Shown piece by piece: positions 1 through 64,000 of a stretch of 64,000 bases of DNA. Below the pieces are notes generated by a model. That model searched no databases. It saw nothing but the letters and a program-made list of their open reading frames with translations, and was not told where the DNA came from. Position 1 is the stretch's first letter. Each line of letters starts with the position of its first letter. The DNA lies in contig RSEE01000069.1 in the NCBI GenBank assembly GCA_003971905.1, positions 62,001-126,000 of the forward strand, in the 5' to 3' direction. The position numbers and the translations under genes are program-made. This stretch comes from Moniliella sp. 'wahieum' (taxonomy: Eukaryota).

Positions 1-396
1 CTCTTTATCCTCGTTGGCGCCGAGCACGGCAAGGCACTGGAACAATTCGATCTTGCCACCCTGACCGCTGGTGCGCACACGTACTTTGCCAAGCGACTTG
101 CTGGGCCCACCGCCGCCTCGTCCATCCCTCCCCCGGTGCACTCGTTCCGTTCCGCATGGACCTCCCACCCGTTCACACGCGGCGCTACCACCACGCCCAT
201 CGTGCTCGGATCCGGCTCGCCACTTGACTTCCACGAGCTCGGCCGGTCCCTCTGGGGTGGCGCTCTGGGCTTTGCTGGCGAACACACCGATATCGATCAC
301 CACGGCTCGATTGCCGGGGCGTTGCTGAGTGGCGAGCGCGAGGCCAAGCGCCTAGGCTCCTTCTTTGAGGTGCGCACGTTGCACCAGAAACTGTGA
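1..396 (+). CDS. Flavin-containing amine oxidase (polyamine oxidase-like), 3' end only
   Basis: Frame 1 reads ...AWTSHPFTRGATT...LGFAGEHTDIDHHGSIAGALLSGEREAKRL, matching the C-terminal W..DPF..G and FAGEHT...G.VHGA..SG.REA motifs of the amine oxidase family. Stop at 394-396; the 5' part lies outside the window. Confidence 0.75.
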   Translation, partial: LFILVGAEHGKALEQFDLATLTAGAHTYFAKRLAGPTAASSIPPPVHSFRSAWTSHPFTRGATTTPIVLGSGSPLDFHELGRSLWGGALGFAGEHTDIDHHGSIAGALLSGEREAKRLGSFFEVRTLHQKL

Positions 397-941
397 TTGA
401 GATTGTGCATCATGCATTATGCACATCATGAATCATGCACATGAAGGAGTGTTGGGCGCCACCGGCCACCTCGCCTCTCGTTTCATGCTCTTCTCGCTTC
501 TCGCTTCTCGCTTCTGGTTTCTCGTTTCTCGTTTCACTTCACTTCACTTCGCGGCGCTGCCTTGTCTCTCTGCCTCCCGGGGTTAAGGATGGGCCTCTCT
601 TGTCCCCCCTGTTTTGCTTTGGCGAGGCCAAGAGGTGTGATGCATGCCCTGTTGCCCCCATGAGCGCCTACATCCACTAGCGAGGCGACGGGATAGATGG
701 GTAGCCGGTCAGTTGCTGACAGGTGGGGATAGATGAGTACGCCAATATTGGATGGAACACAGGGACGTCGCTGGACAGACCAGCAGGCGCTCAACATCCC
801 CCCGCTTCGTACTTCGCGCTCGCTCGAGTACTAACTTCAGTGTTAAACCCCCTACTATAGCAGGCCCCTTGCTCTCGAAGCGGCCGGTTAATAATCGGGT
901 ATGGCAATGCGGTGAACAAAAAAAAACAAAGAAAAAAAGAG

Positions 942-1025
942 TAGCTACCGTCGGTCTTGATCCGACGACCTGTGGGTCACAAGAGTAATATGAGCCCACC
1001 GCTCTTCCGCCTGAGCTAGGTAGCT
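942..1025 (-). tRNA. Initiator tRNA-Met (CAT) with 11-nt intron (978-988)
   Basis: Minus strand folds as AGCTACC/GGTAGCT acceptor stem (A1-U72), GCTC/GAGC D-stem, GTGGG/CCCAC anticodon stem with three G-C pairs, anticodon CAT, T-loop ATCAAGA (A54, A60) and A64. These are initiator hallmarks. Oligo-T terminator follows (A-runs at 918-938 on +). Confidence 0.93.
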
Positions 1026-1499
1026 GCTACAAGCTAACAGCATCAATACGTGAGGACTATACCCACGACGCGTCCACCTGTTTTATATAGTTAGAGCGTA
1101 CTGTTTCTCTCTCGATCCTATCGCTCATCAATCCACCAATCCATCATTGCTCATCGCTCCTCTACCTACCCTACCACATCCAGGATCACCTGGCCGTACA
1201 TGGTGCAGAGATATCCCATTCCTACGCCGCACACATCGGTCCTGCGATAAACATACCCAAGACACACCACAAGGCTACGGCATCTCCGGCCCTGGATCCT
1301 GTTCTGGTTCCGGCCCTGGATCCCCTTCTGGTTGCAACCCCCGGTTCCGGCCCTGGGTCCTGGGACCCCAGCACTCCATCTGCCGCATGCAAAGCAAGAG
1401 GAGCTTGGTCGATCTCTGTGTGCGGCTCTGTGTCCAGCCCTGGTCCCTGAGCCCCCTGCCCCTCCCCCTGGGCACCCTGCGGCACCGCGTGCGAAGCAA

Positions 1500-4400
1500 G
1501 AGAGGTGGTGAGAGAGGACTGGTGAGCGGGACCCAGCTGCGTGCTGCGTCGCGTGTTCGACGATGAGTGCGTTGACCCGAGCTCGAGGTCGGGTCGGGGT
1601 AGCCGACACGGCGGCTAGGTCCGGGTTGAGTTCCGTGAGCATTTGGACTGCCATGGTCATTGGGGTCGCGATCTGTCCCCCCAGCGAGCGAGTTTGACTC
1701 GGCCACTGAGCCTGGTATAGGTCCTGCCGTTGACCGTGGTCCTGACATGGACATGGACATGGACATGGACGTAGACGGTGGGGTTGACCTGATGTGGACG
1801 TGGACATGGACGTGGATACGTGCGCGATTGTCGCCGGTCGCGTCGGTGGCGACGCGAGACGACCGAGCTTTGTTGCAACGATTGCAGTACGTCGTCGAGC
1901 AATGTTGACTGGCCTGGGCATCATGGGCATTGGCATCGGCATCGGCATCGGCACGCTGGGTCTTAGCCAAGGTAAATTGACGTGCGCGTTCTTCCTCAGC
2001 CTGTTGTCGGCGTAGTTCAGCTTGGCGGGCTTGAGCTAGGACCGCATTGTCCTGTTGGCACTTGCGATAGGCCGTGACGAATTCGCGAAAGATGCCGAAA
2101 AAGTTCGGATGGCATGCTAGGGCCCAGTGGGCTGCGGTTGACCTTGGTTCCGAGGGTAGCGCTCTCGCCTAAAACGCCAGTGCGTCCGCATACATTCGTT
2201 CCGTCTGCTCCAGCTGGTCCATTTGCCGACGAACCTGTGCCTCGGCCGATTTGAGGAAAGGCAGCATCAGCTGGGTATACGGGTCATGCAAGTTGGCCTC
2301 GTCTTGGTTCATAATCGTTGTCAGCTCCTTGCCGGATACCTACATTGGACCGGAGCTGGGCGAGATCCTTGTGGAGCTCAGTGAGTTGCACTGTATATGG
2401 TTGGTCAGCGTTGTGGCGAGCAGGAAAAGGAAAGCAAATGGGATGGGGATAGGACGTACCTCGGCAGGCGGCGGCAGGAGGAGCAAGTTCCTGTAAGAAT
2501 TGTTCCACTTCGGGGAAGAGGGAGGCAACGGTACGCTGGATAAAGTGCAACAATGTCGTCCCATCCGACGACTTGGTATCCACCAGCTTGTTGATCGATG
2601 ATACACGGAACCCGTATGCTGCGCCTTGGAAGCCACGGGCGTTCATAAAGTTACCCACGACAAGGATAATGTTGAGCAGCCGCGCAAAGTTTTCGGCATG
2701 GAGCAACGCATCCGCTCCGTCCCGCACTCCACGACAGCCTTCCTGGATCGGTCCTAGCGCCTCGATCCATTGCACTTTCAACAAAAGGCCTTGCACCTTG
2801 GCCTTGAGGAACGGTACGCTCATCAGCCGTACCACCAATTGGTCAGCCGGGTGAAGCGTAGCCAGTTGGTCTGGTGAGGCATTGCGATACTCGCCCAACT
2901 TGCCTTTCACCTCGCTTTCCGGATAGTTGGCCAACAGTTCTCCCAAAAGAGTCTCGTCCATCACCACCTCCTCGCATTGCGCAATGGCCTCCGTCACCTC
3001 CTCTGGACGAGCCAACTTGGCCTGCGGATCCGCACTCTTCATTCTCCGCAACACCATCTCCATTCTCTGCCGCACCACGAGAGGAGGAACGATTGTGGCG
3101 CATCTGCTCGCTGCGATGGCTTGACAATCTTGCGTGCCACTTGGGCTTTGAATCCTTCCTCCATCTCCTTGAACGTACCAGCACCACGCAGACGCGCCGC
3201 CGTCTCCTGCTCGTCCAGCGTTGCCTTTCCCCAAACCGTATCTGCCGTCTGTTGCATTCCCAACTTGTCCCACATCAGCTGCTTGAGCTTCAGTGATGCC
3301 ATCTCTGTCACCGGCTTGCGGTTCTGTAGCCCCGCCATTGTCGTCAAAGATAATCCTGGGGGAGGGGGGCAGCTGGCACGCCAGCCCCGGCGGTGGAGGG
3401 GGAGGCGGAGGGGGCCTGTAACCCTGGTGGCGGGGGGGCGGGAGGCGCAGGAGGCGCAGGAGGCGCAGGAGGAGGGGGGGGAGGTGGTGGACCCGGTGCA
3501 TTCGGGGATTGGGCGGAGGTGGAGGTGGAGGTGGAGGTGGAGGCGGAGGCGGCGGTGGAGGTGGAGGTGCGGGTAAAGTTGGTGTATCACCAGGTCCAGC
3601 CGAAGAGGGAGGAGGAGGCGGAGGAGGAGGAGGAGGAGGAGGAGGAGGAGGAGGAGGAGGCGGCGGAGGAGAAGGCAGAGCTTCCGGCTCGGTTGGAAGG
3701 AGGGACGCGGATGGGGCTGGTGCAGCGTCAGCGTGGGCAGGGGAAGGTATCAGACCGACCGCATCGCCTTTGTGTAGCGTCGCACTTGGCGCGATCCCAC
3801 TGGGCTTTGGCTTTCGCTCTGGCTTTGGCTTTGAGTCGTGGGGGAGTCGGAGGTACGAGGCGGGGAAGAAGGTGGTTGGTCCGGGTGGGAAGCAGGGAGG
3901 CGCGATGGCAGCCCGTCAATGTGGGAAGGAGGGGGCTGAGGCAAGGGACGGAAGACAGAGAAAGTGGCTTGGCCTTGCCCCCGCGCACGTCGGACGGAGG
4001 GGCCCAGGTTGCCTGCATGTGCATCCGTGCTGCGGCAAAGGACGCCGGCGGGGACGAAGGGGAAGGGATGGTGTCATGTTCGTGTTCGTGGTCGTGTTCC
4101 TGTCCGTCCTCTGGGATCGGCGCGACGGGGACGGGAGACCGGGCAGGTTCGAGTGGGCGGACAGGCAACTTATCGGGTCCACGGGACCTGCGACGCGTAG
4201 CACCCGACCGTTCGATCTTTGCGATGGTAGACCGACGTTGGAGCGTCTTTTCCAACTGGGCCACCATGGCCTTACGATCCACCTGCGGCTCTGTCCGTCC
4301 CACTCTTCCTCTTCCTCGGTCCGAGGGAGCGAAGCAGGATCGACATGGGTCTGGCGAAGCATCGAGTACAGTTCCCGGTTTTGGACTTCGAGCAGTGCAT

Positions 4401-6505
4401 GACGCTCAGTGTACAAACGTTCCATCTCACGCATCTCTTGTTGCAACGCCTCTGAGTTGCCCCGCGCAGTGGCCAAGTCAGCTTCCAGTTGGGTCGATTG
4501 CTCCAACAACGATTCGATCAAGCCGGTCGAGCCCTGGAGCAGCTGGGATTCGGCTTGCCTCGAGCCTGTTCCGACTCGACCAACTGAAGCTTGAGTCGCT
4601 GCAGCTCGGTCTCGGTCCACTCCATCTTGTCCTGGTCGGCAAAGCGAGACAGTACCCGATTCCCCCAGCCCCAACAGAGAGGTCATGTCCTGCCCCGCAC
4701 CACCTTGCTTGTTGTCGAATACGACCGCCGCAATAAGCGATTCGATCAGTTGGTGGTAGTGCACAAGGTCATTGGGCTCTGCCTGTATGAGAAGGAGATG
4801 TTTGAGTCCCTTGACAAAGAAATCCAGAGCACGACTGCCGCGCACTTGGTCCAACACCGCATTGAACACGTCCAGCGGCGTCTTGAGCTGGGCCACGACG
4901 GCCGAGCTCATGTGCTGCGCAAGGTCCTCTGCGTCCTGCTTGGCTAGGCTTTCGAACACATCAATGCCCTTGTTCAACGCAGCAAGGTTAAATCCACGAA
5001 GCCGATCCATCACTTGTCGAACCCCGGCCGTATCTAGCTGGGCACGCAGGTTGACCCGCTCATGCAAATCAATCACAATGTCAGGGTCGAGGAGCGCATT
5101 GATCAGAAGCAGACTGGTGCTCGCATAGTTGTCCAGGTACTCCCGATCCTGTGCCCGTATCCCGAACCTCCTGACTGGCACCAACCCGGGATCCCATTTT
5201 GCCTCGCCCTTCAATCGTCTTCAAAACACGTTGAATCCAGAGCTCAAATCGGCTGCGGGTCAGCGGTGCGGTTTCTTGCAAAGCGTCAAAGCCACGCAAT
5301 ACCGAGGCATGCCCGGCGGGCTTGATCCAATAACAGACAAGAAACACCAGAATATCCCCCGCTTGGCGACGCGTGTTCATCGGCCCACTCAAAAGGCAAG
5401 CGACAATCTCGGTGATGGACCGTTGACTGTCCAACGCATCCGTCGCCCCTGGGGTCGAGTTGAACAGTGCGCGAAAGACCTTGATCACTTCATCTTCGAG
5501 TGCCACATCCTCATCCGTCTTGAGCTTTTGGCATGCAGATTGTGAAGAAACATGCCCAACACGGCATTCCCCTTGGACTGCACAAATGTCTCCACCCAGC
5601 TGATCGCGCACGTCCGTAGCGCCACAGAGAGCGAGGCCATATCGGACGCGGTCACGCTTCCTTCCATGATGCGCGAATGTACCACTCGGGCGAGTTGCGG
5701 GCGATGGCAAGGCGAAAGCCCTGGTGTGCAGCATGGGAACGACTCTTGCTCCGCTCGTTCTGCCCGCCAGTCAGCCAAGCGATCGTTGTAGATCAACGCC
5801 CACTTTTGTCCGTATCGAGCTTCATCAGCTGCTCGAGGCCTTGTGACCGCACCTCGTCGGTCATGCCACCGGAGAGATGGTGGAGCTGGCGCTTGGTGAT
5901 GAGCTGCCGGAACATCTCCTCCACCTCAGAAGGAGGAGGGCGGGGGAGGTGGGAAGCCAGCATCGTCCGAGGACGGCAGTGTGGTTGGGCTGAACGAGGA
6001 GGAAGAATCGAAACCATGGGAGAGGGAGGTGTCGGCGTGGGCCATGCCCGAGGCAGCTGCGGCAACAGCAGCAACAGTGGCTACTGTCCTCTCCTTGGCG
6101 GCGGACGCCGACATGCCAAAGGATGTGTAGCGGTGGCCGTGGCCAAGGGTGAAACTATGGCTGGGGCTGGGACTGGGGGCGGGGCTAGGGCCGTGGCTGT
6201 GGCTGTAGCTGTGGCTGGGGTGGGAAGAGGTTTGGTGCTGATGGAGGGCGTGGGTGCCAAGCGAAGGCAGTGTCGTCGTGGGTCTGGGACGGGGAGTGGG
6301 GCAGAGAGGCCGACTCGAAGCGGCGATGGCGCAGGCTGGGCGGTGGCGAAGAGGGAGCCGAGAGGGTGAGCTCTGGCTCGGCCGGCTGGGGAGAGCAGAC
6401 AGACGCAAAGGGGGGATTAGTAGGGGCGCAGCAGACACAGAGGGCGTGTGAGCAAAGGCAGCAGCGTACCTCCGTCTCCTGCTTCCTGCGGAACAGCGCC
6501 CGCAT
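1500..6505 (-). CDS. BNI1: Diaphanous-related formin (GBD/FH3, FH1, FH2, DAD); multi-exon, frameshifted in this sequence; 3' end approximate
   Basis: GBD/FH3: SLSVALRTCAISWVETFVQSKG, ALFNSTPGA, GRGKMGSRVGAS. Poly-Pro FH1 at about 3360-3660. FH2: KLKQLMWDKL, ILVVGNFMN, AYGFRVSSINKLVDTKS, TTLLHF, FFGIFREFVTAYRK. DAD-like LLDDVLQSLQ followed by RRHRRDRR. Likely start MRALFRRK at 6505, followed by a GTACG...CTAAT...CAG intron. Confidence 0.9.
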
Positions 6506-7090
6506 TGGTGGTGGGGCGGTGGTGGTAGTGGTAGGTTGGTGGTGGTGGTGGTGAGATCGGAGAGGTGACGCTCGGCAGAGGAGAGCGATCTGCAGTTCCG
6601 AGTGGCTCGTGACACGCACATCCCACACTCGACGTCGGGGGACGGCAGTCGACAGTGGCCCGTGCTGTCGCTCGCGCCCGTCGGCAGTGCGGCCGCTGCT
6701 CCACACACTGGCGCTGTGGCCTGCGTGGACCTGGGGGGCCAACCCTACGCCCGCCTGTTGCTCGTCACGTGACAGGCGTCATGCACAAGCACTTTCAACG
6801 TTGCTCTTCTGCTGAACTTTCAGCCGCTGCGCCGCCTGGGCGATTGAGTTAACCCCGCAGTGCGCACCAGCACCCAGCACAGCAGGCAGGCGCAATCGAT
6901 AACCGATCCGCAAGCTTCACGCGCCATCAGCTGCCCAAAGTTATATGCGTTTCGCCGCAATTAACAATCAGCTCCCACGTACTCTTCTGCTCCCACCGGC
7001 CCCCACAACAAGCTCCTGGCCATCCCGCCTCCCTCCCCGCCTCCCGTCCCTCGTCATTCCCTTCTCTCGCCCCTCCGCACAATTCCCCTC

Positions 7091-9467
7091 ATGATGAAAC
7101 TCACCCACCGGCTCCCGCCGCCGCAGCATCAAGAAAGACGAGGTAGGCCCCTTGTCTGATGAGTCGCCTGACTTCGAACCCCCCCCCCCCAGGCCACGAT
7201 CTAACACAGTCACACTTTTCCCCTCCTCCCGCAGGCCATCCGGAAAAAAGTGGACATGGCGCTGCAGCGGAACCAGCCGGCGGGGGCCTCTCGCCCCACC
7301 CGTTCCTCCCGTTTAGCCTCGAATCGGTCGCAGGGAGCACGCCCCAGCGGTCTTCGGGGCACGGTGGCTGCACTACGTCTGATCCGGCTGTGATGGTGGG
7401 TCCGACTACCAGCGTGTGGGATGCGTCCCAAGTGTGTGCGGCCAAGGGGCAGTTGTGGTTGGGGTGGATGCCCAAGAGCGCTTGGTTGGGATTTTACCGC
7501 CAAGGATCTGGCGTTTCGCGTGCGTATAAACTTCGAAACGATGATCATACTGACTGCAATTGCACGCTCGGATCTCGCATCCATGCATGTGTGTCGAGAG
7601 TATCGATCGACGACCCCCAACTGACCCTCGAGCGAACCATAATGGCGCACACTGTGTTGCCACATTGTGCTTTTGATGGCAGGTGGTCGCCGCGTGTCTC
7701 GACCGCTCACCACCCCTGTGAGCCAAATCATGACTGGATCCTGTGGTGACGCTGGACAACATGTTGGCCACCGAAGCGTGCAGCTGATGGGCACCAGGGG
7801 GTTTCGTCATCTACCGTGTGTGACGAGCGGGGCAACGGGTGGGGTAGGTTTGTGGACATTGCCAAGGTCTGTTACGAAGCGCTGGAAAAGATTGAACGAG
7901 CATTTGCCAGCAGTCAACAACTGTACCGTGCGCTGCAGGGGGTGCGGTCCGAGTGGGGTGCGAGCAAAGTAGGCCCGCCAGACGCGATGGAAACGTACGT
8001 GTGCAGGCTACGCGAACTGACGACGGCGCCACCGCTCAAGACACTGTTGGATCCAAGCACACTCCCCTGTACCGTGTCGGTGAACACGCCTGTGCTGGAA
8101 GCGGGCGGATCATGGCTCAGTTTCGTACCACCTCTGTTCTTGTTTTGGAGGAGGTACGAGCACCCTCCGACAGAGGCGCGCCCCGCCTGGCAGGGATCTT
8201 CACCTCCAAAGATGCGGTGATGCGCGTGCTTGCTGCGGGCCTTGACCCACAGACATGCAGCATGGCCCAGGTCATGACTCCGCACCCTGACACGGCCCCG
8301 CCAACAATCAGCATCCACCAAGCGTTTCGTCAGATGCACAATGGCCATTACCTCAATCTCCGGTTGTCGACGCGGAAGAAGGGGTGATCGGGGTGGTGGA
8401 TGTCCTCCGTCTCACCTGGACCACCTTGGACATGATCACCTCGATGCGCGACGATGGGCCGGAAGGCAGTTCCTGGAACCAATTCTGGAGCACGTTTGGC
8501 TCGTCCTTACCGCCACCGGTGGCTGCGGTGCCTCCAAACAAAAAAGCAAGAGGAAAAAGAAGCTTTTGATTCTCTACCTTGCACAGGCTCCCCGAGTAGC
8601 AGCTCAGACCTCGTCCTTGGTTCCCCGGTCCAATACACTAAAAACGACAGCGCAGCGGCCGTGGCGACCGAGCCCAGCACGCAGCCAGACAACCGAAGAA
8701 AGAGCTTGTGTCGTTCCTCGCTTGAGCCCGGTATCAATCCCGGTACTCCCCATACCACCAAGGTAATCGGGACCGCGGATCCGTCCTCCCGCGCTTGCGC
8801 CATGGGTATTCAAGTTCACCACGCCAAGTGGACGGGTGCATCGGTTCCAGTCGGCGTACCAGCGTTTGGAGCAAGTCCGGGGTAAAGTGGAACAAACGTT
8901 GATACGTGATCCATTCTTCTGCCCTGCACCTTTACTGTCTTGCTTGCCTTCGTATGTCCCTCCTGATCCGGGCGACTTTAGCCTCGGCTACGAGGACGAC
9001 GATCACGACCACGTCATCCTTACTACCGACGCGGACTTGATGCAAGCTATCCAGCTGACGCAGCACATGGGCCAGAAGCGGCTCACGTTGCTCCTCTACC
9101 CTGGTACATCGTGGAAACAACACGACCCACACGGGGAGACCTCGGATCCCATTCCGATTCGTACGAGGGTACCACACTAAGTGACGAGACCAACCCCACG
9201 CCGCTCTTCACCCCTGCCTCTTGTCGATCCTCCTCGATCACCCCCACCCCGACCCCTACCACGCTCGATGGGAAACGAAGAAACGTCGTCGGACTCATCC
9301 CATGCTCGCTGCTTGACCCCTCCCACTCCCGCCACCCTGCGCCCAACACCCGCTGGGTCCGCAGGCCATGCGGCCAAGACCGACTGGGCCCTGCCTGCAG
9401 CGATTGGATTCTTGGGGGGACAGTGTTGGTGGCTCTTGTGGCTTTCCGGTTCCGGCAACGACAGTGA
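7091..9467 (+). CDS. CBS-domain/PB1-domain protein with C-terminal transmembrane tail (Mug70-like); frameshifted
   Basis: CBS segments FTAKDLAFRV, RGFRHLP, GIFTSKDAVMRVLAAGLDP, VMTPHPDTAPP and MHNGHYLNL; PB1-like FKFTTPSGRVHRFQ and YEDDDHDHVILTTDADL; terminal hydrophobic WILGGTVLVALVAF. Confidence 0.85.
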
Positions 9468-10074
9468 CTATAGTATAAAATGTTTCCACGGGACACCCAA
9501 CAAAAGATGGACGTGTTTTAATAACCCCTTCATCTTTCGCCTCCCTTCGCTTGCCCCCACCTCCCCCCGCCCTCTTCCCCTTTCAACAGACACACTCTTC
9601 TCCTCTCTCTCTTTGACGACATTAGGACACTACTGTTCATGACAGCGCGCGCATTGCGCAGTGCTTCCGACCTTGCACGACGTTCACGACTTGCTCCCAT
9701 CTAGGGAAGATCAGTTTGTTTTGGTTTTATTTTTAGTGTTGAGCTGTGCCTCTCTCTCTTCTTTCTCCTCTTCCCTTTCCCCGGCCTCGCGCGACGTTGG
9801 ATTTTGTCTCTTTTTTTGTGCCCGTTGCCACGATTGCATCCTCTCCCTACCCACTGCTGTGGCGCCAACAAAACGAAGCGCTCACGCCTTCTGTTCATTC
9901 GGCTGGTACCCATCCTCAGCACTTGCTCAGAGCCCATCCCCGTTCCGCTCGCTCATTGATATCCTTGACGGGAGAACCAGATATAATGGGCCTTGTCCGT
10001 ACACGTCGATCTGAAAATCTGAACTTGCGAGCTCCAGAAGCAAAATAGTATAAAATAACGTGTGAACTTCTCCG

Positions 10075-10870
<796 letters not shown>

Positions 10871-11275
10871 CTGGTTACACAACAACTATTTTGACAACCG
10901 TCAAGAGTTTGACTCCCTCCCTCGCTAACGGAGCCCAGTGTTGAAGAGTTTATACCCTTCCGGCCTCATTGTTGAGCAGCGGGCACGTACGTGCTTGTCC
11001 AGATGTCTGGGAGAGGGGGATCCCCCGCGTCTCAGCCACATTCGACAACTATTTCGAAACGAGCCTCAAGAGTTTGACCCCCCTTCCCGCGCTATCAGCG
11101 CTCATTTTTTAGTTCATAACCTTCCCGCCTTCGACTTTCGCTTCGCGCGGGGCCGTCGACGGCACCGAATACGCAAGGACAGACAGAGGCCGTTGGCGAT
11201 GTAACTACATCCTAGCGTCATCAGTGCATTAGCGTGCATCAGCAGAAACCCGGATGCGAACACCGAGGAAGTGGG

Positions 11276-11323
11276 GAACTGAGACTGAGTACTCAGACTG
11301 AGTTCAATACTCAGTCTCAGTTC
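11276..11323. repeat. Perfect 16-bp inverted repeat with 16-nt spacer
   Basis: GAACTGAGACTGAGTA (11276-11291) is the exact reverse complement of TACTCAGTCTCAGTTC (11308-11323). Confidence 0.9.
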
Positions 11324-11441
11324 ACTGAGTCCCCAAGCCCTCAGATTGATTTCAGATCTCACGAGTCCTCAGACAGAGGCTTGACGGTCGGATGTATGAT
11401 GCTTGAAGCTTGCAGACGGCCACCGCTACGGCGTGGCAAAG

Positions 11442-11462
11442 CTTGAAGCTTGAAGCTTGAAG
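11442..11462. repeat. (CTTGAAG)3 palindromic-heptamer array
   Basis: Three exact tandem units, plus a further copy at 11402-11408. Confidence 0.9.
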
Positions 11463-12942
11463 CTCCCAGGGGCTGATGCCAGGATTCGCACCGGGTAAAA
11501 TTCAATCTTCAATTTGCATCCACTTTAAACGCCGATGCCAAAGTGGCCGAGGGACGACGGGACCAGTGGCCGGTGAGGCCTGAGGGGATGTTACATCCCT
11601 GATGCGGTCATGGAGGTTGACGCGTTGACGAGGCTGGACGTTGGACGCGGCGTGGGGGACGCGGTGGAGCGGACGCGAGGGACGTGTGACATGTGAGCCG
11701 ATGTCGGCTGGCTGACGCGCTGACGGCATGGATGCAGGATGGGTGATGCGCGGGTGACCCGGTGACGCGGGCTGAGCGCTGCCATGCTGCCACGCTGCCA
11801 CGCTGACGCACCCGGCCAGCCACCAAGTCGGGATGGCAGACGGCGGACAGTGATCTGGTGCGTAGCTGGCACGAGAGCTAAGCGCTAGGGCTAAGCGCCG
11901 TGGAGTTAGTCCCAGGCAGCGTTTGTCCGTCGTGTGCGCAGCCACGCGGGGCGAGTGTTCTGCCTGCCGGGGGCAGCCGGGCTGTCTGGAGTTAAATGCC
12001 CAATGTCGCCGGCGGCCCACGCGCCTGCCGCAGCAGGGGGCCACTGTGCCCGGGTACATATTCCATTCGTGCCCGGCTCCTGCCGATATTCGGTTGGTGC
12101 TGGGCGAGTGCGCTGGACCGAGGACTGGCGGGGTGTCGGTGTGGTGGATCGGGGAGGCGGCTGTGCGCTGTGTGCTGTGTGCGGTGCGCGGAGGCGTGCG
12201 CTGGCCGGACGGGACCGGGCGCAGATAGATAGATTGGTTGATTAATTTGATTGGTTAGGGGATGGGTCAGGTAGGGAGGCAGTGGCGAGGGCTGCCAACC
12301 GATGGAGACGACGATGATCGATGTGGTCGGCGAGCCCTGTGGCCGAAGCTCAGGCTTAGGTTAGGCTCGATGGCCGATGGCCGATTCGATGGCCAGGCAG
12401 CTTGGAGCCCCATGTCCATGTTGCTCGTCCGCCGGCCCAGTCGTCGGCGTCTCAATCTCACATCTCAGCATCCCAGATTCCTCAGACACGCCGCCCTGCC
12501 TTGCCGCCGCACGTGGACACGGCAGGCCCAGCGCCCAGTCGCTACGAACAGGCTAGCGGCTCCGTAGCCACTGCTAGTCGCCCGCACTCAGCCAGAGCGC
12601 TGAGGCTCAGCACCTCAGCGTCACTCGCGTCACGCGTCACTAGCGTCACTCGACTTGACTGGTCCAGTCCAAGTGAGTCCGGCCGCACGCCGCAGGCTCC
12701 TGCCGCCTCTCGCCGGCCCCCGCCGACCCCTGTGACGCAGTATGCGTGACGCGTGACGTTTGAATACTGTCGTGTCACTCACTGCCTTTCTTCGGACTAC
12801 ATAACTTAGCCAGCTCATCAGCAGCACTTGCCATCCGAAGCTACCGGCTACCCCTCTTCTTCCCACCACCACCACTGCCACCACCGCTACCACACCACAT
12901 ACCCTTTGCCCTCGCCTTCCCTTCCCCCCTCGGCACCGCACC

Positions 12943-13760
12943 ATGAGCACGCTCGACAACTCCTCCTACGGCGACGCAGCCTACCGCAGCGCCCAATTCA
13001 ACTACACCGTCACCTGGGGTACCCTTGGTTTCTTGGCGGGTGGAGCGGGCTTGGGGTACCCTATTGTCCGGCTCGCCTCGCGTCGCTGGCCGTCGGTCGC
13101 CCGCGCCCACCCTAGTGTCAAGTTCTCCTTTGTGCTTTCTTCGGCGTGTGCATTGGGCATGATTGCGGCCGACAAGGCCGGCTTGCGCTTTGACCGCCAA
13201 AACCGCACCGACTTTATCGCGCTCCAGCAAGGCGAGACGGCCGAGGACCGGATTTGGAACTCGCTCACGCCATCCCAAAAGGCGCTCACCTTTATCAAGG
13301 ACAACAAGGTTCCTGTCGCACTGGGAGGGTACGTTGTTGCATCCTGTTGTTCGGTTCTGGTTCTCTTGGGTAGCCTACCACCTGCGTACACTTTGTACTG
13401 ACTGTCTGTGTGTCTGTTTGCCTATCTGCCTTCCTGACTGTCTGTCTGCCTGTCTGCTGCCTACCCTCTCCCCTGGGATCGATCTGCGCTCGGCTGCTTT
13501 GTAGGTTGGCCACGTCGATCGGGAGTGTGCTTGCCTACCTCCAAACCACGCCGATGACAGGGCCGCAGAAAGTGGTGGAAGCGCGTGTATGGGGCCAGGG
13601 GCTGACCATCCTCACTATCCTCGCCATGCCGGCTTGAGCACCATCCCCACCCCCGGCGACGAAATCAAGAAGCTGCACGAGAGCGACAACCAACACTCGT
13701 GGATGGACACGCTGGAAGCGTCCCAACCACCTCAAGGCGGTGCTCGAAGCAAAGAGAGTG
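12943..13760 (+). CDS. RCF2: Mitochondrial HIG1-domain respiratory supercomplex factor (Rcf2-like), two exons
   Basis: N-terminal hydrophobic helices; MIAADKAGLRFDR; KALTFIKDNKVPVALGG; intron GTACG (about 13329) to TGTAG (13504); then WATSIGSVLAYL...PMTGPQKVVEARVWGQGLTI, the HIG1 (Q)K.V.AR..AQ.LT motif. Confidence 0.8.
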
Positions 13761-14778
13761 ATCGGTTCGGTCAGTGCACTCTCTGGCGAGCAAAATGGCT
13801 ATTTTTTACCTGGTCGTGGAGGATGCAGAGCGGGGCGTGCGGGATTGTGCCCGATGGAACAGGGTCCATCAGATGATGCGCAACGTTCCACACCTGTCCT
13901 CGTCCTGGCATTGGCCCGACCTACTATCCCTGCCGATCTACTATCCCCTGTAAGCTTTCGCGCACTCCGAATCGGATGATTGCAACGACATTGTGGTTCT
14001 CGTCGATAGGTGCTGTTTGGTGCATCCATGGAGGGGGCTTGGCTGCGGCGGCCATGGGCCGTTTGTAGGGATAGGGGGAAGGAGGCGAGGAGGGCGGGAT
14101 GGGACGCAGTGGAAACAGAACAGGAACACATTGCCCAAGGCGCGTCGAGCCAGGCGTGGGGGGGGGGGAAGGCTGCGCAGGAAGATGGGCCCCCTGTGCG
14201 CCTGGGATGGATGCTGCTGCTGGCACTGTGGGTCCCATCGAGGCGGCGAGGATCGAGGAGCACGCCGATCAAGCTTCAAGTTGAAGTTTCAAAGGTGCCC
14301 AGCTTAAGCCAGCGGGAAGGAGGGGCAACCTAGCACGCACACACGGGCTAGGGTTGCGGGTGGGGGGCGTGGGCGGGGCGAGTGGCGAGAAGCCAGCGGA
14401 GAGCAGGGTTAGAGTTAGATCGCAGCGGCCAAGTGCCACGAGTGAGCTGGACTGGTGATGTGCCGCGCACCCTGGCGGCGGGGCAGGGCAAGCGGGCAGT
14501 GTGTGCGGCCCAACCGGGTATTGGCGGGGGCTGCCGGTGACCGGTGAGGTGCTGGGCACGGGGCGCTGGGCAGGCATGCGGCACGCGGCCAGTGTGTGGC
14601 TGCTGCGGGTGTCTCTGCGCTGCTTTTTCTGCGTCGCTGTTTCTTCCAGGCAGCCACGCCCGTCTGCTCGTCTCTTCCCCCCACCACCCCTTCCCGCCCC
14701 CTCCCCCTCTCCCCGCCTCTCCTCGGCCGGCCCTCAGAGCCCGCCCTGCCGCACGGCCCCCGCCCCCCTTCGCCCACC

Positions 14779-14859
14779 ATTCCCTCCGAAGAACTAATAG
14801 CTTCGCCCCGCTGGGTCGCACGCTGTGCTCCCAAGCCCCACCCGCGTCCGCCTCCCTAG
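14779..14859 (+). promoter_or_regulatory. AUU-initiated upstream ORF (uCC-like) in the ODC leader
   Basis: CCCACC-ATT-CCC start context; reads IPSEELIASPRWVARCAPKPHPRPPP-stop; ends 50 nt before the ATG at 14910. Confidence 0.65.
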
Positions 14860-14909
14860 CACCGCCCGCTCCGTTTTTGAATTTTCCCTCCCCCTCCCCC
14901 CTTCGCCCC

Positions 14910-16554
14910 ATGGCTTCCCACACCCCTGCCCCCGCCCCGCGCGCGCCGCGACTGTGACGGCCGAGCAGGCCGCTCGCGCTGCCCTCAAGGCAGCCTCTCT
15001 CGATTGTCACCTCCCCTCTCGCCCGGCTCCTCTTCCCAAGAAGCCCATTGACCCGGCCGTGGCAGCCCGGGTGCAGGCCAAGCTCGATGCGCTGGCACTG
15101 GACGAGCCCGTTGCCGCGTCTCCGCTTCCCTCGCTCCAGCCGCTCTACGGTGCGGATCCGACCATGAGCAAGCCCATCTACCCTGGCACCGTCGCTGCCA
15201 ATCTGGCCGCGGTCTTGAATGGGATCGACGTGGATGAGTGCGATGTGGATGGCGAAAATGCGTTTTTCGTTGCGGACCTGTCTGTTGTGCACCAACAGCA
15301 CACGCGTTGGCTCACCGAGCTGCCCCGCATCACTCCCTTTTACGCTGTCAAATGCAATCCCGACCCGTACATGCTGCGCCTGCTCGCTGGCCTGGGCACC
15401 GGGTTTGATTGTCGTCGAATGCGGAAATTCGTCGGTGCTCAACCTGGGCGTGGCACCGGAACGCATTGTGTATGCCAACCGTGCAAGGCGCGCATCCTTT
15501 GTTCGTCAAGCCAAGCGGCAGCACGTGGAGTTGGCCACATTTGACAATGCGACGAATTGGGACAGATGGCTCGGTTCCACCCGACGTGCAAACTCGTCGT
15601 TCGCATTCTCGCCGATACAGTCGCAGCGTTATGCCAGCTCGGGCTCAAGTTTGGTGCTCCGGTAGGTGCGGTGCCCGGGTTGTTGGCCAAGGCGAAAGCG
15701 CTCAACCTGTCGGTTGTTGGCGTGAGCTTCCAGTGGGAGCGGTGCTTTGACCGCTCGCGTTCCGCGATGCGATTGCGCGTGCCCGCCTCGGCGTTCGATA
15801 TGGGTGACCAGGCTGGTTACACTTTTGACCTGTTGGATGTAGGTGGCGGATTTGAACCGCCTACGTTTGCTGCCACGGCCGCCGTGTTGCGCGAGGCGAT
15901 TGACGATTACTTCCCTCGTCGATCTACTCGTCTTCGTATTTCTACGACGGTGCGCGTCCACTTCGGATCATTGCCGAGCCAGGTCGGTTCTACGCCGCGT
16001 CCGCTTCACTTTGGCGGCGAACATTATTGCTCGTGGACGGTGCGTCGGACGCGCCTGTGCCCGAGACCGAAGAAGACTCGTCTTCGCACGGCCACGACCA
16101 CGACGGTACCGGTTCCTCTGCCACGACGGTCGCGGAGGAGACGGCAGCGACACCGCGTGATGCTGTACCAGAACGACGGGGTGTATGGTGCGTTCAACTG
16201 CATCATGTTTGATCACCAAGAGGTGGAACCCAAGGTGCTTACGTTGCAACGGAAATTTGTGTACCCTGCTGAGCGTGCGAGCGAGGTGACGCGTCGGGGG
16301 ACCTAGTTCCGTGTTCCGTCTGGGGTCCGACGTGCGACTCGATCGACTGTGTGGCACGGGCGGCTCTGTTGCCCGCTGGGCCCGGTGGGCTGGAAGTAGG
16401 CGATTGGTTGGGCTATGAGCAAATGGGCGCATACACCCTCTGTGCCGCCTCGGCATTCAATGGCATTCCTACCGCTTCGGTGCGGTACTGCCTCGGTGCG
16501 GAAGGTGAACACGCAACTGCCGTTCGGTCCGTGCTACAACTTGACTCGGCCTAG
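14910..16554 (+). CDS. SPE1: Ornithine decarboxylase; frameshifted in this sequence
   Basis: PFYAVKCNPDP (PLP lysine), GTGFDC, RIVYAN, LGLKFGA, LLDVGGGF, IIAEPGRFY, YQNDGVYGAFNCIMFDH, WGPTCDSID and GDWLGYEQMGAYT. The start is either ATG 14910 (needs one indel) or ATG 15164. Confidence 0.93.
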
Positions 16555-17164
16555 GCCCCGTCCACCTTGTTGGTCTTAAACTGGTTCCTGTGCGGCGCCG
16601 TGTCGGAGTCCCACACGAATGAGGACCCGGCATGAAAAGTGCCTGCAATTCATTAATGTTGGTTCGGAACGAGCGATTGTGCGCCGAAAAGTGGAGGGGC
16701 GGGGTGGTAGAGAGACATGCAGCTACTTCGGGGAAAATCGAGAGTTGAGAGCGGATTGCAATGTTACTAGCTGCTATCCTTGGGCTCAGCGCTCACAGCC
16801 GACTGGTATCGCAGTACCCTCTTCCTTGCCAAACTGCGGAGCCACCCAGAAAGAAAAAGAAAAAAAAGTCGTATCAACCGTTTCTGCTTTAGCAAGCCCG
16901 CATCGGAAAAGGCGACAAACTGCATGACCGGTTCGGCGTCTAACCCCACCCATAAGCAGAACCTCTCGTAGCGTAGCCTTCACCGCATGCACTCACCGTC
17001 CCATCACCGTTGAGGCCACCGTTCACCGTGTTCACCCTGTTCACTCCCATGTCCCATGCAAAACCGCGTCTGGAGTGCGGTGCGTGGTGCGCGTCACATG
17101 CCCACCGGCTCCTCTGACCCAGCTCGCCTACTCTGCATACCCGCAACAGTGCAACAGTCACAAG

Positions 17165-17273
17165 GGAGGCATAGCCTAGTGGTCTATGGCATCGTATTCA
17201 AGTCATTAAGCGACTTCCGCTTAAGAGTGGATGGGAACTGCGACATTCGTGGGTTCGAGTCCCACTGCCTTCA
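17165..17273 (+). tRNA. tRNA with CAA anticodon (Leu-like), 35-nt intron 17203-17237, short variable loop
   Basis: GGAGGCA/TGCCTTC acceptor stem and A73; D-arm GCCTAGTGGTCTATGGC; anticodon stem TCGTA/TGCGA with TT-CAA-G loop; T-arm GTGGG-TTCGAGT-CCCAC; oligo-T terminator from 17275. Confidence 0.85.
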
Positions 17274-19201
17274 CTTTTTCTTTTTTTCCATCGGGGGTTT
17301 CAAAAGTTAGTATGGTACTGGGACTGGAGGAGCCCGGTTCCCCCACCCCGCCCCCCCTCCTTGGCCCCGCTGCCCGAACTGACCAAACACGCTGAGCGTT
17401 GAGCCGAACTTTGAGCCATGAAGCGGGCGGACTGCGATCGTCGTCGCGTCGTGCGGTTCGAATATCCCCCTCTGTCTATATGTAGCTTCAAGCTCCATGC
17501 AAGCGCTTCATGGAGGTTGTATTGTTGCTCACCATTCCCCATTCCCCATTCCCCATTCCCCATTGCCCATTTTCCCATCCCCTGTTCACGTGGACATGGA
17601 TCGACCATCTGGGCATCTGAGCGTTCCGTGCTGGACGACGTGCAGTGAGATCAGTGCAGCTTCTACAACAGGCTGAGTTGAGATTGGACAGACCAAGAAG
17701 GCTCTTTCAACACACAAGATATATCCCAAGACGAGAGCAGATAAAAAAGAAGAAAAAGGAAACGAACTCCTCCCCTCTCATTCTCATACGGGCTTCTCCC
17801 CCCATATGGGCTCCCCCTCATGTGGGCTCCTCCCCCAAACCTTTCTACGTTATCCGTCGTACGGCATGGCTGCACCACATGATGCCTCGTCACGCATCAA
17901 CTCCAACGCTCAAAATCTCATACTAAACGAACCGAGGGGAAAAGCACATGTGGGACATGTGGGCGAGACAGGTGGGAGCGACGGGGAAACAAAAGAAGGC
18001 GAGAGGGTTGAACGTTGAGGCCGGGGTTAAGGTCAACAGAGAGGAAAGAGGAGAGAGAAGATAGGAAGAGAAGGGAGAGAGGAAGAGAGAGGGGAGGAGA
18101 GGAGAGAGGAGAGAGGAGAGAGGAGAGAGGAGAGAGGCCCCCAGCTAGGTGCAGGTATAGGTATAAGTGCAAGTGCATATTAAAAGGGCCAGAAGTCAAC
18201 CCGTCCCAATCCCGAGGGCCGTTCGCTTCCTCGCACAAGAAGCCTCTGTGGCTCCGGCTTGGACTCTGTCTCTTGCTCTGGCTCTGGCTTGGCTCATTTT
18301 TTTGCACTGCACGAAATGGGAGGTACCACTTGCCACTTGCCACTTGCCGCGTTCCATCTCACATCTCATGCCTCATGCCTCACACGAACAACGGGAGGGG
18401 GGAAATTTTGTTGGTCTGGCCCTGTCTGACCGGGTGACCTCAGATCAACGATCCAACCCCAGAGCCTCAGAACCCGAAACCCCGAAGCCGAACCCGACCC
18501 AGAACCGCAGGAGCCAACGGCGCCTTGAATGTCAAGAAAAATGGAGCAAGGTTGGGTCGAGAGACTAAGCGCGACAGAGAGGGACGAGGGGGGGTGTCAT
18601 GGGGGCTGGATGGGCACGGGGTGAGAGGGGATCAATGCGACCAGTGGAAATGGTGAGAAGGGTGAAAATGGTGCGAACGAAGGGAAGTGTGAGAAGGCAG
18701 AGAACGGAGTAGAGGGAAAGAACGCAGAGAAATGAAATGAGAGGAGGGGAGAGACGATGCAGGACGATGCGAAGGGGGGCGAGAGGCAAAAAAAGGAACG
18801 GGTTGAGTTCAACGTTAAACGTTCGCGCGCAACAGTCACAATGTCACATGTCACAAGAGGAAATCTATAGAGGAACAACGAACGTTCGAGCTGTAGCTTT
18901 CCTCGGTCCATAAAATGTGCAGGGGGAAGAGAAAGGGAGGCAGGGGGGAAAGGGGCGGGGGGAACAGCAAAGATCGAAGGCAGAGGGGGGGGAAAGGAGG
19001 GGAGTGGGAGGGGGGGGTACGGATACATGACCAGTGGAAGCAGGTTTTAGGTTCGACAAGGAGACGGTGGAGGCAAGGAAGGGGGAGGGGACAAACAAGA
19101 GAAAAGCAAGACAAACCGTTGAAAGGGAAATCAAGGTTCGACGTTCAAGGTTTTAACGTGTAAGGTGTAGCGTGTAAGGTGTAGCGTGTAAGGTGTAAGG
19201 T

Positions 19202-22200
19202 TCAAGGCCCTGTAGGCCGATGGATACGGTGCACGTTCCGGAGTGTCTGGGAGGAGGATCCGACGGGACCTTCGTCCACTAAGGACACGCCGCGCGCAAT
19301 GCTCGGTTCGGGCGAGATGCCTGGGGCACGAAGCGACTCGTGTGCCACGGACCAAGGCACGTCGTGCGAAGCAGACGAACTAGCCAGGGGCGAAGGTGTT
19401 CGGGTAGCTGGCGAAGCGTCGCGCACACGGGGCACGGTGATGCTGCCCTGTGCGGCTGGGGCCGGCGCACCAGGTGGCCGGTTGGCCGCATCGGGCGCCA
19501 AGGGCGCTGGCAGTTCCAGTAGCGGCACCGTGTCGAGCCGTTGGCGCGCCGAGGGCAAAGGCAACGTAGTGGGCGAGTCGGTGCCGAGAGCGGTAGCGGT
19601 AGGTCGGGAAGAAGGGTAAGACGATTCGCTGGATTCGGCACTGTACCTGCGTGACGGGGTGTGGGTATGGTCGTCGGTGGAAGCCATGTGAACCACATCG
19701 TACGCGCTGTCTTGACTGTCCAACCCGGACCCGGTACGTTGGCGCCGGTCCCGCTCAAAGTCGGCCCAGCGTTTCATAACAATGTGACTAGGGTCAAAGG
19801 AGCCTTCGGCGCCCGAATGGTCGCCTCCGCCTTTGCCTCGCCTTGGATGACACGCGTGGCGCCCCATGAAAAGTCGTCAAAGTGCCAGAAGGAGTAGGTG
19901 GGCAGAATCAAGTTCCACACGGGCAGCGACAAAAGGTAGATGCCCATCCACCCCACGTACGACCATTTGCGCGACGTGACCACGATCAGCACACCGGGCA
20001 AACCAAGCACGATGGCAAGCAGAACAAGTGGAATGACCGGAATCGGGCCACCGGTAATACCATTCTTGATGGCAATCCCCACCACATAAAAGGTGAAGGC
20101 CAACGCGGCGGGCAAGACCAGTGTACCAACCAGTTCCATCGCAATCATAAAGCGCATACTCAGACAAAACACACCACACAGCTCGTTGACCAGCACCAGC
20201 TCAAACAGGTTGTGCACCGTCGAGTTGATCCACCGCCGGCGCTGGGACAAAGCACCTTGAACGTGTCGGGCACGATGGTCTTGCAGACAGCTTGGGGCAC
20301 AAACATCATCTTACGCTTGGGGAACGTGCTGAGCATGAGCGTGGTTAGGTACCGATCCTCTCCGAGCAACAAAAGGTTCTTCTTGTGGAGCGTGTCCACC
20401 ACATTCTCTGAATAGTGCTCGACAATGTCGGGGTTGGCAAGGATCGGGACCCAGTATCCGTTTGGCCCCTTGGGAGCCTTGATGCGGTAGGCGCTGAAGC
20501 ACCCAGGCAAACATGTTACGCCACCAAAGCACGCCTCGCATGCCTTTTGCGAGTGATGCGAAATGTAGTACTCAAACACTAACCAGAAACGGGACGTCAG
20601 CAGGCAAGAAGAGAGGGAAAAAAGAGGGGGGGAGGGGGAGGGGGTAAGAAAGGGGTCGGGAGGTCGAACGAACCTTGAATCATAGTTACCCACGAGTCGG
20701 ATTTGTTAGCAATCTTGGTCTCTCCACACAGACCCATGATTTCGGATCCTCAACCATGCACGACACCATACGAGAAAGCGCGTCGGGGAACACCTTGGTA
20801 TCGGCATCGACCATGAGGATGATTTCGAACTTGTCTGGCGGGACGCCCGTGACGCGCCAAATGGCATTAAAGAACTCGTATTCAAACACCGTCATCCGCT
20901 CGTCAAACATGATCTTTTGTAGGAAGGCCATGAGCATCACTTGACTGTCACGCTTGCCACGGTTGCCAGGTTTGGCCGAATCGGCCTCGAGCGGCGAACC
21001 GCACTTGGCAACGAGAATCATGGGGACACGTTGTTGCTTGCCCCGCTCGACGGTTGAGTTGTCATAGTCATAGAAACCAGCATACACCTTGGCCATGTTG
21101 TGCCGCTTGTAGCCATCGGCGATGGCCACATACGAATGGCCTTCCACGTCCTCGGCAGGAACAATCAGGTCCTTCATCATGCTCAAGCAAATGTCGGGCG
21201 TCGACATGTCCGATCCATCTCCCTTGACAATCCCGTCGGCAATGACCAGGATGAATTTGTGGCTGTTGGGGTAGTCGGTCGTGGCGAGCGAATCGAGTGT
21301 GGTACGCAGACCTTCGAACGATTCGGTCGGAATAGGCAGTAACGAGACAGATGGAGTGTGCGAGGGGGAAGCCAAACGGCATAAAGTCCGCCGCCGGTTG
21401 GGGGCACCACATTGATCAACGGGAAGGGCACTGGGACACGGCGGACGACGTGCCCGATTGGGGCAGTGCCATTGTGAATCGACAAAGGAGGAATGGCCGA
21501 GCCCCATTGCCCTACACGCGGCAAAGAAGGCGAAGCAGGGGTGGAAAACTTGCCGGACAACTTCTCGTTGGCCAAAGTGTTTGGAGCGAAGCCTTGGTGG
21601 CATTGGCGTGGCTGAAACGCGAGGAAGAAGGAAGGAAAGTACGCTTGTTCATCCCACCTTTCTTGGCATTGGGACGGTACCGGGCCGGGGGCGGGCTTGT
21701 AAATGTCGGACGACCAGGCCTCAATCTCATCCCTTCGTCTTTCGCTGCTCGGCCGTCTCCTTCTTTCCGTATTGTCCCAAACGCCAGGAGAGGCACCAGC
21801 CAAAGATGACCGCCATAAAGAAGCGGGCAAGGACAACACCACCAAGTAAAAACACAAGTGACAGGTACAGTTCCACCTCGGATGCCACGCACCCAATCGT
21901 TCTCGAGTCAATTTGGCCCACCCCAATGATATGTTGGAGGCAGTCCAACTCTTTGCTCACGCCCAACTTGAACGCCGTAGAAGATACGCCTGGCCACAGG
22001 AAGCATTGCGCTTCATGATCTGGTCAAAAAGGGTGGGTAGTTGAGGTTTACCCGATCGAGCAGCTGCAACCGATCAAAGTCCAGTACCGTGTTCTTCCAT
22101 ACGCCAGGGGCGCGTCGGGTTGGAGATGTTTTGCCAGGTGTAATAGACATTCCCTGGAAGTGGAAGCCGAGGGAGGACTTGGCGTGGGTGTGGAGCGTTT

Positions 22201-23603
22201 TCGCAAAGTCGTCCCGGACCGACTGGGGGTGGCACATCGAGGTCGCGTTGGTTCCGCTGTAGAATACCGCGGACGAGTTTTGATTGAGAATGGAGCAGGG
22301 AAAGTAATTGGCGGGTCCACCAGAAGCGGATTTAGGGGCAATGCTGTCTTTCTTGAGGGTAAGGAGGTTGGAACACTTGCCATCGACTTTTTGGAACAAC
22401 AATGAAATGTCACGGGCGCCCGAAAGCCAAGGGTCCGAATAGGTGGGTTGGTGTGGTTAAACATAGTGTTGGCGCCAAAGGGACCGACTTGAGGGTGGAA
22501 AAAGTCGTTCAAGTCCACCTCGTTGCCATAGAAAATGCTCGAGCCGGCATCGACGGTGCCCGCCACGTATCGGTTGGCTGGGTGGCCACAGACGGTTTGG
22601 GTAAATCCAAAGTCAAGTACCCGACAAAGGTCATACACACCAATACCACGCTCACCAAGCCCATCTTTTCTCGCCATGCACGCTGCTGCTCGGGCGTCTT
22701 GATGCCGCACATGCGCATAAAGCTCGGCGGCACACACACTGTCAGACCGTAGCAGTACATCATCCACAGGTCCACCGGTCCAGGTGCGAGGCTGCTGGGC
22801 TTGAACTCGCCTAGGTCGGGGGGACTTCCATCTTGTCTTTGTTCACATTGGCGTCGGGCTGGTGGCGACGAATGGAGACACCGCGCTTCAGCACATTGAT
22901 GGCCGTCTCGAGCTGGTCATCGTCGCGGCCAAGATGGATTTGCCGCGGCGGAGGCCGGTCGCGCCACCAGGGCCGCGGCCCAGTCCGCCGGGAGGCAGGT
23001 TGTAGGCATTGGGCGCACCGGGCATGCCGGGGCGCAGGCCGAGCCACTGAGTCCGCCGCCGGGGCCGGCGGTGTTGCCCAGGTGGCCGCCCTCGGGGAGG
23101 GCGCCGTGCTGGGGCAAGTGGCCCGTGTTGGAGGCGCCGACCTGTACGGTGGAGGCGGCCTCCATCTGGGCGGCATGGTTGCGGTAGTACCACTGGCGAT
23201 GGCTGGGGTCCATGCGCTCGCGGTCGGGGCGAACAAGGGAGCGCTTGCGCTTGAACTCGGGGTTGGGGCGGGCAGCACTGAAGCCCTGCTCGAGGTCGTA
23301 GCGGAAAGGATCGAGGGTGGCGCTGGAGCTGGCCATGGGGGGCGAGGTGAGGACAGGCACCTGCTCGTAGCCGCTGCCAGAGGGGAGGGGGGCGAGGCCA
23401 AAGCTGTCCTTGCTGATGTTGTCGGCGAGGGCAGCATGGCTGAGGCCGAGGTGGGCGGGCTCTGGAAGGAGACGCGGGGGCGGCGGTGGGGGCGGGGGGG
23501 GGGGAGAGCGGGGATGGGGTGGGGCTGGGGAGGGGGAGGCGCGGCGAGGCGTGGCCCGGGTAGGCGGGGGCGGCGCCCGAGGGAGGGGGGGGCTGGTGCT
23601 CAT
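19202..23603 (-). CDS. CHS3: Chitin synthase, class IV; multi-exon, frameshifted
   Basis: [91 protein letters not shown] and [10 protein letters not shown]. Intron at about 20581-20687. Confidence 0.93.
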
Positions 23604-26600
23604 GCGCAGCGGAAGGAGGTGGGGGGAGGCAGAGGAGGCGGCGGTGGCCCTTGCTGGCTTCGGGCGGCGGCAAGGGGCAGCAGCTCTAGTCACCACACCC
23701 ACACACTGCGGCCGTGCGAGGCGAGTGGGTGCTGTGCTTGCGACGCCTGAAGCTTTCTTTGCTCGTGTCTGCAGCATCACTCACTGCCACTCTGCACGCC
23801 CCCCCACCCCCTCGCAGCTGCAAATTCAATCTTCCCTGGCAGGCACCGCTGCATGCGCCCCGCCCCCTGCATGCGTCCCTCCACAGCCACAGCCGCCGCG
23901 CCACACTCGCGCCCGCCGCCTCTCCACGCGCTCCCCGTGTCGATCGCCGCCGCCACAGCCCGGTGCAGCACGCCCTACCCTCCCACGGCGCCTCGCGCTG
24001 CGCCCTCCAGCACCCTCCGCCTGACACGCACACACTGCCCGCCGCCCGGCCGCCGATCCGCCGCCAGAACTGCGCTGCCGCCCCCGGCCCCACCGCCGCC
24101 GGCACGGCCGCAGTCTGGCGGGCCGTCCACGTCGGCAGAAACCTGCCGAGCGCCAGCGCTGCGCGTGCGTGCACGTAAACATGCCAGCTGCTCTCTGCGC
24201 CGCGGGCCTTCCTCGGCCTTCCTCGGCTCGTGCCGGTGGCGGCATGCACTCTGCACGGGGGCCCCCACCAACTCCCACACTGGCTTCTCGCTGGCGCCAA
24301 GCCCAGACCGACGCTCAGCCTCAGCAGCGCTCAGCAGCTCACGCGTCACGAACTATGCATCAGCATCCCAAGGGCCTGCGGCCGTACAGGCGATCACCCA
24401 TTGGCAGGCACTGCCCTGCTTGCCTGCGCATTCCACACGCACGGGGCGAGTGGTGGGCTGCTTGCGCAGCTTGCAACGCAGTCGGATCGAAGTCAGAGAA
24501 CGCCGCGAGTTATTCCGGTGGGTTGGTGGGATGGCGATGTGAGAGCCAGGGTGTGCGAGGCGTTGCACGCTGCCCACGCTGCGGCTCGTGTGGTTGGACA
24601 GCGGGCAGGGGCGGGCGGTGGCCCTGGGCCGATCGTCTTGCAGGCTGCGAGTATCGTGCCCATCAATCGAGCATGGTGGGCCCATGGTTGTTCCATTCTC
24701 CACTCCGATCTCAGACCAGTGCTGCGTGTTGAACGTTGACTGAACATTATTGAACGCTGAATTGAACGCACAGAACGAAGGCCTGACGCGTTGACGCAAG
24801 CACCGCGGATCGAGCGGATCGAGGTGCTTGTGACCAGCGGTCGTCCTGCGCTCTGTCCTGCTCAGCGCAGCTACCCAGGTCTGGTCCATGGCTGTTGGTC
24901 TCGCAACGCAGCTGAGGCTCAGCGCCCGGCCTGAGTGCTCCGCACATGTCACAATCACATGTCATCACGTCAGCTCGTGGTAGTTGCTCCCCAGCTGCAC
25001 GATCTTCACGATCGCTCCTGCCACGCAACCGCCCATCCCATCCTCCAAGATCGTGATCACACCAAGCTACGGCGCAAGACGTAGACCAAACATACACCAG
25101 CCGAGGCAGCGGGCGGTGTGGGTTATGGGTGAGTGCAATGTCCACCCCTGCCGGCTGCCCCAGCCGGGTCCCCCGAAAGCAGCAAGTGCCCATGCCAATT
25201 CCTTGTGGCACATATGCCAAGCAATGCATGCCACCGTCAACCTTGAAGAAATCACGTTTTCCCCGGCGCCAGTGGATTCGAGCATCGACTCCTCAGCGTC
25301 AGCTCGATACTGCTAGAATGCGACTTGGGAGCACTCGCGATCCTATGGATCAGCTGCAAAGCAGCCTTCAGACAAGCGTCAAGGCAAAGTGGTGAGCCAC
25401 AAGTCTTCAAGCAACGTCTGAAGGGAAGGAGAAAGGAGAGCCCGGAACTGGAGCCCAAACCCACAGTTTAGGAGTGTGTCCTTGCAGGAGCAGAACCCAC
25501 TCACGTTTTCTCCAGCTTGAAAACGTTATATTGGCGCATCCGAACAGAGCAAGAGACAAGGCGAGGGGCCTCTCACAATTGGGGCGTCCGCTCGCGTGGC
25601 AAAAGGTTTTGTGTATGCACCGTACGAGCAGGACGAGCGTTACGGTAGACGTAGACGACCTTTTCAACGGTTGTGGCCGGAGAAGGTTGAGCAGACAAAG
25701 ACAGGGCCGGACAACAGGTTCTGTCACAGAACAAAAACTCAACTCTTGTAGGATGGCCGCAGCATCCGTATACAGATGAAACTGAAAGAGCATGAGGGAG
25801 ATGGGCGGCAACGGATGCCTGGACGAAAGGAGTTCGGGATAACCAAGAGGTGGTGGCTGAAGCAGATCGGTGGAATTGCTGATGGGCTATAATAGGGAGA
25901 GTAATGCGGGTGTTGCCTGTGGTGGATCAAGGATAGATTCACAAGGAGATGTTGTTATAAAATGACACGTGCGAGTAGGGGAAGAACATATAGACAAAGG
26001 CTATACAGACAGGAACACTAAGGAAGCAACATAGCACGTCGGGGAGGAAGGAATAAAGGCGAATGGCTCTCAAAAGGAGTACAAACCAGGTAGGGACTGG
26101 TGCCCTAGGGAAAGGGACAGCCAAGCACGAAAATTCACCAAATTATAATGGACACGTTCTCAGTCTTCACAGCAAGAACATAAAGGCACATGCCGAGGAG
26201 AGAATTTCGAAACGATAACGAAACGCGCCGGATCAGGAAACTGATGTCCAGATCCGGAAGCTCAAGTTGGAGCTCTGTGTCCTTTGCAAACAGTAGTAGA
26301 CTCGGAAGATTAACAATGACCAACTATGCGTGGGTACAAGGGTCCAGGTGTCTCTCTGAGGGAAGCACCAGAGGGGAGTCTGTGGCGGCAAGTCCGACTC
26401 CGTAGTCAGGCACACCAGACGACTGCGCTTCGTCGCAGCTCCCGACTCATATTAGACGCGGGCGCGGCCGTAGTGATATGTCTCAGTGAGCGCTCCCTCT
26501 GGCAGTCCGCGTCGTTAGGATCAGATGCTGGTCTCAGCTAGGGCACCAGGGGACAGTTGTATTTCTCAGGGCGCGCACCAGCCTACAGTTGTCCGTCTGA

Positions 26601-27089
26601 GGGATCGCACCAGGATTCAGTTGGCCGTGTCAGCGAGCTCACCAGGTTATACCACTTTCACCTTCTCCAATACGCGTACCATTTTACGCCTCACGTCTCG
26701 GCTACTTGTTAATTGCCTCATCCAACTAACGCCAGGTATGCAGCTATTGGATCCAATTGTCCCTTGTGTAGTCACAGGTTTACTCTGGTGGGCAGGGCCA
26801 GTCTCCAGTCGTTCCAGCTTGCCACTACCCACCCTACCCCGTTCCCACTTTTCTCACCGTCTCCCCGGCAGCTGCTTGATCCGAGAGCGCAGTAGCTCGG
26901 CGACGGAACTCAATGTCCAGTCCTCCGGCAGAAATGCCCTAGTGATTAGAAGAGAACATTTGCCCGGGGAAAGGTTGAGACTTCTGCACGGGGAAAGGTT
27001 GAGACTTTTTGCTAAAGCAACTGCGTGCGGTAAGACTGTTGGCGAGGTACATGTCGGAAACCAACTCTCAACCAACTAATTCCATCCGT

Positions 27090-28588
27090 CGTCAGTTCCC
27101 CCATAAAACTCGTCTGCCGGTTTCGCCGGTTCGCCCGTGACGGGGTTGCGGTCGTTGCTTCTCCCCATTTGAGAGTGTCGTCACAGAACGTTCATGTCCC
27201 AACCGCTGCTTTGCATCAGCACCAGTATTATTGCCCCCATGGTACGAGTGTGCAGGGCTGCATTTGGGGACTGGCTGGGCATTGTGCCCTTGAACAAGGG
27301 CTTGCTTGGAAGGCTGACGCCTGTTACGCCCCAACCCCCATTTCGTGCTCGCTCCCCACAAACATCTGTCGTCGTCTAGCCGATTCAAACTGTTCTCGTC
27401 GGCTGTCGCGGCAGTGTCACTCAAGAGGGTGGCAACCAGCATGGTAGCTCCATGGGCACTAGCCTCGTTTGGGTCGGTCGTCGTGGTGAGGTTGGTCCGC
27501 TAAAGAAATCACAGATACAAGACGCTGTACACGGGGCATCCGTGTTAAACCCCCACCATGGCAATGCCGTCGACCTGATCCTTTTCCACTTTGCTCTCAT
27601 TCAGGAACTTGTCAAGATGCCCCAGAAGGCGAGTAAACGGCTCATCGCACAACTGTCCAAGCGTGTTCGGGTGATGCCGCATTGAAAGTCGATGCTGTCC
27701 AACAGAGAGTCAAGGTTGATCGCAGCGTAGGTGAATGAAGAGGGGGCGCGCTTCAAGTGCTCACATGCAAAGCGGGGAGACGGCCAATAGGGTAAGCGTG
27801 GTCAGAGGGAATCTTCTGGAGGTTTTTTCTTTAGAACACAATGTTGGACAAGACGGGTGTCAAAGTCGTCGCCACCCACCAGGTGGGTATCACCGTTGCT
27901 GGCCAACACTTTGCACTCTCTCCCGCGCATCTGAGGAAAGGACACGTTCCAGGCCCGACAACTCAAGCCCACAACGAGGACGGTGCGCGGACTCTTCACA
28001 GTCATCATTCCGTTCCAACCGTACTCGGCCATGGCGGCCGCACTGGGCTCGTCAATGATGCGCCAGTTGAGGAGACGAGCCAAGGTGCCAGCATGCCTGA
28101 TCGCCTGACGTTGTGAGGGACTGAAATAGGCAGGTAAGGCCACCACGGCGTCGTCCGTTACTCGTTCGCCAAGGTACGCTTCCGCCGGAGTGCACATCCG
28201 ACCAGCACCATGACTGAGATCTGGTCGGGGATGAAGTTCTTGGCCTGGCCCTTGAACTCGACTTCGACCATGGGCTCGCTGCAAACGGCAGTCACTTGGA
28301 AGGGCCACTGCTTCATGTCTGACTAGATCACTTCGTCGCCAAATCCGCGACCGATGAGTCGCTTGGAGCCAACACACTCTGTTGTGCGGGGTAATGTCGA
28401 TGGGGTCAGTGGCCTCATCCACTTCACTGATGAGCCGCTGCCATTCGTCGAAGGCGACACAATCTGACCAAAAGAGGAGGGGGTGGTGAGGTTGCCTTGG
28501 TCATTGGGAATGACCGTCGCCTAGTCGTTCGCCCAGACAGCAAACGCGAGAAGGACGTGCCGAGAGCGATGTCGATTGATTTGGTCAT
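27090..28588 (-). pseudogene. Hsp70-derived degenerate gene, copy B (inverted relative to copy A)
   Basis: ATG at 28588 gives MTKSIDIALGTSF; then [69 protein letters not shown] and SNGDTHLVGGDDFDTRLVQH. Only weak similarity to the substrate-binding domain continues down to about 27090. Confidence 0.8.
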
Positions 28589-29852
28589 GGAAGGAGGGGG
28601 GGTGAGGGGAAGGAGGGGATTGAATAGTGACTAGTGATGCCTGAGGGGGGGGATTGCCAGTGCTGTGTGGGAGTGCGGGGCGGGACGCACCTGTTGGTTC
28701 AACGTTAAACGTTAATGGCTACGTCCGAGCAACACAGCAGGGCAGTCGGGTGGGTGGAATGGTACCGGCACTGCGCTGCTCTGCGCCACCCACTCTCACA
28801 CATCTCTCACGTCTCGTACCCTTCACACCGATACTATTAATATAATTCGCCAAACCTCTTCGTCCTCCCCCCAGGCAGGCCTCATATGCCACGCCCCAAT
28901 CTGATGTACATACTATGCCACATACGCATGAAAGCATCTCACACTGTTACCGTAGTTGCTCTGGAGGGTATATAGTGTCACAATCATGTTGTCCTAGGGC
29001 GAGAGTGACATAGAGCACAGGCTCGATAGCCCCTTTTTTGGTGGTTGTTACAGAGTGTGTCGGGACACACTCAATAACAAAGAGGGCCGAGCGACCGAGG
29101 AAGCAGGAATCAACAGGTGAGTATATACTACGTCATAGCTAATCGAAATTTCTAGCCCACAACCTATTATCGGGCCTTGCGGGCCTCGCCACAAGCTCTC
29201 CCGGTTAGATTTGAGGGGCAACCTTGTCGCAGCCTCGCCAGCACGGCCCAACCAGCTGGACCAGGTTGTGGCAAGGCTACCCAGCGAGGTTGTTGCAAGA
29301 TTATGGCCTATAAAGCTCGTCGCAATCTTGCCCGCCATTCTAGTAACAAACCTTGGTTGTTCTTCATCATCTCTCAACGTGCATATACCGTGGTGTGTGC
29401 TTGACAAACTGCGGCAGTCGTTTTGTTGTGTTCGCCTCAAAGACCCACGACCGTCGCAGACATTGTCCGCTTCAAAATCTATGACCCGGTGATCGGATGC
29501 TTTTAGACAGCATGTTCTCTTCAAAAGACGATACTATACACAAGCCCGTTGTCGTGCCTGTATATATTGCGAGGAAGAGACGGCTACGCCTGTGATCCGA
29601 TTGGGAAGCCAAAGCCGATGTAACGATGAGGTGGGACAGGCCTGCTGCGGCCACAAAAGCCTGGTGAGGTTGGTGAGGTTGGTGGGCTTCAAGCACCTCG
29701 GAGGTTAGATTGGCTAAGAATCAGGCCCAAGGTGTCCTGCTACGATTGACCCATTTTCACTAGCCGAAGCAGGTCACTTTTTCTCCACATTTCCCCCCTT
29801 GTCGATCACACTCATCGATGTTCCATCAATGATGAATTAATGATGGGCAGTG

Positions 29853-29992
29853 GTTGATCGATGATCGATGATCGATGAGGCCCCGCGCCCCGCGCTCAGC
29901 GGCTGCTGCGTAACTCAGCCGCGATGACATGATGCATGATGCATGTGATGCACGTCATGTGACATGTGACATGTGACATGTGACATGTGACA
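29853..29992. repeat. Compound palindromic-heptamer patch: (GATGATC)2, (CATGATG)2, (TGTGACA)5
   Basis: Exact units at 29860-29873, 29928-29941 and 29958-29992. Confidence 0.9.
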
Positions 29993-30575
29993 TGCATGAC
30001 AGGTACCGGGATGCGTGAGTGCGACAGGCTCAACATGCGTGACATGTCGGTGTGGCGCCGACGGACACTGCCGCCGTGCTTGACGCCCCAGTCGCGCCGA
30101 TCATCGATCACCGACCATTAGCCAGTGGGCGGATGGGCACCTGGCCAGCATGCTCCACCGCCGCTGTCCGACCCCTGCCGCGCAGAGAGCGGCGTGCTCC
30201 GCACACGCGGCGTGGCGCCCGTCGAGAGGAGGCTGCAGGCGGCAACTCCAGGCCGGGCAACCTAGCAGGCGGCCGCTGTGGCGCGCCAAGAGGGGCCGCG
30301 GGCACAGCGCCAGTGTGGCGCAGCGCTGGATGCTCCGAGGCGGGTGTGCTGCGCCGTGCCCGGCGGTGCCTAGACGCGCAGCCACTGCGCCCGTGGCGCT
30401 GCTGCTCCGGCCGGCCCGCAGCCGCCGCTTGGCTGCCATCGCCCAACCCCCACTCCTCCATCCGCCACCCCTCCGTCGAACCTTCCCGCGCTCCCCCCTG
30501 CCCCCTTGCTCCCTCCCGCGCCGGCCGCTGCCACCTGCCCCCTGCGCCCCTCCCCTCCCCACCGCCATTGCGCGC

Positions 30576-32282
30576 ATGCGCAGACCCACTCTCCTTGCCA
30601 CCACCGCCCTTGTGGCCGCCGTCCTTGTGGCGGCTACGCCTCCCGCCCCCCCCCTCGCTCGACCGCGCCACTCTCGCCGTGCCGAGCGACCTGCCGCTCG
30701 GCTACCCTGCCGACGACGCCTTTCCCCGCAGGCGCGTGCGCCTCCCCATCCATAAGCGCTTTCCGCCGCGCCAAGCTGAGCACCGACTTGTCCTCGGAAG
30801 GCTCCGACTCCAGCGCCGCCTCGAGCGCCAAGGCGGGCGCCAGCTCTTCCTCCCCGTCGAACCACGATTCATCTTCTGCCACCGCTAGTACCGCCGAGTC
30901 CAAGACCGATTCCGCGCCGACCCACTCTACCACCTCCAAAGCCACTGCTTCGGCCGGATCGGGCTCTGGCTCTGGCTCTGGTTCTGGTTCTAGTTCTGGT
31001 TCTAGTTCTAGTGTGACTTCTGGCTCTGGTTCTGGTTCTGGTTCCAACTCTGACGCCAGCTCGAAAGGGACAGCGTCGAGCGCTGCCACGCCCTCCAACA
31101 TATTCCCCTCGTTGAGCAACCCCTTCTCAACCGCCACATCCGATGCTGCCGCGAGCAAGAGCTCCGCCAGCGCTTCTTTCCTTTCGCAACTATCCGCTTC
31201 GCGCGCCTCGGCCTCGGCCTCGCTCGCGAGCGTGTCCAGCCAGTTAGCCCAGGCTTCTGAAGCTGGGCAATCATCTTCCTTGGCTTCGCTCCAGGCCTCG
31301 CTCTCGTCGGCCGAAGCAGCAGCCTCGGCGTCGGCCGCGGCAGCTTCGTCGCAGTACTACGCCACGGCCCAGACGGCCGTGACGGTAACTTCGTCGTCCA
31401 CCGCTGCGCCCACAGCAACTGGCACCTCAACCAACAAAACATCCTCTCACACGGGTACGATTGTAGGTGCGTCCGTGGGCGGGGCCGTGGGTGCGATTGT
31501 GATTTTGGCGTTAGTGTTGTGGCGGGTGTGCCGGCACCGTGACCGGGAGGCGGCCTCCAACGATATTCGTTGGCCCGAACTCAAAGCGGACCACGATATG
31601 ACGGGCAGCGATGCAACCGTTGCCGGCTCGGCGCACTGGTGGCGCCGGGTTTGATATGGGAGAAGATTCGGACAATGAAGAAGAAGAGGAAGATGCGGCT
31701 GCAGCGCGGCGGCGGCCGCTGCCGGAGCGGGCGTTGGCGTTGGCGCTGGCGTTGGCGCTGGCGTGGCGAGTCATGGCGCTGAATTTGACGCCCGGTCGGA
31801 CGACATGGACTCGGACCACCAGATGGACAAGTATGGCAGCCAAAACCCAGCGTATGGCGTAGCTTCTTCCGCTGCGCTCGTGCCCAATAGCGGCGAGTAC
31901 CAAGATGGGTACGGGTACGACCCAAGTACCCCCGGGCTAGCCCACGAGTCTTCCGTTGGGGCGCCTACTTCGCTTTCGGGTGCACATGCGCCTTCGACCG
32001 AGATGGGGGGGTACGGTGCGGCGGGCGTAGGCACCGGCGCGATGCAGCCGGGATACTACGACCCCCAAGCCGAGGCGTACGGGTACGGTCAACCCTACTA
32101 CGCCACCGATGGGTACGGTGCCTACCCTGCCGCCCAGCCGACGCCCGTCAGCACCGGCCTCCCAGCTCTCGTTGCAGCCAGGCATGACAGTCGGCCAAGG
32201 TTACCAACCGCAATTTATCGATCCTCAGTACCCTGCCGCCGACGCGCATGGGTTTGCTGATCCCTATGGGCGCACACACTAA
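30576..32282 (+). CDS. Ser/Thr-rich single-pass membrane protein (Mid2/Wsc-type cell-surface sensor architecture); frameshifted
   Basis: Signal-like MRRPTLLATTALVAAVLVAA; long S/A/T/G-rich ectodomain; TM segment GTIVGASVGGAVGAIVILALVLW; juxtamembrane IRWPEL; Tyr/Gly/Pro-rich tail. Confidence 0.7.
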
Positions 32283-33355
32283 TCCCCCCGCCTTTTTTCG
32301 CCTACGTGCGACAGACCCAGGGCCCGTTGAACGTGCCGGCACATTCAATGGGCTGCTTGGGAGTCGCACATATCCTCGAAGGACCTCCCCTCCCCTTACC
32401 ACTTTCGTTTCTGATGTTCATCGCCTTGTGCGAGACCAACGACGTTACCCCATGCCTGCTCTCGAGGCACGTTGGTCCCCTCTTTGGTGCCTCTTCTGCC
32501 CTGGACACTCCTCAGCCCGCATGTATCCCCGCCCCCTCTCCTGCCTTCTTTCCTATCTTGTCCCTCTCCATTTAGCTCTTCCTACCCCCGCCTGGCCCCT
32601 CCCCAGCGCGTACTGGGTGACCTCTTCCCTCTTTCCTTTTCCGACCCAACTCTGATTCTGTTCCTCGTGCGTGTGCTAGGAGGTTTATTCTTTGCTGGCG
32701 CTTTTGCTTTTTTCTACTGTCACACGCTACACACTCTCTGGACCTTCCCGGGTTGTTCTCTGGCTATAGGTGCATTTATCCGTGACGAGACAATGGGCCG
32801 AAGAGCGGTGGTCGGGGACAGGATATACATATATCTGCAGTCGCAGAGGAAAGGAGGAGAGGAGAGAGGAGAGAAGGATACGGTGGTGTGCAAGCTGCGC
32901 AGACTACATCTATGTACACAAGCTTTCTGCTTCTGGGCCCCGAATGGCAGCCTAGGGAAGCCATCAGTTCCGTGTCACAACATATACAGGCCATTGCAGT
33001 GGGAGAGTCTCTTCGGGTCGAGCGAGGACAGGCAGAGCAATCAACCAAGAAGGACAGTTTGAACGGAATGGATAGGCCGGAGTATCTACGAAAAGTGGCT
33101 GTGTGAAACAAGGCAGGAGGGGACAAAGATGGTTGGGTATATCCGCCACAAGCAGAGGGGTGGATGAAGCTAAGGAGATGATGGAAATAGGGAAGAGTTG
33201 GGGGGTGACCAGGGGGAACAAAAGTAAAGAGCAAAAAGCAAAAACAGTAAATGGGTATGCCGACGGCCAAGGAAGAAGAAAGGAAAAGACCAATAAAGAA
33301 GGAAGTGTTTGAACCCTTCCCTTCTGGTCGGTAGACATCCCGTCCATCAATTCCC

Positions 33356-35318
33356 TCAAGGAACCGAAACCAGCCAGCCATCAGGACAGAGATGCAACGA
33401 ACTTGGACTTCTAAGCGGCCTCCCTGTTTCTTCCAACAAGCTCACCAAGCGCTGGGCCAGATTCGCAATATCAGTTTCCGCTGCTTCATCCGAGCCCGAG
33501 CGAGAGGGGCCAATGGAACTGCTGGCCGCCGCGCTCATATCATCGTACTCGGCTGAACTCGTGAACCCGGTCCCCGTGATACCCGTGAAAGAGGAACTGG
33601 ACGGATCAATGGCCAACTGGCGTACCAGCCCTAAAATCTTTTGGGAGCCACGCAGGCGCGCACCTACGGCTTCCCCTCCGCCTTCGAGCAGTTGCAGCAC
33701 GGTCCAAACGGCAAATGTTGAAACGTTGTATCGCCACTTGCGAGGAAGCGAACCAAGTACCCTTCCATCCCCCCAGCCGGCGCTGTCCATACGTCGGTAA
33801 AGGCAGTGTACTTGGTACTGTTGCTAGCCAAGTTTCCCAGAGCAGCGGCGGCATTGCCCTGGACCTCGACGCTGTCGCTAGCGGTGAGAGGAGAAGGACG
33901 GGGCAAATGCCCATAGCCAACAAACGCGGTTTCAGTGGCTCGCTCAATGCCAACACGGCCAGGCACGCTGTCATCTCGCTCTGTACGGCCGTTGGCACGT
34001 GGGGCAGCAGGTCCGGATTTTCTCCACTGCACCAGCATCGACGAGGGCGAGCTTGTTGGTCTCGTTGATAGCGGCCAAATTGCGCAGGGTGGAAATGGCA
34101 TGGCACTGTAGTTCTTGGTTATCTTCCTGGCTCAGCAGGTCGATGAGGACCGGAAGGAAGCCCGCCTGGATCAGAGGTGCTTCATTGTGTGGATGGATGG
34201 AGACGTTGCGCACGCACGCAGCAGAGGCGAGGATGAGGGGCAGGAAGGAAGTTTGGAGCAAGCGTAGCAAGTGGGGCAAGCCACCAAAATGAACAATGTC
34301 CAGTTGATACGGTTCGTCGCTGGCCAAGTTGCGCAAGGCAAGTGCGGCTTGGCACTGGACGCGCAGGCTGGTGCTGCCCATGAGACGGATGAGGAGTTGG
34401 ACGACAGTGGGCTGCAAACCACTCAGTTTTTGTCGGTTGTCTGGATCGACAGCTAGGTTGCTCAGGGCCGTGGTGCAGTAGTATTGGACGTCAGCGTCGT
34501 TACTGGCCAGCAGACGGACAAGACCGGGATGACACCGGCGAGGACGAGATGGTGTCGATTATCGTCGTTGTGGGTCATGTTGAGGAGTGCGCCTGTAGCG
34601 TTGCGTTGGACGCGGAGGTCCTTGGACAGTGCCAGACGGGTGAGGGGGACCAACGCACTCGACTTGGCAATCTTGGCCTTATTTTCTTCCAGAGTCGCTA
34701 GGTTGGTAATGCAACCAACAGCATTGCACTGTACTTGCACATTGGGACTCAGCATTTGGCGGATCAACGGCTCCAGCCCATTTAGCTGCACAATCAGCAA
34801 CTTGTTCTCCGCTGGGGAATCGGCCGAGGGAGAGAGAGGGGGGGGTATTATAGGCACAATTCACCTGGCAGACGGCACTGGGCAAAGAAGAGAAACGTAC
34901 GATTGGCGGCCAAGTTGCCCAATGCGGAACTGGAGGCTCGTTGGACTTCCACATCGTAACACTGCAACAGGTACAACACTGGCTTGATGGCCTCGGGCCC
35001 GACCGGGTGCACTTGCTTCTCAGTAACCTCGGCAAAGGCGAGGGCGGCACTGCGTTGGAGGTCAACGTTGCTGCTGTAGGCGAGGATGGTTAAAGCACTA
35101 AGAGGCGGGCCTTCGAAGAAGTCTACCTCGTCCGGTCTGTTCCCGCCGTCAGTCAGACACCAAAAGGGCACCGCCACAGACAAGCAAAGGATGCGCACGC
35201 ACTCTCAAGGAACTGAAGCAGGTCCGCGACAGCGTCGCGCTCAGCGTCTAGCAAAAGTGGGGTTGGAGGTGCATGGCGCGAGCGGCCGCAGCAGGCACGG
35301 CCAGCACAAGTTGCCCAT
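33356..35318 (-). CDS. VAC8: Vacuolar armadillo-repeat protein Vac8; multi-exon, frameshifted
   Basis: MGNLC..CC acylation-type N-terminus; [105 protein letters not shown]. Confidence 0.95.
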
Positions 35319-35831
35319 CAACGGCACCAAAGGTCGACGTTGGAAGAACGAGGCAGCAGGCTTCACCCAGAGTAGGTGGAAGCGGGGGGCGGGAGCCAAG
35401 GGGTTGGGGTTCGTTGCGTATTAGAAGACGGGGACGTCAACGGCTTTCATGGCTTTCTGCCTCCCTGCCGTAACGCCCGGCTCTGCGCAGCTCCACTCAC
35501 CTCCACCCTGCCCGCAGCCGCGCCCAGCGGCGCCCACAGGTGCCTACACGGCCTATGTGGCAGCGCACTGTGGCAGCTGCGCACGCGGCTGACTTCTAGC
35601 GCCCACATCATGGCGCCAGGGGAGATCGAGAGAGCCAGGGGAGTATGCAATGCGCTTTACCCTTTATGGTCACACTGGTCCAGTGCGTGGCAGTGTCATA
35701 TCTCCCACCCGTGGCGTGCACATCCTCGTCCGTGCTGCTTTTCTACAATTGCAGGGGAGCGCAGTCCGCCAGAAGCGTGTGCATTAATAGACAAAACCAA
35801 ATTACAGCCGATCCAACCAAAGCAACAGTCA

Positions 35832-37163
35832 TCACGGCGAGGGATAGTAGGCGCTGGCCAGGGTCTGGCGGGCATGGGAAGCAATCCACTCGTGGGTCTT
35901 GCCGCCAGGATGATACTCGTCCCAAACTAGCAATGGCATTGGTCAGTACAGTTCGTCCCCTCTTCCCCCCCCCCCGCCTTCCGTCACTCTGCATCAGCCA
36001 AAGATGAGACCCACGTACACAAGTAACGAGAGGGATCGGGACAGACGGTGCGTCGCAGCAGTGCGCCGGTCTGAGGGTCCCGCTCCTGTTTCAGACAAGC
36101 ATCCTGGACATTATCAAATCGCCTACCACGCCAGCCGCCAGGTCTTGGTACAGTTTCTCCTGTTGCCAGAAGATGATGCGGGCCGAAGAAGTAGATGAGG
36201 TAGGTGGGGTAGCCAAGACGAGCTGCGAAGCACTTGTACCTGCGGGCAAGAGGTTGCGATTTTCCTCTGCTTCGTACGAGACAAGATGGGCAAAGTACGT
36301 GCGAAAGGTGGTGACAAAGAGATGGAAGAAGGTATCCTGTGGCGAGCCGGGGGCAGGATGATGTTTATGGTACCACGGACTGTATCCCAAGGCCGGCACC
36401 GAGGGAACGAGGAAATGACGACCACCTATCCAGCCAATAACGTGTTAGGTGTGCCCGGAGCAACCGAGGATGGACGTACCTCGCTCCTTGAGCAGATGAA
36501 TCACATGCACAATCGCTCTTGCCACGCTCTGGGCCAAGTCGATTGGATCTTCACCGGGCTGGAGCGCTCCATAGAACGCATCGTTCGAGCCACCTGAAGT
36601 AGTCCACGTCAACATGGCACGCTTCCCATGTTGTCAGCGTTACGCGGAAGGGTACGCACCAGTGACGACGTACAACGCGTCGGGGTCGACTTTATGTTGA
36701 GTCAGGTATCGTTCCACTACCTCCAACACCGATGGAACCGGTAGGTTCATCAAGGCGCCCGAGTACCCCTGTACACGGGAATTGTTGACGGTAGCGCCGC
36801 CATAGGCCAAGTCTTGCAAATGGTTTCCCGCAAGCTGATGGGCCACATGCTCGATCCACGTTGGTCCATCGGAGAAGCGGCCGCTGTACACCAGTGTACA
36901 CCCCGTTAATCCGTGCTACACTCACCCAACGACAATGTACGTACTTGAAGTAACCCGGGGTCGTCGGGCCAGGTCCGGTTGGAGTAAAGGAAGGTGCCAT
37001 TCCCATTGTCCGAAAGCGAGTCCCCCCAGAGGACAATCTGCGAGAAGCTCGGCTCCCTGGCCGGTGCGGGGGCCGCAGCGCGGGGGAGCACCATTGCCCT
37101 AGCCAGACCGATAAGGAGTGCCGCCAAAGGGAAGAGAAAGAGCTGTGGGGTGCGGTTCATCAT
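35832..37163 (-). CDS. Secreted SGNH/GDSL esterase (CE16-like), multi-exon
   Basis: Signal peptide; block I WGDSLSDNGNG; GRFSDGPTWIE; LAYGGAT; after a final intron, FWDEYHP (catalytic Asp-x-x-His); stop at 35832-35834. Confidence 0.85.
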
Positions 37164-37926
37164 GGCCAACCGTGGGATGGGGCCAACGGCAGACGTGCGA
37201 AGAAAAGGAGATAAGTGGACGATGGACCAGCTGCGGAACCAAGCACACACCCCTTGGGTCTTACTAGTTACTGCCAATCTCAAAGTTTCAACCGACCTCG
37301 GTCCTGTTTCTGTGAGGATCTTGGATCCGATGCATCCATGATGCATGATCTCGCAAGTTTGCCACGAGCCGCTACGAACGCACCACGCTGATTGCCCGCG
37401 TTGCGCCCCTGTGTTGGTATCGACGCCATGCCCAAGGCAAGGCGATGGCCAGCGTGGCGTGCAGCTCACACGCATTCTTCAGCAACCCACTATGTATCCA
37501 AACAGTCCCACCTTGTTGGCCTGAAGCACATGCAGGAAGTCATTGCGATCTTCGAGATGCTGGTATGGTACAGATGCTGATAGACAAGACCCGCACCAGG
37601 GAAAGAGCGATGCGCCCAAGAGGAGGCCAAGCGGTGGCCGCTTCTGCCAGGCACAGCCTGCCGAGGAAAGGGGAAGAGGATGTCAAAGCAGCTTAGTTGG
37701 TTTGCCCTAGTTCGTACCTTGCTTTCCGTGCCCAGCCAGCGTTGGAGGCAGGAGACGGATCCCAAAGACTTGGCGGCTCAATTCAAGGTATACAAGTCAC
37801 TGTCGGGTGGGTCGGGGCAGGAAGTGAAAGGCATAGGCAAAAAGAGCGAACGGAGAAAAAAGGGGTGGGGTGGAATGCAACAGACATCGGAAAGGTGGGA
37901 GAGAGGCAGGGGAGGGGGACAGGGAT

Positions 37927-38432
37927 TCACTCATCTTCCTCCTCCTCCTCGTCGGCATAGAACTTCTTGAGCACCGCCTCAGCCTCGGCATACTGCGTCT
38001 TGACGTCCCCCAATGTGGATTGCAGCTTGGCACCGCTTCGTCGTGGGTCAGATCAACCGACGCACTGGCGTCCTTGAGGCGGCCGTAGTGCTGGATGCGC
38101 TCGCAGCTGTCGCGCACCTTGATGACGCCACAGGCGGCGGAGGAGCCTTGAGAAAGTGGCCGAGCTCGCTAAGCTTGGTAAGGTCGTCGTTGGCAAAGGC
38201 GTGGTCCATCTGGTGGAAGGTGTCCTCGGCCTGGTCAAAGTAGTTGAACACAATCTCCTTGCTAAACTCGTGGTCGTCCTCGTCCATCTCGAGGAGCTGG
38301 TCAAAGATGTCCGAGTCGATGACGTCTGGGGGCAGCTGCGCGTCGGGGGGGCGGGGGAGGGGGGAGGTGAGTGGGGGGCGCGCAGAGGAGCAGGTGCGGG
38401 GCGGCGGGACATACGAGAGCAGCTTCAGCCAT
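37927..38432 (-). CDS. YPD1: Histidine phosphotransfer (HPt) protein
   Basis: IDSDIFDQLLEMDEDDHEFSKEIVFNYFDQAEDTF...LSELGHFLK(G)SSAACGVIKVRDSCERIQHYG; contains the HFLKGSS phospho-His motif with one indel. Confidence 0.93.
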
Positions 38433-39534
38433 GGTTGGATGCACTGGGTAGGGGTGGTGGCAAACGGCGAGCAGCGCGGCCACTTGGCGTGGACCGAGGC
38501 GGATGGCCGGAATGGATGCAGTTGGGAGGGGCTAACCCTACTGCGCGGCCGCTCGTCACGCGTCAGCGGTCGCAGCCGAGCGCGTCAGCTCAGCCTTGGG
38601 GGAGGGGGGGCGGGCACTGGCGCTGTGCGGGGCGTGCGCCCACAGGCGGGTGCTGGGGGATGGCGCTGGGGCTGGCGCGGGGGCCCGTGCGTCGCCGCGC
38701 CCAGGCAGAGCGCCCGCGGGCTGCGGCTCGGAGCAGCTTGCGCCACCAGCGCCAGCACCAGTGCCCGCCCGCCTTCTTCCCAGCGGAACGCCCATTCCGC
38801 CCCTGCGTCCCACTCGCCCCCGCCCGCGCCACCGCTCCTACTCAGCCTCGATGATACAGGCCGCTCAGCTTGCTCGCCATCAGCCGTCATCCATCGCCGC
38901 CGCAATCCACCTCGCCTCTCCCTGCGGCCTGAGACGCAGGCCCATTTGTGGAAGCTCGCGAGGAGGGAGCGTCTGAGGCTTGAGCTTGAGCTTGAGCCAC
39001 TGAGCGTGATAAACTTGCGACAGGGCTTGAAGCTTGGAACTCTTGATGTTTGAAGCTTGGACAGTCTAAGCCTCAAGCTCCACACGCTCCACAAGCTCCC
39101 CAAGCCTCTGACAACCCCCTTCTATGGTGGGACCCTACGCCCTCTGCGCCACGACTGTCCCGGCCATCTGCGCGGGCAAGTATGTAGACGATTGTTGACG
39201 TTGAGGCACTTTGACGGTCAAGCTTCCAGAGATGTCCCAAGCTAGCTTGTAATTGCGCTTGATCACTGATCGATGATAACAGAAGTATCTGACTACGGTG
39301 CTGCTGGGCCTTAAGTTATAGTCACTCACTCGCATCAAATCCATCCAATTTTTGACAGGAGAAAGTTGTTTCGTACAAGGGGGGCGGCATGAGCCTAGCA
39401 GGGGCAACAGGGGCAAAAGGGTCGCATTGACGTTGCTGTCACGATATAAGGGGAGGTGTGTTGGTGCAGGACGAGATGCACAAGTTGGCGCTCAATGTGT
39501 ATGTTCAGGTGTAACCTCTGTGGGATCGAGATGA

Positions 39535-42500
39535 TCAACCAACGTCAAGAAGGAAGGGAACAGTGAAAGAGAAGAGACGAATCAGTATGGATGGAAAGGC
39601 CAAGGAAAGCCGTAGGGAGGTTAAACTGGACTTCAAGTCAACAACCGCGTCTTGACTGCCTTCAAACAACTTGGCCTCGCCGGCTTGTTTCGCAGCCGCC
39701 CGCACTTCAGGAAGCTCGAAATCGTCTTGGTCCTGAATGTAGGTACAAGCCAGACGCTCAATCCTCCAAGGGCAGCTGGCGTGTCCCAGGAGCAGGGATG
39801 GCAAGAAAGGACAGGGTGCGGGATGTCCACTGGTCATCGAGTGCCGCCTCAAGGGCAGAGCGGAACCCCTTCTCCACTTGTGCAGGCGATATTAACGCCC
39901 TCTCACCCATGCCGTAAAGAGCCGGCCCGTCGCTTCCACCACACTCACTTTTTTGTTCAAGGTAGGCTGGACAAACGCCTCCACCATCTCGCCTCTCCAT
40001 ATGGGCGGAAGGCTGCTTGCTGCCGCCACCGCCGCATCAATGGTTTGAATGGCAAACCATTCTTCAACGTCGTTGCGGATCCGCTGTTGAGCGTCCGCTC
40101 GGCTCATAGTATCTCCCGATCATTTCCTGATGTAGAGGACGGGGACGATTTCTTCTCCTCCTGCTCATCACTCGCAAGAAGCGCAACAAAGTAGTTGCTA
40201 GACGCGAGGCTTCGCGTGTCCGAGGTGAGTTTCCCCGTTTGAACAAGTTGGTCCAGATAGGACTCTTTCCAGTACTCGAGGCATCGATGGGGACAAATTC
40301 TGTTGGCTGGGATGCACCTCCTTCCTTTGGCACTATGCTGGACATGCGCGGTGCTGCAGCACTCGGATGAAAGGGTGCAAAGAGGGAGAGGTGCACTGGT
40401 CGACCCAGGTGAATGCCTTTTTGTTTCCATTGTGGGGAAAGGGTTTTGGCCATTGAGAGTGGGGTTGGATGGTGTTCGCTCTCCCGTCCCTCCTGTCTGG
40501 TTGGATGTTAAGTCGTCTCGCATCAAGCTGCGAGATCCACTTGTTCCTTCGTAGTTCAAGAAGGTCAAGGATCATGAACCGTGCTCGGGAACTCATGCGG
40601 CTGAGTACTCAACTGATCAAACGGGTGTAAATGTCCTGCACGTTATTCCTCTGTACGAACCAGGCCTCATTTTGGCTGCAGGCCCACCGCTCATCCTTGT
40701 TGGGCCAGATGAGTGGCAATGAGTTGATCCATCTTGGGTCCGACGGCCTGAGCCAGTTGTACCCCCTTCTCAATCTCATCCTCCTCTAACTCGTGCTCAT
40801 TGCTGAGCAAGGTGTTTCAAACAGCTGATCACGATCGTCTCCTTCACCAGGCCAAGTTGAAAAGCGAACCGATGAATTGCAGCAGCCCCAGTGTTCGTCG
40901 TTGCCTTGTGCCTCGTAATACTCGTCGGTCATTACCGCCGCCTCACCAAGCTTTTTGAACCGCGTCCGCTCGGCCAGCGCATCCTCTGCAAGTTGCTTCT
41001 CCTTCTCCTTTTCCCCATTCGCTTCTCGGGCTGCCACCTGGTCAGGCGGAAATCGGCCCAGGTCGATTCAAAATCGACTTGGCAACGTCGGAGGAGCAAT
41101 GCGCGGAACAGTTTCCCGCCTCCAAGTTCGGACGTAAGGCAGACCGAATGCTTTGATCGATGGAACGCACAAGAGTGTCACACAGCTGGGCATAAATTTG
41201 GGAAAAGTTGGGCTCATCAATCGTTTTGGCAAAGATCATGTCGATCACCAGTTGCATCGTCTCCGCTTCTTCTTCCTCACACTCTTGTTGGTCCATTCAA
41301 TGATTTGGGCTGACGGCCGGGAAGTTGACAGCTGTCAGCTTGTTCAGTAGGGACTTGATCTTCCGTGCTGGTTGCTCTGCCAAGCTCTTATGAACCATCG
41401 ATGACGAGGTAAAACTGTGTGGTATCCAGCGATTTTCCCTGTGCAGCAAGGGTGTAGAAGAAACGGAAGGGGAGGGGATGAGGCCTGGTATGCGTAAAGG
41501 TCTCCATTGCGTGCTTCCGTCACTGTTGAAACGAATCGTATCCGGTGGCCTGAAGGGGAGGCCTCCATAGGCCTGAAGGATAGAGGCCGACGATGGTGAA
41601 TATGGCGGAAAGGAGCTCAAGGGTCCATTGAAAGTCTCGGTCGCCGGCTGTGATGATGTTGGGCACATTGATTTGGGATAATGGGGCCGGTAAGGCATGT
41701 GTTACACTACCGTGTGAGTTGTGCCGCCATGTGGAGAGGGATGGATGGGATGAGTGACATGTCCCCGAAAGTGGTCGTCAAACAGATGTTTGAACCGCAA
41801 CAAGAACTCGATTGTGTACCTTGTTTCCCCATGTTACTGCTCAGAGCCGAGGTCTGGACCGATGAAGGGCACACCACTTTCGCGGGATCCACTGGCAAAG
41901 CAGAATACCGGAATGCTGTTGAATTTAACCCTTTTGGCGGCGATAGGAACGAATTGGTATGCGAGGGAGAACTCCCAACAGATGAACTGCCTCCGACCAA
42001 GGAGTTTGAAAGGGAGGCTTGAGCTCGTCGGGCTGCTTAGGGCAGGCAGAATTCTGGTTGTGGACCGCAGAGTTGTAACGCGACGAGGTGTCTGACCGGA
42101 TAATAGGCTTGCCGGCATGGAAGTGTGTTTGACGGTTTTCTCACGTGCCTCTCTTGGGGGGTAGGTCGCTTCCCCCTCATTTACAGTTGGGAGAACAGGG
42201 ATGGTCAGGGACACCATTTTGGCCTTCTGTCACTTTGAGTTTGAAATCCGGTCGTCCCTGTTCTTTCGAGTATAGTCGTAGATAAGGCCTCTTCCTTGAC
42301 GAGTTAGCTTTGTGAACCCCTGCACTTGCACCTTCTCTTTCTCGTATGGTGCCTTGACTTCAGCCTGTTCCTTCTCAGCCTCACTTTCAGCATCAGTTTC
42401 GGCCTTCTTGCTAGCCTCGACTTCCGTCTCCACTCCTACTCCAGTCGCTTCCTCCCCATTGGCTTTGGCCTTATCCTCATTCTGCGCTTTGAAGACCCTG

Positions 42501-43692
42501 TTGGCTTCATCCTCCACTGGTTTAGACTTGGCTTCATCCTCCCTTTTGATATTGGCCTCTTCCCCCGGAACGTTGACGTCAATATCCGCTTTGACCCTGG
42601 CTTGGGCCACGGCTTCGGCCTTCGCTTCCGCTTTCACTTTCGTCTGGAGCTCCTGTTCTAACTGGAACATAGGTTTCCCCTCCTCAACTGTTCGGGTATG
42701 CTGCTGGTGAAGCCCGACGTGCTGATCCTCTTCATCTTGCATCACTTCGTTCCAGGTCTCATGAGGGGGGGCAGGACCCGGGTCCGGGTCGGGTAGCGAG
42801 CTGCTCTTCTACTGAACGAAACGGAATGAGAAGAAGGCTTGGATCAGGCGCCCAGGTTACTTGGCGACGGAATGCAGCGTACCAACCCGAGCAGGTTTCG
42901 GGTTCACCATCGGCTCCCAAATGCAACGGCCAAATGGGGCCAACGTAGCAGGTTGCTGGGCCAACTGGATTTTGCTCAGTTTCGACAGCGTGATGGGCTG
43001 GTGACTTGCCGGGTCAAGGATGGGGATCACCTTGTTGTTCGCACGCCGGCGGGATGACGAAACTCGCGCGTGTGCGGGTTGAGTGGCGCGGCGGTCGTAG
43101 CTTGACTGGTAGGCGCGGTGGTAAGCAAGGAAGAATAGGGAGAAGGCGAAGGGTGTTGCCCTGACGGGAGTGGGAGTGGGGATGGGGGTAGGGGGGTAGC
43201 GTACCTCGCTGCAGGCGGTGGGGCAGGGCAATAAAATGGCGGCGCAAAGTAAGGGCGGGGCAAGTGATGCATGTTGGGGCTGTTGGTGATGAAGCTGGGA
43301 AGCGGGACCGGTTGAGGTGCAGGCGAGGGTGTCCGCACGTTGGACAAGTGCGGGTCCGAGTATGCGTGCCCCTCGACAACGAAGGTGGGAAGGGGGCCCA
43401 TTTATATTGGTGCTTGTCGGGGGACAATGGGGATGAACTGTGTGTCCCTGCGGACGGCGTGGTGCGTTGGCCGCCATGTCTCAAGTGCTTGTTCGACGAG
43501 CGCTGCGGGTGGGAGCGGGGAATGTGGATGGGGCCTCCACATCTGTGGCGAAAGCGCGTGTCAGGGCGTAGAACGTGAGAGCAACATACCCAAGAACAGA
43601 ATAAAGGATTGATCGTGCTTACTGCTGCTACCGGAGAAGTTTCCTTTAGCGGCTTCCGAGTATTTGGACTTCGGGCCGCCTTCGATGGTCAT
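39535..43692 (-). CDS. Divergent eIF4G-like translation initiation factor (gene or decaying paralogue); many indels; ends approximate
   Basis: eIF4E-binding motif YTIEFLL (41798-41818); MIF4G segments RKIKSLLNKLT, LVIDMIFAKTIDEPNFSQIYAQLC, TDEYY, LGLLQFIGSLF and SSRARFMILDLLELRRNKW; C-terminal RIRNDVEEWF; acidic coiled region at 42230-42745. Confidence 0.8.
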
Positions 43693-44632
43693 GTTAGGAT
43701 GGGATGGCGAAGAGTGTCGGGAGTGGTGGGAAGAGGGGTAGGCCAAGACTGGGAAGTGGGGAGGGGGGGCACGGAAGGTGGAGAGGGTGGGATACGACGG
43801 GGTGTTGTATCCTCCACCTTTGCATTTTGCCACTGCTCCTCTGTGGCCGGCTATCCAGTGTGGCCAAAGCGCCCAATATCCTCCGGCGGCCACAGCGGGA
43901 CCCTACTTTTTGACGTTCGCCTATATATCTCGCACGCATTGACCACAAACTCGTCTCGGGAGCACAAGCATTAGCTTTGTACATGACGCATTTGAGCGAC
44001 ATTGTAGCCGTGCGGCGCAGCTGTGCGGCGCAGTCTTTCTCCTGAACCGGGTCTATACGGCGAACGTTTGAACGCTCACTGAAGGCACGGCCATGGGGCG
44101 GGGTGTGTGGAGAGGGAAGGATGCCAATTACTCCATCACAGCCTCAAGTACGATACTTTTCCGGCGTAGGGGCGATACCTGGCCGACACTGAGTCTCACC
44201 CACGCTTTCGAGCTCCTCCCTTCTGCCTAATGCTGTTGCTCAGTCGCATACGATGCAGCCCTGATGGCTTACTTGGGACAAACCGAAAGACGAGGAATCT
44301 GTTCGGCAGGCAGGAGGGAGAGGGGGTAAGATGATGTAGCTAAGATCGAGGGTGCGCACGGCAAAGCAGGAGTACGAGAGGCGAGCCAAAGCCAGTGGCT
44401 AAGGTATGGAAGAGAGAGGATGGGCAGAGAGCATGATATGCTTGGATCCAACAGCAGAAAAAACACAGGGGCGTACAGGTGAACACTGTGGCCCAGCCAC
44501 AGCATGGGCGGGCCAGGCAAGTGGGTGAGGAAGAGGGGGCAGGGGCGGACAGGGCGGGACAAAAGAGGAGGAAAGGAGAGGAGAAAGGAATGGGATGAAT
44601 GAGGGAAGAGAAGCCAGAGAAAAACGGAGAGG

Positions 44633-46143
44633 TCAGACCCACTTGCACCGTTCTTCCAACGGGTACACCACTGCCGTTTCTTTCCGCCCAGGGGGCAACA
44701 CGACTGCCTGTGCCGACGACTGAGCCGGGGTGAGGGGCACAGGAGAAGTGAGCGAATGGGGGAAGTAGCCTGCCGGACTGGCGCTGGTGGAAGAATAACT
44801 CAACCGCGGCACTGCCTTGACCGATGGACTGGGACCAGGGGGGAAGACGGGGTCGGCGGCCGAGGCGGAGAGGGAAGCGTTCGAGAAGCAATTCTGGGCC
44901 GGGATGACGAGGCTGGGTGGCCGCGAGCGCGCAGCCACGGTGTATGTGGGAGGAGCAAATGCCGAGGTAGACGCGACGGTGGCAGGGTAAGAGTTGCCGA
45001 CGGTCAAGGCGCGGGCGGGGCGGGTGGTGGTGTAGAGCGGTTGCTGCTGGGTCAGGCCCGGGGCCGAGTAAGTCCGAACGGGTTGGATAGGTTCTGGCAG
45101 GTAGACGGGAGAGGAGCTTGCCAGTGTAGACCGTTCCGCCGTCGGGATTGTGGGCGGGACTGGCGAGGCCGCGGATGCAGCTGCCGAACTAGGCGCAACA
45201 CACGTGAGGTAGATGTATTGGTCCAAATGAACCATAGGGTCGTTGAGGGTTTGGGTGAACCGTTCCAGCTCTTCAGGGGAGACATTGACTTGGAAGTTCA
45301 GGAAGCCGAACAATTCCCGCTCCATGTGGTTTACCTCTGAGAGTGAAAACAGTCCCTGCCCCACAATGGTCCAGGATTTGTTTGAATACGTGTCATCGCA
45401 CACAGCTTTGCTCGCCAGCATCAGCGCGCTGAGAAAGAGCGGGTGGCCCGCAGAGCCTCGGGCGGCAGGGAAATGTTGCTTGAGTCGCCTGAGTAAGTAC
45501 AAGGTCTGGTACGTCACTAGGCTTGGCAAGCGCGTGCGATATAGGGCGTATGCGACGAACTCGGCCAGGCGCGGAGCTGGCTTTTGGCTTGCGCCCACAC
45601 GGGGAGGTGAACCATCTCGGCTGCTGTCTGGGCACTCAAACAGGAGATTGACAAAGCGTTCACACAGAAGTGATATTGCTAGGAAAGGGGCCACGGGATT
45701 CAAGTCAGCGTCACTCCTTAGAAAGCAAAAGGTACAGTAAGAGAGGAGTGCCGGCACATACACTTGAATCCGTAGAAGGGATCGTAGTCTTTTTTCCGCT
45801 CACTGGCGGCGGGCTTGGTGTTGGAAGTGGCTGCAGCAGTTGACGCAGAGACAGTGGATGCGGATGCGGATGCGGATGCAGATGTGAATGCGGATACAGG
45901 GGCGGGAACATCACTGACACCAACCGTGGTGCCCGCAGGGGCAGCGGTGGTCGAAGTGTAAGCACTGATGCGAGAAGATTGTTGTTGATGCGTGTGCTGT
46001 TGAGGCGGGCCGGTTGCAGAAGCCGGGATGTAGCGGGGCATGGCAGAGAAGGAGTTGGCACGGGCCCGGGCGGCGGCCGATACCGACCAGGCGGGCACAA
46101 CGGCGGGGGCAACAGTCGCAGTGGCGGTAGAGGTCATGGCCAT
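44633..46143 (-). CDS. Pho85-type (Pcl/Clg1-like) cyclin, two exons
   Basis: DPFYG, then an intron, then LAEFVAYALYRTRL...LYLLRRLK..FPAARGSAGH.LFLSALMLASKAVCDDTYSNKSW...EVNHMERELFGFLNF (cyclin box); P/S/T-rich tail. Confidence 0.88.
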
Positions 46144-46789
46144 GGCAAACGATGGATCAGGCGCACAGGTGGGGGGATGGGAGCATGGAGGTATGGGGAA
46201 GGGAGAGGTGGGAAAGGGAAAGGAGGGCAATTGGTAGTGGAGGGGTAAGGAGAGGAGTAGAGGCGAGGATGGGACAAGACAGGGGCGACGGAAGGGCGTT
46301 GGTGAGAGCAAAAGAAAGGAGCGAAGGGCCAGGCAAGGGGTAGAAGAAAAGCGGGACGGTCAATGCAAAGAGCGAGTCTACGTACTGCGGCTGCTGGTGT
46401 CTGAGTTGTAACACAACAGGTGGCTGGCTGTGCGCTGACATGGAGACACGCCTTTTGGGTCGCGGCAGGTGGCCGTAACGCGCGTGACGCGTGACGGCGT
46501 GATGCTTCCAATCGTTGCTCATCGATGGGAAGCACAGGGTAGCACGCGGTGCACAGATCCACTGTCTGGCCATGTCCCCTGTCGCACAGCGGGGATAGCG
46601 CGCAGGGCCCGCCTCTTTCGCCCTTGTTCGGACGACCGTCCGTCCACAAGGAGTGCACAGGCGGGGTGGTGCTGGCTGCTCCCCACGGGAGCACAGACAA
46701 ATGGCGCCAGGGCCGTCGGGCGGGCACAGGCGCTCTGCCATCCTCCCAGTGCTGGCCGCGGTGAAAAGTTATCAACTTGAAGGCTGAAG

Positions 46790-46838
46790 CTTGAAGCTTG
46801 AAGCTTGAAGCTTGAAGCTTGAAGCTTGAAGCTTGAAG
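46790..46838. repeat. (CTTGAAG)7 array
   Basis: Seven exact tandem units with degenerate flanking units. Confidence 0.95.
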
Positions 46839-47032
46839 CTTGACACCTCCACAATCGTCGCTGGGCGTTGCTGGCGGCGCGCGCGGGCGCAGACCGGGGG
46901 TGGTACGTTGGGTCCCAATGCTCCGCAGAGCGAGCACCTGAGAACACACACACGGTGGTCATCGGTGCGATGATCGAAGGCTAGATGACTAGCACTATGG
47001 ACCAAATGATCGATGACTAGTAGCTAGTACCT

Positions 47033-47078
47033 AGTAACTAGTAACTGAGCGTTTAACGTTTAACGTTTAACGTTTAAC
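47033..47078. repeat. (AGTAACT)2 followed by (GTTTAAC)4
   Basis: Exact units at 47033-47046 and 47051-47078. Confidence 0.92.
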
Positions 47079-47337
47079 GCGGACATTGAACGTACTGGAC
47101 GTCTGAACGCAATTTGGAAGTAGCCCTGGGGTGGCTGTCCGTAGATCTAGACTACGGGCGAGGAACACATCCCAGCCATGCACCCTACTGGCGTGTGAGA
47201 TACTCAAGAGTACCCATCCCTATCGACTATCTCCAGCCATTGACCATCCCACATCGAACATCCCTCCCACTCCAGGTACCCTGGGGGCTGAGGCTCGGCG
47301 CGCTGAGCCTCAGCCTGAGCACTTGAGCGATTATCTG

Positions 47338-47421
47338 GATTATCGATCATCGATCATCGATCATTTACAGGCTCGAACAGGGAGCCCGTCATGTGTGATC
47401 GATGATCGATGATCGATGACC
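47338..47421. repeat. Oppositely oriented GATCATC and GATGATC arrays
   Basis: GATTATC-(GATCATC)2-GATCATT at 47338-47365 and (GATGATC)2-GATGACC at 47401-47421. Confidence 0.88.
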
Positions 47422-48412
47422 TTCTTTCCAAAGGCCCAATGTCCTGTGCATCACCCGTCAAACTGCACTTGCGAACATGCTAACGCCAATGCCGATGCCA
47501 ACGCCAATGCCGATGCCAACGCCAACGCCATCGCCATCGCCAATGCAGCCAGCCATGTTGGTTGTCGCCTGCTGGTGCCACAGTGGTTTGCGCCCCCGGT
47601 GATTGAGGTATCCCACATGACCGGGTGACCGGCCTGCTGATGGCCAAGGCGCCACGGACGCCTATCACCGATCACACAATCCCTTGCATGATTAATCCGA
47701 TCAATCAGCAAGGCAGCAATGCAATACGGATTCAATATGCAGGTATCTGGCCCAAGGCTGATGCGCTCATGACTGTGATGCAAATTTAATGTCTTGGCCC
47801 CGGCACGGGTGACGCAGTGGCCAGGACTCTGACTAGTGGTGCATGGTGGCCTCTGGTCTGCGTGTGCCGGCCTTTTGCCAGCTCCAACAGGCCGCGTGGC
47901 GCTCCGTACTCAGTTGCTCAATTCCCAGTTCATCAGGGCCTCAATATTCAATGCGTCCCTGTACTTCCTTGTCCCGGTGATAATTAGAGCGTGTGGCGGC
48001 GTTGAACTTGGGTACGTTGAACTTGTACGGTACGTTGATCCATGATCGATGGCCAATGCACCATACGTACACGGCCGGCGAGAACGAACGTCGTCCAGAG
48101 GCGTGGGACCACTGGGAAGCTACCCGTGAGACTCCGATTGTGCATATGGCCCAACTACAGCCATCAACCAACCTCATCGGTCACCGATCATCTCTTCGCC
48201 AGCCGACGCCCACCCAGCGGCTAGTCAATATTCAATCTGCAAGCTACCACCTCCAAGCTTCAAGCTTCACCGGCACCCTTCAAGCTTCACGAGCTTCAAC
48301 AGCTCCAGCCTTGAAAAGCTACATTGTCATGTTGGTACCGATGATCGATGATGCATGATGGGCAGGCACGCCCTGGCACGCTTGTGACATGTGACATGCG
48401 AAGCTTGTGAGG

Positions 48413-48475
48413 CTTGAAGCTTGAAGCTTGAAGCTTGAAGCTTGAAGCTTGAAGCTTGAAGCTTGAAGCTTGAAG
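48413..48475. repeat. (CTTGAAG)9 array
   Basis: Nine exact tandem units, preceded by (TGTGACA)2 at 48383-48396. Confidence 0.95.
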
Positions 48476-50150
48476 CTTTGAGTACTCCTCCGTACTGGGC
48501 GGGAGTGCCCATTTCTGAGCTCAGATCAATCCAGAGGCTCCACGCTCATTGAGATATGCGATTCTGAGCCCCCAACCCACATTCGCCACCAACTTACGAG
48601 TAAACGTCTATAGCCCAAAGGCGTCCATCCCCCTCTTACGAGCTTCAAGCTTCATCGATCATCAGCTTCACTGACCGCGCATTGAAGGTTGTAGTTCAAC
48701 GTGGCTAAGTCTGTGGAGCGCTCGGCCGTTCAACGCGTTCAGCACGCGCTCAACGTTGAGTTCAACTTGAACATTGTGCTCAAGCGTCATGCACATGTCG
48801 CTGTCTATAACATTACACCCTCCTTTGTACCCTTTCTCTCCAAACCCCCAGTGGCGACAAAAACACATCGATCATCCCCCTTGTATACATGTCGATCTCA
48901 CCGTGCGTTTGTACAGCGTAGTAGTGCCCCTGCCCTCCTTTCCCTTCTGCGGCACGCATCGGCATTTGCTTTTACTACCCACCGTTACCACCTATGGTTG
49001 CCCTTTCTATACTCTTCGGCCGTGGCCGGCAAACGCAGCCAGCAACATGGCACACCGTTTTTGCTCCGGTGACCGCATGATCGCGTGACCGAGGGTAACC
49101 GCGGTAATTGGAAAGCGGGGGGGTTAGGTAACCGGTAACCCCAGTGACTAGTGACCGGGAACCAATAATTGGTATAGCCAACCATACTTGCCTTCGACCA
49201 TTTGGCAATCATATGCAATTCAAAGCGATGCAAATAATCGTCGCCGGTCCCTACTCCCAAAGTGAGGACCAGCAAGGGGCCAGCCCTTCGAGGCGGTGCA
49301 ATGAGATGCGGCTTACCAACATACAATACACGTATTCCATATTCACCGGCCACCGCCTTCTCTCAGTCCCTGCCCCTCCTAAGTTTGGATGATAACGAAG
49401 ATGCGGGGCGGCGGGGACTAGTGGGCCTTGCGCATATGTCTTCGTAAGCAGACCGCCACGTGTCTGTGCTACATTTGCCATCGGCCGTTTGCAGGCGGGG
49501 CAGAAGAGGAGCGGTACTGCAGTACCACAAGGCGGCACCACCATGGAGGAGGATAAATATTCCGGTAAATCAGGACTGCCTGTCACCGGCCCGTGTGATC
49601 GGGTGATACATCCCGCTACCTTAGGCGTAACGCGTAACCTTAGGCCCCACCAGCCCGGTCGGACAGCTCGCATCGCCCCCCTCAACGCTCCGGATCCCCT
49701 CGTTATCTCACACTCTCATACCCCCTTCTCTTCATCTCTTCTTTGGCCCCCCGGCCTTACTGGTTACTAGTTACTCCGCATCGAAGTTCAATATATTCAA
49801 CGGTTCAACGTTCAACTTGAACTGTCACCATGTCACCGGCCAATGGTCCCGTTCAACGTTCATAATGTTCAACGAACGTTCAGCCACACCTAGTTGAACG
49901 TTGACTAGTGACTAGTGACTCTAAAGTTTTCATTCTAAACACCGTGCTCTGTACTTCTCAAGTGGCCTCGCGGAATACGGTACTTCTCCAGTATCAGCAC
50001 TGGCAACCAGAGGTTCCCTTCCTTCCAAATTCACTTCACCGGCTTCACCGGTAATGCTCACCACCTATCACCGTGACCCTTCAGCTTCACCACCAGTGTG
50101 AATACATGTGAAATCCTAGACATCTAATCATCTTACGCATCTAGTGATCT

Positions 50151-50178
50151 AGTCACTAGTCACTAGTCACTAGTCACT
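50151..50178. repeat. (AGTCACT)4 array
   Basis: Four exact tandem units. Confidence 0.92.
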
Positions 50179-52899
50179 AGTCATCGTCTAGTCAGTACTC
50201 AGTAGTCACTTTGCCCAGTTCTTAGCCATTTGGCCACCAGACTAAGCTTCATTTCACACACACAGGGGCTTGGCCCCACGCCAACAGCTTTGCCCACCAG
50301 CGAGCTAGTAGGCAATCGGACACCGGTAATCGGTAGCAGTAACTATAGTAACTAGTCCCTAGTCAGCGCAGTCAGCGCCTCCAACCCACTACCGTGGCCG
50401 TGGTGCCCCACCCGCCAACGAGGGCAGGGTACACAAGCCAACATACCAACGTCCAACTCCGGTAACCGATAACACCAATATAGTACCGCCACTGAAGGAA
50501 AGGCGCTCCCTGCCTCTTTTGCACCCTACATGTCTTGCCCAACCCACGTTTCTCCACGATTGGATTTTGAAGCTAGCTTGAAGTTTGAAGCTCGAATTGC
50601 TTTGAAATTTGATGTCCAGACGTTCCACGTTCAGGATTTGACCCAAAGGAAGGTTTCCTTCACGCTTCATCGACTTCATCGCCGAGGCTCCGGGCTCCTT
50701 GCTGCATGTAGCATGCCGCTCCATTCCCTGGTGCGCGTTGCGGTATGGAGAGACTTCGGCCCATGGGGAGGGGGGAGTGGGAGGCGGCACGCGAGATGAG
50801 ACGTGTCGAGTTTGGAGGGCAACGGGTGCCATATGGTGCATGATGCACAACCCAATGATTAATTCGATGATCGACGTGGTTCAGTCGCCGGTGAGACTGT
50901 CTTTGCATACATTGGTTCTTCGACGACGGTCGCGTTCAAACGCGCATCGTTCGCCGTTGGAAACTCTCGGCCTGCCGCCACGCGTCACCCTCGGCTTGAT
51001 GCCAAGAGAAATCCACCTCCAGCCCATCAATAACGTGAACAGTTGAGTTCAATGAAATCAACGTTCAAGTATTCAACCCTTCAAGCCTCAAGCTTCAAAC
51101 CTCCAAAAGCCAGCATTCCTCCATACATGTACAGTGCCGTCGCCATTGACAGGGGTGCCCGGTGCGTGGGCTTTGAGCACAGATCCAACTTGAAGTGTGT
51201 ATAGTGTAACTACGGTAATTGGTACGAACTATAGTAGAAACATGCCCGTAAAAGAGCGAGTAATTGCGATCATCGATATCAGGCACATGATGATGTGATC
51301 TGTGAAGAAATGCTGAAAGGAACAAAGTAGCGGAAACGAAAGAAGTTTTCAAAACAAGGTTGTTTTTCGCTTATAACAGGCCTAATGCGTAACGGGTAAC
51401 GCGTAACGTGAGAGTGAGATCTGAGACTACGCTGTCGGAAATTGGAAGCTTCGTATAAAACCCTCCACACCCACTGAACAAGGCACTGTGGCTAAAAGTT
51501 ATTAGCTACCGGTTACCACTAGGCACGGAAGTCACTCCTTGCCCGGTGTACGTATTGAGAATTGGGCTTCAGTAACACGTAACGGCCCTTGTAGGCCTTC
51601 GGTCTTTTAGTCCTCACAGATATCAGATCTTAGACAACAGGTCTACCTTCTTCGAACCTAACATGCAACAGCATAATACAGGCACAAAATAGTACCACCC
51701 GCCTATTTGACCACTATCATTGAATGATCGAAATGATCGTGGTAATCGATATCCCGATAATTGACAATGCAACGGTTACCTGTGAGTTTTTATAACCACA
51801 CCTTGCTCCCCACTTCTCTAACAAAAATGTATGATCTTCGGCTCTATAACCTATCTACTACATGGTATGGCGTTTGAGGACATGCAACCGTAACATGCAC
51901 GAAATGAGCGCTGAGGGGCTGAGCGTAAGCCATACACTTGTGGTGGAAGAAGGGTGTCGCAGCAACCGACCAAAGAGTGGCTCTCTTTTTCTGAAGAATA
52001 ACTAGTCTCAACTCGATCTCAACCCCATATATCCGAGGAATCCGTTGACTTGTATCTCCTCCTTCAAGACTTAACGTTTAATGTTTGTATCTGTCGATCA
52101 CATCACAACTGCGTGAGATTCAACACGTTCAACGTTCGTTCACGTGTTCACCTGTCCATATCCGAGACGTTCAACGTCCGTCACTTCCTCCCTCTTGAAC
52201 CCCCCTGGTGGCTTCTCATGTGCTTACTCTGCTGTTATATATTGCCCGCCGGCCTCATGGCCTGACCCACCGAATCTGAGATCTGAAACGCATTTCGTCT
52301 TTTTACCTGTATTCCCGGCGATACTGATGACTGAGATGCACTGATGAGATCCATGTGTGTGAACGTGGTGAACCGAGAGAAGTGAGATGCTGTGAACCCC
52401 CATCTGCATGCGCCCAGATAAAACCCACACCCGCCCTGCATCCGCATAGATCACCCGGAAAACGTATGCTGCTGCGGGGGCACAGAAATGATGGTTTCCG
52501 AAACAAAATCTATTGGTTCCCGGTCCGAAACACTCTGCGGATCAGAGATTTGACCTCTAAGATCTGACCCCCGTCATACCGGGCGAATTGCCCAAACTCG
52601 TATCTGAGGGGGATGTGCGTGCATCTGCTTATACCCCCTATTCTGGGTTCGTCTCTCCGTCTCCACACCGCCCCACACTGCATACACAGTTTACATCCTG
52701 ACGGCCTGAGGCCTGACGGCTCGACGTCTCCTTTTTCTAATTGATCTAATTTTGCAGGCCATTATATCCCATCGAAGATTTCATCGTGACGCTGAAGCGC
52801 TGAAACGCTGAAAGTATGCTTTTGAAAAGAACAATATACTCTCTCAAAGGCTTTATTCACACAACAGTAGCAATGAGGATAGGTCATTGGTAGAACGAT

Positions 52900-54750
52900 A
52901 GCCCAATTGACGGTGGTTTGGGGTATTCAGTGCGAGTACTCCATCAGCTCGGTGTGCGGATCTCCTAGGGTATAAAGACTGTAAATAGGAGAATTGGAAT
53001 TGGATCGCTGGAAGCTATCAGACGTGAGAACGGTAGAGAAGACTAAAGACGTTATAATGTCGTATGGATGTCGATAAACTGCCGGATCGTAACCGTGTTA
53101 ATAGGCCCATAAAAGAGTCTGACAATGATTTGTATGTGGGACATAAACGGCCCAGTGAGCAGAAGGTGAGGTAGCGCAATTTGCACCTCCCGGACTCATT
53201 CGCACTTATAAACCTGAAGAAGCTCTTAAAGGTCAGGATCCAGAGATGCCATTGAGACCAGCACATTCTGTCGTCGTCGCATCGTTCTTCCTCATTTTGG
53301 CAGTACGATAAAAGAAGTGGAGGTTGGCTTCTCTGGTGCTTTACACCTGAATCTGCCTATCTCAATAAGCCTCAAATGTTCGAGAGGGGGAATCATGAAT
53401 CTCAACAGGTGGCGTGTCATTTTGTTTATGGACGCTTTTACGGTCATGAAAGGGCAAGGGACACATCATCACAGTGTTAATTACAATGGTACCTTGAACA
53501 AAAACAGATTAACCCCACTAGAAGCTCAATCACTGGGCTGATGACGATCTACACACAGTATCGAAAGTGCGACTAATGTGTGCTGATAATGTGTCGGACA
53601 GAAAAGATGCGGTGGGGTGAGAGAAAACGGAACGAGAGCATGATGCCCAGATCCCCAAGTCGAGCACGGCAGAGGTTTACGAGGTGAAACCGCAAAAAGA
53701 CTTTACTGGAGGCCAAATGGATGTTCACCCGCAATGACTTCCCCCTTTTACCTTATTGTCCATTTAAGGAACTAGGGGAATCGCCAGGAGATCAGGACGC
53801 TCTGGTGCTCGCCATACGTTCCCATACCCGTGGAATCGCATGTGTGGATACGGATGAACGCGGTAGACATCCGCGCGGTGAACCATTTCCATTGAGACTC
53901 AGTAGCCAAATCCTTCCAATGCGCAACTATCTTGCCCGCTGTCTTGGTGCCGAAGTATCCCCGCGTCGTCAAAACCAGGGGGGAAAACGGCTCTTGAGTG
54001 CGTCCCTAGTACTTGGCGTTCTTGTCGCATTCTGCTTGTTCCAGCAACCGAAGAAGCTCCTTCTCTCCCGGCGTTCCAAAGGCGACGCAGTGCTTTTGTC
54101 ACGGGCGGGCGCCGCCAGGGGGCCCGCCCTGGGGGGTTTTGGGGTACAATCCCTTAGGCGACGGTAGGTCGACTCACGGTAGTTTCGGGCTTAGGCTGGT
54201 TGGTGCGTCCGAGCGGAGCTAGGGACGAGGAGAGGCCTTTGGTGGGGCGGCTGCACGTGTGGCAAGGCTGCGTCTGCACCGGCTTGGGCCGTAGTAACGT
54301 GTCTGAAGCCTCCGGGACTTAGGGACGGGAGGAGGCAGCGGCGGACAAACACTGCCTTAACTGAGACGGGGAATCGCCGCGACCGAAGGAGGGCTCGCGC
54401 GATTGGACTGACGAAGGGCTGGAGGACGAGGTCGGAGGAGAAGTCGGACGCTAACAAGAGAAGCTGCCTGTACTGGATAAATTGGCTGGGAACGGGCAGG
54501 GGTCGGACAGGATAGGCGGGAAAGGGACGAAAGGATGACGAGAAAGGACGAGAAGGACGAGAAGGACGAGAATGACGAGAATGGAAGGTGGGGGAAAAGA
54601 TCCCCATCAACCAGGGGTACAGGCAGGGTCAAAAGGGAAACGGGTACAAGAGGGGGTGTAGAAAGGAACATGTCAAAAGCGGGGTTGGTCGCCGCAGGCG
54701 CGACCGAGAAAGGAAAAGGAAACGGGGACGAGGCGGCAGACGCCGCCACG
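52900..54750 (-). other. Possible orphan protein-coding gene (fragmented); boundaries uncertain
   Basis: Pyrimidine-rich leader and protein-like minus-strand fragments (VSPIARALLRSRRF; GEKELLRLLEQAECD; GYFGTKTAGKIVAHWKDL). No family recognised. Confidence 0.3.
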
Positions 54751-55346
54751 GCATTGGAAGCTCGGTGGCCTTATTTAGGCCGGCCGACGTGGACTTGGGC
54801 GGGAGGCGACTGTTGTCGCGCTGAGCATGGCCCTTCGGCCACGATACTTAATTTAGCCAACCATCATCACACTTGGTTGGCCTGCGGAGCACGCTCTACT
54901 GGGCATGTCCGGAGCAGGCGGGCCTTAGCTTGGGTCGGACCATCTCGTGTCCGCCGCAGCCCGTGACAGCTTTCGTGCACCACCCTCCGGTACGCGCTCT
55001 GTGCCTCCTGCGTTCCCGTGTCGCGCAGCGTATGGTCCACCTCCATTCCAGATCCTCCGATTGCTCCTGGCCTCATCACGCGGTAGTCAGTGCGCTGTGC
55101 CCTCCGTCCGCGCCTCGTCCCATCCTCTCCTCCACCGTAGGTCTTTCTATAAATCCACAGCGAAGAGCCGGAAACGGGACTGATGATGTCACCGAAGTTT
55201 CATGAATGGCGGAGTAAATGATATCATCGATCGACGGAACGTGTGGAACGGGGCGGAATTAAAAAGCCCGAGAGGGAAGCTTCAGATTTTCAGCAGTGGC
55301 TCGCTCTCCGCTCGGGCTTAGCTCCGCTTTGCCACCACCACCAACC

Positions 55347-55878
55347 ATGGTTCAACTTGAAGAGACGACCGACGAGCACTACCGGCGCGCGCCTACCGAT
55401 GCCGAGGAATGGGAGGACGAGGATGACGCCGGTAGCGATGTGGTATGTTGTGCCCAACCTCACCTACATTCATTCCGTGTGGCTGCGTGCTGATCTCTTT
55501 GCGTTGCAGAGCTCTATTGCCTCGTCGGAGGATGACGAGCCGCTGGACGAGACGCTGGCTGAGCGTCTGGCAGCACTCAAAGATATTGTTCCCCCAGGCG
55601 CCCGTGCTGCTGTATCAGGCGCAGTGTCGACGGTGACCGGCATCACTTGGGGACTGGGCGCGTTTGCCGGCCGGGCTGCCTGGGTCCTTACCACCTCGCT
55701 CTGTTGGTGGGTCTTCCGTTTGCCCTTGCTGTGGAAGACGAGGCACGGTTCGCGATGCAAGAGCGGGAGATGGGTGCTCAAACGTCCGGCGCTTCTGCCA
55801 TGCTCGGCAGTGCGCCCGGTGCCCCCCCGACTCCTGCGGGCCAGCAACCGCAGGAGGCCTGCGCCCGCCTGGGTTTAA
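55347..55878 (+). CDS. TOM22: Mitochondrial import receptor Tom22, two exons
   Basis: MVQLEE followed by an acidic N-terminus; intron GTATGT (55443) to CAG (55509); DETLAERLAALKDIVPP; GRAAWVLTTS..LLVGLPFALAVEDE; ends LRPPG(F). Confidence 0.92.
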
Positions 55879-56190
55879 ACACTACTTGGCCCCCGCTTCC
55901 CCTCGGGCCTTCAGGATGGTGAATTGGATGATGCTCTTTGGCCCTGAGTTGGTGGGGAGTACACATTTCCCCTTCTCTAGGCTTCAAAAGCCTCTGCTGC
56001 GTCGGTTTCATTTGCTAGCACGTACCCCCCATCATTCCCTTGTCCCTACGACCATCCACTGTATCCACTTCCCCACTTTCTATCATTTCTAGGCCTCCCT
56101 CCATAGCAATTTGAGAAGGATGCGCTGCATTAGAAAGGACCAATAGTAAAATGAACGGGGCCCCGAACCGGGCGACCTGGCTAGAGATCT

Positions 56191-59100
56191 TCAACTCTGC
56201 CGCAGAGAAAGCCAGGCATCACGGGCCTCGACGGCGGCCATGCGGACCGTGCGAAGAGGATCGTCGATGCCCCGTCCAGTGATAGAGAGTGTGCGTTGGA
56301 CCTCTGCGCGCCGCGGCCAGACCGAAATGGTTGGCAAGGTGAGGGCCAGTGCCCGCAGCGCCCACAATGCGGCTAGCCGGTCCTGCTCCTCAACGGCAGT
56401 GAGGGAGCGCAACAGCGAGGACAACAGGGACCCCACATGTTCTTCAGCCAAAGCGATAGCATCGACCTCCTCGCTCGCACCCGCGGCCAAATCTGCGCCG
56501 GTGGAGCGAATGGCACGTGTTCGCGCCAAAATCTCCCGTTCCCGTGCTTCTTCGCGAGAAAGTTGGCGGCGACCAAGGCACCCGCGATTGCCTTGGCGGC
56601 ACTGGCTGCCGTACCGGGCTGCTGTGCCTGCAGGGCGCGGACCAACAGAGGCCACCTGAGCCAGCGAGCTGGAACGAGCACTGGGAGGTACCCGCGGAAG
56701 GACAGCAGCTAGCGCAGCGAGGTAAAATGCCTGGCGTTCCTCCGATGAGCCGTCATCCGCACCGTCGGAAGGAAGACGGTACCCTTCCGCAATAGCTGGA
56801 AGTAATGCAGCAGCAGTACGCTGCCGTGCCAACTTCCTCACCGTGTGTCCATTCTCCGTCGCAAACAGCCCAGGAGACCCTTCAGCGACCCTGGCCAAGC
56901 CAGCGACGATCGAGGAAGCAACGGGCGCAGACACCCTGGTGCCAAAGTGCAGCAAGGCTGTGAGCATTTTCCACGCATCGGGAGACAAGCGAGCCGCCAA
57001 GGCTTGGACCACAAGGAGGTAGGCATGTAGCCCTGCTTGGACCATTTCGGGGGAAGGTGTGCCTCCAGTAAGGACGGGAGGGATGTCCAGTTCTTTAAGG
57101 GCACCTGCCAGCTCATCTTGGGGCAGAGAGCCAATCCCCAAGGTCGAGTGAAAGACATACTGCAGTACCGTCTGTAGCGCAGGCGGCGGAGTGGTGAAGG
57201 GGGCCTTGTTGAGTGCATCTGCCAGCCCAGGCTCACTGCGCGCTGGCCAGCGTTCCAACCGGCTGTAGCAGCACAAGTGCCAATAATGCTGCCCAACGAG
57301 CCGCCACTTTCTCGCCCTCGAAGTAAGAAGGGAGGCCAGCAAGGATACTGACAAGGAGAAGCGACTGCCCAGCCGAGACTTCAGAAACAGTGGACTTTGC
57401 TGTCCCTCCAGGCACGAGAGGTATGTACTGCGAGCCGCTCCAAGGCCTGGCAGGTACTTGCTTGCTTCTGTCCGATCGCCTGTCGTAATTGCACTGCGAA
57501 GAGCGGGAGCGAGCTGAGCTTGATGGGACACGGACCGGGCTAGGACGGTGGCCAGAGCTGCCCCGTCGGCGACCAAGGCATCCCATCGTGCAGGAAGAGG
57601 GAAGTCAATCATAGTGAAGACATCCAACAGAGTGACCAGCAGCTGTGTTGCTCCTGCCGCTTTTTCCTCCGTCGCAGGCGACTGCAGGCTGGCTAGGGTG
57701 TGGAGTGCGGCAATGAGCGCCCGAACATAGCCTACAGCACCGATCCCACCATTGCGGGTTTGACAGACTCGGGCAAACGAGCGGCCAAATTTCTTGCGCT
57801 TGCTTGGTCAACACAGGCACCTGGGCTTGAGAGACGAGCTGGGTCAGGGAGCCCAGAGCATGACGCAAGGCCGCACGGTACACAACCACCTGCTCTCCTC
57901 CCGAAACCCTGTTCCGGAGATGGGAGGCTAGCATCCAAACGGGGCAAGACCAAAGAGGCCACCACGGCTGCACCCAAATCGGAGGCTTTGCCACTGCAGA
58001 GAGTGAAGCACATAGTTGACTTCTGGCTTCACTGTCCGTCGTGGGCTTCGGCTTACCACCCTCCATGGGTACCAGAGTGTCACACATAGCTTGGACCAAA
58101 AGTTGAACCTCATCTTGGGTAAGGAGACCAGGCACACGAATAGCAGCGACTGCAGCCGCCAAGCCTGCAGTACGGCTCGACGAATCGGTTTCGCTCACTC
58201 CTCCTGTTGAGGCGGGGGCCACACCAGCATGCAAAGCGGCGAGAAGGTTTGGACGGAAGCGCTCCAAGGGGCGATCGTCAAGTTCGTATGAACGAGTGCG
58301 GCCCTGAGAAAAGTCCGGCAGGTGGGACAGCTCGTCCACTTCATCATCTTCTCCCGATGAATTGATCTTGCCACGTCCGGCCGCCGAGGCAAAAGCAGAG
58401 GAACGACCATTGTAACAGTCGCTCATGCCAGCCAGAAGGGTAGCCAGTCCCCTCAATGCGCTGGCGCGAGAGTCCGGAGTGGCATCAGCGTCCCCGGCAA
58501 AAGGTTTGAGAAGCGCTTCGGTGCCGGCATATAGAGCGAGGTGTGAGGTGCGAGCCGTGGCACGAACCAAGCAGGCCAACACCGAAGGAGCGTATTGCGC
58601 CTCCTCCAAGCTGGAGAAGGGCGAGGAAGAAGACTCTAACAGTTCAAGCATATCCGACGTGATCAACGGCGCAAGCCCCTCTGGCGGTGGAAGGTTGCGA
58701 TCCTCATTGGGAGGATCGGGATAGAGGGTGCGCAAGAGAGAGATGAGCGTATCCTGAGCCGCAATCGGGGTATTGGACCAGATGGGCGAGTCAGCCTCTC
58801 CCGCTGACGGGTGGATAAGCTCAGGACGCAAGGCTTTCCACAAGCTCGGGGCAAATTTTCCTGATTCGACGGGGCCATACACAGGCAATGCGGCAGTGAG
58901 CGTGCGGAGAGTATCCCGGCGCGAGCGACCTGCCGTGGCAGCAAGCTTTTCCTGTATCACAGGCAAGGCGAGTGGGGCCAAACCAGGGTGGGATGATAGA
59001 ACCTGGCGTAATTTGAGTCGCAGGGTTGATGCTGATGGCCCGGTACCACCGGGAGGGGCGCGGAAGGTAATGGGAAAGTAGCAGAAGCTCACATCGAACA

Positions 59101-60067
59101 GACCCTCTAGTGCTCGCTGAGCTCGGGACGATGTCGACATATGACCCTCCGTTTGTGTAGCAGAAGCATCCACAGTCGGGGACAATTCGGTCCCGTATTC
59201 CAACAGGATGACCTTGTCGAGAGGGAAGAGGATATTGAGATTCCGCGGATCCTTCTCTCCCCGCACCAAATTCGCATACCCAGGCAGGAACTGCCAGAGA
59301 AGCTTGGGACGGCGAAGAATGTCACGCCTTTCAGCAACCAACTTGTCCACCAGGAGGTAGATGAGCATGCGCACACCCTGACTCAGACGTTGCATCATGC
59401 TCGCCAGGCCCTGAGGCGATCGGTGCTGTCTTGCTGGGGTGCATCCGCTTCAAGCGCTGGTCCAAAAAGAGCATCGCAAACCGACTGGGTCGCCTCGGCG
59501 CCAAATGAGTCACAGGGAACCAAGGCAGTGAGGGCAAGGATAGAGCTGGCCAGCATTTCGGCCCCGGGCGGTATCGCGACAGTCGGCCATCGCTTGTCTG
59601 GCTCCGGTGCCGGCCCTGTGGGGGCAGGAGCGGAGAGGGCAAGCCCAGCGGCATCGTCTAAAGTGGATGAGAAGAAGCCAGCTAGGGTTCGTGTCGCTTG
59701 GCGACTCAGCTCCTTGTTGTTCTTGTCTTGGGCGGCGGCACAGACGACCTGAATAGGAGCTGAATGGCCCTGCTGCGACGGGGTGCGTTGGTGGCGTCGG
59801 TCATGCTGGGGCCAAGCAGCTTTACCAAGTGCAAAATCCCGAGTACTGGGGGAGCACCCGAGGCCAATGGGAGGCGGGCAGCAGCGATCGCACGAGGGAG
59901 TTCGTCGGCGGGCAGGACGCCGGGGGTAAGGTAGGTTTGCACGCAGCTTCGGCCGCCGGGAGATCGACCATGCCCACGTCTGAGGTAGGGGGCATGGGCG
60001 GATCAGGGCGGGACGGCTGGGCGTCGCCCTCGGCAGGGCTGGTGGTAAGGGCCCAGAGCTTGCTCAT
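56191..60067 (-). CDS. MMS19: Mms19/Met18 cytosolic Fe-S assembly targeting factor; frameshifted
   Basis: GEKDPRNLNILF, LFDVSFCYFPITFRAPP and the C-terminal IDDPLRTVRMAAVEARDAW; HEAT-like helical composition. Confidence 0.9.
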
Positions 60068-60763
60068 AGGGACAAAGGAGGGGTGGTGGTGAGGGGGAGG
60101 ATGCGTGTGCGATGGACTTGCAACGGAGATGAGATGTGCTGCCTCGGGCAAAATTCAGCCAACTGGGTGCGACGGGACATGCCGACATGCAGCGCAGGGC
60201 TGAGACGCGAAGAGGCCGCAGGAGAGAGAGGCCCCTGTGTGAAATATTGCAGGTGGGCCGCTGACCGATGATGCTGGTCGCTGATGTTTCGGCGGTCTTC
60301 TAATGGCACCCCTCGGCTTACATAAGGCCGGCCTTATCCCCGGGCCCGAAGGCGCAACGCGCCGCAAGTAACACCGGCCGGTTGGGCGGGGAAATCTTCT
60401 CGGCTGTCCGTCCAGGCAAGCTTCCGGATTCAAGTTCAAGCATGATGCGATCGATGAGGACGAGGAGTGGGTCAGTGCTAGGCAGCGCTGAGTACCAGTG
60501 TACTGAGAGGATTGAGTTTTGGATGGGCTCCAGGCCGCGATGGCCTGCTTTGGTCCGCAGCGCCTCACGACTTGCGCTGCCCAACCCTGCTGCCCCACCT
60601 TGGAAGCGGCTAGCACCGGCCTGTCGTCGGACGAAATATTTTCTTGGTCACAGTCCTTTCTCTCACCTTGCAACAGCTGTCCCATCCCCACCATCAACCC
60701 GCCCACTCACTCCAGCCGCACGCGTCTCCAGCTGCCAGTCATCCCACTTTGTGTTGCTCAAGC

Positions 60764-62067
60764 ATGCGCGTCTGCGCCACTCCGCTCCGGGTGCGAGCAG
60801 CCACCCAACCGGCCTTGCGCCCCTTCTTTCTCCGCTCCTTCACCTCCACACCGGCCCGCAGCAGTGTATGGCCATCCGAGCACCTTCCTCTCACCCCCCA
60901 AGGCACCACAGCCCGTCCCCATCTCTGCGGTTAGAGAGGGTGCCACATGGAGTCCTGACCAGGTTGTCCCAGCACCCCGCCTTCCTTCTGCCAAGAACTC
61001 GGCAACATTGGCCGCACTCAAGGCCAAGGGGAGCCTATGTACGTGACGAACAATGTCTCTTTTGCGCCGGGAGAGAGACAATAGGGAACGAGGCTAACAC
61101 GTTTGGACCCTCTCAGTGCTTGCATGACGGCGTATGATTACCCCTCTGCCCTGGCATGCCGTGCGTCTAATGTCGACATGGTCTTGGTAGGGGACAGTGT
61201 GGCCAATGTGGTGTATGGGTACGAGCGTACCCCGACCTATCGGTGGAGGAGATGTCATTCCATCAGAACCGTTGCCGAGCTCTTCGGCATCCTGGACTGG
61301 CTCACTCCCCGTACGCAACTCCCATGTTGATGGCCGACCTGGTCTATGGGACATACGAAGCATCGGTTCCCGAAGGAGTGCGTGCCGCATTGAGCTCGTT
61401 CGAGCGGGAGCCGATGGGATCAAGGTGGAGGGTGGAGAAGAAGCATTGCCATTGATCAAGGCGCTCAGTCAGTACGGCCTACCCGTGATGGCCCACATTG
61501 GGCTGCGTCCCCAACGAGCCCCGGCTCTGACTGGGTTCAAGGTCCAGGGGAGCGATGCACAGGCAGCCGTGGAGGTGGTAAAGGATGCTCTAGCAGCGCA
61601 AGCTGCAGGGGCTTCCTCCCTGCTGGTTGAAGCTGTGCCACAACTGGTGGGGCCGAAATCAGTCGTCAGGTCACGATCCCAACCATTGGCATTGGAGCTG
61701 GGGTGAACACGGATGGTCAAATTTTGGTCCAGCATGATGTATTGGGCGACCTTACCTCCCCCGGCGCTGTTTTGCCTCCTCGAGTACAGACTTCCTTCAG
61801 GATTCGGCGTTCCTTTGGCTCACGAACTCACTCCCCCGCCGGCTCGGTTCGTGAGGTGTTTACTGACCAAGCCGTGGAGGCAGCTAATCCGAGCTTGATC
61901 CCCCGCCCACTGGAAGACTAACAGTGGGATCAGTGCGTCTGCATGCCATCGCATCGTATGTGGCCGCCGTTAAGAATCGCTCGTTTCCCGCTTCGTCTGA
62001 GGTGTACAAGATGCGCAAAGAGGAGCGAACAGAGTTTGAAAAACTTGTTGCTGGCCTCAAAGGCTGA
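60764..62067 (+). CDS. ECM31: Ketopantoate hydroxymethyltransferase (PanB); with intron, frameshifted
   Basis: [80 protein letters not shown] and [11 protein letters not shown]. Confidence 0.93.
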
Positions 62068-62754
62068 TGCACTTGCAGCAATCATCATGTGCTCGCTTTT
62101 CATTGTTTGCTCTAGTTTGCTACTGTCATCGTGCCATCCGGCATCATCTATTTCGGACCGAACGCTCTCAATGCAATTGCCATCGTACCCGATGTACAAT
62201 GGAGTGTACTTTGAAGCAGGCGCAGCTATGTATGCATACGTTCGGGGCTGAACGTTGATGGATGAGCCAAGTATCAAAGTCAGCAAAGGAAAGCGAGCAG
62301 GTCCCTTCATGCCGATCTCATTGCTTCTGCTGCCATCTTCTCATCAATACATGTGCCCTGAGCGAACCTCACTTGTCAAAAGAGCTAGCTTCATGCAGAA
62401 GTGATGGTAGCTATAAACTTGCGCATCCGGTACCTCATCGTGGGTCGGGGATGGAGGGGGAACAAAACGAATGCGGTGTGATAGCTCTAGGTAACGACGC
62501 ACGGTGGAAGTATTGGTGCGCTGAAGGAGGGATGTGCTTCTTCTGGGGGTAACCCCCCCGAGGGGATAAGGCCCAGATCACCATGCACCGCAGGTAAATT
62601 GAACGGCCAAATCAAAAGTTCATGACAAGCATCGGCGGAATATCGAGAACCGGATTCCGCCCGGTTCGTATGTTGGCTCTACTCAATTTCCTAGCGAGCC
62701 GATGCCCTCATCGTCCTCCATCCACGAGCCAATCAGTATTGGGCGCCACCAACC

Positions 62755-63622
62755 ATGTCTAGCATGACGGTCCGGTCGCAGCAGGTCATACTCAAGAACC
62801 TCTTCGCTTTCGTGGCCGTTGCCGCCTTTCCATACTTCCCGTTTATGCATAGCCTGTGGTGGTACGTGCACCCTCCCACCCCCCTCCCTCGTTCCTCTGT
62901 TTATGGAAGGCGCGGTACTGACTGTGGCTTCTTCGTCTAGGCGCTTTCTCGATGCTGTGTACTCTACTGTCGGTCACGATATCGACATTTACCTCAACGA
63001 GGCTGTGGTCTGGTCTCGGCGCCTCTTGTTGATCGCATTTTTCTACAATGCGGTGTACGAATGTGTGTCCCTGTACTTTTACGCGGCGCCCCGGCCGGTC
63101 CAAGCAACGCCAACGTTCCCCTTTCTGGAACCAACCAGCTGAACCGAATCAACCCAGCGCTCAAATCTAATCCTGACACGCGCTCCATGCCCTCACCCGG
63201 TTTCTCTCTCTGCGCAACCGCAAAACAGGCCTGGCCAAACCGACTGGTACCACTCCGCAGAGGCTGTCGGGCCTGAGCAAACAAGGTGCGATGAACACCC
63301 CACCCTCTGGTGCTGGTGCAGTTGACCGCAGCCTGGCTAGCCCTGGGCGGGCGCGTCAATGCACCAGCGTATGACCCCATTGCAACAAGCCATTGCTCTG
63401 GCCGCCCAGTCGGCCGCAGCGGAAGATGCCTCGTTGTCGACCGATTGGATCCCACCAAACAACAGCTTTGACCAAAGCGCCGAGTTTCCTCCCCCGGCTG
63501 GATCCCTCGGTTCGAACCTATTTGGTGCACAAGGCTCTTCTGGGCTGCTCCCGCAGCTGGGAACGTCCTGCCCTCTTGGGCTTCCACGTCCCTGGGGCCG
63601 AATGCGGGAGCAAGTGGGCTAG
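62755..63622 (+). CDS. Uncharacterised protein with two N-terminal hydrophobic segments and a Ser/Pro-rich tail
   Basis: CAACC-ATG context at 62755; hydrophobic LKNLFAFVAVAAF; intron GTACGT...CTGAC...TAG (about 62862-62940); second hydrophobic stretch LLLIAFFYNAVY. 3' end uncertain. Confidence 0.5.
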
Positions 63623-64000
63623 GAATGGGGGTCAGCCCACAGGCTGCGATGAAGCCGTTTCAGGACCGTCGGGTGCCCAGTGCAGCGGACGGAGACATTT
63701 CTTGGGCGGAAGATGGGGTGGACACGCGATTGATGCAAAGTCTACGCTCCCAATGGGCTGCGAGCGATGCGGCAGACGACGCTGCTGCCTCGGCTGCCTC
63801 CCGTACTTTGGGAGGCAATTCAGCGTCCTTGCTACGTTCCAATGCGCCTCGGTTGCGCGCCACTGCTACCGGTTTCGGGATCGGTAACGAGTGTATCAAG
63901 TTCGGTATGATGTGTGAGCTTCTCTGTGCGCACAGCCCCCCTCACTGCCTCCCCCTTTTATTCCGCCTCAACCTTTATACCGTCCAGGTCGCCGTATTGC

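Follow-up and report, generated by a model that had tools for sequence, protein, structure and literature searches.

The intergenic DNA of the window, the single 64-kb stretch on which the whole of this analysis is based, belongs to a smut-related basidiomycete of the Ustilaginomycotina and carries many short tandem arrays of 7-bp units that obey one symmetry rule. In the palindromic units the constant part is T-(N)-A only, and the arms on either side of it are free but self-complementary. As an earlier note on this DNA had claimed, the rule is real and is restricted to T-N-A cores. The arrays do not constitute a mobile element, and there was no sign that they are read in a sequence-specific way; our tentative interpretation is that they are non-coding heptamer microsatellites produced by structure-biased mutation, in which 7-bp slippage or duplication was favoured by a weak hairpin with a T-N-A turn.

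Census of Period-7 Arrays

An unbiased census of the window for exact period-7 arrays (at least 14 bp long, with a non-trivial unit) yielded 46 arrays, in which the units are repeated head-to-tail in 2 to 9.6 copies. An odd-palindromic rotation was found for 26 of the 46 units and its core was T-N-A in all 26, whereas A-N-T, C-N-G or G-N-C cores were present in none of the 46 arrays in the window. Under the null used for the census, a random 7-bp unit of the same base composition, the probability of a palindromic rotation is 0.020 for a T-N-A core and 0.098 for the other cores; the probability of at least 26 T-N-A-core units among 46 is thus 3e-32, and that of no other-core unit among 46 is 0.009. 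The symmetry is therefore not explained by slippage driven by composition, as had been argued earlier. The 26 palindromic arrays, which comprise 16 distinct units when the centre base is counted, are as follows, with the start of the copies in register where the earlier note had given one.

11439..11464, (CTTGAAG) array, 26 bp; x3 from 11442
12626..12640, (CGTCACG) x2
12744..12758, (CGTGACG) x2, from 12745
14534..14547, (GGTGACC) x2
18841..18855, (TGTCACA) x2, from 18842
28701..28715, (GTTAAAC) x2; GTTCAAC precedes in phase
29855..29878, (GATGATC) array, 24 bp; x2 from 29860
29928..29945, (CATGATG) array, 18 bp; x2 from 29928
29956..29994, (TGTGACA) array, 39 bp; x5 from 29958; predicted single-stranded DNA hairpin of -12.8 kcal/mol
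46481..46496, (CGTGACG) x2, from 46483
46785..46843, (CTTGAAG) array, 59 bp; x7 from 46790
47031..47046, (AGTAACT) x2, from 47033; end of an imperfect CTAG+TAN run starting near 47016
47050..47079, (GTTTAAC) array, 30 bp; x4 from 47051
47342..47364, (GATCATC) array; left arm of an inverted pair
47396..47419, (GATGATC) array; right arm of the same pair; x2 from 47401
48254..48269, (CTTCAAG) x2
48339..48352, (GATGATC) x2; continues in phase into ATGCAT (ATCGAT-G-ATGCAT)
48383..48398, (TGTGACA) x2
48412..48478, (CTTGAAG) array, 67 bp, the longest; x9 from 48413
48641..48654, (CTTCAAG) x2; continues in phase into ATCGAT
49127..49140, (GGTAACC) x2, from 49127
49625..49638, (CGTAACG) x2
49803..49816, (GTTCAAC) x2, from 49803
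49902..49920, (AGTGACT) array, 19 bp; x2 from 49907; AACGTT precedes in phase
50149..50183, (AGTCACT) array, 35 bp; x4 from 50151
52703..52716, (CCTGAGG) x2

All 18 of the unit positions and copy numbers given earlier proved exact when checked in register, and the imperfect cases CGTAACG-GGTAACG-CGTAACG at 51388 and CATCATG-CATTATG at 408 are as they had been described.

The 26 exact palindromic arrays contain nine distinct arm pairs, and single units show more. Their unit is naturally parsed as a six-base palindrome A-NNNN-T followed by one free spacer base; the A-NNNN-T palindromes that the earlier note had pointed out at unit junctions are about 3-fold enriched. G or C occupies the centre in 21 of the 26 arrays (p = 0.003), so the core is better described as T-S-A than as entirely free. 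Arms consisting of A/T only occur in none of the 26 palindromic arrays (p = 0.0015 per array), which fits a need for base pairing, although the test is a weak one if arm pairs, of which just nine are distinct, are counted instead of arrays (p = 0.11). The palindromic bias is present from two-copy arrays onward: by our count from the census table, the palindromic share is 17/33 for arrays shorter than 21 bp and 9/13 for longer ones.

The period-7 units are bimodal, with perfect odd palindromes on one side and the rest on the other. Nine of the 20 non-palindromic units are purine or pyrimidine at six or more of their seven positions (p = 3e-4), and together with the 26 palindromic arrays these place 35 of the 46 in classes prone to form non-B DNA. 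T-N-A occurs in only three of the 20 non-palindromic units, compared with about 27% by chance, hence there is no independent target preference for T-N-A, which matters solely within the palindrome.

Arrays of at least two copies number 46 for period 7, against a chance expectation of about 5 (an estimate from the pair-match probability), and 5, 9, and 1 for periods 8, 9, and 10, respectively; for at least three copies the numbers are 13 for period 7, none for period 8 and two for period 9. Palindromic units make up 1/77 at period 6, 0/5 at period 8 and 0/9 at period 9. Palindromy is thus confined to period 7, and perfect palindromic arrays are absent in the window.

Genomic Setting

The arrays are concentrated in three non-coding stretches:

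46400..52800, main dense region; roughly 6.4 kb of non-coding DNA, lower in G+C than any other part of the window
11200..12800, second dense region, intergenic
28600..30050, third dense region

Exact T-N-A palindromic heptamers cover 12.1% of the bases of the main region, 9.2% of the second and 8.7% of the third. The main region is situated on the upstream side of a minus-strand cyclin gene (44636-45799), and the third is flanked on one side by an Hsp70-like gene of the minus strand, which starts with an ATG near 28587, and on the other by a plus-strand ORF from near 30043. The second region also carries period-8/9 relatives, in which TGA and a palindrome are followed by 1-2 extra bases. A further intergenic stretch at 16.3-19.7 kb, between two converging genes, contains heptamer arrays that are mostly non-palindromic.

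When tandem copies are collapsed, the three dense regions contain 101 T-N-A palindromic heptamers, where shuffles that preserve dinucleotides give 30.4 +/- 5.1 (z = 13.9), and heptamers with the other three cores are at shuffle expectation. This enrichment is partly circular, because the regions were delimited by eye, but the array census is not. The window outside these regions shows no excess of such heptamers over shuffles. The arrays had been described as lying outside the conserved coding sequences, and in agreement with this none of the 26 palindromic arrays overlaps a Pfam-supported ORF (the gene models are rough, being based on Pfam matches to ORFs only) and the dense regions show autocorrelation at lag 7 and none at lag 3. 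No transposase or other domain was detected between 46 and 55.3 kb in 84 ORFs of 50-109 aa or in ORFs of at least 110 aa. Likewise, no terminal inverted repeat (TIR) element with a matching duplication was found in the window, the 36 candidates being chance or array self-matches, and the single match in an Rfam search of the 64 kb was a tRNA at 17165-17273, with none at the arrays. None of the arrays coincides with a transposon, a protein domain or a known RNA.

A literature search found no published description of the T-N-A palindromic heptamer rule, and our searches for the heptamer repeat of Ustilago maydis, which the earlier note had suggested as the nearest analogue, found nothing. A diluted form of the rule is present in a single set of metagenome contigs, probably fungal ones, and at least 121 independent stretches of metagenome DNA contain (CTTGAAG) arrays of three or more copies.

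Orientation, Decay, and Predicted Folding

Of 44 neighbouring arrays that differ in their arms, 25 agree in the orientation of the centre base (p = 0.23). Orientation is therefore random between arrays, which makes a strand-specific role, such as the supply of the stop codons noted earlier, unlikely. In the arms, 26 single mismatches were observed as against four compensated doubles, a pattern that offers no support for the idea that the arrays are selected because a factor reads them. The decay looks neutral and the process strand-symmetric. Different hexamer palindromes abut at an offset of 7 five times and at offsets of 8 and 9 once each; in the main region, differing units that abut in phase keep the same centre base (4/4). 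T-N-A units that are isolated (50 of 150) show a modest enrichment, most of the excess being tandem or near-tandem, and the ends of the arrays are not bounded by T-N-A.

The nine-copy (CTTGAAG) array at 48412..48478 is predicted to form a single-stranded DNA hairpin of -24.6 kcal/mol (z = -8.0 vs shuffles) with 6-bp stems, G.G mismatches and a T-G-A triloop. For the inverted pair as a whole (47335-47422) the predicted fold is -29.5 kcal/mol (z = -6.4), while two shorter palindromic arrays reach z = -1.6 and -1.7 only and the non-palindromic arrays tested (CCATTCC, GAGAGGA) have a predicted fold of 0 kcal/mol. In nearest-neighbour models of four-unit arrays, the mean energies are -4.2 kcal/mol for T-N-A, -4.6 for A-N-T, -7.4 for C-N-G, and -8.1 for G-N-C cores, so that T-N-A cores give the weakest modelled hairpins of the four classes. 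This fits with the stalling of polymerase and the constrained length reported for structured repeats in one study (PMC7441554).

Origin of the Arrays

The reading that we tentatively favour is that 7-bp tandem duplication or slippage would be the dominant short-repeat process in this intergenic DNA. In a slipped or displaced strand, the A-NNNN-T hexamer with its unpaired spacer base would allow the strand to fold on itself, giving 6-bp stems, one N.N mismatch per 7 nt and a 3-nt turn formed by T-N-A. If such folded intermediates were stabilised or escaped loop repair, these units would be duplicated and expanded far more than others. There would also be an upper limit of stability, beyond which units with strong hairpins (C-N-G, G-N-C) or perfect palindromes of period 6 would be lost, since stable structures may stall replication or be deleted; the finished arrays would then decay through ordinary point mutation. 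Of the earlier suggestion of hairpins, this retains a weaker form, in which T-N-A would make the turn when a slipped strand folds into a hairpin of marginal stability. Fold-back synthesis or template switching predicts complement flips at the centre, and these account for only 4 of the 15 centre-base differences between neighbouring units, as against nine transitions (9/11 of the non-complement changes); a dedicated process behind the symmetry is not supported. Several observations weigh against structure-biased slippage as well. With the bias already present at two copies, the first duplication itself calls for a mechanism, which hairpin-assisted slippage does not obviously provide, and in vitro work argues that structure constrains rather than promotes expansion (PMC7441554). 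Further, a simple stability window fails, because the modelled nearest-neighbour energies of T-N-A and A-N-T arrays are alike and would leave the absence of the latter (0 vs 26) unaccounted for, and because GC-armed T-N-A units, such as CGTGACG (modelled energy -8.3), occur in the window although they are more stable than many absent units.

The arrays could instead be selected structural or cis-regulatory elements in promoter-like intergenic DNA, acting by hairpin or cruciform extrusion or through a symmetric factor that recognises T-(G/C)-A every 7 bp, possibly with a role in maintaining open chromatin or marking regulatory regions. Their clustering in three intergenic regions, of which the one at 28.6-30.05 kb, at least, is a divergent 5' region and the largest is upstream of the cyclin gene, accords with such a role, as do the mostly non-palindromic arrays between the converging genes, the T-S-A core, the preference for in-phase abutment, and the strong predicted folds, including that of the inverted pair; the asymmetry between T-N-A and A-N-T would also be natural for a protein. 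However, no base-reading protein explains arms as free as these, the arrays share no fixed recognition sequence of the kind that defines a homotypic cluster of transcription-factor sites, and the random orientation, uncompensated decay and modest enrichment of isolated units all point away from this explanation, which we regard as unlikely. Footprints of a cut-and-paste DNA transposon, with each round of insertion and excision adding 7 bp, seem quite improbable. In one variant a 7-bp target duplication is followed by excision via hairpins in the flanking DNA, the opening of which adds palindromic nucleotides and so yields free self-complementary arms; in another, an element of the PIF/Harbinger type, a superfamily whose target duplication is a 3-bp T-N-A, leaves 2+2 terminal bases behind. 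The increment of exactly 7 bp, the bias from two copies onward, the clustering, and the in-phase units with a common centre base would suit either, and the unit can be parsed as a 3-bp T-N-A duplication plus two inverted-repeat tips forming a 4-bp palindrome. Yet the window holds neither an element nor a transposase, there is no single fixed footprint, and at least nine different 4-bp palindromes would call for as many terminal dinucleotides; the scarcity of T-N-A in non-palindromic arrays, the array ends and copy numbers of about 10 also argue against it. Although some assemblies are prone to errors at tandem repeats, an assembly or base-calling artefact is hardly credible for 16 different units that are embedded in unique flanking DNA across three separate regions, include point-mutated copies and have a (CTTGAAG) counterpart in the metagenome stretches cited above.

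Comparison with Known Systems

In consisting of tandem exact copies the arrays resemble ordinary microsatellites, but their motif spectrum does not follow composition or chance seeds. They have two features of hairpin-forming quasi-palindromic repeats, a self-complementary unit (26 arrays) and, most clearly in the two strongest cases above, predicted folds better than those of shuffles. Tc1/mariner-type elements leave a 7-bp odd-palindromic footprint and P-superfamily elements make 7-bp duplications; the likeness lies in short odd palindromes whose centre base is free and in tandem duplication of fixed length, but such footprints have one fixed sequence per family, whereas here the arm pair is free and the window yielded no element, transposase or bounded structure. 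Palindromic repeat oligonucleotides undergo self-priming "hairpin elongation" by DNA polymerases in vitro, in which tandem repeats of palindromic units likewise grow when their hairpins are marginally stable. That process, however, is an in vitro one of thermophilic enzymes, and we know of no link between it and fungal genomes.

The C-N-G triplet repeats (CAG/CTG, CGG/CCG) also have an odd-palindromic unit that is self-complementary except for its centre base, and their single strands form hairpins with one mismatch per unit, as is predicted here. The expansion of triplet repeats is considered to be influenced by structure (PMC7441554). The present arrays differ in having a 7-bp rather than a 3-bp unit, dozens of units under one rule and a T-N-A core only, the C-N-G core being absent, and in being short (2-10 copies) and intergenic. 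Among fungi, palindromic (A)n-spacer-(T)n microsatellites with slippage length variation are reported from Fusarium mitochondria (PMC7218506); they share an intergenic location and a palindromic repeat organisation, but they are mononucleotide runs in mitochondrial DNA, without a 7-bp unit or T-N-A rule. Lastly, heptamer repeats are reported to be in excess in bacteria (PMC4692102; see also PMC4679880), and the bacterial intergenic heptamer arrays (cyanobacterial STRR, the G-rich heptamers of Xanthomonas and Nostoc, TAACTGA of Beggiatoaceae) have the same 7-bp period and intergenic position. In those, pairs of inverted arrays that fold into hairpins are frequent, and our own scan found AGCTGCA and AGCTTCA arrays in inverted pairs in high-G+C loci judged bacterial-looking by appearance; here there is one clear pair (47342-47364 / 47396-47419). 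The bacterial arrays are built from one or a few genome-specific, non-palindromic units, the palindrome resulting from opposed arrays, whereas in this eukaryotic host each unit of the arrays described here is itself palindromic and 16 distinct units follow the one rule.

The heptamer rule and its core

The earlier note held that many 7-bp tandem units of unrelated sequence in this DNA obey one rule, all of them being odd palindromes XY-T(N)A-Y'X', and the 18 units that it described were all exact in position and copy number when re-checked. A census made independently of that list collected every array in the window that repeats exactly with period 7 over 14 bp or more; 46 such arrays were detected, and in 26 of them the unit has an odd-palindromic rotation. 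All 26 of these palindromic arrays have the T-N-A core said to be invariant, and none has an A-N-T, C-N-G, or G-N-C core. Based upon base composition, the chance per array of a T-N-A palindromic unit is 0.020 and that of a palindrome with another core is 0.098; the probability of the observed T-N-A count (26/46) is P = 3e-32 and that of the complete lack of other cores (0/46) is P = 0.009.

The palindromic heptamers are concentrated in three dense regions, viz. 11.2–12.8 kb, 28.6–30.05 kb and 46.4–52.8 kb (the main region), where their share of the sequence is 9.2, 8.7, and 12.1%, respectively, compared to 1.7% elsewhere. With tandem copies collapsed, T-N-A heptamers are enriched over those with other cores, as the rule implies, with 101 of them in the dense regions versus 30.4 ± 5.1 in dinucleotide shuffles and the other cores at expectation; as the dense regions were drawn from the density plot, this enrichment is partly circular, whereas the array census is not. 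In the rest of the window, T-N-A heptamers showed no excess over shuffles. Since 54 of the 150 T-N-A heptamers in the dense regions are in exact tandem and 46 in near tandem, versus 50 that are isolated, the rule is mainly a property of tandem copies. The conclusions reported here are drawn from one 64-kb window plus indirect evidence from metagenome contigs; the heptamer rule in the window is real, statistically overwhelming and apparently undescribed.

Gene content and setting of the arrays

The window has an overall G+C content of 58% and its gene content is eukaryotic and fungal. The gene positions listed below are a rough map based upon Pfam matches on ORFs, the codon-usage scan being too weak for gene models.

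Genes in the window, from Pfam matches on ORFs
1–393, plus strand: amine oxidase C-terminus
about 2287–6700, minus strand: formin
from about 8767, plus strand: PB1-domain gene
14801–16303, plus strand: ornithine decarboxylase
from 19777 upward, minus strand: chitin synthase
ATG read at about 28587 (start by inspection), minus strand: Hsp70-like gene
33974–35204, minus strand: armadillo-repeat gene
44636–45799, minus strand: cyclin
55222–55919, plus strand: Tom22
56194–59449, minus strand: MMS19
from 61191, plus strand: ketopantoate hydroxymethyltransferase

For the chitin synthase fragment, the closest matches with a name are from the Ustilaginomycotina (Exobasidium, Tilletia, Testicularia, and Moesziomyces; 83–84%), with other records reaching 91%, and the less conserved MMS19 fragment gave no match above 38% in the protein search. 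The placement of the arrays outside coding DNA, judged earlier by eye, is supported by the lack of a lag-3 signal in the dense regions and by the absence of any overlap between the 26 arrays and ORFs with Pfam support; outside the dense regions the window has the lag-3 signal typical of coding DNA.

The gap that separates the cyclin gene from Tom22 (46000–55300, about 9 kb) is unusually long compared to its otherwise compact surroundings and has the lowest G+C content of the window (0.485–0.53); heptamer arrays are absent from 52.8 to 55 kb. No protein domain was found in this gap in ORFs of 50 aa or more: Pfam gave none in ORFs of at least 110 aa, and the 84 ORFs of 50–109 aa yielded one match, which was below the family cut-off. 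The gap may be a long regulatory region, may contain a gene or RNA that is not annotated, or may belong to a special chromosomal region. Besides the arrays, no larger repeats or inverted repeats were found in 46–54 kb, and a search of the window for transposons with inverted termini and flanking duplications gave 36 candidates, all of which were chance pairs or self-matches of arrays.

The only Rfam match over the 64-kb window is an intron-containing tRNA gene at 17165–17273. It lies in the stretch at 16300–19700, on which the ornithine decarboxylase and chitin synthase genes converge with their 3' ends, and where the heptamer arrays are mostly non-palindromic (CCATTCC x4.7, CCACTTG x3.3, CTCATGC, TAAGGTG, and GAGAGGA x5.9, the last inside a 100-bp AGAGAGG run). 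A short Hsp70-like fragment (E = 7e-6) is present on the plus strand at 10366–10925 together with an antisense 'NAD-GH' Pfam match of the kind that tends to go with Hsp70 genes; either a fragment of a gene or an exon adjoining the dense region at 11.2–12.8 kb is conceivable here. Triplet and hexamer repeats (GGA, GGAGGT, GGCTGG, TGG) at 3441–3675 and 6159–6553 are located in the minus-strand formin coding region, and we take them to encode the proline-rich (FH1-type) and N-terminal low-complexity parts of the protein.

Period and anatomy of the unit

For period 7 there are 46 arrays of two or more exact copies, where about five are expected by chance (an estimate from the pair-match probability), and periods 8, 9, and 10 have 5, 9, and 1. 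Requiring three or more copies leaves 13, 0, and 2 arrays for periods 7, 8, and 9, respectively. Lag-7 identity in the dense regions is 0.334 versus 0.24–0.27 at adjacent lags, with echoes at 14, 21, and 28, and TGA words are most often spaced 7 apart (57 pairs), spacings of 8 (16) and 9 (7) forming a shoulder. Palindromic units are a feature of period 7 only, being found in 1 of the 77 arrays of period 6, 0/5 of period 8 and 0/9 of period 9. Relatives with periods 8 and 9, consisting of TGA or TCA plus a 4–6-bp palindrome and one to two extra bases, were noted at 11600–11800, 50034–50051, 50361–50378 and 52760–52810 (examples are GTTGACGC x2, GCTGACGC x2, GCTGAAGC-like x3, CTTCACCGG x2, and AGTCAGCGC x2). 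Because these relatives occur, the spacer may be one to two bases in length.

The most economical parse of the unit is a six-base palindrome A-NNNN-T followed by one free base, or equivalently T-N-A plus a four-base palindrome. Such hexamers, which had been noted earlier at unit junctions, are enriched about 3-fold in the dense regions when arrays are collapsed (65 versus 21 expected in the main region), and the T....A, C....G, and G....C classes show no enrichment there. Different hexamers also abut in phase (e.g., ATCGAT-G-ATGCAT and AACGTT-G-ACTAGT), five times at offset 7 and once each at offsets 8 and 9. That the flanks are free but self-complementary is borne out by nine arm pairs among the exact arrays and by further ones as single units. 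In 21 of the 26 arrays a G or C occupies the centre (p = 0.003), and none of the 26 has A/T-only arms (p = 0.0015 per array, but 0.11 per distinct arm pair). The 20 non-palindromic heptamer arrays form a separate class, in 9 of which at least six of the seven bases are all purines or all pyrimidines (p = 3e-4). As T-N-A occurs in only 3/20 of them, no more than the 27% expected by chance, it goes together with the palindrome and does not represent a preference of its own.

Orientation, decay and growth of the arrays

A strand-specific or stop-codon role, suggested by the TGA and TAA words within the units, was rejected, as the centre base, judged by which strand has the purine, is randomly oriented and uncorrelated between neighbors (the same in 25 of 44 neighboring arrays with different arms, p = 0.23). 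Between neighboring units with the same arms, the centre base is shared in 111 pairs, is the complement in 4 and is another base in 11, of which 9 are transitions; the excess of other changes over complement flips lends no support to the idea that the centre base varies through template switching or inversion. The 7-mer adjacent to a palindromic unit is identical in 38 cases, has one arm mismatch in 26, a centre change in 4 and a symmetric compensated pair in 4. With 26 single arm mismatches versus 4 compensated pairs, the adjacent 7-mers in the window give no indication of a return to symmetry once a mutation has occurred, and the symmetric doubles are no more than ascertainment expects, so that compensatory evolution of the arms was rejected. 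The ends of the window arrays exhibit no clear pattern of fixed phase, polarity or T-N-A boundary. The palindromic share is already high at two copies (17/33 arrays under 21 bp and 9/13 longer ones, as counted from the census).

Predicted hairpins

As single strands, the long arrays are predicted to fold into 6-bp stems having one N.N mismatch per seven bases and a T-N-A triloop. For the CTTGAAG array of 67 bp the predicted energy is -24.6 kcal/mol (z = -8.0), and for the opposed GATCATC/GATGATC pair at 47335–47422 it is -29.5 kcal/mol (z = -6.4); for two shorter arrays the predicted fold is only marginally better than that of shuffles (z = -1.6 and -1.7), and two non-palindromic arrays gave no predicted folding. 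When all 256 odd-palindromic units were modelled as four-copy strands, the mean hairpin energy was weakest for T-N-A (-4.2 kcal/mol), followed by A-N-T (-4.6), C-N-G (-7.4), and G-N-C (-8.1). A simple ranking by hairpin stability fits the missing C-N-G and G-N-C cores and fails for the missing A-N-T.

Occurrence in metagenome contigs

A scan of metagenome contigs for (CTTGAAG)3, CTTGAAG being the commonest unit, identified at least 121 stretches; flanking DNA was taken for 80 of these, and the flanks of 102 loci were analyzed after one duplicate locus was dropped. Among the matches listed, T-N-A palindromes account for 7 of the 160 non-query period-7 arrays in these loci, which is not significant, and heptamer-level ratios around them are near background. 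In 18 loci with a common record-name prefix (120 kb, G+C 0.45–0.54), T-N-A palindromes make up 6/22 non-query arrays (GTTAAAC, TTTGAAA, ATTCAAT, CCTGAGG, CCTCAGG, and GTTGAAC; p = 2e-5 for a grouping made post hoc). One of these loci, L057, is eukaryotic; the protein search matched it only to reverse-transcriptase proteins of a non-LTR element, and the nearest atlas clusters of its ankyrin protein are mostly from Basidiomycota, which is a weak lead. Based upon the 6/22 arrays and the evidence from L057, the rule seems to exist, in diluted form, in at least one other fungus, and not around such arrays generally. L057 also carries an apparently intact non-LTR retrotransposon ORF (16918–20019, minus strand; reverse transcriptase and RNase H) with a poly-A tail, seen as a poly-T run at 16467–16487, and a block of TGA-centred words with the adjoining GTTGAAC array lies just past the 3' end of this ORF.

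Possible origin of the arrays

We tentatively consider the arrays to be the product of a structure-biased mutational process, a reading that we regard as quite possible though somewhat short of probable. Heptamer duplication or slippage would be favored in this genome, and a slipped strand able to fold into a marginally stable hairpin would be duplicated and expanded preferentially, since folded loops evade repair; units forming strong hairpins or perfect palindromes would fail to persist. Such an upper limit on stability agrees with in vitro and genomic work reporting that structured short repeats stall the replicative polymerase and are constrained in length (PMC7441554). A structure-biased process would account for the bimodality of the units, the coupling of T-N-A to palindromy, the lack both of period-6 palindromic arrays and of units with C-N-G or G-N-C cores, the randomness of orientation and the neutral decay. 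Three facts are left unexplained by it: A-N-T cores are wholly absent, GC-armed T-N-A units survive although they are stabler than many absent ones, and the bias is present at the first duplication. Because of these facts a dedicated enzymatic process stays alive. It is conceivable, though we think it rather unlikely, that a sequence-symmetric DNA transaction, as yet undescribed, builds intergenic DNA of this basidiomycete lineage by 7-bp duplications, with a dimeric nuclease- or recombinase-like activity making 7-nt-staggered cuts centred on T-(G/C)-A, or fold-back self-priming at T-N-A turns, as candidates. If so, its signatures would be the tie of T-N-A to palindromy, the absence of A-N-T despite equal predicted stability, the in-phase abutting of different hexamer palindromes and the two-copy bias.

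A selected structural or regulatory element would fit both where the arrays lie and their preference for T-(G/C)-A, but the free arms, random orientation and uncompensated decay make this doubtful. Transposon footprints are attractive on paper, since each event would add seven bases and palindromic nucleotides from hairpin opening, or two inverted termini, would leave arms that are free but complementary. However, there is no element or transposase in the window, at least nine different four-base palindromes would be required, and T-N-A has no independent enrichment; hence this origin is improbable. An assembly or base-calling artefact is very unlikely given the many different units, their unique flanks and the point-mutated copies. 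The mechanism is only partly explained, with one sharp anomaly, viz. that T-N-A is always used and A-N-T never.

Significance and relationship to known repeats

If genome-wide, the rule would offer a clean experiment of nature on the influence of DNA secondary structure on the birth and growth of repeats, with 64 allowed and 192 forbidden units that are alike in length and symmetry; the sharp contrast between T-N-A and A-N-T lies outside the prediction of standard energy rules. The rule would also furnish markers for the promoters of these fungi and flag fragile or hairpin-prone sites in them. Most repeat surveys consider units of up to 6 bp, and a heptamer-specific rule would therefore have been missed. 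A search of open-access papers and preprints yielded no account of fungal heptamers that obey a palindromic rule, though an older or paywalled one may exist, and none of the Ustilago heptamer repeat mentioned in the earlier note.

The rule additionally bears on why 7 bp is a favored repeat length in bacteria and in this eukaryote. Six high-G+C loci in our metagenome set that look bacterial by eye (L009, L014, L033, L038, L042, and L064) have intergenic arrays of AGCTGCA, AGCTACA, GCGGCAA, and AGCTTCA, often as opposed pairs around a short spacer. Opposed arrays of this kind, e.g., AGCTGCA beside AGCTTCA, are the known bacterial heptamer-hairpin architecture. The nearest fungal item in the literature searched is the palindromic (A)n/(T)n microsatellites of Fusarium mitochondria (PMC7218506), which differ from the heptamer arrays. 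We class the heptamer arrays with the structure-prone tandem repeats, a known class.
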